Of a stretch of DNA of 64,000 bases, positions 1-64,000 are shown in pieces. Origin of the DNA: Octopus sinensis (taxonomy: Eukaryota); assembly GCF_006345805.1 (NCBI RefSeq), contig NC_042999.1:90024001-90088000 (forward strand), written 5' to 3'. Positions within the stretch are counted from its first letter, which is position 1. Every line of letters starts with the position of its first letter. The notes below the pieces were generated by a model that saw nothing but the letters and a program-made list of their open reading frames with translations, was not told where the DNA came from and ran no database searches. The position numbers and the translations under genes are program-made.

Positions 1-959
1 ACCTGGTTGCATGTGCAGTGTATAAATTTATTTAACAACTTGTTATACATACATACAAACATACTTATGCATATACACACATACAATCATCCATAGACTC
101 ATGCAGATAGATACATATTGTAGAATAAAGTAGATTATATAATAAATTATAATTAAAGGTTATGAAAATATATGTCCTTGTTTTGCAACAGAAAAAGTTA
201 GGGGAAATTGACAAAATGACACCATAATCTAGTATATTCAGTTTAAAAGTGTGCATACTAACTAGAAACATTTCCAAAAACAGAAAACCCAACCATTTGG
301 ATATAAAGATAGTTGATAAATGGAAGTAAAATTAAAATGGTATGAAAATAAAATAAAATTTGCAAGAATTTGTTAAGAACTGTTAGGTGATTGGAAAAAC
401 CACTTTAAATATAATGTATACTAGCTCATTACTTGTTGCTACACTGCTAGTAAAAATATTTACTAAACATGTAGTCTGTTTTTGTTTTGTCTATATGTTG
501 AAAGACATACAGAAACACACACAAATAACCAAATAAAAAGTAACTATATGTATTGTATATATGCATATAGTCTTTTTCTGAAGTCTGTGTTATGTTGACT
601 TGCACTTAATATTCCCTCATTTTTAATCAAAACTTGTTAGTCACTAAGGTGACAACATTACCTATTTATCTATCTTTCCAACACACGTATGCTCTCTCTC
701 TCAACAACTTTTTCTCCTCTCCTCCTTCCCTCTCTCTGCACTGATGTTGTTATGGACAGACAGATAGAGAACAGCTTCTCTTTATAATATAAGATTGCGG
801 TGCAAAAATGTGTATCACAAAGTCTGAAAAAGATGGGTTGTGAGGTCAGAAACACTATAAAGTGCCAGCAAAAACAAAGTTGTATAAAAGGAATCAGGTT
901 ATTTTAGAAGATAAATAACATTTGGGGAAACTTATATGGATATGGAATCAACAGAAATG

Positions 960-1990
960 AATTTAGTGTACCAAGGCTCAGTTCTCAGCCTACTCTTATT
1001 CATTATACTCCTCCAGGCCATAACAGAGGAATTAAAAACTGGATGCCCATGGAAACTGTTATATGCTAATGACCTTGCCCTTATTACAGAATCTTTAGGA
1101 GAATTGGAGAAGAAATTCCAGGTATGGAAGCAAAACATAGAATTAAAGTTAACCTAGCAAAGACCGAAGTTGTTGTTAGTAAGGAAGAAGTCCTTCTGTC
1201 AGGTAAATGGTCCTGCTCAATATATAGGAAAGGAGTTGGAAGAAATTCCACTCACTGCACCCAGTGTAAGCTATGGACACATAAGAGGTGCAGTGGAATC
1301 ACAAGTAGATTAACAGATAAAGTTGTCTTAGTATACAGCAGATGTGCAGGAACAATTAGTACTAAGAGCACACAAGACTTAGATTCTCTCAAATTCCCAG
1401 GAGGCTCTCTTGAGGTTGTAGATAGTTTCTGTTACCTAGGCAACCAAATTAACAATGATGGAGGAAGCTCTGAAAGTATTGTTTCTAGAATAAGAATAGG
1501 GTGGAGGTAATTCAGAGAGCTATTACCTCTGTTGGCAACAAAAGGACTCTCTCTTGGAGTGAAAGGTACACTATGATGCTTGTGTGTGAACAGCTATACT
1601 CCATGGTAGTGAGATATGGGCTCTGAATGCAAAAGGATTGTGTAGACTGGAGAGAAATGACAGCAGTATGCTCTGTTGGATGTGCAACATCAGTGTGCAT
1701 GTACGACAAAAGTTGGGTATAAGAGGTATCAAATGTAGCATGCAAGAGAGAAGACTACATTGGTTTAGATATGGGATGCATATGAATGAGGACAGCTGCA
1801 TAAAGAAGTGCCAATCACTGAAAGTGGATGGCACCTGCGGACGTGCGAGACCCAGGAAACATGGAATGAAGTGGTAAGGACCGATCTCGGGATTTTGGAC
1901 CTCATGAATGAAATGACAATGGACCGACATGTCTGGCAATATAAGGTTCTTGAGAAAACCTGCCCATGTCAGCGAAACTGAGTTCTAGAA
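960..1990 (+). mobile_element. Decayed RTE-clade LINE fragment (RT C-terminal half with Cys-rich insert)
   Basis: Frameshifted ORFs give QGSVLSLLLF, LLYANDL (YADD-like), VNLAKT, C-x2-C/H-x2-C (CTQCKLWTHKRC), FCYLG, RIRIGW and RRLHWF..GRARPRK, typical of RTE ORF2. Confidence 0.85.
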
Positions 1991-2505
1991 GCGCTATGTT
2001 TTCCACCCACATGTAACAAGAAAACTTTTCACACACCCTACCCCAACAAACCAAACTACATCTCTACATTTCTTCTCTTCCTCACATTTCCTCTTTCATG
2101 CATTATCCTTACCTCCCACTACCCAATCCTGTCCTCATGGCCCTGTTTCTCTGTATCATTGCTATCCAGTTGCCCCTACTACTCCATATGCCCAAGTTTT
2201 TCACCACTCATTCCATTCCCCTTCCCACTCTCTAATCATGCATCTTTGGCAATGTCCTGCCTCTTATATTATGACCTTTGAACCACAAGGGTATGCCCTG
2301 GCACTTGTCACCATCTATATCTCTCTCTTCTTTTACTCAACCATCCCATTTATATTTTGATCCATGTTCCTTGTGAGTATGCCTGGCACTTTGCCACCAT
2401 CTCTATCCCGCTTTCCCCCCTCTCTCTCCTGTTCTTCCCTCAGGCTGGATAACCATTGTATCACCTTGGCAGCAGTAACCCCACAGACCGACCATATCTA
2501 TCTTT

Positions 2506-3492
2506 AGCATAACTACAGATGTGTACCCCTACCCCGACTTTGTTGCCTCATAACTTCCAGAAAAATTGATACTTTTTAACGAAATTTTCAACAAATACCA
2601 CTTAGATGCAGTGGATTTAGAGTATATAGGAATTTATGTGAAAGAATTTTTCCGAGGAGGTGGGGAGATTTTTTTCCTTCATAGCTTTCAGGAAAATGGA
2701 TATCTTTTAATGACATTTTATACAAATACCACTCAAACTGCATAGATTAAGATTGGAGGCAGTGTGTGAGGTTGCAAATCAAATTTTTTCTTATAGCATA
2801 TAAATGTATTTATGGAGTGAAAAATATAGAAAAACATCAATACATTCGAGAGAAAGAAACGAAGAGGGTTGTCTTAGGATGTACTAGAAACAACAGCCAA
2901 ATCTCTCTGCAATCACTCACTTTTTCCACTGAAAATATTAACAATGTTTTTAATACTTTTTTACTGAAAAAGCCCCTCCCATGGTTTTGAAGGGAAAAAA
3001 AAATTTGGCCAAAATCGGTCCGGAGTGGGATGATGAGGCGGGGTAGGGAGGTAATACAAAAAATTTTTTTAACTTTTTTTTGTCATTTCGAAGGCTGTGG
3101 TTTTAAAAAAATAGGAAAAAATTCCCGTCAAAACGGAGTAGTTCCAACTTATATGGTCTTCCTGAACCGAAACTCCTCTCCCCAACTCCTCGGAAAAATT
3201 TCCCCACAAATTTCTGTATAATTGTAATCTATGTCGTTTGAAAGCCATTTGTATAAAATTTCATTGAAAGATATCCATTTTCCTGAAAGTTATGAGAGAA
3301 AAAAGTCGGAGCGTGTGAATTTTCCGAAACTCTTCTCCCTATCCCCTCGGAAAAATTCCTTCCAATAAATTCTATATACTCTGAATCCACAGCATTTAAG
3401 CGGTATTTGTTGAAAATTTCGTTAAAAAGTATCCATTTTTCTGGAAGTTATGAGACAAGAAAGTCAGTGAGGTACACATCTGTAGTTATGCT
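2506..3492. mobile_element. Non-autonomous DNA transposon / foldback MITE with ~155-bp TIRs
   Basis: Left end agcataactacagatgtgtacc... is the reverse complement of right end ...ggtacacatctgtagttatgct; similarity runs ~155 bp, with further subterminal repeats at ~2678-2705 and ~3269-3295. No transposase ORF. Confidence 0.8.
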
Positions 3493-3887
3493 CTATAACT
3501 TAGTGTGCTTCCCGTTATCAGTCTGCGGCACAGAGTTGCCCAATATTGTGCAACAACCCGCAGAAGACTATTATTGTAATTAGAGTTGTCTTCCCATTAC
3601 TCCTGCTTTGGCTTTACTGTGTGTACAATAGAACCATTTATATTAACATATAGAAGAAGATTAGTTTTATAGCCTAGTCAGTCACAACATTAGAATCATT
3701 TGCTATTGTTTTTCAGCCATGACCATCTCGAATATTGTATATATAGTTCTACATGATCCAGTGTGCCGTCCCTTTTCAGACTGTAGGATGGAATTTTAGA
3801 AAACGATTTCCCAGCCATTTCTACTGGTCGAAAACGAGAAAGTTTGAAGACTCAGTTTATATTTGCAGTTAAAGAAGCAACAGTGAA

Positions 3888-4201
3888 AGCGCGTGGATTC
3901 GCTTTTAGAGTATTCGGCTCACGAACGTAAGTCGTGAGTTCGATTCCCGGCGACACGTCGCGTCTTTGAGCAAGACTCTTTATTTCGTAATGTTCTCGTC
4001 CACTCAGTTTACAAAATTTAGTTGTGTCTGTAATTAAAAAGCCAGTTTAGTCACATACTTCGCCAAGCAGAATCTTGATAACTACGTTAATCGTACGCGT
4101 ATCTGTGGTATGTTCAACCACTTGCACGTTAATTTCACGAGCAGATTGTTCTGTTGATCAGATTAACTGGAATACTGGTCGTCGTAACCGACGGAGTGCC
4201 A
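3888..4201 (+). mobile_element. tRNA-derived SINE
   Basis: Degenerate A box, B box (gagttcgattccc), core-like segment (ctttgagcaagactcttt), CpG-rich tail ending ...accgacggagtgcca. Confidence 0.65.
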
Positions 4202-4204
4202 GTT

Positions 4205-4285
4205 GAGGCAACATCAACACAACTTGTGATTGGCTACTTCCGCTTTCAACACTGCAGCCTCTGTGCTCTATAACATCGTTTTAGG
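4205..4285 (+). promoter_or_regulatory. Candidate NFKBIL1 proximal promoter / 5' UTR
   Basis: Inverted CCAAT (attgg 4229-4233) and ETS-type acttccg (4236-4242) just upstream of the ATG; alternatively ttttag at 4284 is a splice acceptor. Confidence 0.3.
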
Positions 4286-4482
4286 ATGTCTTCATACGAT
4301 AGCTACCGACACGATTTGATGAATAAAGTTATTACCTATATTAAAGATAATCGTCCCAGTCGTGCGAAAGAATACATAAGGAAACATAAGCTCGGAAAAT
4401 ATCTGAAGAACGTGACAATCGCCAGTGGTGGAAACCTCCTTCATATGTGTTGTTCTTCCACCAATTCAAGACGTTTTCTCAG
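4286..4482 (+). CDS. NFKBIL1: NFKBIL1 coding exon 1
   Basis: ATG at 4286, MSSYDSYRHDLMNKV..GGNLLHMCC..RFL, donor AG|gtatgt. Confidence 0.8.
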
Positions 4483-7400
4483 GTATGTATATTTATATAT
4501 ACACACACACATACATATATATATAGCGTGTGTGTGTGTGAATTTTTAAAACGTTTTACAATCTCTTATCTAAAATGAAATTTTTTGCAAGTCATACAAC
4601 GAGCGTTTATTCAACTCAAAAGTTATATATTATACTATTTGTGTACAATACTACAATGATTTTAAAACTACATTTGGATAATCCTTCAAAAAAAAAGTTT
4701 AAGGTATATTTCTTATGACTTAACCACATTTGTAATTACCGATTCTTCACCATAGTTCGAGGGATTAGGCCGTTTGCTCCAAATTTTCCCATCAAGAACA
4801 CACTATTAAAAAACCCTCAAAGTCGCTTTAGGCAAAGTCTTAGCATCTACAATCACAAAACTGTATAAAGTGTCTACTACTAATGATCTTGAATGTACTT
4901 CAGTTCTCAGTTACGTCGCTAACACTTGCTTCTGTATATTAATAACAATTTTAAACTTTTAACCGTGACCTTCCTACGTAGATGAAACTATTCATTCCTT
5001 CTTAATCATCTGCACCAAGTAACCTAAATATATCATTCAAGATGTGTGTTGCTCCAGTGAACAAACCTCGGTACTAGTGGGATACAATGAGCCCGACAAT
5101 ATCCCCTGTGAATTCTTGATTGCTTTTAATCTAGTTTTTTTACAAAATTTATTATATTAGTTCATTTTATTGTGATATATGATAGAATTAATGGCGCTTC
5201 TTTAGAAACGCACCTCTCCAAGAAAATGGCACTTAATTGTAAAAAAGAGTTATGAAAATGGGAAATATATCCAAAATAAATGAGGTGTGCAAAAAATGAA
5301 GATTCATCTATTTTTAAATATTTTATACTAAAATATTAAAAAAAAGGTAAACGGACACTCGTAAACAAACATGTCGGACGATACAAGGGGAGGTAATTTA
5401 CTTTTACTACGTGGGGCCAAAAAGCCACTGAGTTATATGTTCTGTAATTTATTTCCTCTGTAAACTGAAAATAAAAATAGCAAAACTTGCATATGTCTTA
5501 AATATATTTATTGTATCATAATTATTTCTATCGTATATCACATCATAAAATGGGCGAAAGTAAACCCTAAAGCTAACATACTTCAGCCTCTATATGTTGC
5601 TCAGTTTGTCTATTAAAATCACATGAAGTTCTGTATTGTGGAAATAGTCTATAGAAGGGTCACTTAAATGCAATCCTATTTATCCGTTTGCTTTAACTGT
5701 GGTGCATATGCAGAAATAAATGTCAGTCATATTGTCCATGATTGGTTTGAATTTTATTATTCCATTACATATTCTGACTATCTCAGTTATCTTATAAGGC
5801 CTATTCAGATTTAAGGCGAAAAATATGTTTGCCCTTAGCAATGTGATCATTCTGCAGGCGAGCTGGCTGAATCGTTAGCACGCCGGGTGAAATGCGTAGC
5901 CGTATTTCGTCTGGCGTTACGTTCTGAGTCCAAATTCCGCCGAGGTCGACTTTGCCTTTCATCCTTTCGGGGTCGATAAATTAAGTACCAGTTACGCACT
6001 GGAGTCGATATAATCGACTTAATCCGTTTGCCCTCTCTGTGTGTAGTAAAGAAATAGGTATTTCGTCTGTCTTTACGTTCTGAGTTCAAATTCCGCCGAG
6101 GTCGACTTTGCCTTTCATACTTTCTGGGTCGATAAATTAAGTACCAGTTGCGTACTGGGATCGATCTAATCGACTGGCCACTCCCTCAAAATTTCAGGCT
6201 TTGTGCATAGAGTAGAAAAGGATATAAGGTATAATGTTAATCTGTAATGCGCATTTCTCTAAAATAGGATTACCTTGGAATTTGGTCTATTAATGATTGA
6301 GTAATGTTAATGATTTTATATTTTAAAACAGATATCTTTTACGTAAAGAAGTTGATCCCTTACAAACGGACTGTAATGGAAATTTACCTCATCACTATGC
6401 AGTGCACCAGCTCCTCTATATTGATGATCCACATGAAGCACAGTTTGGTAAGTAACAATTTCTGCAAAAATAATTATCAGCTTCACTTTCAAGGGAATAC
6501 AATCTGGTAACTTGTATCTTGCTTTCTCTAATTGTTTTAGGCACCTATGTAGTTGCAAGTAGAAATAGAAACCCTCTTGGCCTTCCCACCTTTAACCCAG
6601 CAGAATATAACAGCTGGAGAGAGAGCTGCACCAGCAGTTCGCTAGTACTCATTTTCAGCTGAGGCAAACAGCATGAAATGATGTGCCTTGCTCGGGAATT
6701 AAACCCACAACCTTATGACTGTGAGCTCAGCACCCTAACCACTAGGCCACATGTCTTCATAAAGAATAATTAACTATAATAACAATAGTAAAAGTCAACT
6801 AATTTAAGAATTAATTCATAACTTGTTATTAGAGTTAAGTGCTTAAAGAATTAGACTACCCACTCATGGGTTCTGTGTTCAAATCTGCTATTGCAGTTCA
6901 TTTTATGAGCCGTAAACTTTAGTGCTCCATTGCTTCGCATTGCTGTCAAGAAATGGATACCAGATCAATCTATGCAGTCTCATACCAGAGCTATCTTGGT
7001 CTACTACTTTGGTATCTGACCTAATTTCAAATACAAATTGTATGCTACCTAATGTGCAACAGTCTATTCCATCATCAGGAGGACATCTTCCTCAGCTACT
7101 AGGTAATCCCATCATTTTGTCATATTCTGCTTTTTTATATATGTTTTGACATTTAACTCACAATGATCTCAAGTGTTTGGCTGTAAATCCCTCTTCGTTG
7201 AGGCTTAATCCTACTGTCAGTCTTCACTATGTCCTATATTTTCCTAGGTCTCCTTTCACATTTAGTGATCAGCACTTCTTTATGTAACCATTTTCATCTA
7301 TATATATCACATGATCATACCAGTAGTCTTCTCTCTTGCATACTACATCTGATGGCTCTTATGCCCATTCTTTTTCTGTATACATTTGTATTTTGTCATA

Positions 7401-10400
7401 CATGAACACTGACATTGCACAGTCAGCAGATCATTCTTTCTTTATTTGTTTCTAAGTTTTTATTTGTCCTCTACTGTCATGGCCCACATTTCATTACCAG
7501 GCAGCATTGCTGTTTTTATGCATACAATCTGCCTTTCACTCTGAGAGGTAGGTCTTTTGTTACCAACAGAAGTAATAACTCTCAAAACTTTCTCCAGCTA
7601 GCTCTTCTAGCAACTACGCTTTCAGAACATCATCCTCCACTGTTAATCATCATCATTTAATGTCCATTTGCAATCCAGAGAGCTTCAGTCTGATTTGGCA
7701 TGGTTTCTATGGCTGGGTGCCCTTCCTAATGCCAACCGCTTTACAGAGTGTGCTGGGTGCTTTTACATGGCACCAGCACAGTAATTAACAAAAATTATCC
7801 ACCACCTCTAAGAGTCCTCCTGGGTATTTGAGAAAATCTATTTCTCTGTTAATCTCCTGTGATTATACTGCACCTGTTACGTGTCCACAGTTTGCATTGA
7901 GTACACCATTTAGAATTTCTACCTACACTTTTTCTACTTATTAAATGGAACCCTATTGAAGGTTTTCTCCAAATCAACAAATGCAAAGTACAGCAGTTTA
8001 CTTTAACTATAATGTAACTCCTATGGACAACTTTATCAATGTATACAGCGAGGTGTTAAATAGGATTCATGACTATATAATAGCCCATAGTATGACTTCT
8101 GATTGTACACTTGAAAAGTTGTACCAGTAATACATTTAAAACTATTTAAAATAACTTTACAATGTTTTATCCTCAATATCTTTAGTTTTATGTTACTAAA
8201 TACCTTTTCTTTATTCTACTTCAGTCTACCAAGATTTTGTTCAACCATTTCTGAATGCTTTCCCCGGTGGTTTGATACTTAAAAACAGGTTTGGAGAGTC
8301 AACAGAAGATTTGTTGTTACAATTTTTTCATTATCAAAATATTTATCAGGTAATTTTACTTTATTACACAAGTATTTCATTAATACTGAACAAAAGTCAG
8401 TCGGTTATATTGTGGGATATGTATGTGTTTCCAAAAAGAATTAAATAGCTACAACTGAAATTTGAAAATATACCATAACTTTGCTCATTAAGTTATTACA
8501 GCTATACAATCTATGGATCATCATCATTTTAACATCCACTTTTCTATGCTTGCATTGGTAGGACAGAATTTTATTTAGGCAAATTTTCTATGACCTGATG
8601 CCCCTCCTATCACCAACCCTTACCTTTTTCCAAGTAAAGTAATATTTTTGCCATTGCCAGACATGATCTTGCAGAATATTGCTGATTAATGATACTGCTT
8701 GTATGAAAGTGACAGTTAATTTACAGCTATCATTTGGTGTCAAGACAAGGAGACACACACACACATATGATGGGCTGCTTTTAGTTTGTGTCTACCGAGT
8801 CCATTCACAAGGCTTTGGTTGACCTGGGGCTACTGTAGAAGACATATACTCAAGGTGCCATACAGTGGGATTGAACCAGGAACCATATGATTAGAAAGCA
8901 AATTTCTAACTGCCCAACCATACCTGCAATTAGACTTTTTCACTTCTGAAATATTTGATGAAATGCTTTTGAGTATACTATATAATAAACTATAAGTATA
9001 TGGGTTACAAAAAAAACTGGAGAATATTTCCCCAAGAAATGAATCAAAAACATTAATTTTACTAAATGTTTGCAAAATTGTTTTTATTGAAATATTAAAA
9101 AGGAGTCTCAATGTTAAAAAGTTGAGAGCTACTGGTCTGCACTAATTTTCATCCAGATTATTGAAATGACCAGAGACCAAGACCTTTGGAAGTATGCTGT
9201 GCGTGGGAAGACCTGGCAGGACAAGTGAGACCATAACCCGTGGCCTCTACCTGGGACGTAGCCAGCCCACTTATGCATACCGTTCCTTCTTGTGACACAA
9301 ACCCTACTTGTGAAGACCTGTTGAGGCAAGTGAAAATCAAAATCGAAACCTTTCAACATCAATGGAAATTGTAGCTGAGATACCAGTGCCGGTGGCACGT
9401 AAGAGAACCGTCTGAACGTGGCTGTTGCCAGCACCGTCCCGACTGGCCTCCGTGCCGGTGGCACGTAAAAAGCACCATCCAATTGTGGCCGTTGCCAGCC
9501 TCGTCTGGCCCCTGTACCAGTGGTACATAAAAAGCACCATTAGATCGTGGCCGTTTGCCAGCCTCGTCTGGCACCTGTGCAGGTGGCACATAAAAAGCAC
9601 CCACTACACTCTCGGAGTGGTTGGCGTTAGGAAGGGCATCCAGCTGTAGAAACACTGCCAGATCAGACTGGGCCTGGCGCAGCCTCCTGGCTTCCTAGAC
9701 CCCAGCTGAACTGTCCAACCCATGCTAGCATGGAAAACATGTTAAACGATGATGATGATGGTAGGGTTGTGGTGTTACTGAATACACTGGAAGGATGAAC
9801 TGGCTGCTTTATGATGATCAAATATTTAAGTCCAAATTTCATTTGGTTCAATTTTTTTTGTTACCCTTCTAAATATGTACTACTAATATAAATAACCTTA
9901 AGTCATTTGACTACATCTTTATTACAAGTATGATCTGCTTTAGAAACTAATCTAAAAAAAGTTATTGTCTCTGATTGCTTTTTAGGTTTCATTCTGTTGC
10001 CTGTAGTTGCCAGGCACAGCATCTACACTAATATTTTTCATAAATTTTTATATCTGTATCATAAATATTTATAGCTGTATCATTATGTTGTTAACTGCCA
10101 AACTAACCAATTGATCCTTCTTTAGTCAGCAGATATCATAGATGAAAGTGAATATATAAATGAAGCACAAGCATGGAAGAATAAGCTAGAAGATATCTTT
10201 GAAGATGAATATGAAAGAAGTTGGGGAAGATACGAGAATGGTTTGTTTATTGTTAATACCTTTTTTTTTGTGTGTGTTCTTATTAGTGTTGAAGAAGGAG
10301 TTTTGTATTTGTTCCTTTATGAGTTGGCTGAATCTGTAAATCTCTTCCCCTTCACTTGTTTCAGTCATTAGACTGCAGCCATACTAGGGCACCATCCTAT

Positions 10401-13372
10401 AAAACTTTCAGTCAAATGAATTGACCCCAGTACTTATTTTTTTGTTAAGTCTGGCACTTATTCTATCGATCTCTTTTGCCGAACTTCATAGATACAGGGA
10501 TATAAACGCAGCAACACCACTTATCAAGTGGTAGTGGGAGACAGACACACACACACACATATATATGCACAATGGGCTTCTTTCAGTTTCCATCTTACAA
10601 ATCTACTCACAAGGCTTTGGCCAGCCTGAAGTTATTAGTTGAAGGCACTTGCCCAAGGTTCCACATAATGGAACTGAACCCAGAACCATGTGGTTGGGAC
10701 ACAAATGCCTTACCTCAGTCACGTCTGCACCTGTTGATATTTTACATGTATCGTAGTTATTGAATTTAATGTGAAACCATTCTTGATAATAAATACATCA
10801 TACTGATAACATTCTCTGTTTGATCACTCTGACTAAACTTGATCCTTCAGTCAGTAATCAAATTGTAGCCATCTTTATAATTGTTGTTTTGAAGATTTAG
10901 GATTCTGGGTTTTTTCCTCTACCTTTAAGATTTTACAGAGATTCTTGAGAGATACTTGGATATTGCATTGATAAGTAGAGCTACCATGTAGAGACTCTCA
11001 CAAGTTTTATATTTTTATATTTATTTGATGATGCTCTAGATTAACTAAGTCAATTGTGGTATGATTTGAAATCAGAACACTTAGCATCTCATCAATATTA
11101 CTGTTTTATAATTTTGGCTTTAAATCTAGATTGCTAACTTCACTGTCTTATTGGGCTAATAATTGTCTTGTTTTGTACTAAATTTGTTATTCTGAGGTAT
11201 CAGGATTTCCAATATGTGTCCTCGAATTTTAAGTGGCAGAGTCTGGATACTATATTAGGAAGCTAAATAACTGACACAGAACTTCCTTCGATGAGATATA
11301 TGTCTACATTCAGCTAGTTTGGACCAATTTGTTTATGTGATCTTTATTCAAAGTTTCATTTTATTTTGTAAAAGGTTCAAGTTTACTTTTAATAACTGAT
11401 TAAAATGAAGTGTGAAATCCCATTTTGTGGTGCTTTTTTAATTCACTGTAAATAGATTAACTATTTACAGAGTTGGTTTAAAACAAATGAACCAAGTGAG
11501 ATATAGCAAGCTTTTATTTTTTGTTAAATATATTTAATTTTAAAGAAAGATTATTTAAAATATTAATAAGAGAATAACAATCAAGTAATGTTGGAATTAA
11601 GGATTATTATTGGTAAATTTAAAATAAGTAAGAAATCAGGCTTAGAATTTGACCTCATCAATTGTTTACCAGAAAAATGTTTTTAGTGGACTTAACAGAC
11701 TTGATGATTTCAGATATAGAACATTCATAACTTGAAATCTATGAATTACTCAAATGGTTTACTAGACACGGCTAAGAATTCTATTCCTTAAGTGACCCGA
11801 GAGTAACAGTAGTGAAAACATAGTAGCTACAGTAAGCAATGGGTGGAAGAAATTTTAAGATGTTTTCACTATTGATTATAAAGAGCATGTCTCTTTGTAC
11901 AAAAGACAAACTAAATGAAAAGTAGCTCTGAATCTGAGTGGTTGGACATTAAAGCTGAAAGCCCTAGAATGGAATAATGAATGCATGTGCTGTTAGTGTA
12001 GAGTATTTGTAGCAGAGAATAACTATAACCAGAGGTAGTAAAACCTGCTGAACCCTCACATACAAAAATCTAAGATGAGTGATGATAAGTCAGATGTGTC
12101 TACCATGCAGTAAATGTTGATGTAGAAAGTTGAGCATTGAAACCATGACAACAATAACTTTACTGATTAGCAGAAACTATACTTCCACTATTTTACAGTT
12201 AAATTACCAGGTTAGACCAATTTATTACAGTTAAATTACCAAGTCAAGCTGAACAGAGATTTATATTTAACATTGCAGTAATAAAAAGCAGATGCTGGAT
12301 TGATACATTTGGATTGTCATTATTTATTAAATAGCTATCTACATTAAAATGTAGTTGGTATCGACTTTATAACACATAAGGCTTCATGTCAACATGTAAT
12401 GACTTTCAAAGCATTCACTTTTGTTCTTTTGATTTATATTACAGAGATGTACTTGCATAGCAAGTGACCTGATCTGCAATCATGTGCTGGAACGAAAACA
12501 ATTTCAGTATAGAAGGTGTTTATAAGCCATTTAAAAACCGTTAGATTCACTTTAACATTTAAATTTAATTTGCCAAAATATTTTAGTCATTTTGAGACTG
12601 CGACCTGATCACTGACAAAATTCCGGAATTTTGTCAGTGATCAGGTCGTGGTCTTAAAGCAGCGAAAATATTTTGGCAAATTAAATTTAAATGTTGAAGT
12701 GAATCTAACGGTTTTTAAATGGCTTATAAACACCTTCCATGCTGCAATTGTTTTTGATTCATACATTGCTGAAAATTTTATTTTATTAATTGTATAACAA
12801 AATTGAGATTCACTTAGTAATAAAAATTATATTTTTCTTATTCAGATTATTTTGAATGTGATAAAGAGTGGGAATCTTACGATGCATGGGCCAACAGAAT
12901 ATCATCTGAGAGAAAGAGAAAAAAGGAACCATGGAAATATGAGTTCAGTTTTAAGAAAGCTCATAAAAAGTTACACAGAGGGAATTCAAACACACACACT
13001 CAAAATCATGTTTCACGACCTAAAAGAAAACATTCTGAGAGAAAACTCACTGAAGTGGAATTTTTGAGGAATGAAAAGAAATACAAGAAGTTGTTAAATG
13101 GAGACCAGAAGGAAATTCTTTCTTATGATCGCTTTCCTTGGCCAACAGACAGCCAGGGAATATGTCTTTCTTATGAAGGTGTAGAATCTCTTCATATTGA
13201 CAATACATTAGAGAACAAAATGCTGGTCCGAAAACTGCAGCGCCGATGGCATCCTGACAAGTTTATACAGAACTTTGGAAACCGTTTGCTTGAATCAGAT
13301 AGGGACCACATTATTAAACAAATTAATGAAATAGCCAAAGCACTGAACAAAATTAATGAAAAATTAGTTTGA
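4286..13372 (+). CDS. NFKBIL1: NF-kappa-B inhibitor-like protein 1 homologue, 359 aa, join(4286..4482,6332..6447,8225..8349,10126..10240,12846..13372)
   Basis: All introns GT-AG with compatible phases (2,1,0,1), total 1080 nt. Ankyrin-like motifs (GGNLLHMCC, DCNGNLPHHYA), YQDFVQPFL..KNRFGEST, WKNKLE..DEYERSWGRYE, ESYDAWANRI, FPWP and QRRWHPDKFIQ..ALN match the recalled NFKBIL1 layout. Confidence 0.9.
5857..6222 (+). mobile_element. tRNA-derived SINE with Nin-like central domain, internally duplicated
   Basis: ggcgagctggctgaatcgttagc head; gagttcaaattccgccgaggtcgactttgcctttcatcctttcggggtcgataaa occurs twice. Related copies near 18650, 23460, 30300-30480, 44780-45330 and 61103. Confidence 0.8.
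6332..6447 (+). CDS. NFKBIL1: NFKBIL1 coding exon 2 (ankyrin repeat)
   Basis: acag|A acceptor, YLLRKEVDPLQTDCNGNLPHHYAVHQLL.., donor G|gtaagt. Confidence 0.88.
7150..8030 (-). mobile_element. Decayed RTE LINE fragments with an inserted RTE-tail piece (~7650-7780)
   Basis: Minus strand resembles FVDLEK, F.YLG and LLLLVTKDLPL segments seen in the other RTE copies; ggctgggtgcccttcctaatgccaacc tail motif. Confidence 0.55.
8225..8349 (+). CDS. NFKBIL1: NFKBIL1 coding exon 3
   Basis: Pyrimidine tract + ttcag|, VYQDFVQPFLNAFPGGLILKNRFGESTEDLL.., donor CAG|gtaatt. Confidence 0.88.
8750..8927 (-). mobile_element. tRNA-derived SINE, 5' part
   Basis: Same family as 28599-28997 (cagtgggattgaaccaggaaccat). 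Confidence 0.65.
9150..9760 (+). mobile_element. RTE LINE 3' end with tandem hairpin-module 3' UTR and (GAT)n tail
   Basis: ORF end ..EMTRDQDLWKYAVRGKTWQDK*, ~4 copies of gtgccggtggcacgtaaaaagcacc, gttggcgttaggaagggcatccagctgtag motif, gatgatgatgat tail. Confidence 0.8.
10126..10240 (+). CDS. NFKBIL1: NFKBIL1 coding exon 4
   Basis: ctttag|, SADIIDESEYINEAQAWKNKLEDIFEDEYERSWGRYEN, donor G|gtttgt. Confidence 0.85.
10345..10730 (-). mobile_element. tRNA-derived SINE (family of 28599-28997)
   Basis: Shares ttgtttcagtcattagactgcagcc, acttattctatcg.tctcttttgcc and the central (CA)n/(TA)n with that family. Confidence 0.75.
12495..12754. repeat. 260-bp spacerless palindrome (130-bp arms, ~12 mismatches), probable inverted retroelement termini
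   Basis: Symmetry centre aaaattcc|ggaatttt at 12624/12625; arms align without indels. Confidence 0.95.
12630..12680 (+). ncRNA. Degenerate minimal type I hammerhead-like motif (G3:C8 core variant)
   Basis: UUUGUCA-GUGAUCA-G-GUCGU(9 nt)GCAGC-GAAA-AUAU-UU-UGGCAAA; mirror copy on the minus strand at 12569-12619 has G12 mutated. Confidence 0.55.
12846..13372 (+). CDS. NFKBIL1: NFKBIL1 terminal coding exon
   Basis: ttcag|AT acceptor; open frame DYFECDKEWESYDAWANRI..FPWP..QRRWHPDKF..EKLV* ending in TGA at 13370-13372. Confidence 0.92.
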
Positions 13373-13424
13373 AAAGCATGTATTGTGTTGAAATTATTCT
13401 GTTGCTATAACTTCAAACTAACTG

Positions 13425-13485
13425 TAAAATAAAAAATAAAATACTTGAAATGCCTTACTTGTAGGGCGTGCATTAAATAAAATAT
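13425..13485 (+). terminator. Candidate NFKBIL1 polyadenylation signals
   Basis: Three AATAAA hexamers (~13428, 13435, 13477) followed by a T-rich stretch. Confidence 0.4.
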
Positions 13486-14763
13486 TTTATGTATTTGGAT
13501 CGTTTAAAATTTTCTTTATTTTTTACACTTCAGTGATTTTATTTGAATAGGATGGCTTTCACAAATTTGTACCTATTCGAGAAGTGGCAGTGTTGCACAT
13601 TAAACAATCTGCAGCAGACTGACACAAAAGATGCAATCTGCCTTCAAGTGGTACAGCACAAACACTATTGTTCTGGTTAGGAGACAAAGTTTACCTTCTT
13701 GGGAACTGTTTACCGAGTGATGAGAAATGTGGATTGGAAGGAAAAAAAATTTGTTTCATGTGTGTTGTGTAGTGACAAGGAAAATGGGCTACAATTTCAG
13801 TGGCTTGATCTACAGGAGTGCTACTCAAAGAACTGTATCGGTTAAGAAATTATAAGAATATTCTAGAGATACTCTTGGCCAGGGTTGCAACTGAAATGAT
13901 GAGAGAGTTTTTTCAATGATCATCTTACAGACATTGTGGTGGTTTATAAATACCTTTGTCCTTCACTTCCCTGTATGAACCACGTAGCAGTTTTGGTTTT
14001 GTCAGGGATATCTGCTTAGCTGGTTAAGTTGAAGCACATTTGTTACAGCAATAAGCATTGCTCCAACCATTGTTGTGGAACAGTTCACTTAGTTAAACTA
14101 TTAGTTTGGTAATCTGATGATTAGGTTTCAAGATGAGAAAGTGAGCACAAATGTATGGAAAATCAGTGTGTCAAGGAAATAAACAAAAGAGAAAAACTAG
14201 CTGATTTGTGATATGTTCCTTAAATATTAAACCTGAATAATTTCTGGAATTGATTGGCCAAGCTTTCTTTTTCATTATTAACAACTTTACACTTAGAGGT
14301 ATTGCAGAGAAGTTTCCTGTTATGTCCATCAGATAACTAGAAGATGAGCTCCCTGTAAGTCAACAAATATTGAGCTTGCAAGTTTTTATATGGGTGCTTG
14401 ACCTGCTGCAAATAGCAGCTAAAGCTTCACAAGTCATACTCAAATGGCTTTTTTCTTTAAAAAAAATGGGACACTTTGGACAGTGTAAATCCTGACATAG
14501 AAAATGATGGAATGGTCATGATTAAAATGCTTTTAATCATAGGTCTGTTTCATCAAAGTTAAGCAACATTCAATAGTGGGAGGTAAAGGTTTTCACTATG
14601 ATACTGGTGAAACAATACAAACCATTAACCCACTGACTGACACTTTGACACCTCAATTCAAACAACTATAAAACTAATACCAGACACAAAAATCAATTAG
14701 CATAGATATATTTTGTTATACAGTACAACTTTGTATTTTAATGGAAAAAAATTTTCAGGTATA

Positions 14764-15160
14764 AAATAATAATAATAAACATTGTGTACAGTGCTCAGGT
14801 GCACTACAACTCATCTAAAGTGCATATATAATCAGGTGTAGTTTCGACGGATTTCGGAAAGCATGAGGGCCTTAAAGGATGCAGTGTCATGGCAGTCAAC
14901 AACTGACGCAGGCAGTTTATTCCATGCTTCAGCAACTCTGAGCGTGAAGAAATGTTTCCGAAAGTCATGGGAGCGGTGTTGTTTTCTGACTTTGTAGGCA
15001 TGTCCACGTGTGTTAGACACATGGAGATCAAAAAGGTGTTCAGTGTTGTTATTGGTGAGGTGGTTGACAACTTTGTGGGTGTTTACCAAGTCCATCGCAA
15101 GACGCCGGAGCTTCAGTGAATCCATGCCCAGGGAAACAAGGCGCTCAGAATATGGTAGGT
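14764..15160 (-). mobile_element. 5'-truncated CR1-clade LINE 3' end
   Basis: ORF 14832-15125 has the CR1 C-terminal signature TRGH..K......RKHFFTLRVAEAWNKLP..VV.....SFK, then a short UTR and (TTA)n tail. Confidence 0.88.
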
Positions 15161-18100
15161 ATCTTTAACTTTACTTTATGAAAATAGTTAAAATTTATTT
15201 ATTTTTCAAAATGTTCATTAACATTTAATATAAAATTTAGTGGAGGTTTATACTGAACTATTTTAGAATTTTAGTGCCACTTATTCCAGATGCTGAACCC
15301 ATTGCCTTTTGATTATCATCCAAACATTCCTAACCACTAAGCCACATGCCTTCACCAGCTGGACTATCTACAGGAATTGATGATTTGCTCAACAAAAATC
15401 CATGAATTTTGGTTTCTTCTTTCATCTCAAACACCTGAAGTTCTTTACATCAAATAAAAAAAAAAAGGAAACCTAATAGGAATAAGAATACAACTGCTGG
15501 ACAATTCTTAATCTTATATGCAGAGATTTGTGGAATTTAGTCCAGCTTAACTCTACATCCACCACCAGCTAATTACACATAATTCATACATATTCTTTTC
15601 TCTTTGAGATCACTTTTCCAATCCATCTCCTCTAACCATATTACATTGTTCTTGAATAACTCTTGTTCTGTTCCCTTCACTTCCCACTTCGTATTGCATA
15701 TTCTTATAAAATACACCTTTTCTGTCTCATCACTACATACACAGTTACCTACATGCTAAAAAAGCAACCAAGTTTTCAAATGACACCTAACACCTTTTTT
15801 TAAATGATGCATTGGGCTTTGGAGTTTTAAATACACTGTATCTGAATAAAGGATAGTCAAAACTGAACTGCTTATGCTTTTACATATAGATTGTTATTCC
15901 AGTGTATTCAGATGTTTAAGTGCATGTATATTATATATATATGCATGCATGCATATGTGTGTGTGTATGGTTAAGAAGTTTGCTTCTCAACCATGTAGTT
16001 TTTAGGTTAAATCCCACTGTGACACCTTAGGCATGTGCCTTCTAGTATCTATCTATCTATCTCAATTTCACATTTTTTGAATTCTCTATATTAACTATCA
16101 AATTGTTGCCACTAGTAAGAAAGTACTTGTATGCCAGTTGCTATAGGCTTGCAGAGGTCATGAACACTTCCTTTGCAATCATTGTCATTCATACATTAAT
16201 ACATATACCATCATCACTTAAAATTCATCTTCAATGCTAGTAAGAGTCAGATGGTTCAACAGGATCTGATGAGACAGAAGGCTACATTGAACACCTATGT
16301 TTGCTACAGTATGGTTTCTACAGCTGGATGCTCTTCCTAACACCAACCACTTCTCAAAGTGTATTGGGTGATTTTTTTTCTTGTAGAATGGGCACAACGG
16401 AGGTTACCATGTAATTTGTAAGACAAAAAAGTTCCTTCAACTGAGTGGGTTTGTAGCAGAGATTGAAGTGACTTTATATCAGATGTTGAGAGACTAAAAT
16501 ATGATAGCAGGACAAAGAACTGTAGTCTTTTGATTTGTTATACTTAGAAGTTGTAAAGCTCTATAAAATATTAACTGGGCACAGTAATCACAGGAAAAGT
16601 TAAATACTGTGTAACCTAACATAGTATTAGTGGGAAAATGATTTAGCAAAGGAATTGCCTCGAGATGTATGGTCACAATAGATATAGAATGAAGGATATG
16701 AGATGCTGGTGGTTGTGTTGGGTTCGGGCTGCATAAAATGAATGCACAACACTCATGAACAATAAACAGAATTTTATTTCACTGCGCAAAATTTTCTGTG
16801 TTGGCCATGATTTTAAAATGCAACAACAAAATTTACACCCAAGAAGGACGATTCTGCAGCTATTAGAAATAGTTGATTAAGAAGGCTTTGTAATTAAGCT
16901 GCCAAGACAAGGCTTATGTTGGCAAACTGTAGCTGTTGTCTAGGTTAAGTAAAGAGTTGTGAGAATGGCTGCTAAAAGCAGCAAAAATGAGATTATGGTT
17001 AGCATAGCTGCAGGTGACCACAAACTGAAGTTTGGTGCTCAAAACGGGTCTATTTATAAGTTCTAGCAGATACTAGAAAGATGCATTACGTGATGTCTCG
17101 ATCCTATTTGGTCCATAACACGGGAAAAACTGTTTCTAGGCCCTGATTTTAACTTGGTAATTTTGATGATTTGGTTTTGGATTTTGCTACAAAATCAAAT
17201 TGAATCTACCCATCGTACTACAGTGTTTGCCAAGTGCTCTATAAAAATTATTTATTATAATCATTCAGGATCAAAACTTTACAATTGACGAGCCAATAAA
17301 GTTATTCTGACCTGCTAGAAATAATATCAAATAGTGAGATATATTTCATGGCTGAATCTGTAATAAACTGTATCTGAAGAGATGGGATAGTTCATGGTGA
17401 AAATACCTTTGATCAGGGCTGACCTGGGGCTAAACAACAACTTTCCAACAGTTTGAGCACCTTCTAACCTACATTTTTTTTTTCACCAGGGTTGAACCAT
17501 AACTATTACTTATAAACAAATATAAGTATGTAGAGGGATAAAAGTAAACGAACTGTTATACTTTCAATCACGCTCCTTGATAATTTGATCTTTTATACTG
17601 TTAATAATTTTTCTTTCTTTTCTTCTTGTAAAAATATGTTGGTAATAAATTTGCCTCTGATAATAATAAAAAATTAACAAAATATTTATTAAAGGTGAGA
17701 ATATATTGTGACACTAAGGAAAGATAACTGATACTATTTAGAACTGGTCAAAGTAAATAGGAGATTCTCTGTCAGCAAACACCGATAAGGGAGATGACTC
17801 TTATGATTACCGCAACTACCACAAATGTTTTGACCCATGTCAAGTGAGTGATATATTACTTTTTACTCTTCTTCTCTCTATTTCTGCAGCAGTTAATTAC
17901 TTTATTCTCTTGTGTATTCGGGCGTCTTTCTCTTTCTGTAGAAACTATTTACTAAACAATTTAATTGAATTATTTATTAAAATAAAATGTTTAATTTAGA
18001 ATTCAGCAAACAATTCTTTCATGTCCGAGCCATAATAATTGTTATGTTTTTTTACCGTTGATTGTACGATCGTGAACATATAAAGCTAAATTACTGAGGC

Positions 18101-19099
18101 CAAGTACTCTGAATGAACATTTTGACTAATCTTTTTTTTTTCTTCTTTTCTTAAAACTACAGAAATCTCTCCTTTATAATAGTTTGTTTCATTTCCTCTT
18201 CCTATATAACTCAAATATTTCGCCCAGTTTTTTTCCATCTCCTAATTTACGAAGACTTAATTTAACTGCTCCACCCTCACAACGTTAGAGCATCCTACTG
18301 GTTGATTTGACCATTTCCCTTCCAGTACTTCGCTTTAGTCAAAACCTAAATACACTTTTGTGTTTATAAGTTGTGAACATATACACTTCTTACTTGATGT
18401 ATCTATTCTAGTGTATAAAGTGTTACTGTCAACGCACTCCAATGTTATCCATCACTATATGTTTAACTGGTTCCAGATTTATCTGATCTACCGCGGGATG
18501 GTGTTACGTTGTTTTTGTTTGCCTAAATGACTTGTTTGAGTATATTCATGGCTCTCAGTTATCAATTTATATCCTGATACAGACCTAATCTTGATTTTGG
18601 ATAAACTGTTTAACTGGAGTTGCTTTCTTCATCACGGTTCAGCTGCCGTGTCCTATTTAATTGCTGACTTTGTGTCGTATTTTGAGTTCAAATCTCGGTA
18701 TAGTTGACTTCAATTTTTATTCCACCAGAGTTGACAACATAGTACCAGTTGTTGTTTAGGCACAAGTGAACTGTGATTAAGCTGATTCATTCGGTCATAG
18801 TTTGTCTCGGACTTCTTTATCAAGTATCTGTGACTTTCCGTGTTTTAAGACTAAGCTCCGGTTTGAGGAAGATTTAGCTGCTATTTTTAGCAGATCGAGT
18901 TACCACTTAGAAGCGTCTTCATTGGTTCACAAAGTATCAATAAATGAATATAACTTATTTCTATAACCAATTTCAAATATCTCACATTTTTCAAGAGTAG
19001 AGTTTATTAAGCTGACACATATACTATGCATGCTTATATAGAACTGGTATTTCTCTGCTGCATATCATACAACTCATTGTGCCATGAACGTTGAGAGAT

Positions 19100-20900
19100 T
19101 TAGGTGTAAGGTTGGTTAGAATGGTATGTCAGTGTGCGAGAGTTGGGGGACTGTGTTGTAAAGATGAAGAATGGGAAAAGTGATGCATAGTGAAAGTTGG
19201 AGTGCATCAGGGTTATTATTAAGCCCACAACTATTTGTACTTGTGAGTGAGAAGCTGGTTTGAAGTGTAAACGACAGTTTATTTTGATAGTTTGCTGTAT
19301 GCAGATGATATGGTATTAACAGCAGTGTGTGTGGATGGATTGAAGGAGAAGAGGAATGAGTGGAAGAAATGTGTGGAGGGAAAAGGTTTTGAAGGTGAAT
19401 ATTAGAAAGATAGAGGTGATGTCATGTGGTGAGATGGAAAGATTGGGAAGTGGATGTGTGCTGGAAAAGATGGAATGAATTTCGTTAAATATATAATATA
19501 CTCCAGATGGGTTCATCAAAAATGCAGTGATATGAGAGAATTATAAACTAATGTGGCTCCTACACTTGATTATGAGGTGGTATCAAAGAGTTCCAGGACT
19601 AGTTATGTTTAATAAAAAAAATATAAAATAACAAGTTTTAACATCATTTCCTTCAATACAGCAGTCCCAACATTCCTGCCATTTTTGGAATCCGACCTGG
19701 AAGTCATTTTCTGTAAGTGAGTTGAGGACCTTCTGCGTTTCACTCTTGATCTCGACAATGATGTTAAAAGAGTGACCTTTGAGCTGCCTTTTCATCTTGA
19801 GGAAGAGATGGAAGTCTACATGTACTAAATCTGGCATACAGGTTGGGTGCAGAAGCGATACTACCTTGTTTTTGGTGAGAAACTCACAAAAAAAGAGAGC
19901 TTGGTGACAAGGTGCATTATTATCTTGAAGAATCCAGACGTTAAGATTGCCTGCATGGACCCCTACGACAGTACAAAACATCAGCAATGTCATTGATTGT
20001 CCTCTAATAATCCTCATGCACAAGCTGATGAATTTTCTTCATATTTCCAAGGGTGACACTCATGATAGATCTTCCAGGGATGTTCTTTCACTTTTGAAGT
20101 CCTTTGAAACATTGCATATGACCCATTGTCTCATTACCACAAGCTGGCTGAAGCATGCTCAATGTCTCTCCAGCAAACTTCTCAAGTTTAACACAAAATT
20201 TCACGTTGGCTCTTTGTTCCAACTTCCTGTCCATGACAAAAATCACAGACTACAGGATACATGTGATCACAAAAACACAAATTTCACAACTTGCAAAGTA
20301 AACACAGCAATGTCACTTGGCACACTGCCTCATGAAAGTCACTGCTAGATCTCCCTGTACACAGAACCATGTGCTGTCATCTGTTGGCACACTACAGAAC
20401 TAGTTTGGGTATTTTTTTAAATACCACCATGTATGAAAAGAGCTACAGATGAAGAAAATGTTTGATTCTGGAAATTGCTAGAGTAAGATGCATGTGGAAG
20501 AAGTTCCAAGTTCTGAGTAGCATACTAATGAAGATGGGATTTTTACTGAAACTGAGGAGAAAGGTATGTGCTACATGTGTGAGAAGTTCTATGATTTATA
20601 GAAGTGAGGTGTAAGTCATGATCATAGAAGCAGAGAGGAGAGAAAGCTGGAAAGAATAGAAATGAGAATGGTTTGGTAGATGTGCAGAGTGTCATCAAGA
20701 AAGCAGAAGTCAATGAACTGCAAAGGATGATGTGAATTGAGCCAGCAATTTATGTATGCAGAAATGGGATGATATGGCTGAGTCATGCAGTTGGGTGAGA
20801 GGAGTGGTGGAAATGAATGCAGAAAAAAGTAGGAGGAGGACAAGGGATTTCATTGTGAGAAATGTAAAGGATAAAGCAAAATGGAGGAGAGGGTTATTGG
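19100..20900 (+). mobile_element. Old RTE-like LINE remnant interrupted by a mariner element
   Basis: gtgcatcaggg..agccca (VHQG..SP) at ~19203, tatgcagatgat (YADD) at ~19298; RT C-terminal-like sequence resumes after 20433. Confidence 0.55.
19573..20431 (-). mobile_element. Internally deleted mariner (Tc1/mariner) transposon
   Basis: ORF 19583-20023 has DNNAPCH, HPTCMPDLVHVDFHLFLKMKRQLKG and FQKWQECWDCCI (mariner DNA..H and YSPDLAP.D motifs); degenerate TIRs tgaggtggtatcaaagagttccaggactagt / actagtttgggta..ataccaccatg flanked by TA. Confidence 0.85.
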
Positions 20901-22966
20901 GCTCTCAGAGCTAACCTCTACTTTAACAGGGAAATGGCCTTAAAACACTTGTGATGTGTTGTTATATTGTGTAACTGATATTTTCCAATTTTGACCTTTG
21001 AACTTTTACAGATGTTGCGGCTAATTAACTGTTCAACAGGATTATTTCAAACTGACCCATGGGACAGATCTTAGGATTAAAGGTTCTGATCTGAATCTGT
21101 GAAAAAAAAAGCTGTCCATCAAATAGGAAACTTCCACTCAACTATACATTTAAATTGTAAGTTCCTTGTTTCTTCTACTGCTACTACAATAGTACTGATC
21201 CTTTGAGTTTTCCAACTGTATAAACCTCTAATTAAACTGATACACTTTTCCCAAGGGTTTTGTCTAATGTACCTCATCTTAAGCTATGGCACTAAATTTT
21301 ATCTGATCTTGCTCTATGATGCTGCATTTCATTGAAATATTCTTCCTCCATATGGTTCAGTCAAACTCAATATTAGCTGTATTAACTTCACCTAACTTCT
21401 CATTCACCTCCAGTTAACCATGACCCCCAGCCACCATTATAGAGTTTCAGTGGGCCTGGAAAGGCATAGGTTCTGTTCCAGCGCTTTAGAACGAACACAG
21501 AAAGTTACCTAATTAATAGATAATAGTTAGGTTGCCAGCTGGAGTAACAAGATTCTTTAATGTGAAGAATTGGCATGAAAGTTTAGTGTTTAAACCTTAA
21601 CATATTCACAATAAACACTATCATAATGTAACCTCAATATTTCCATATTGGCATGGGTTGGATGGTTTGACAGGAGCTGGAGAGCCAGAGGACTATGCCA
21701 AGCTCCAATGTCTATTTTGACATGATTTCTACAGCTGGATGCTCTCCCTAACACCAACCACTTTATAGAGCATACTCGTTTTTTTTTTTTACATGGCACT
21801 AGCACCAGTGAGATCACAAAGTAATTCACAAGACAGGATCCTCAACTGAGATATGCATAGTATTGTGGGAGATGTCAGATAATGAAAGATTAAAGTATGA
21901 TAGAGGGACAGGAACAGATTTCTTGCTGTAGGTGAGATATGTGGTTACCTCAGTTGGAGAAGAGATGTATCAAGGCATACCCTCAAATTACAGGAAGGTA
22001 ACTATGAGAAAGGTGGGGTAGATTACTCATCATATAGTTTGATCACATATTTATAGTAAAGCTATCAACTATGCTACATCAGCAATCAGAGACACTCAGT
22101 CTGTCTTTTAGAACATCTCACAGCCATATTGGATCAAACTTTGAATAAAAAAAAAGGTATTTTATTACATATTATTGAATAGTAATAATTATATGGCTAG
22201 TTAAAATTATATCTGGTTAAGAAATTGATAATGTAAGTGATAATCTTTTATCAATTTGCAGAGTATGAGTGACATATGCAGTAATCCATCAACTATCCAA
22301 AAAACCCTGCCATAGGTGAAAATCCACAAAGTAGAAACAGTACTGTACTGTATATTTTTTTTTATTTCTATAAGTTGCATACATCTATTTTATTATAAAT
22401 GCAAAACAACACCACAGAGTAATTGACGTAAGCTTAAATAATAAAGTGTGATATGATGAGAGATTACTGCAAATGGCAATATCACTTTTCTTCCTTCTTT
22501 CCAACATTGCAGTGCCTATAAAATGTTTAAACATTTTAGCCATTATAGTTTTAAATATACTGGACAGTCAAGCTTCTGTGTTGAAAAAAGTTCACTCATA
22601 GACTTTTGTATAAGACAAAAATCTTTATAGATTTATGAACTTAAAATAGTTATATTAGATAAATTAGGAAATGTTTACAGAACTACGTTGACGGAAGATA
22701 AATCTGAAACTTTTTTTTTTATGGTGGTGGACTTTATTTAATCATTAAATAAAGTTTTTAAAAATTCTTTTTTATTTGATAATTTTAATCCTGATTAAAA
22801 AATATATGTACATTGTATAAGTGTACGTAAATGTACACAAATACTCGAGAGAATAATGGATTGTATGCTACCATCAGAGATTGAAGTGAGCAGGACGATA
22901 TACATCACCCTTAATCCCACAAGTGATAGTCCTATTCTTCCTTCTATTTCGTTAGGTGACAAGAAT

Positions 22967-22981
22967 ATGCTGGGTGAATAA
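22967..22981 (+). promoter_or_regulatory. uORF MLGE* ending 1 nt before the ATG5 start
   Basis: ATG CTG GGT GAA TAA c ATG, downstream of the likely acceptor gttag|g at 22955. Confidence 0.55.
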
Positions 22982-22982
22982 C

Positions 22983-32165
<9,183 letters not shown>

Positions 32166-33309
32166 TCAGTTGACAAGACACCTCATTATAAGACAAAACC
32201 ATCCATCTAACAATTCACTGTTATTGAAAAATTAGATGAAAACTGATTCTTGCTTATTTCTCTATTTGGATTTTGCTTGCTGAGAATGTAACTGACTCTT
32301 CTGATAAATACAATATATATTAATTTATAATTAAATTGAAACGGACTAGATAAATTAAAAAAAGAATACTTACATATATATATTTTAATGCTTATGGTAT
32401 ACATCAAAAGTAACTTTTAATTTATGCTGGAGATAAGCAATGAAAACTGATATAAAATCTTACAGTCTAAAGTCAGTATATTTTTTTGAATCTTGTTAAA
32501 CTTCAATAATAACCTCCAAAGACAGAATGTTCATATTCTCATATTTGTGTCATTTGCTGTAGTAAGGTGATCCTGGAAGGTTTATCAAAACCTCATCTTT
32601 AGAAAGGTTTGTTTCCAAAATACAAGGTACTAATGATTCCATCCTTGTTGTTTGAACTCACCTCTCTAAAATATCATTTTCTGAAGTTTGACAAGTAAAT
32701 TGAGGAAATATATTTTGCATGAAAAATACTGGGACAGTTGCTTGATCTTTGATTGCTGGGAGCAAATATTTTGTTTTATTTATTGCTATGACTGCTGCCT
32801 ATCTAGACACAATACTGGCATCAATTACAAAATAAAGACATATCAAGACCACTGCAGTTTGCAATTAAAACTCAATTAAACAATAGATTGAAAGTTATAT
32901 TCTCTCATCCTACAAGAAAGGTAATTTAGGCATAGCTAAAAAGTATAGAGGAATTACTCTTATAGCAATAACACTAAAAATTTGCAACAAATTGTTTCTG
33001 GACCATATACCACCAGGATTCAGGAAAAATCTTATCAAGAAACCAAAGTAGGGTCAAGAAAAATTGGTCTACTTTTGAACAGATCTTAACTATTTGAGGG
33101 AGATGGAATTAAAAATCTACAGGTAGTCTTACTATTTGTAGACTTTTTAAAACCTTTCACCTGTGTCCACCAAGTTAAAAATGGAGAAAATTATTTTTAC
33201 ATGCTATATGTTTCAATAAGTTGTAGCAGTTGTGATGATGCTCTACAAGAACATAATTACTAAAGTATTATCACCTATGGAGACAAGAATTTATTCAACA
33301 TAAATTCAT

Positions 33310-33895
33310 TACCTTGCAGGGTACCCTGTTGGCAACATTCCTATTTACTAAGTCCTTTGCACTTCAAATGACAAAATTAAAGAAATCAGTTTCGCTCTTA
33401 GAAAGTCCACCTCTCTTTATCATCCATCCATAACAATAACACACTCAGATTATAGTGATGATATCACTCTTTGCAGACATCATCTCAGAAGCTACCCAAA
33501 TTCCACATAATCTTTAAAAAGCAGCAGAATATATTGATTCATATGTCAATACTTCAAAGATTGAATACATCTGCTATAATTAGGAATCCACAATAAACAC
33601 ACAAAATTCTATAAAATCTGGATTTTTTTCATACATTTTGGAAGCAACTTGGCATCATCAGAAAAAGATAAAACTTGTTTCATAAAGCATGGGCTGTTCT
33701 TTTGATGATCTATGTCATCTGAAAGTTGTTGCATTCTGATGGTCTTAAGAGAAGCTTCTAGGTCAATGTGGAATCAGTGTTATTTTACAAGCCCACTGCT
33801 TGAACACTCCCCAAACACCTGAAAGCAAGGCTTGATGGCATCTATACCAACATCAAGTTACCAGCCATTCTGAATGTCTCCTGGAACAACATCTA
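33310..33895 (+). mobile_element. Highly decayed LINE RT remnant (RTE-X-like)
   Basis: Fragments reading LATFLF, DYSDDITL, VNTSKIEYI, FGSNLASSEKD, KAWA, VESVLFY, RLDGIYT and ILNVSW in the expected order. Confidence 0.6.
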
Positions 33896-35029
33896 AACAA
33901 AGACTCTCTCTGACTAAACAAAGTCTCTCTCTCTCACACACACACATATTTATAGACAAAATCTTGAAGTTCCATTCAACTTGATCCTCACTATAAATTT
34001 GACTTTACTCCCAGAGAGCCATCCCATCAATAAATGTTCCGCTATGTTTCTTAAACTTTGAAATAAAAACTGTATTTTAACATATATACAACAGGCATAC
34101 AGACAGTTTCTGTGTACCAATTAAACTCACAAGGCATTGATTTCCCAAGACGCCTCACAGAGGGACTGAACTCATTACTTATAATGGTTTTTCTATGTCA
34201 GCATAAGTCTTTAGTATAGCTTGTCACCACACAACCTAATTCTGAGTCATATTAGTGTGTGAACTAACATGAAATTTGACCTTCATATTTCTCGTGTTTT
34301 GTTTGGCCTTTATTATGAATACATCTTCCACAATCAGAACACGATGCCTTTTCACAGAATACTCATTGTTAGTTCACATTACATTCCCATAACAGCTCAG
34401 TTGTTTCTCTGGTATACATTAGTTGATACCTTTAATGTCCAGTCACAATCTTCATTTCATTTATATTCCTGTAAATAATAAAATTGCAAGTAAAGTTAGA
34501 GAAGAGGAAAAAAGACTTGCTCAATAATACAATGGCATGTTGAAACTTCAGTTATTCCTCAATGAATTGTAAGTCATACAAATAGCTAATGGTAATTATT
34601 ATCTATGTAAATTCTTCACAGCAGATGAGTTGCTCTGAAAATAAGTTCACGTTGTTAAGTTGTACCACTTTCTCAAAGGCTTCAGTAAACACATTTTATT
34701 AATTTCATTTTTACTTTATTTATTTATTCTGTATATGTAGTAATAGTTGAGAATATCCGTAGAAACCATGATTAACGTGTCACATGTTATAGTGTGCTGT
34801 GATATAAACACTACACTAACCATAGGAAGCTGATCAAAGTGCCATAAATGAATAAAATGTAGCCAAGGTAATTTCAAATTACATATGTTACCATATTTGC
34901 ACCATGTAAATATTTATGTATATGAAAACACACACACACTAAGCCCAATATATATGTTACTCTCTGAACAGAATGTTTATCCAGTTTTCTGCAATGTAAG
35001 AAGTTGAGAGTCATTTGATGAATATAATC

Positions 35030-35345
35030 ATCATCATCATTAAACAAAAAGTTTTCAATGCTGGCATAGGTTGGACGATTTGATTGGAGCTGGTAAGGCC
35101 AGGGGCTGCACCAGGCTCCATTGTCTGTTTTAGCATAGTTTCTATGGCTGGATGCCCTTCCTAATGCCAGTCACTCCACAGAGTGTACTGGGTGTTTTTT
35201 TTTTTTTGTGACACCAGCACCTATACTTTTTACGTGGCGCCAGCACTGGTATCAATTCTACTGTGGCAAACAAGTCTTCTTGAGTACAGCAAGGTGCCAA
35301 ATATCTCAGTCCTTTGTCATTTCCATCGTAATGCTCAGTATCATG
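35030..35345 (-). mobile_element. RTE 3' tail fragment
   Basis: (CAT)n plus ggctggatgcccttcctaatgcc and aatatctcagtcctttgtcatttc, as in the other tails. Confidence 0.65.
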
Positions 35346-35387
35346 TATCTTTCATCACACAATTTTATGGTAATCTGATATATGTAT

Positions 35388-36575
35388 ATGAGGAATCTAA
35401 GACTGGCTACCCTTGGGAGCTCCTCTATGTTGATGACTTAGTTCTTATTGCTGAATCACAACCAGAACTAGAGAAGAGATTTCAGGTATGGAAGCACGGA
35501 CTGGAATCTACGGACCTTTAGAGTTAATTTAGCAAACACCAAAGTATTGATAATTATAAAAACAGACAAATCACAGAACCCTTCTGGGAGATGGCCCTGC
35601 TTGATATGTAGAAAAGTTGTTAGGAGAAACTTCATAAGGTGTACCCAGTGCAAGCTATAGGCACATAAGAGGTGCAATGGTATCACTGGAAGACTAACAG
35701 AGAAAGCAGTCTTTACATGTGGAAGATGTGCAGGTACATTAAACACCAGGAATGTACAAAAACTAAACTCCCTCAAATGTCAGTGGGGAGTCCCTAGAAG
35801 TAGTAGATAGTTTCCATTAATTAGGTGACCGAGTTAGTAGTAGGGGAGGTTGTTCCAAAGGCATAGATGCTAGAATAAGAATAGGCTGTGCAAAGTTCAA
35901 GGAGCTACTACCTCTGTTAGTAGCAAAGGGCCTCTCCATCAGAGTGAAAGGTAAGTTGTATGATGTCTGTATGAACAACTATGCTACATGACAGTGAGAC
36001 ATAGGCTGTTACTACTGAGGATATGCATAGGCTTGAAAGAAATGAAACCAGTATGCTTCACTGTATGGGTAATGTCAGTGCACATATATGACAGTGTAAG
36101 TATTCTGAGAAAAACCTGGGTATACAAGGCATCAGATATAGTGTGCAAGAGAGAACACTGCACTGGTACAGTAAGGTAATACATATGAATGAAGACAGTT
36201 GCATCAAGAGGTGCCAATTCCTAATTGTAGAGGGAAGATGTGGAAAGGGTAGACCCAGGAAGATGTGGGACAAATTGGTGAGAAATGATCTACAGACATT
36301 GGGACTCACAGAGGGGATGACAGGGGACTGAGACTCCTAGAAGTTTGCTATGCTCAAAAACACATGTCAAGCTAAGTAAAATTGTGGTTGCTCTTGCATC
36401 CCTTTCCAGCTGAGTATTCCTAATCTTGCAGGCCTGTAGGTGCTGGTGCTACATAAAAAGCACCCATGCCAGTGCCATGTAAACGTACCCATACTGGTGC
36501 TGCATGAAAGCACCCAGTAGACTCTAGAGTGGTTGGCATTAGGAAGGGCATCTAACCGTAGAAACCATGCCAAAA
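35388..36575 (+). mobile_element. Decayed RTE LINE (RT C-terminal half plus partial 3' UTR)
   Basis: KTGYPWELLYVDDLVLIAES, CTQCK..HKRC, LHWYS..MNEDSCIKRC..GRPRKMWD; parallels the 960-1990 copy. Confidence 0.85.
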
Positions 36576-36584
36576 CGTATGCCA

Positions 36585-37383
36585 AAGTTGTACATAAGAA
36601 GCATCAGATGTGGTGGTCATGTATTGCATATGAATTAGGACAGCTGTGTGAAAAGTGTCACACCATAGCAGTAGAGGGAACCTGTGGAAAAGGTAGACCC
36701 AGGAAGACTTGGAATGAGGTGGTGAAGCATGACCTCTGAACATTGGGCCTCACCAAGGTGATGATAAGTGACCGAGATCTTTGGAGATATGTTGTGCTTG
36801 AGAAGACCTGGCAAGCCAAGTGAGGCCATAAATGGCCTGTACCAGTGCAGCATAATCAACCCATTTAAGAGTACCCTTCAATCATTGGACAATAAACTGT
36901 GCTTGCGAAGCCTGTTGATTGGAACCTATGCCAGTGGCAGATAAAAAGCACCATTCAAGCGTGGCCGATGCCAGTGCTGCCTGACTGGTCCCATGCTGGT
37001 GGCACATAAAAAGCACCATTCGGGCGTGATTGTTGCCAGTACTGCCAGACTGGCTCCTGTGCCGGTGGCATGTAAAAAGCACCATTTGAGCGTGGCCGAT
37101 GCCAGTACTGCCTGAATGGTCCTGTGCCGGTGGCACATAAAAAGCACCATTTGAGCATGGTCATTGCCAGTGCCGCCTGACTGGCCCTCATGCTGGTGAC
37201 ATGTAAAAAGCACCCACTACACTCTTGGAGTGGTTGGCGTTAGGAAGGGCATCCAGCTGTAGAAACTTTGCCAGATCGGATTGGAGCCTGGTGCAGCCTT
37301 CTGGCTTACCAGCCCTCAGTCAAACCGTCCAACCCATGCCAACATGAAAAGTAGGCGTTAAACGATGACAATGATGATGATAA
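36585..37383 (+). mobile_element. RTE 3' end with ~5 tandem ~63-bp hairpin modules and (GAT)n tail
   Basis: VEGTCGKGRPRKTWNEVVKHDL; aaaaagcacc at ~36943, 37008, 37074, 37139 and 37205; conserved tail motif. Confidence 0.85.
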
Positions 37384-38118
37384 CATGACTGGCATAACCA
37401 TCACTATACTTGGCCTCATCACAACATACACACATCTCTACCATCTATTACACATACCACCATCACTACAAACATATCTATATCTTCCACTATTACAAAA
37501 CCCTCCTCTACCATTTCACATACCTGTTACCATTATTACTTCATTACACACATCACTCACTATCACTGCAATTACACACACACCTCCATTAGTTATACCA
37601 CTATTACATACCTTACCATCACTTAGTACAACTTCACAAACTAATGAAGGAGCCTATAAGTGGTTGTCAATTTGCTAGAAATAGTTACCAAATCTCACTC
37701 AAATCACTACACACACTGTAATAGAAGACATTGTGATCTTCAATTCCTTGCACATAGCAACACGTAAGAAAAAGTGGAATGTCCTTCATCACAGGTTTGT
37801 TCGATCAGGGTTGACCTGTGGCTAAATAAAGAACAGCAACAACAACTACAACTATAGCACAAATGCCCAGACTGACTCCATATAATAAACTACTCTTCAA
37901 AGAGTGCAGTGTAATCTTCATCTAAGTAGAGGTAAGTTATATTTGAAGTCCTGGGTCAGTAACTAGTTACCTACGAACTATATTTTTCAAATTCACTTGA
38001 CCAGAGGTGACCAAGGCTACACACCACAATCAAAATCAACACAGTTACTTAACCTGCTTGAGAAAAAAGTTAAATCCCTTTTGGATTGTACCCTACTGCC
38101 ACTGAAATGCTCAAATAT

Positions 38119-38188
38119 ATAGGATACATGCTTCCTGAATATAATATGTCAGAATAGGATACATGCTTCCTGAATATAATATGTGAGA
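38119..38188. repeat. 35-bp tandem duplication
   Basis: ataggatacatgcttcctgaatataatatgt(c/g)aga x2. Confidence 0.9.
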
Positions 38189-39514
38189 AAAGATAAAGCA
38201 GTTGCAAGTAGAACGTCAATCAAATTTTAACACAGAAACATCATTAAACATACTACCACCATATCCTTTTCTACTAAATACTGCCATCACCACAACTAAA
38301 TTACCACCATCTTCTAATATGTTTTCCCTTCTCAATGAATGTACTGAAAACGTTAATGAGATGAAGTATATGAATGTAGCCTTCCATATGTGGCAGCACA
38401 CTCTTCAATGTAACATCCCTTAATAATAATATACATGTATTCTCATACACATGCAGAGCCACACATTAGTATTCACACTTGGGAACACATATATGCAGAA
38501 AACCCCTCCAACACATGTATCCAGCAGTCACACAACTACAGATATTTCAAAGCATGCTTAGACATAGAAAAACAAACACACATGCATACAGGCAGACAGG
38601 TTCATACACCAAATGACCTAGACACATACCCACACATATCCATATTCTCACATTGCACTGTGCTGGAGCTGTGTTCAACAGAGATGTTTACTACCATTTC
38701 CATTGAATGACAAGGACTGCCATTGTCAGGGTAAATAACAGTTATTGATGTTTCAGTAGTATAGGACAGAGTGAGAAGAGATATCGGAAATATTTTTGCA
38801 CTAAATAGTCAACATTCCACCACTATACTCAAGCATATTTATATGTTTAGCTGTTTTGTTGCCAGCCTTACTATATCATAATTATGTTCAAAACAGCACA
38901 TATGAAAGTGTCCAAAGTTAACCATCTAACCGTGAAATTATATTTCATGGTTATTCTAATAATGATGTTAAATACCTACCAAAAAAAAGAGAACTGGTAT
39001 TTTCTGTAAGTCACATTACCTCAATAAATTCAACATATCTCAACAAAAAATAGTTTCAAACATGGCATCCTCAACAAAAGATAGATTGGTATATAAAATT
39101 ACTTTCTGCCATTCAGGATAAGAAAATTTTGAACAGATATATCTGATTGAAATTTCAGTTGGTAAAACTTCCATGAAATGGTATTATTTAATAATCTTTT
39201 GTTGTTTACCAAATACCAACTTGCTTGAAAAGCAGCTAAATCTCCCTCGAAGAACACCCAACTATCTTGAAAAGAGAATACATTAGATAGTGTAGTACTA
39301 CATATTACTAAAAAGACATGGTTAGACTATTTCAGATCAGGATTGATTGAGAGCAAGGCAACAGCCACTGAATAAAACAGGAGTATATTGGATTGTGAAA
39401 AAAGCAACATTTCCAGATAATTATATAATAATAATACTAATAATAATAATAATGAATGAAATTATTGTAAACTATTGGATGTTAGGGTGTGTAGTATAGT
39501 CCTCAACTAGCATA

Positions 39515-39790
39515 TCTGTAGAATTGGATTCACTGCACATAGGACCATAGTTCTGATAAACTGACAAGAGCTCAGCATTCAATAACCCCATCAAATTTTT
39601 TATCATTGTGGAAATAAAAAGGGCACAGGCAATTTATTACTGAGGTACAGAGATGAAAGTGAAGCTCTTTCAAGTAAAACTTCAAATTTTCAGCATGCCA
39701 TGCAGTTCTGCAAACAATGTGACATGTGCTTAGTCTGAGATAATGTAGAACTACTAATAAACTAAAAAGGATATTAACTAGTTTTACCCT
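39515..39790 (+). mobile_element. Possible Penelope-like GIY-YIG endonuclease remnant
   Basis: Broken frames read IGFTAH, FNN.IKFF, RYRDESE, LSSK and CKQCDMCL, in the order expected for the PLE endonuclease C-terminal region. Confidence 0.35.
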
Positions 39791-39839
39791 TCACTTCCTA
39801 CTATCATTCCCTAACCATACACCATCCACATGCAAAATC

Positions 39840-40330
39840 TGCATTGATTCCATTACAAAGATCTTGAAAACACCTTTCAATGGGACCATGTCAACTTTGT
39901 CTCTTTTAACAATAAACCTCAAGCAATAATCACACAGAAAAAATACCATTGCACCATTGAGCACCACTCAATGACAGCCCTTGTAGTTACTCCACATGTT
40001 GGGCACCAACATCAACAGAGTATCTCAAGTGACAAAAGCACAGCCTTAGTATAGTCAGGATCACATCTCAAAGATTAGACCTTCCCTCTAGGGCCAAGAG
40101 ATATTTCAACCGCTCTTTCTCTTCAAGATTCAAGTGAAACTCACAAAAGAGGACTGCTCCCACATTAGTGCTGCTATGCACAGAGTTTCTGAATCACATC
40201 CAGGGAGAGATCATTCAGCTGATTGACACTCCAGAGACAATCCAGTTTTCCCCACGGACATGCTGTCTCCTCTCTCGATCTTTTCTCTCACTATTTTAAT
40301 GGCCTCTACCCTTCAGAGTTGGCTAGTCCC
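39840..40330 (+). mobile_element. Decayed CR1/L2/Jockey-group LINE RT remnant
   Basis: DLENTFQWDHVNFVSFNNKPQ and LFSHYFNGLYPSELA resemble the DL....W...N.V.FN..KTQ and LFYRYF.G.CS.ELA motifs. Confidence 0.6.
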
Positions 40331-40500
40331 CTATCCATCCATACTAGTAATAACTAAATGAAATATTATTCATGTTACATGTGAATGCAAATACATTGAT
40401 GTTAAAAGGGTTAATACACTAAACTTCAGCTCTTTATATTGTTTTTCTTACTGATCTTACCACTTAGGATTCTGAGCTTTCCTGAATTACAAGGAAAAAT

Positions 40501-41618
40501 CATCATCATCATCATCATCGTTTAACGTCCACTTTCCATGCTAGCATGGGTTGGATGATTTGACTAAAGACTGGTGAGCCAGATGGCTACACAAGGCTCC
40601 AAACTGATCTGGCAGAGTTTCTACAGCTGGATGTCCTTCCTCATGCGAACCACTCCGAGAGTGTAGAGGGTGCTTTTAGATGCCACTGGTACAAGTGCCA
40701 GTCAAGCGGTACTGGCAATGGCCACACTCAAATGGTGTTTTTTAATACCACCTGCACAGGAGCCAGTCCAGCAGCACTGGCAAGGACCTCGCTTGAATGT
40801 TTTTTCACGTGCCAGTAAGGCTACGCTGGTAATGATTCCACACAAATAGTACTTTTTACATGCCACCGGCATGGAAGCCAGTCAGCTGCACTAGCAACGA
40901 TCATGCTTGGATGGTGCTCTTAGTGCTCCACTGGCACGGGTGCCAGTCATCAAATTTGATTCAATTTCGATTTCACTTGCCTCAACAGGTCTTCGCAAGC
41001 AGAGTTTAGTGTCCAATGAAGGAAAGGTACATATAAGTGGACTGGTTACACCCCTGGCATAGGCTACTGGTTATGGTCTCACTTGGCTTGCTGGGTCTTC
41101 TCATGCACTGGCAACGATCATGCTAGGATGGTGCTTTAGTGCTCCACTGGCACGGGTGCCAGTCATCGAATTTGATTCAATTTCGATTTCACTTGCCTCA
41201 ACAGGCCTTCGCAAGCAGAGTTTAGTGTCCAATGAAGGAAAGGTACATATAAGTGGGCTGGTTACACCCCTGGCATAGGCTACGGGTTATGGTCTCACTT
41301 GGCTTGCCGGGTCTTCTCATGCACTGCATATTTCCAAAGGTCATGATCACTAGTCATTGCTTCGGTGAGGCCTAATGTTCGAAGGTCGTGCTTTACCACC
41401 TCATCCTAGGTCTTCCTGCGTCTACCTCTTCCACAGGTTCCTTCAACTGCTAGGGTGTGGCACTTTTTCACACAGCTATCCTCATCCATTCTCACCACAT
41501 GACCATACCAGTGCAGTCGTCTCTCTTGCACACCACATCTGATGCTTCTTAGGTCCAACTTTTCTCTCAAGGTACTTCCACCCTGTCAAGTATGCACACT
41601 GACATTACACATCTAGCA
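40501..41618 (-). mobile_element. RTE 3' end with hairpin modules and an internal 217-bp duplication
   Basis: (CAT)n left end; minus-strand LREKLDLRSIRCGVQERRLHWYGHVVRMDEDSCVKKC..GRRRKT. Confidence 0.88.
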
Positions 41619-42300
41619 TGTTTTTTTGTAATTGAATAATTATTTAAATTCTTACTAATCAAGAAAATTTCATTGAAATTAAACCTGAAATCATAGAACA
41701 AGGCTGTATTGACAGAGGACTAGACAACTAAGAAGTTAATGTTTCATGTCCTATTACCAGTACTATTTTTTGTTTATTTTTTTTGCTTTTGGCGGGAGGG
41801 GAAGTATCCATAGCTTTCTCAAATCCTCTGAGACCAGTATATATTTGATGTTATTAACATTCCATCTTTGTATAGTGGCATGGGTTGAACAAGTCAGAAG
41901 TATGGCATGGCATTCATTGCCTTCATTCTATGTTATTTCAATTATGAATTTCAACATCCTCAGGTCTGATTTCACATCATCACAGACCTTTAATTAAGGC
42001 ATCTTCCAGTTATTAAGTGTTTTTATTTATCATACCTTATTACAAGTGATGCAGCTGACCAGTGCCTGAAGGTTCATTTACAGCTGTTGGTAAAAATATA
42101 CTCAATGTGTAACTGATATATAGTTGCCAACAGCCCAGTCTACTTAGATGTAAATAAGTATCCTGCAGGATACTGTTTACTGAGATAAGAACCAGTACCA
42201 CAGTATAGTTGCTAAGTATTTTATTAGGTTGCACTGCTCAACAAAAATACTTCCATGTACGCATAAAAAAATACAGCTGAAAATTGCATGTGAGGTTTTA

Positions 42301-42499
42301 AGAGGCGGGTGCTGAAAAGTTCCTGGTTTTGGGTAAAAGAAAATACAATACAATGATTTTATTCAAGATACACTCCTCTCAGATTCACACACTTATTGTA
42401 GCAGTCCCTCAGTGTTTCTAAGCCCTGTAGAAGAAGGTTAGGTGTCTAAGCAGGCCTATCATGATACCTTTAAGACAGGAACTTTACAGCACCCTTTTG
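42301..42499 (-). mobile_element. Mariner-derived MITE
   Basis: TA-flanked TIRs gggtgctgaaaagttcctg / caggaactttacagcaccc; internal minus-strand CVNLRGVYLE* resembles a mariner C-terminus. Confidence 0.75.
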
Positions 42500-44764
42500 T
42501 AAGTAGCTTTCCAATAACTTAACAGATAATGGAATTGCATGTGAATTATATCATGCTCAAACAACAATTATTTATTGCTGCACATAATTCAATAATCATA
42601 TAATTAATTGAATTATGAAAAATTGTAGTAGTAACAATATCAACAATAAGAAAAAAAAAAATGAAAGTTTAAAAAATAACTCCAGAAACAAATTAGCGAG
42701 TTAATAAATTTTATTTATCATTTATCATGGTGATGGTAGCAGCAGCAATATTAAAATATTTATTACGAAAAAGAAAGTTATTACTTACAACTGTAAAGGC
42801 AAGCATGGAATAAAATGGCAGATTAGAGTAAATAAATATAGTCAAAAAATACATCAATGAGGATAAAAGATAGAAATATGAAAAGTTCTAAACTAACATC
42901 AAAAATATCTAGATAATTTTCAAAAAACAACTTTTTACACAAAAGATGTATGATATAGTTATAAAATGGAGTAATATACCAACTATGGACAATAGAAAAA
43001 ATGGCCCAACTACAAAAATACTTTTATAATATCATAGAGATATGCATCATTTTGAATATACAACTAAAATATTGTTTTAAATGTTAAGTATGAAATATAT
43101 ACACATGTATATAATATTAATTACACACACGCACACACATACACACACAACATGCACAGACACACATATAATACTATTATTGTTTAATTGGAAGTAAATT
43201 TTGATATGAATTTTTATGTGCTATTGCAGCACAGAGTTTGCATGCTAGAGAAAAAGAATACAATAAACTCTTCGTGGACTACAAGTCTCCAAAGAGCCAC
43301 TGCTCAAATTAGGTTTCTGCAGTGTTATCCCTTTTTAGATGTTGTACTGTCATAGGGAAGTCTCCTTAAAAAGTGAGCACTGAAAAAAAAAAAAAAAAAA
43401 AAGAGCAAATCTGGAATTAAGTGTCTTAGCAAAAAAAAAAAAAAAAAGGGCCAGTGGGATATAAACACACAAATGGGTTGTTTGTTTCTTCCATTTTAAG
43501 TGTTCTTGAGATTCAAAGAAGACAGAGAGATGGTTGCCAAAACAACAAAAACAAGCTAAGTACATGAATAATCTGTTTTAAAGATGAAAAAGAAACGTAA
43601 GATTCTCATTTTGTAACAGGCTGATATTCTCTTCCAAATGAAGGGAAAAGTCCATGGCTATCACAGTAGACTAGAAGACTGTCAAAGAAAATTAAAATAT
43701 GATTGAATGGATGATAAATGGAAATAATTTCAAGATAAAAATAATTTATATATCACATAGCAGGTGACATGTTATATATTTATATCATGTAGTGTTATTA
43801 TCACACAGTGAGTTGGGTGTTGTGTGCTTTATATATCCCAAAGTGTGTTATATGGTACAACATGCTATACTTCATACAGTATATATCACACAGTTTAAAA
43901 AGTCAAATGTATTTATGTGTACACATCACACGAGTTCTTTCATCATATACTGCATATTTGAATGGTAGAGTTAATTCCTTGCCCAGTTTAACACTACTGC
44001 CTGGCCTTTGGATACCTTTAGCCAAATTTACTGTTTTAAACATTTAGGGTAGCTTTCCAATCAGAGGATAACTTCCTCTTACCAGTCCTAGAGGACCTCA
44101 AAAGGGTTATAGGTGCTTCCCTATTTCCTTTGGCAATACTAAAAAAAAAAAAAGATATATATATATATATATAGTAGTACAGTCTATACATCATTTAGTA
44201 TATTATTAATCACACACATTGTATCATGACATAGTAATACATATTTCATTATATATCATGACACGCATCACATATTTCATTATATATCACATAGTATATA
44301 TTAAAAGTCAGCATGTTACATATTCCTCTTTGTGTTATCTGTTTTAAGTTTCATTTGTAACAGAGAGAGAAATTACTTATAAACAAAATTTTACTTGTAT
44401 ATTCGACATTGACAGAGATAGTAGAATGGTTAACATACCACTACAGATGTCAGCATAAAAAAGTGAGATTTAAAACTATTATCACAAAACATTCCAAGAC
44501 ACTTTAAGTAAAAACTACTAAAATTGTTTAGTGCAAGTCTAAAGACGAAAAATAATTGAAAGTGTACAGGTAGGTCAATTCAAATTTTCAATATCAATTT
44601 GGTGTGTGAGATTATAAGTTGAAGTTAGATATAAACTGAAGATTCAGTGTGTTTCATGTCAATATGATTCTTTTGGTAACACTATCTTAACACAACCATG
44701 CCATTATGGTGTTGAGGATAACAACAATGAAATAATAACAACTGTTAGAATGATAATAATGATT

Positions 44765-45620
44765 TCTCATTTAAGTACAAGCCCAGTCATTTTGAAGGGG
44801 AATTGGTTTGTCAAGACCACTGAACCCCAGTGTTTGACTAATACTTTATTTTATTGATCCCGGAAGAATGAAAGGCAAAATAAACCTCAGTGGTATTTTA
44901 ACTCAGAATGTTAAGAGCCCAAAGAAATGTCACAGAGCATTTTGTCCATTCCAATAATTTTAACCATAATAATTTCTTTTTATCAAGAAAGACCAGAAAC
45001 TTGAGGGAGGGAGCAGTTGATTATATCAATGAGTACTCAGCTGCTAGTTTATTTTATCAACCTCAAAAAGATGAAAGGCAAAGTTGACTTTGGTGGGATT
45101 TGAACTTAGAACATAAAAAGCCATAACTAAATATCACACGGCAGTTTGTCAAACACTGAAACAGATTTACCAATCTACTACTCCAGAATGATAATAATAA
45201 TTCTTTCTATTGAAGGCACAAGGCCTGAAATTTTATGGGAAAGGACTAGTCAATCACATCAACTCCAGTGTTTCACTGGTACTTAATTTATCGACCCCAA
45301 AAGGATGAAAGGCAAAGTCGACCTGGATGGCCTAATAATAATAATCAGGTAAATGGATATAGCTGATAAAGTTAAATCAGTACTTAACTCAAACTTTATT
45401 TTCTCAACTCACATAGAATGAAAGTCAAATTTGAACTTGGCAGGATTCGAACATAGAATATAAAGGAAAACAACTACTAACTGCAATTTTGTCTAGCACT
45501 CAGTGATTTCATTGCCCTTAACCTAAAAATAATTATTTCAAATTCAGGCACAAAGCCAACTGTTTTGAGAGGAGGAGGATGCTAGTTAATTCATTAATCC
45601 CAGTATTAAACTGGTACTTT
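44765..45620 (-). mobile_element. Cluster of Nin-like SINE fragments
   Basis: Repeated gatgaaaggcaaagtcgac and tactt(t)attt(t)atcgacc separated by (TAA)n. Confidence 0.65.
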
Positions 45621-48600
45621 ATTTTTATCAATGCACCCAAAAGGCTTAGTTGCAAAAGTGCTTGTGTGGGAATGAGTAAGAAAGGACCCATGCACTCTGG
45701 ATAGTTAAGATACAACAGTTCATTAATTTAATTCAGTTTTTATTAGCAGTTTATTGTTTTTATGCTTTACATAATCAGAGTCCATCTCCTTGCAAATCTG
45801 CATTTGATCTTTTCCAAGATCATGTTGCAAAGCATCTAATAAAAAATCTATCAGTTGATCATTCACTATATATGTAAAAAATTACAAGTTTCCAGAGGGA
45901 GATGGCGTCCTTCACACATTCCACTCACCTTCCTTAAGGAGGTAAACTTCGCTTTTTAAGGGTCTTTTTCTTTTTTGATTTTACTCTTTCCACTGACTTT
46001 GATAGTCTTTCACCTCATTCCATTGTTTATCTGCTCTACATCACAAAACAATGGGATTGTGTTGTTAATCAAGGCAGGAGGAGAGGAGTCCTTGATTGCT
46101 AGCTTTTAAGAGGTGGTCTATTCTGTTATTTTGGTAACCTTGACAAGTGGTGCTTTGGAAAAAGGAATTTCAGTGGCCTGCTATTGTTGACACTGTCTCT
46201 GCTGTTCCTGATTCTTGAATTCTTCCAGAAAGAGCTGCTGAAAAGGACCTTATTGTCACACAAGCAGCTTGGCTTCTACCTTGCATTGCCAGTCTCACTG
46301 ATGTTATTTCTGCACCCCCAGTTTGGTACAGCTCTGAATTGGCCCTGCAGGCTTTGGGGATCATTAAGACTTGGATATCTACATAAACCTCTCCTGCCCA
46401 TACCATTTCTAGTCACTTCTGCACTCACACATATCCATACTGTTTTGCAAAAGGTAGTCATCAATTTAGCTTGCTTTCTTGCTCTGTCCTCAGTTTAAAC
46501 AAACTAGGCCTTAAGCCTTATTTCAACCATGAGAAGAGACATCACTTCAGACACTGGTTATGGCAAACCTCCAGATGTTGCTTTAAGGGCATAAAAAAAA
46601 GCCTTTTTTTTTCAGGTGGTAGTGGTGGTGGAAAGTTGTGATGCAAAGATATGTGACTTCCTTCTTGTTTGCTCTTGAGTAAAGTCATCAGGTAGGGAGG
46701 TATATAATATTTTTGTTACATATTTCTGCTATGTAGATTTTTCTCTGCTTGGTCACATATATTTAGCTCCTCTTAAAAGTGCTAGTGAAAAAATTGCTTT
46801 TCCTGTCAGTGTTGCTCAAAACAACACTTTCACCAATTAAATTTGACTTGTTTTTTCAACAAAAAAAGTGTGTTGTTGTTGTAACAGTAACATTTAAATT
46901 AGCATTTTAAAATGTTAAAATATTCTTTTGTGTGTATATGAGTTTTACTAAAAGTTTTGTTGTTTAGCAGTCTCATTTTCACTCTATGCTTCTCTGTTGG
47001 AAAGTCATTTCAAGTTAAATAAAAATTATAGCCCTTTTGTCTCTCCCTGGTATGGAAGTAAATGTCTAATGTATACCATGTATCTCAATTGAAAATTATT
47101 TTTAAAAACAAATATTTTCTTTTCATTTACATTAATTGAAGAGTTTTGCAACACATGTATACATAGCAAACATGATGATAATCATACCTCCATAAATTAA
47201 AGAAGTTCATAAAATTGGAACTAATCAATGAATTGAGAAGTTTAAATGAATAGAAGATAACTTTCTGCTGGAAAAAATAGTTATCTAAAAAATAGACAGA
47301 AAATCTGGTATAAAATTATATACTCCTGTACGTATGTATATGAGTGTGTGTGTGTGTGTGTGTATAAACCCCCAAATTCCTATATTGGATATGAACTCCT
47401 GAGTTGTTAGTCTAGTTTTTTATTCACATCACACTTTTCTATCATCATCATCATGACGATTTCCACCATGGAATAGTTATGTTCTACAATGATTAGAGTT
47501 TATGAATGCAAATTTTGAAAAAGTAAGCAATAAAAGCTAAAAAAAAAAAAAAGATTTTGTTTTTTTCTATTTACTAAGTTTAGGTTTACAATCAATAATC
47601 AACAAACTATTGTTGAGGTTGTATTGTTTTGTGTTGAAATAATTCAGTGAAAAGACATCAGAGCAAAACATGGATAATTACTTTTGTTCAAAAATACTAG
47701 CTTTATGCAAGAAAAGATTTGGTTTAATAATAGCAACAGAGCAAAGCTGGATAAGAATGACGGGAAACATTGAGCACAGAGAAAGCAAAAATAAATTAAT
47801 ATCATTAGAAGAAGTTCTCTTACAGAAGACAATGATATGGAAGAAATGAGAACATTTCAGTGCTAGGCACAGAAACAAAAATGATTTCTAACAGCAATGA
47901 TTCAGAAAAAAATAGACTTTATTTAATAACTTCCATCTGGACATGAGTGAGAGAAAACTGTGATATCTAATTTTAAATTTCATGAAGATTAAGATAAAAA
48001 TAACAGAATAGAAACTTTGGCATCATTTTTTTCTCCTGGTTTTTACTTTTATGCCATACAAAACCTGAGACTAATAGCCTTTGTTTATAGACACACATGA
48101 TATAAGCAAAAGGAAAACAGAGCAATAGTTTTATGAAAGACAAGATTCTCAAATCACAAAGGTAAAGGTGCATTGGGTAAATCTCAAAAATTGGAAATTT
48201 TACATTTTTTAAAAAGCAGAATAAATATTATACATTTTAAAATTTATTTTGTTGCACTATGAATGAATGGAAAAGCCCAGAGTTTATTATGGTTGTTAAT
48301 CTGTTATTGTATGCATATTTTAAACAGATGAGATATATTTTAATCAAACTGATAAATATTCACCACTGAACAAGTATAAACCAACAAAAGAACAATAAAA
48401 TTTCTACATGCATTAAGCTCTATTTTTTCTATTCAGTCATGGATTATTAGTTAGGTTTACCCAGAGCTATATTTAGCTCCATAACAATTATGTACAATCC
48501 TGACAAACCTGAAATAGGACAACTATGTTTATTGGTCCATTCATTTTCAGAACAGGAAGGGGTACAATGAGAGGGTTGGGGGGAACAGCAGATAAATATA

Positions 48601-49275
48601 AATCAGACTGGTTAAGAGTGTGTTCTATATTTTGAGTCACCATTATCATACTTGAATGGGAATATTAACAATATGAAATAAAATCAGAAGCTATTGAACA
48701 GAATATATGTTTAAATAGGAACAGGGTTCCAGGACAATTAATAGAAATGAAATAAAGATGGTTCTTTGAAAAATTCATATTACAATTTCCTACAGATTTT
48801 ATTTTACATAGATTTCTCATTACCAGTATACATACTGACCAAAACACAAAACATATTTACAAAATTAGCTGGAAATATTTACACAAACAGAATGCATGTG
48901 TATATTGTGAATATTTTCAACAATGTTCACAATATTAGAAATGAACAGCAGTAGAAATTACATTTGGGAAAAAAAAATTCCCATTTATTTGAAAAAAAGA
49001 TAATTTCATTTTAATGGTTTTAAAATGTATTATGTCAAGTAAAATAGACAAGACAGAATACCTTTAACACATACAGGACAGAAGTTTGCATGACTGATAT
49101 AGACAATCTGTGATATATAAAATAATCATCTTAGTATGCCTGATAAACTCCAAGACACACATAATAGTAAAAATAAATACTACATGTGCCATGTAGAAGA
49201 GACATGTTTCTATGACAGGCAGAGTCAGTTATTTGAAACTCAAAATAGGAAAATAAGAATCTGTGTGTGTGTGTG

Positions 49276-49319
<44 letters not shown>

Positions 49320-50375
49320 CATATATTGTATAATAATAGCAGCATACAAACAGAAAATGTATATACAATAAAACAAACACATCAATTTCAGCTCTAGGTC
49401 CCTCTTTATGATCAGTACTTGACTCAGCTCTGCTCCAAACACAAAAACTAGATGGATGATATCACACCGGACGCAACTAACAATGGAAATTAAACTAAAC
49501 TATATAAAATACAATAAAAATTATACAGTGGATAGATTTAAGTGCTAGATATATGGACCAGCAATAAGTATGTCATGTCAGGAGACAAGGCCGAAGATTC
49601 TATGTGGTTGCCCAATCAGTTAAATCTCTTTCAAATTAATAAAATGGCATCAGATATGTAGACTTGCTTAATTAACATATGTGCATGCATGCATGTAGTG
49701 TGTGAGAGAGAGAGAGAGAGAGAGAGAAAGATGATTTCTGCTGGAATCTTAGGTCTGTTCAATCAGGTCTGCTGAAGAGTTAAACCACAATATTTATCAA
49801 TGCTACACAAAACAACAAGAATAAACCCTTAAGCAAATATTTACTACAAATCACAATATTTGCATGATGTGAAGTTTCAGATGTATATAAGGATGAAATT
49901 GTTTTTCACAACTGTTTTACTGTTGTCTTTGGCCGAACAAAATTTAGCTGAATGTGGAATTAATAAAACTGATACTATTTATTAAAAGCACTCAGTGATA
50001 CTTGGACTTCTTTTAAAATATATGCCCAGCATGAGTTATCAATAGATATGTAAAGCATTTAAAATTATTTTGATATATATATATATATATACATACGCAT
50101 AGGAGTGGCTGTGTGGATAGGCATAGGAGTGGTTGTGTGGTAAGTAGCTTGCTTTGAACCACATAGTATGTATACATATATATATGTATGTATATATGCA
50201 CATATATATATATGTATTTGTATATATACATATAGATATATATGTATATGCGTGTGAGTATATATATATATACATATGTGATATATATGTATATATATAT
50301 ATACATGTGATATATATGTATATATATATATATACATATGTATTTGTATATAAACATAAACATATATATGTATAC

Positions 50376-50416
<41 letters not shown>

Positions 50417-50746
50417 TATATGTTATATATATATGTACATATACATACATATATATTATATATATTTATACATATATATCAATGTATGATGATGATATTA
50501 TATAAACATATATATATATTTATATATACATATATTACATTTGCATATTATATATATATATATATACATATTATATACACAAACATATGTGTGTGTGTAT
50601 ATATACATATATATATATAGATAGATATATGTTATATATATATATATATGTATATATACATACATATATATTATATAAACATGTATATATTTATATATAC
50701 ATATATATTACATTTGCACATATTATATATATATACATATTATATA

Positions 50747-50798
<52 letters not shown>

Positions 50799-50929
50799 GA
50801 GGGCATTATACATACATGCCAAAGAGCATTATACATACATGTCACACGCTAAGAGGGACAATTAGTCATTTCTACCAAAAATATTACTAATCCCACCGAA
50901 TGCAATTTTTCAAAATAAGACATTTAAAA

Positions 50930-50991
50930 AATACAGACCTGTATCACAGTGATTTCATACTTACGTATTCATCAGCAGGCCTGAATGTATC
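50930..50991 (-). ncRNA. Type I hammerhead ribozyme
   Basis: Minus-strand RNA GAUAC-AUUC-AGGCCUG-CUGAUGA-AUAC-GUAA-GUAU-GAAA-UCA-CUG-UGA-UA^CAGGUCU-GUAUU: full core, three stems, AUA cleavage triplet. Confidence 0.88.
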
Positions 50992-51141
50992 ATAAATAAA
51001 CGACCCTGCCCCGCTTAAGCCGATCAGCTAACTGATCAACATCAACAAAGCACATGGGTGAGTTTACATATATTACATCCTGTAAATGGCATACTTTTAC
51101 GAATTGCATTTCGGGAGAGGAAAAGTTTTTTCGGAATAAAA

Positions 51142-51217
51142 ATTTAGCAATTAAGGACAACTACTTAATAAGGAAAACTTAAGTTTTCCTTATTAAGTAG
51201 TTGTCCTTAATTGCTAA

Positions 51218-51219
<2 letters not shown>
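51142..51219. repeat. 78-bp perfect palindrome
   Basis: atttagcaattaaggacaactacttaataaggaaaactt|aagttttccttattaagtagttgtccttaattgctaaat. Confidence 0.95.
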
Positions 51220-51274
<55 letters not shown>

Positions 51275-51956
51275 GTAAAATAATGTCACAATTATTCAGT
51301 AGCCAAGATAAAACTCTGAGTTTCGGATGCCGTTTTTACCAATATATATATATAATATATATATATATATACACACACACAGATACATATATAAAGGGAA
51401 CATACACACAATACAAGGCATTAAAACTTTTGGACAGATAGACAATACATAGGTGGACAAGTGAAACAACAATTAGGACAGGCAAAAAAAAAATGGTCAT
51501 TCTTGGCTTTCTTTCATGAGTCAAATCCTAGAAGTCACGACCATCTCGGGCAGTTATACTTCAGATGGTTCAATCTGGTTGCGCCCATAAAAGTGTAAGC
51601 TAAGAAAGCTAGCGAATGTGTACGGCAACAAAAACAAAAAGCAAATAAACAAAAAATGGAGAACATGGTACACAATTACGAATACAAACAATATATATAC
51701 ATATATTCATATCTCTCTCTCTCTCTTTTACTTGTTTCAGTCATTTGACTGCAGTCATGCTGGAGCACCGCCTTTAGTCGAGCAAATCTACCCCAGGACT
51801 TATTCTTTTGTAAGCCCAGTACTTATTCTATCGGTCTCTTTTGCCGAACTGCTAAGTGACGGGGACGTAAACACACCAGCATTGGTTGCCAAGCAATGCT
51901 AGGGTGACAAACACAGACACACACACATACATATGTATATACAAATATATGCATAT

Positions 51957-51990
<34 letters not shown>

Positions 51991-52230
51991 TACATACATA
52001 TGCATATATACACATATATACATACATATGCATACATATATATACATACATATGCATATCTATAATCACATCATCATCATCATTGTTTAACGTCCACTTT
52101 CCATGCTAGCATGTGTTGGACGATTTGACTGAGGTCTGGCGAACCAGATGGCTGCACCAAGCTCCAATCTGATCTGGCAGAGTTTCTACAGCGGGATGCC
52201 TTTCCTAATGCCAACCACGCTCCGAGTGTG

Positions 52231-52267
<37 letters not shown>

Positions 52268-52291
52268 TTACATATGCATATATATACATAC

Positions 52292-52332
<41 letters not shown>

Positions 52333-52386
52333 TATATACATATATACATAAACACATATATCTATACATATACATACATATCTCTT

Positions 52387-52421
<35 letters not shown>

Positions 52422-53411
52422 TTATTTATTTAATACAAAATTTATAAAGAAGATCAAAAGTAATATTTAATTAATTGAACATTTGTTCTGTCCAATAGGA
52501 AAAATTTTCAGAGGAAGTTGGAACTAAAAATATCAATGTGTCAGCTTTTAATGTATGGGAGTTGCAATAAAGCTCTTTTAGGAATATGAGTATAGGTAGA
52601 AAGTACACATAAGTAAAGACTGATAGGGTGGTTTACAAAGCAAACTTATAAACCCAGGTATGTAAACCCTGTTTTAAGAGAGGTAGAGATAGAAACCCAT
52701 TCAACATAGTAAAACAGGTATAATAAGCATTCTTGTCTCAGTGTACATGGTTGTTTGTAGGGAAAAGTTAATGGGGCAGAAAAATGCAGTGGTTTATAGA
52801 CTCATAAATCATTAGGTTCAAATCTTCTTACAGGTGATGTCTGAGTATTACCTAATTTCACTTAAAATAGAGTCACATCTAACTAAAGTAGGTGATATTC
52901 TGAACATCAAAAATATGAATGCTCATATCCAATCACAATATTGTACTGTGTCTTTGACAAAGTTACTTAACTCTCAACAGCCGTGAAGAGGTATCAAAAA
53001 ACGGTTTTTCATTGGTTTGCAGAGCTGGGCACAAATCTTACCATAGGCCAAGCAAAGAACAAGGTAACATATTCCCTCATGAAACAAAACAAGACTAAAT
53101 GTTCAACAAACAACTCAAATAACATGAGATTATATTTACTTTTCTGCAAATGTCTTCATTTTTAAAACTATTTGATACATATTATAAAATAGATATAAAT
53201 TGACTATACAAATGTATGCACATCTGTTTGTCTAAGTATATTCGAGATATTGTATATATATTTCAAAGAAATATTGAAGGGAGGTAGGAAGAATGAGACT
53301 AATTATATGATGACATCTCTTCAATCAGTCACAATATGTGACTGTGACTAATTTTAAAAAGTTTAATAAAGTCAAACTAATGGAGGATGAGGTCAGAATA
53401 TAAAGACAAAA

Positions 53412-53625
53412 TATTGGAAATGTTTCGTTTTGGGATTTGGTTTGCAAGATTCTTTATATGAGTTCGTGTGTTGAAGCATATTCTGTTGTGTCTGGGGAAA
53501 GTCATTTTCTTTTTGTGCCTTATAATGTAACACACTCACCGGTAAAATTTCCACTTATTTCTTATTTTTATTTTCCTAAAATTTTCGTTGTCTTGCAACC
53601 TTTTCAAGTCTTGACTCTATTGGAA
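53412..53625 (-). mobile_element. Probable Penelope-like terminal fragment carrying a U3:A8 hammerhead-like motif
   Basis: Minus strand UUGAAAA-G-GUUG-CAAGA-CAAC-GAAA-AUUUUAGG (53607-53575), then a donor-like ccg|gtgagt and a short ATG ORF; remnant inverted junction ttttcaa.gtcttgac.tctattggaaa. Confidence 0.45.
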
Positions 53626-54289
53626 ATAACTTAGTCAGAAACTTTTACAACATTGCTGTCAACACCACTATTCAAGTCAACAAAGAAATATCTATGTAGT
53701 TACTCAATACACTTTAAATATATAATTCTAATTGCATAATGACTAAAACAAAAGACTGGCCACTACTAGAATGCTTCTGATCATAGATTTGCTCAGAGAT
53801 AAATTTACCCCCATTCTAAGTGATAATTAAGAATATTTGGTCTTGAAAGGGCTTCAGAGGTTATTCTTTCAGACAAATAAAGAAAAATAATAAGCAAAAA
53901 ATCTTATTTTTAGTTAGCTGAAAAGTACTTTAAAAAAAAATTCTTTCTCAGTATGCAAGTCTGTTTAAATGCTAATATATTCATACCTCCACATACATTG
54001 AAAATTGTGGTGGTTTTCTTTGTAAATAATAAAACTTAAAATTTTTCCTTTCATTTATTATTTGTAATTCTGATCTAATTTCATCAAAGACACTATACTT
54101 ATACAAATTTTATATTCATTTTTTTCTAGTTAGCACGAATGGGATAATTGTAAAAATCATTAGAATAGTGTTTAAAACTGTGTCCTTCCTACAGTTAAAA
54201 ACTCAGTATATGAGAATGAAGTAAGCACAAGTAGCTGTAGGAAGGATACTGTTGTAAACACCACCCTCATAATTTTCACAATTACCCCA

Positions 54290-54480
54290 AATTGTGCAGT
54301 CACTTGACTTGCTGAAAATAGCAACCAAATCTCCTTCATCAAACCCTAAATAAAGTGGGGAAAAACTGCCTGGAAAACAAACACACACGCACTTTCTCAT
54401 ACACATAGTGTGGCTATGGTGAGATGCCTTTGCTCGTAAGTCTTCTCTGTCAGGATTGACCTGGGCTAAGCAAAAACAAC
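54290..54480 (+). repeat. Dispersed repeat family (SINE-like tail)
   Basis: gaaaatagcaaccaaatctcc..tgacctgggctaa..caac recurs at ~14400, 17310, 37670, 39225 and 55870. Confidence 0.55.
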
Positions 54481-56944
54481 CTGACCAAGGATACAACACT
54501 ATAACTGTAGTATGGTCTAAATATAAGATCAGGTCTTCAATAACCTTTTGTGCCTCACGGGCTGCTCAACAGACAGATAAAATGCAGGAGCTTTCAATTG
54601 AACTGTTGTTTAGTGAGTACCTTGACAGGCTATATAGATACTAGACATATATTTCATATCTTGATAAGGAAACTTGTCATTTGACCATCCAAGTAGGTTT
54701 AATTAGAGGCTCCAAAGACTCTGAAGAAAGAAATCTTTAAAATAAGACAACAGTTAAAGAATGCATCAATCTCTTGAGAGCACAAACTTGCTGGATATCA
54801 CATCAATTTCTTATGGCAGGCCTCAATTTGACATTGACATTAACTGACCTCACATTTTTCGACTGACAGGAAACATGTATATGAAAATTTATTGTGAATT
54901 TAGACAATAATAATCCCAGCAAATCTCCAGCTAAGATATTTTTTTGCCTTGAAACTAATATTTGGCTGTTGGAGTGGGAATGGGGTACATTCAGTATTGA
55001 CTCAATAAGTAATATTTTGGAATGCAGCATGTTTTTCACAAGGTATGAAAAGTACCTATTAATAAATAGTTAAGACTGAGAATGCAGAGTTAAATGGCAC
55101 TGAGACAAGAAAACTCACAAACCTTAACAACTATCAGGTCAGACATAACTTGGGTCAATGATAGCTTTTTATATATTTTTGGAATCCTATATACACGAAT
55201 GATCTTTTAATACGATTTCTACAGCATTAAATTACAAGTAGAAAGTAAAATGATATTGAGCTATTTATAGCTTCCCTAAGAGAAATGTTTAAAGTGATTA
55301 TATGTCACTTTTTCAGATTAAGATTATTATTATATGTTGAAGTAAGAATCAGATCTTCAGTATCTCTATCGAGTAATGTGTGTGTGTATGCGTGAGAAAG
55401 AGTATAGGTTTGTTACACTTCAAAACTGTTATAAAACAATTAGAGCCATAATTAAGATGCATTGCGATACATAAACAGAAAAAGAAAGATAGTCATAAAA
55501 AGAAAAAGACTACAGAAGAACAGATTTGATGACAGAAGTCCTCACAAGAAATGACACATGACAGCTAGGTTGCTGCATTTCAAAACTCATGCACCTGAAG
55601 ACAGTATAGAAGAATGGATATAAAATCACTGATGATGATTACGATGAAGATTGTGTCAATATTGGATGTTATTCAGTTATAAGTGCTTGCTAAAATACTG
55701 TTGTACTTTGATGTATGGCTCACACAAACATTAATTCTTAAACAATATTGTGAAACTTTAAAATGTCATGCTTTCCTCCTCGGAATCGCATCTTTCTGGA
55801 ACCCTCCTGTGTGTATATGCGTCTCACCTAACGTCGAGCCATAAGGAAGACTACGTTGATACTCGATCAGCTAGAAACAGCAGCCAGATATCCCTCAAAT
55901 CACACCCTTCTGACTTAAAAATGAGACACTGGATAATGTAACCCCACAAACTACGTCTGAAAAAAGAAAAAAAAAAAACAAGAACGAGATAGTCATGACT
56001 GGAATGCATTTGATCATAAATCTGTTCAGATAAAATTTACAACCTTTCAACTTTGCCTATTTATTTCTATTCTTCAGTCAAAGAAGCTGGCAAAGCTGTT
56101 CGTTAGAATAATTAGAAATTAACAAAGGGTACCACAGATTATGGATACATGGTCTGTGGGTAGTAGTCATTAAAAATATTGTTGGAAAACTAAGGGCTCT
56201 GATATTTATCTTTTGACTAAAAAAAAAAAACAACAAAAAAAAACAGTATTTTATCTGATTCAATATTATCTCTTACTCTCAACTTTGTTTACAACAAATC
56301 TAAACTTAATTTTAATTCAACATTCTTGAAAACATCTGACGCCGAGTCAGTCTCTACAAATGAATCGGTACTTTAGATGGTTGTGTGAGTTAACATTACC
56401 TGTTCTTGTAGATCAGGTAAGCTAATTGGTTATTAAGAATTATAATAAATTATACTAGTAGCCATTTCTTTCCTCTCACTCAAATATTGTTATGATTTTT
56501 AGTAGCATTCCAGTCAAATCAATAAAGTGCAAGGTCAAGTTTTGGTGAAATAACATTTAAGAAAGTGAGAGTTATGGTTCTACTCCGTCAACACAATCAC
56601 CAAGCTGTAATGTCAATAGTATAAAAACTATTTGAATTTTAGTTTTTGTTGCTTTCTTCCCACTTATTTAAAGCGTATTGGCAAAAGAAGCGCAGGAATA
56701 AATATTCCTAGCTTGTCAAGGATTCACATGTTTTTAAGAGGGAACAAAACTTAAACAGCCAATGTATAAAGATATATAAACGAAACCTTTATAAAGTTTG
56801 TCCTGTAATTATTTCAACTTATTTTTATCTGTTAGGGGGTAGTTTCCTGTGCGTGTGTGGATGCTTCTTAACTAAAACACATAAAAAAAAAAAATGAGTA
56901 TTAGTTTGAAAATATAGTAACATATACTTACAGAATGCTATAAA

Positions 56945-58147
56945 TTATATTTCTACTGATGCATAACTGTAATGTGTTCTAGCAGTGATGTAAGGAGCAA
57001 CACATCGTTTAAATACCCGCTTAATACTACCTCTGTTGAGATAGAGAACAATGAGTGCAGTACAAGCAATGAAAGCAAATATAATATATGAGGTTTCCAA
57101 GTGAACACCACTGCGCTTCTCACACTTCAAGTCCGATTCTTGCAGACTGAGTACTTGCCTGCCCTGGTACAAGTCTTTATAACTATGAAAACAAGTGACA
57201 TTATCTACATCCCCAACTTTATCTTGGTTCTTTGTTAACCATTCATAAAAGTCTTTCAAATAACAACTGCAGCTGTAAGTGTTGTGGCCGAGCCTTAAAT
57301 CTGTAAGATAGGGCATGGACTGGTTGAACTGAGTAAAAAAGGAGCCATCTAGTATGCCGTTATAAGAGAGATCTAACTGTTCGATGCTGTATGTACACAA
57401 TTCCGGGTTGATCTCTATTAAATAGTTATGTGATACATTTAGTTTCTTCAGAGATTCCATGTTACACAACATTTCCATAGTTTCATTGGTCAACACTAAA
57501 ATGTCATTATTAGACAAATTAAGATCTTCCAGTGTTGTGCTGGTCTTATTTAAAATGTACGGTAAACGGATAAGGTATTCGTATCTCTCAGGACCACTCC
57601 AGCTGGCTAAGGTATCGTCCAAGTCAAGAACACGAAGTTGGGTTAACCCTTCAAATACTCCAGTGTGGCTAATATCTAAAAGTTTCCAATTATTGTTACG
57701 CAGTATTAATGTCTCTAGTTGTGGCAGACAATGGAATGTTTTGCCGTGGATTCTTCTTATGTTATTGTTGGACATGTCTAAATATTTCAAAGCAGAATAC
57801 TTGTGTCCAACAGTGTTATGGGCACATGCTCCGAAGAGATTAGCCGGGAGGTCGGTAAGGTTGTTGCCACTCACTATTAAACTCTGTACAGAATGTGGCA
57901 CGAATAAAAAGAAACTAGCATTAGTAAAGCCAGTATCTATACACTCCACACTGGTTGCATTGCATTGGCAGTTGGATAATTCAGCTGGGCATTGGGAAGT
58001 TTTACTGTTATTTGTATTTGCTGCTCGTTCCATAGTTGTTACTTCCATGTTAGCTTTCGCACCGGCGTCAACTAAATCCATTTGCCAAACGATCACCATA
58101 GCAGGGGCCGCAAAGATATACCAAATCAGAAAATTAGCCATTTTCAA
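56945..58147 (-). CDS. TPBG: Trophoblast glycoprotein-like (5T4/WAIF1) LRR type I membrane protein, 400 aa, single coding exon
   Basis: Hydrophobic N-terminus, LRRNT (CPAELSNCQC..VEC), ~7-8 LRRs (LKYLDMSNNNI, LETLILRNNN, LEDLNLSNNDI), LRRCT (NTYSCSC..C..C), and juxtamembrane LETSY..VLYLNR.SIK..HYSY resembling recalled vertebrate TPBG LQTSY..VLYLNRKGIK..HYRY. Confidence 0.9.
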   Translation of the reverse strand: MKMANFLIWYIFAAPAMVIVWQMDLVDAGAKANMEVTTMERAANTNNSKTSQCPAELSNCQCNATSVECIDTGFTNASFFLFVPHSVQSLIVSGNNLTDLPANLFGACAHNTVGHKYSALKYLDMSNNNIRRIHGKTFHCLPQLETLILRNNNWKLLDISHTGVFEGLTQLRVLDLDDTLASWSGPERYEYLIRLPYILNKTSTTLEDLNLSNNDILVLTNETMEMLCNMESLKKLNVSHNYLIEINPELCTYSIEQLDLSYNGILDGSFFTQFNQSMPYLTDLRLGHNTYSCSCYLKDFYEWLTKNQDKVGDVDNVTCFHSYKDLYQGRQVLSLQESDLKCEKRSGVHLETSYIIFAFIACTALIVLYLNRGSIKRVFKRCVAPYITARTHYSYASVEI

Positions 58148-59474
58148 TTAGAATTATATTTTTCTAACACTTTGCTTTATCTTCTCAGAAATTTTAAATA
58201 TTATTCTAGTATTAAGAAATTATGCCACAAATTTAATCCGAAATATTTATTGAATGAAAAATTTTGTTAAAGAGATAGTGGAACTGAAATAAATTAGATA
58301 AGCTTTTACTTGATTTATAATCAATACTTTGAATTGAATTTTACATTTAATTATTATGAGGATTTTTCTCAGGGAAATGACGGATAGAAAAAGTAATAAA
58401 CAAAAAAAAAAAAAAAAGAGAGAGAGAGAGATGATTAATTTTCTGTTTGCAAATTGTTCTGGGATTGTTGCCAGGTGCGATGTGAAGAAAGTGAGATACG
58501 GAGCTTAATAGAGTAGATTTTTAGCAGCTGGAAGTGGTCAGTTTAAGTTTTGCGGTTCCAGTGGGGGCTGCACATTACACTGGATAGAGTTAAAACGAGT
58601 CAAATAGTATTATTGACAAATGATTCCAGATAAAAGGTACATCAAGCTGCGACTCTTCCGATTAGCCTCAGTTTGTCAAATGAAGTTCATAAAGTTATAT
58701 GAACCCTCTTTAGAGACGGTCTGCCAGTAGCAATGTTGAAAGTTTGAAGATGCGAACATAAGGCAAGTAGCACAACAGCAGCAAGACGATGGGCTTTGAA
58801 TGGCTGTTCCGCACTCATAATTTTCCCACACATAATTAGTTATTAAAGAATTAAATTTGTATTTTTTGTGGAAATGAGAGGGAGAAATAATTAAAAAATA
58901 GTGAATCATATAAGTGTAATTCAATTCAAAATCTAAATGAAAATTGAACAAAATAAACACGTATTATAATAGAGAACATACACTAGTATAAAATCTTAAT
59001 TACATACATACGCACATTATAAATGCATTGAGTATATTTTGTGATATTTATTTATGATTTACCGTATAAAGCAGTAAACGATAATGTCATCGATCGAAAA
59101 TTTAATTTGGTGTTAGAGTATTTTTTATAACAAGACGGAATAATAAGATATAACAATATAACTGAAAGAAACAGTGCAGTAAGACTGTATTATGAAAGTT
59201 AAATAATCATCCAATCAGAGAGCTCCGTACAATTATGTCCGATACGCTGTTATAGTCGAAGCGGGATTGATGACGAATTGTTTTCATACTTATTTCCAGG
59301 TAAAATACTTCTTTGATTGTTAAAAAATATATCTAAGTATGAAAGTGAAATACATAGAAACTGTTTAATGTGTGTCAGTTCTATAGAATAAGTGTTCCTG
59401 TTGTGTTTGTTGATATAGTGGATTTGGGTATTCTCTTGGCACGGAGATTACAAGTGGTCGTCCATCTTGCTTTT

Positions 59475-59596
59475 CTTGCCTCCTTCCAGGGAAGATTGAC
59501 TCAAACAACGAGACCACTCTTCAGTAGATTTTTCCCTTGCCTCCTTCCAGAGAAGATTAACTCAAACAATGAGACTACTCTTCAGTGGTTTTTCCT
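59475..59596. repeat. 61-bp tandem duplication
   Basis: cttgcctccttccag.gaagatt.actcaaacaa.gagac.actcttcagt.. x2. Confidence 0.9.
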
Positions 59597-61102
59597 TTGC
59601 AAAAGCATTCGAAACAATCCCAATTTGAAATGACTTCCTTCAGTTACAACTAACCACATACACAATATTGTACACCCCATTATGACCGACATGCCTATAA
59701 CAATTAACATCTGTTCTCTATTCTCACATCATTTTCTAAAACAACGTAATTAAAGCTTCAAAATATAAGAAATCTCTTTATGTCGTGTTTATTTTCTATC
59801 GAATTTTTATTAGCATGGATCACATATGGTGATTTCAAAATCCTCCTGAATTCTGTATTATGCTTTCACAAACGAGTCGAGTTTTATTTTTATGTCGTCA
59901 TGTCATCTTCAATGGATCCTGATAAAAATGGTCGGACTTCGAACTAAATACCACGTCTCTCTACGTTCTATGTCCAGATATCGCTGTTTGCGATTTCACT
60001 TTGTCTTTCTGCTAGTGTTAATTTTTACGTACGTATTCAGTTGAATAATCCTATAAACTAGCATTAATATATTTTTGCTGCGCTATTTTGACCTATCATT
60101 TTATTTAACACACGTGATAGCCTGTGTCACCACAGCTATTTAATTCTACAAGATTATATATTTCACGTTTTCCCCCAAAAGTTCATTTCTGAACAAAGCT
60201 ACATTTCACGATTCGGGGACTCATTTTGTTGACGGTCACGATCTGATAATGAAACCATTTGTTTTGTTGTGGTCTTTTTATTGGTAGAGAACATTTTGGC
60301 TTGACACCGTTTGTCAACGTGAATCAGTGGGATGTAGTTTCCTTCTTTCCTATAAAATATTAAACTATTGTTTTAAGTTCTGTGCCAGTAATTTAGAATA
60401 ATATTTGTACTCCTTTAGATTGAAGTATCATATTATTTACATCAGGATTAAATTCTAACTCCGTCTTTAACTTTAGCAAATAACATCTCGATAGTAAACA
60501 ACTTTGGGTTGATGTTTTAATTCTGTTATATAGGCATAATACTTAAGTGAGAATTAAATAGGAAGTTATATTCTTTTTTTTTTTAACTCTGAAGGATTAA
60601 GCAATGTAGCAAAACTGGGAATTATCGATAGGTTTCGTGCTTAACTCAAAATAGTAAAAGTAGTAATAGCATTTACTTTTGACTAGGCACAAGGTCACAG
60701 ATTTCTGATGGAGTGAAAAGAGGTGGTGCAAGGTTCATAACTTTTTCTCATAAACCTAAGTTAAATAAATTGGCTACTGCAAATCAAATCCGGTTTGTCA
60801 CTTATCTTTTATTGCATAACATTCATCTAGTATAATTCAAAATATTAAGACAAACACAACGATCGAGTGGTAGATATAATGAAACAACGTTTTACCTTGG
60901 AGAATTTAATTTTCCCCATCAACTTTCAGTTCCGCTTTCTTCCCTTTGAGATCGATTTGGTAAGCATGCCATGTACTGGATCAGTTTAATTGGCTAAATT
61001 CCTCTCCCTCAAAAGTTAGTGACCTTGTGACAATTTATGAAATGAATATTAAATTTGGCGCACGTTTTCGATTCCCAACCGATGCATCGCATCTTTTTTA
61101 AA

Positions 61103-61285
61103 GGCGCCGAGCTGGTGGAATCGTTTGTACATCGTGCAAAATGCTCAGTGACATTTTGTTTGTATCAAGGTTCTTAGTTCAAATTCCGCCTAGGTCGATT
61201 TTGCCTTTCATCCTTTCGGGGTCGATAAAATAATACCAGCTGAGCACTAGGATCGATGTAATCGACTTACTCTTCTTCCAAAATT
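61103..61285 (+). mobile_element. Nin-like tRNA-derived SINE
   Basis: Same family as 5857-6222. Confidence 0.75.
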
Positions 61286-63232
61286 TTGAAGTTGGCGCTT
61301 TTTTGTTTGTCAGAAGTTAGTATTTTCCTGGTGAAAGTGTTTAATAGAAAAAAACCCCACGAAATTTTTAAAATATTGACAGTTCTCGGGTCTTAAAATG
61401 ATTTTTCAAATCCATCATTATTTATTACAAATGAAATGTAGATCTCACATCTTAAAATAAATATTCAAATTCATCATTTAGAAGATCAGGACACCACATC
61501 AACTCGATTAAATGAGAATCTAATAATGTGGGTTGAGTTCCCATGACTTGTTTATTTCTTTTTGAGTAATTCCTCTCTGATTCAAAATGGTTTGTAGTTG
61601 AATGTATAACTGGATCAACAAAATGCAGGGAATACTTGATCGTCAGTCACTGAAAACAATCTGATAGATGGTGTTATAACACCTAGAGATTGCTTACAAC
61701 CATTGTTTTCAGAAAACATGAGGTTGTAATATATCTAATGGTGTTGCACTTGTTATGCCATCTACTGCAGCCAGAAAACAGCAGGGACCAACTTCAAGAC
61801 ATAATGATTCTACTTCTCTTCTGTTATTATTGGATAGTTAATAGCCATTCTTTTTTCACGTTTATTAAGAATGAAATCCAACTATTTGGTGGATCTAACT
61901 TCAATAATGGGTATGTCATACTAAATGATTAATAATAATATCTAGCCAGCATTCTACTGCCCACGGGTTTACTTTTCATTCCTTAATAATTTCAATTTTA
62001 GGAAAACACATTCACTTTTGACCCAGAGAGCAACTGTTTTTGACAAGATGAAACCCTGAAAATGAAGTTAAAATAAATTCGTGTCTGTGAATTACTTCAT
62101 TGGTTTAGTAAGTCAATCTGAGAAAATATGCTTTTCTTTTGTTGCAGTACGTTTAATTTTGATTCATTAAAATTCTCGTACAAATCTTTAGCATTCTGAG
62201 TTGAAATTCTACTCAGATAAACTTTACTCTTCTTTTATCTGAAGATGACAATATAATGCATCAGTCGATTACTGCATTGATTTATATTCTTATAATGCAT
62301 CCTAGATGAAAACGAAATTCTAACTGAACCCCTTGTTAATTTAACAACTATGTCAACTAATCAATTTTCTGGCCAAAGTATATCAAACATTATAAAAATT
62401 TCAAGGATTATCTACATGGTATTTAAAATTGTTAAAAGTAGAGAAGATGGTACTTATAATCTATGCAGACTTTGTGAGATGTAAGTGATGGATGATAAAA
62501 TTTGAGTATCTGTAGGTCAGCCTCTACAGGGAGAGAATTCTGAAGGACTGCAGTTTTAGGAGGGGAAGCAAAAACATTTAGTTAGAGACCTAGATGAGGC
62601 ACAGGGAAGTAAAATTGTGATGTCCCTTCAGTTTTATTTTACTATCTCAGTTGCTATACTTATACTCATCATAGATTATAATTACAAGATGCTGTATTAT
62701 TCTATTTACTACTCTACAATACTCTAGTTGTACATATTTCTCCATTGTACTTCCTCATTAAATTTTGAAATATTCAAAGTCAGTATGACAATAAAGTTAA
62801 GTACAAAATGTCAGCAATTTGGTGACATTTTATTTGGATCTACATATTGGTTGATATTTCATACCAAGATGATAAAACTTAGTAGAGCAAAACAGAAGAA
62901 CATTTGACTTGATACTAGCAAAGATATTTTAGCTCAAATCCTTACAGAGTCATAAAATATGCAGCAATAGCATCTCTTACAAAAAGAAGTACTTCAACTA
63001 CAAATGTTGTCCTGACAGTAATGCTAAAGTGGGCATGACTTTATTATTAATAGACATAAGTTTAGTAGAGTAATTCTTCCTTCTTGCTTTGGTACTGCTC
63101 AACATAGTCTCTGTTACAAACAATGTATGTGTGCCATCACTGAACTGAACACTTGAATCTTCCTTGAAAAGAAAAATCAGGTGTGCACTTTTGTATCCTC
63201 TTCTTCACTGCCAATTTAGATAATGTAGTAGT

Positions 63233-63790
63233 CATCATCATTCAATGTCTGCTTTCCATGCTGGTAAAATTTGTTGGACGGTTTGACATGGAGCTGGTCA
63301 GACTCTCAATTGTCTGTTGTGGCATGGTTTCTATGGCTGGATGCCCTTCCTAACACCAACCACTCAACAGAGAGTGTTGGGTGGTTTTTATGTGTCACCG
63401 GCATGGGTGCATTTATTCAGCACTGGCATGTCTGCTTTTTATGTGGCACCACCACCTGAAAGGACATGACTGTAAGTGTGGAAGACAGCGATTTTGCTCA
63501 GCTTGACGTGTTTTATCAACTACAGCAAATCGCCACATCTCCCAATTCCTTGTCATTTCTTCAGTGAGGCCCAGCATCTGAAGATCCTTTATCACCACCT
63601 TGTCCCATGTCTTCTTGGGTCTACCCCTTCCACAGGTACTTTCCACAATTAGAGCTTGGCACTTCTTTGCACAACTGCTCTCATCTGTACTCATGACATG
63701 ACCAAACCAGTGCAGTCTTCTCTCTAGCACACATCTGATGCCTCTTATACTCAGTTTTCCTCTTAAATCATTTGCATAGTCTCGTGCATG
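63233..63790 (-). mobile_element. RTE 3' end
   Basis: ORF 63413-63793 LRGKLSIRGIRCVLERRLHWFGHV..GRGRPKKTWDKVV; tail motif and (CAT)n. Confidence 0.85.
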
Positions 63791-63895
63791 CAAATGGTTT
63801 AAGACAAAAACTGGGTATAAGGGGCATCAGATGTGTGCAAGATTGCACTGGTTTAGTCATGTGATGCATATGGATGAAGACAGCTGTGTAAAGAA
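63791..63895 (+). mobile_element. Short RTE fragment inverted relative to its neighbour
   Basis: LRQKLGIRGIRCVQ..LHWFSHVMHMDEDSCVK on the plus strand. Confidence 0.75.
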
Positions 63896-64000
63896 TACTT
63901 TTACTGAGTCTGTCATTAAATCATTTCAGAAGATTGCCCTTCATTAGACCAAGTAGGTGGACGTCAGAGGGTGGGGGCACTGATCAACCTAATATATCAA

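What the first reader, a model, noticed from the sequence alone, without database searches (positions are those of the whole stretch)
12569..53625. Candidate system: repeats carrying three different hammerhead 3-8 core pairs at fold-back junctions
Seen: one window holds CUGAUGA (C3:G8, ~50970), GUGAUCA (G3:C8, ~12640) and UUGAAAA (U3:A8, ~53604) cores, each followed by hairpin-GAAA-self-complementary stem III, plus a half motif at ~51320. Each full motif lies within ~200 bp of a perfect or remnant spacerless inversion, and two motifs sit in (TA)n tracts. A possible PLE endonuclease remnant lies at ~39520. Inference: a diverse PLE/retrozyme repertoire seeding ribozymes and dsRNA hairpins near genes, which canonical-core searches would largely miss. 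Novelty for this lineage is unverified.
Basis: partly seen in the sequence, partly recalled or inferred. Interest (0 to 1): 0.78.

Follow-up and report, generated by a model that had tools for sequence, protein, structure and literature searches.

The report
Penelope transposon ends carrying variant hammerheads
The motifs are leftover ends of four abundant jumping-gene families (three sit behind Penelope-type retrotransposon genes, one is a tandem repeat), each carrying a hammerhead-shaped RNA predicted to cut itself; only one window copy is intact, and the unusual point is a family of thousands of copies with a swapped G3:C8 core that I found described only as a lab mutant.

Summary
The three cores and the half motif are real and each belongs to its own high-copy repeat family. 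Intact family copies fit a type I hammerhead (0 of 3000 shuffles each). A (G3:C8), C (U3:A8) and D (C4 or U4 core) are 5'-truncated pLTR ends of Penelope-like elements (PLEs). Longer copies lie in sense behind RT/GIY-YIG ORFs, and copies show 5' inversions, two alternative 3' ends and (TA)n targets. B is a young 475-bp tandem retrozyme. In the window only B is intact; A, C and D are decayed, and the A fold-back would pair the motif with its own antisense. The fold-backs are the known PLE insertion scar. The endonuclease remnant at 39520 is not supported. U3:A8, the extra nucleotide and the palindromic stem III are published for PLEs. A natural G3:C8 family (988 exact core matches, many of them Helitron-borne copies) did not turn up in my searches, but a key paper was unavailable. 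Cleavage and expression are untested. The scan noted a similar PLE end before in another genome. Verdict: new variant of a known kind.

The parts
12439..12754 (.). Family A insertion: fold-back of two pLTR-end copies of an old Neptune-like PLE. Inverted arm 12625-12439 runs to the long 3' end; forward arm 12624-12754 stops at the short end.
   Evidence: blastn to copy L164, 87-88%; inversion; family; ORF link in L305 and L170/L252
12630..12680 (+). Decayed G3:C8 hammerhead motif (core 12637-12643, extra G, stem II broken, palindromic AAUAUU stem III, 7-bp stem I)
12570..12619 (-). Second decayed G3:C8 motif in the inverted arm (core from 12612; G12 lost)
50782..51182 (-). Family B insertion: 401 nt of a 475-bp tandem retrozyme unit, 98% identical to a family copy, between (TA)n tracts
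50934..50983 (-). Intact canonical type I hammerhead (CUGAUGA; predicted cut after 50942, AUA triplet)
51179..51225 (+). 5'-inverted 47-nt piece of the B unit forming the spacerless fold-back; holds no hammerhead
51267..51344 (-). Family D fragment: 3' half of a hammerhead (core missing) preceded by an inverted 15-nt piece of the family's long 3' end; pLTR end of another PLE family
53425..53627 (-). Family C insertion: pLTR end of a Neptune-like PLE with U3:A8 motif (core 53607-53601; stem I lost) and a 10-nt inverted remnant at 53618-53627

Best explanation
The motifs are independent insertions of four repeat families: A, C and D are 5'-truncated ends (pseudo-LTRs) of Penelope-like retrotransposons, B is a tandem repeat that is likely a non-autonomous retrozyme, and the hammerhead that each family carries is predicted, not shown, to self-cleave. 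Shown: longer copies of A, C and D sit in sense 0.4-1.3 kb behind RT/GIY-YIG ORFs. Copies have 5'-inverted pieces, two preferred 3' ends 55-65 nt apart, and (TA)n targets. A and C end inside a ~30-codon frame; its homologue is the ORF start in tandem copies of a young Neptune-like family. Inferred: a PLE RT/endonuclease nicks AT-rich DNA and starts reverse transcription at one of two sites early in the ORF. It copies back through the whole hammerhead (so the template was uncleaved) and usually stops, or switches template, 10-40 nt past the core. That leaves ~200-nt solo ends and fold-backs. Inferred: the 3-8 pair and stems were kept in the active master elements, where the motif would work as a slow, dimer- or protein-assisted ribozyme. 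The dispersed copies are dead-on-arrival scars that decay neutrally, mostly at CpG.
For: Family sizes: first-look candidates 905 and 13,446 (A), 895 (B), 1334 (C), 803 (D). Intact descriptor in 22 of 57 A, 28 of 29 B, 17 of 27 C and 13 of 19 D copies; 0 of 3000 shuffles for each family's test copy. In A the only common non-CpG variants inside the motif are N7 (A 46, U 12 of 59) and a U-A/U-G swap in stem I (27/30). ORF links: C in L160 and L088; D in sense 300-1100 nt downstream in 9 of 20 EN-bearing loci; A in L305 and L170/L252, colinear across ORF, 3' UTR and A. CX4CxxC linker in the C-linked and young elements, the Neptune mark. 5' inversions in 33 of 57 A, 14 of 27 C and 8 of 19 D copies; (TA)3 at 3' ends in 27/57, 8/27 and 6/19 against 12% at random places. 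Bimodal 3' ends: A ~150/~208, C ~145/~198, D ~106/~171. Peptide similarity A-C 1 of 20,000 shuffles, A-Neptune 2 of 20,000; the Neptune peptide opens the ORF in tandem copies. B forms arrays of at least 11 units with an inverted piece at one end. Literature.
Against: The ORF link for A rests on 2 decayed loci among roughly 120 A loci examined; no intact A-type ORF appeared among the 150 scored hits (longest open frame 193 aa). No PLE ORF was linked to B. In 5 of 14 loci holding both an EN fragment and D, D was not in sense at 300-1100 nt. The A-peptide frame was chosen after looking at the sequence. Stem I of C is only 3 bp. U17 (A, C, D) and the core changes are expected to slow cleavage (recalled). 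No cleavage or expression data.
Confidence: 0.88

Rival explanations
1. Working, host-useful ribozymes and dsRNA hairpins placed near genes: the window copies cut or regulate neighbouring transcripts.
For: B is intact, and its stem III could close as a monomer (4 bp plus 3-nt loop, read from the sequence). B, C and D lie in sense 3-6 kb downstream of a minus-strand LRR gene. A forms a 137-bp hairpin about 85 nt upstream of a putative exon.
Against: A, C and D are broken in the window. The A motif is predicted to be buried in the hairpin. At these copy numbers several inserts per 64 kb are expected. Retrozymes tend to avoid genes in frogs.
Confidence: 0.07
2. The variant motifs are structural signals that no longer catalyse. 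The hammerhead fold is kept as a binding or stop signal for the PLE protein, which would explain why 5' ends and fold-back points cluster just upstream of stem I.
For: 5' ends lie within 25 nt of the core in nearly all A copies (the reference starts there, so longer ones are clipped; 2 known to extend), within 20 nt in 15 of 27 C copies and within 39 nt in 17 of 19 D copies. Cores differ widely between families (G3:C8, U3:A8, C4, C9). Hammerhead mutants did not affect insertion in vitro for an Anolis PLE.
Against: Catalytic G5, A6, G12-A14, A15.1-U16.1 and a Watson-Crick 3-8 pair are all kept. C3G/G8C retains partial activity. Clustering could come from a promoter or splice site in the pLTR. 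This rival concerns only the role of the motif and is compatible with the PLE origin.
Confidence: 0.3
3. A, C and D are chance look-alikes inside ordinary repeats (SINE or MITE), and only B is a hammerhead.
For: The loose descriptor is only about twofold above background in the window. Rfam has no hit. The A fold-back resembles a MITE.
Against: Intact copies fit the full three-stem descriptor (0 of 3000 shuffles). They sit at the position where PLEs carry hammerheads and are linked to PLE ORFs. Fold-back junctions differ from copy to copy, unlike MITE termini.
Confidence: 0.03

Closest known systems
Minimal hammerheads in pLTRs of metazoan Penelope-like elements (Cervera and de la Pena 2014, PMC4209133; parts 1-2 of 4 read)
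   Same: Type I fold, extra nucleotide between 9 and 10.1, G10.1-C11.1, palindromic or absent stem III, U3-A8 covariation, mostly solo truncated copies, opposite-strand pairs 100-700 bp apart, many divergent families per genome.
   Different: The text read reports U3-A8 but not G3-C8, C4 or C9 cores. Its supplementary figures were not seen.
Non-LTR retrozymes (Cervera and de la Pena 2020, PMC7229834, passages; Li et al. 2026 bioRxiv 10.64898/2026.07.22.740005, part 1 and passages)
   Same: Family B: non-coding tandem unit with one canonical type I hammerhead per unit, as monomers to long arrays.
   Different: The unit is 475 bp, longer than the ~300-390 bp in the passages read. Circular RNA and cleavage were not shown here. 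No parent PLE was found.
Neptune-clade and Poseidon PLE insertions (Craig et al. 2021, PMC8557442, passages; Frangieh et al. 2024, PMC11167929, parts 1-2 of 4)
   Same: 5' truncation, 5'-inverted copy, optional tail at one end, (TA)n bias, CX2-5CxxC linker, hammerhead next to the ORF start, reverse transcription starting inside the ORF from uncleaved RNA.
   Different: Tails here are 55-65 nt rather than 30-40 nt. The ORF starts 50-90 nt after the motif, not inside stem II. Solo ~200-nt ends dominate the copies.
Engineered C3G/G8C hammerhead and natural core variants (Perreault 2011, PMC3088659, section 8 and passages; PMC8495972 and PMC3884650, passages)
   Same: Watson-Crick 3-8 pair kept; natural U3-A8 and U4C are known.
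   Different: In the passages read, G3:C8 appears only as a laboratory rescue mutant with partial activity; here it is the fixed state of a natural family.

Membership tests
Type I hammerhead (PLE minimal type) | Core N3-U4-G5-A6-N7-N8-A9, G12-A13-A14, A15.1-U16.1, H17 with a Watson-Crick 3-8 pair | tested here: met
   Met in intact family copies of A, B and C; D has C4 in 10 and U4 in 3 of 13 intact copies; G3:C8 in 56 of 59 A copies. In the window met only by B.
Type I hammerhead (PLE minimal type) | Stems I and II and a short palindromic stem III | tested here: met
   A 7/5 bp, B 8/4, C 3/5, D 6/4 in family copies; 0 of 3000 shuffles. Not met by the window copies of A, C and D.
Type I hammerhead (PLE minimal type) | Extra nucleotide between A9 and 10.1; G10.1-C11.1 | tested here: met
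   A and C have both; D has G-C with a bulge on the 3' side; B has neither (A10.1-U11.1).
Type I hammerhead (PLE minimal type) | Site-specific self-cleavage | not testable with these tools
   Needs in vitro transcription or end-capture sequencing.
Penelope-like element pLTR end (A, C, D) | Located in sense 3' of an RT plus C-terminal GIY-YIG ORF | tested here: met
   C: L160, L088; D: 9 of 20 EN-bearing loci; A: 2 loci, both decayed. Intact PLE ORFs with RVT_1 and GIY-YIG matches exist in the genome.
Penelope-like element pLTR end (A, C, D) | 5' truncation with inverted copy, optional tail, (TA)n target | tested here: met
   (18 of 34 A loci inverted after removing 26 carrier-borne copies).
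Neptune clade (A, C) | CX2-5CxxC linker between RT and EN; placement on an RT tree | tested here: inconclusive
   Linker present in the C-linked L160 and in young L249, decayed in the A-linked L305; no tree was built. D's clade was not assigned.
Non-LTR retrozyme (B) | Non-coding tandem unit with a type I hammerhead in each unit | tested here: met
   475-bp units, arrays of at least 11; 28 of 29 copies intact; no long frame in the three sense frames translated.
Non-LTR retrozyme (B) | Expressed as self-cleaved linear and circular RNA | not testable with these tools
   Only assembled contigs were on offer; they cannot show ends, strand or circularity.
PLE GIY-YIG endonuclease remnant (39520) | Similarity to GIY-YIG EN; repetitive | tested here: not met

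The most novel reading that the evidence does not exclude
Family A is a natural G3:C8 hammerhead, a core so far described as an engineered rescue mutant, fixed in a Penelope-like element that reached thousands of copies. Together with U3:A8, C4 and C9 families in the same genome, it shows PLEs keeping the 3-8 pair and the fold while tolerating slow cores. The fold would then act as a protein-assisted switch or stop signal that sets where reverse transcription ends and folds back, producing ~200-nt SINE-like hammerhead ends.
Probability: 0.3. Interest if true: 0.62.

Novelty: new variant of a known kind. Interest (0 to 1): 0.4.

Why it matters
The role of hammerheads in PLEs is open: in the one in vitro system, cleavage needed the protein and was dispensable for insertion. 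One genome holding at least six PLE or retrozyme families with C3:G8, G3:C8, U3:A8, C4 and C9 cores is a natural allelic series for testing whether catalysis or only the fold is selected. Some of these families have intact ORFs. It also shows that Rfam and canonical-core searches miss thousands of such motifs, and that short fold-back repeats in this genome are PLE scars, not MITEs. For the genes in this window it probably matters little.

Tried and rejected
Rfam scan: no hammerhead family at E<=1. Endonuclease remnant at 39520: rejected. One system or cluster: rejected; the families share no DNA similarity beyond architecture, except that C resembles the end of the young Neptune family (72%). 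Parent ORF for B: none found among 30 GIY-YIG loci and 20 larger loci. The EN remnant beside B in L047 is separated from it by a TA tract, and B was not found beside related ENs in the other loci. Search for an intact A-type ORF with the 31-aa peptide: longest frame 193 aa among 150 scored of 13,446. A test for shared upstream sequence among 60 A loci plus L170 gave 0 pairs, but it missed the L305/L170 pair because simple repeats were masked. Lower mutation rate in the A core (1.5% against 3.6%): not used, because 30 of the 63 copies were picked by a core pattern. The count of 988 exact A cores is not a count of independent insertions: 26 of the first 60 fetched are cargo of one Helitron-like element. 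A cap-derived G at the 5' end of A (G in 7 of 10 copies): rejected as unproven, since full-length L170 also has G. Expression: no RNA holder listed. Contigs of four runs only guessed to be RNA cover 29 of 30 bins of the B unit and show the head-to-tail joint in 3 of 4. A genomic tandem gives the same joint, and no silent control stretch was obtained, so this is no evidence. Identity of the putative exon at 12845-13372: no Pfam hit and no named Atlas cluster; its likeness to NFKBIL1 is recalled only. Literature: 8 searches found no report of a natural G3:C8 family or of hammerheads in octopus repeats. Lunse et al. 2017 and Arkhipova et al. 2017 were not held, and no supplements were read, so either may already contain G3:C8.
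Full report
Setting. The window is G000:C3:90024001-90088000 in a 2.72-Gb animal genome. The host is probably an octopus; this is recalled from the look of its SINEs and the genome size and was not verified. It holds ATG5 exons (Pfam), a minus-strand LRR gene at 56945-58147, a putative exon at 12845-13372 and many repeats.

Observation. The three cores and the half motif are at the stated places. A descriptor allowing any Watson-Crick 3-8 pair gives 9 loose hits against 4.7 in shuffles. Only the CUGAUGA motif (B) has all three stems: 1 observed, 0 in 40 shuffles at stem I >=7. Rfam has no hammerhead hit. The fold-backs are real for A (137-nt arms) and B (45 bp); for C only a 10-nt remnant is left. 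The proposed endonuclease at 39520 has no ORF, is single-copy, and is missed by tblastn and by a profile built from 20 of this genome's PLE endonucleases that finds decayed controls easily.

Each motif is a repeat family. A is a ~208-nt dispersed element (905 first-look candidates by DNA, 13,446 by peptide, 988 exact matches to a 35-nt core with 0 for the reversed control). B is a 475-bp unit, 97-99% alike, in arrays of at least 11. C (1334 candidates) and D (803) are dispersed. Real copies restore what the window copies lost. A reads GUGA(A/U)CA, extra G, 5-bp stem II, GAA, AAUAUU palindrome, U17, 7-bp stem I. C reads UUGAAAA, extra G, 5-bp stem II, AAUU palindrome, 3-bp stem I. D reads C(C/U)GAAGA with a long stem II and 6-bp stem I. 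The full descriptor is met by 22 of 57 A, 28 of 29 B, 17 of 27 C and 13 of 19 D copies, and by 0 of 3000 shuffles of one intact copy per family. Within A, decay is mostly at CpG (19% against 3.6%). The only frequent non-CpG variants in the motif are the free N7 and a U-A/U-G swap in stem I. A and C differ by compensatory pairs at 3-8 and in stem II (read).

Link to Penelope-like elements. The genome has many GIY-YIG loci (147 matches among 150 scored), some in 775-883-aa frames; the two tested also match RVT_1, just under its cut-off. C follows the endonuclease of a decayed element with RT motifs and a CX4CxxC linker in L160 and L088, and 6 of 27 copies extend more than 460 nt into that 3' UTR. 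D lies in sense 300-1100 nt behind another PLE ORF in 9 of 20 EN-bearing loci; 6 of the 20 held no D, some being clipped. A follows a decayed Neptune-like ORF in two loci on different contigs, L305 and L170/L252, colinear through ORF, UTR and A. The last ~30 codons of A and C resemble each other and the end of a young Neptune-like family (1 and 2 of 20,000 shuffles; frame picked after inspection). In tandem copies of that young family the peptide is the ORF start. Copies carry the PLE insertion marks described by Craig 2021: 5' inversions in 33 of 57 A, 14 of 27 C and 8 of 19 D copies, (TA)n at 3' ends above the 12% background, and two preferred 3' ends 55-65 nt apart. The window A insert has the long end on one arm and the short end on the other. 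No parent ORF was found for B, which fits the definition of a non-LTR retrozyme.

How it likely works. Shown: the anatomy above. Inferred from Frangieh 2024: the PLE protein nicks AT-rich DNA and primes at one of two sites early in the ORF on uncleaved RNA, which is why copies hold the whole hammerhead and not just the part 3' of the cut. Synthesis mostly ends, or switches template, shortly past the motif, giving solo ends and fold-backs. In masters the motif is predicted to be a slow dimeric or protein-assisted ribozyme. In the window A, C and D are broken, and the A hairpin would pair the motif with its antisense. B is the only candidate for activity.

A caveat found on the way. Of 60 intact A loci fetched from the first 100 listed of 988, 26 share one junction and flanks. 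In 10 of 10 examined further they lie in a ~2-kb element with TC and CTAG ends, a subterminal hairpin and insertion between A and T, which are Helitron marks (recalled). So part of the G3:C8 count is passive cargo.

Comparison and novelty. Cervera 2014 already reports minimal hammerheads in pLTRs, U3-A8, the extra nucleotide, palindromic stem III and opposite-strand pairs (parts 1-2 of 4 read). Perreault 2011 reports natural U3-A8 and mentions U4C. G3:C8 appeared in my reading only as an engineered partial rescue. Eight searches found no natural G3:C8 family and no octopus hammerheads, and an octopus repeat annotation has no occurrence of 'ribozyme' (term search). Lunse 2017 and Arkhipova 2017 could not be read and no supplements were seen. 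An earlier scan note from another genome reached a similar PLE-end reading; it is not independent support.

Verdict. New variant of a known kind on the strength of the G3:C8 family and the allelic series of cores; interest 0.4.

Noticed in passing
L291-L349 (26 loci), L351-L360: A young (about 92-98% alike) ~2-kb non-autonomous Helitron-like element carries one family-A fold-back, a family-D tail, a SINE piece and a ~107-bp tandem repeat as cargo; it accounts for 26 of 60 intact G3:C8 cores sampled.
   Followed up: partly
L222-L251, L262-L266, L277-L290: A young Neptune-like PLE family (7566 first-look candidates, frames up to 1044 aa) has a hammerhead-like motif with core CUGAUGC (C at position 9), extra G and a 5-bp stem II in its pLTR.
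   Followed up: partly
L118, L119, L128, L131-L134, L141, L145, L148: A PLE family with intact 781-aa RT-GIY-YIG frames carries its own U3:A8 hammerhead (UUGAUAA) 3' of the ORF.
   Followed up: partly
family D loci (L193, L198, L203 and others): D has two subfamilies: CCGAAGA with one stem I haplotype and canonical CUGAAGA with another, so C4 is a lineage state and not decay.
   Followed up: partly
L305 near 2970; D loci 12 nt upstream of the core: In long copies of A and D a pyrimidine tract plus CAG sits just upstream of stem I, resembling the pLTR intron acceptor noted for D. virilis Penelope or a start site; it coincides with the 5' boundary of solo A copies.
   Followed up: no
L270 (C29:1139278-1142370): A tandem array of at least 7 family-A units separated by TA tracts, a retrozyme-like arrangement that could supply dimer partners.
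   Followed up: no
window 24866-25189, 29438-29737 (+); 56945-58147 (-); 12824-13372 (+): ATG5 exons, a 400-aa single-frame LRR gene, and a 182-aa open frame without a Pfam hit.
   Followed up: partly
window 63777: Another near-perfect inverted repeat (49-bp arms, 10-nt gap), not examined.
   Followed up: no
L257 1520-4824 (-): Gag- and pol-like frames of an LTR retrotransposon next to a D-linked PLE; observed only.
   Followed up: no
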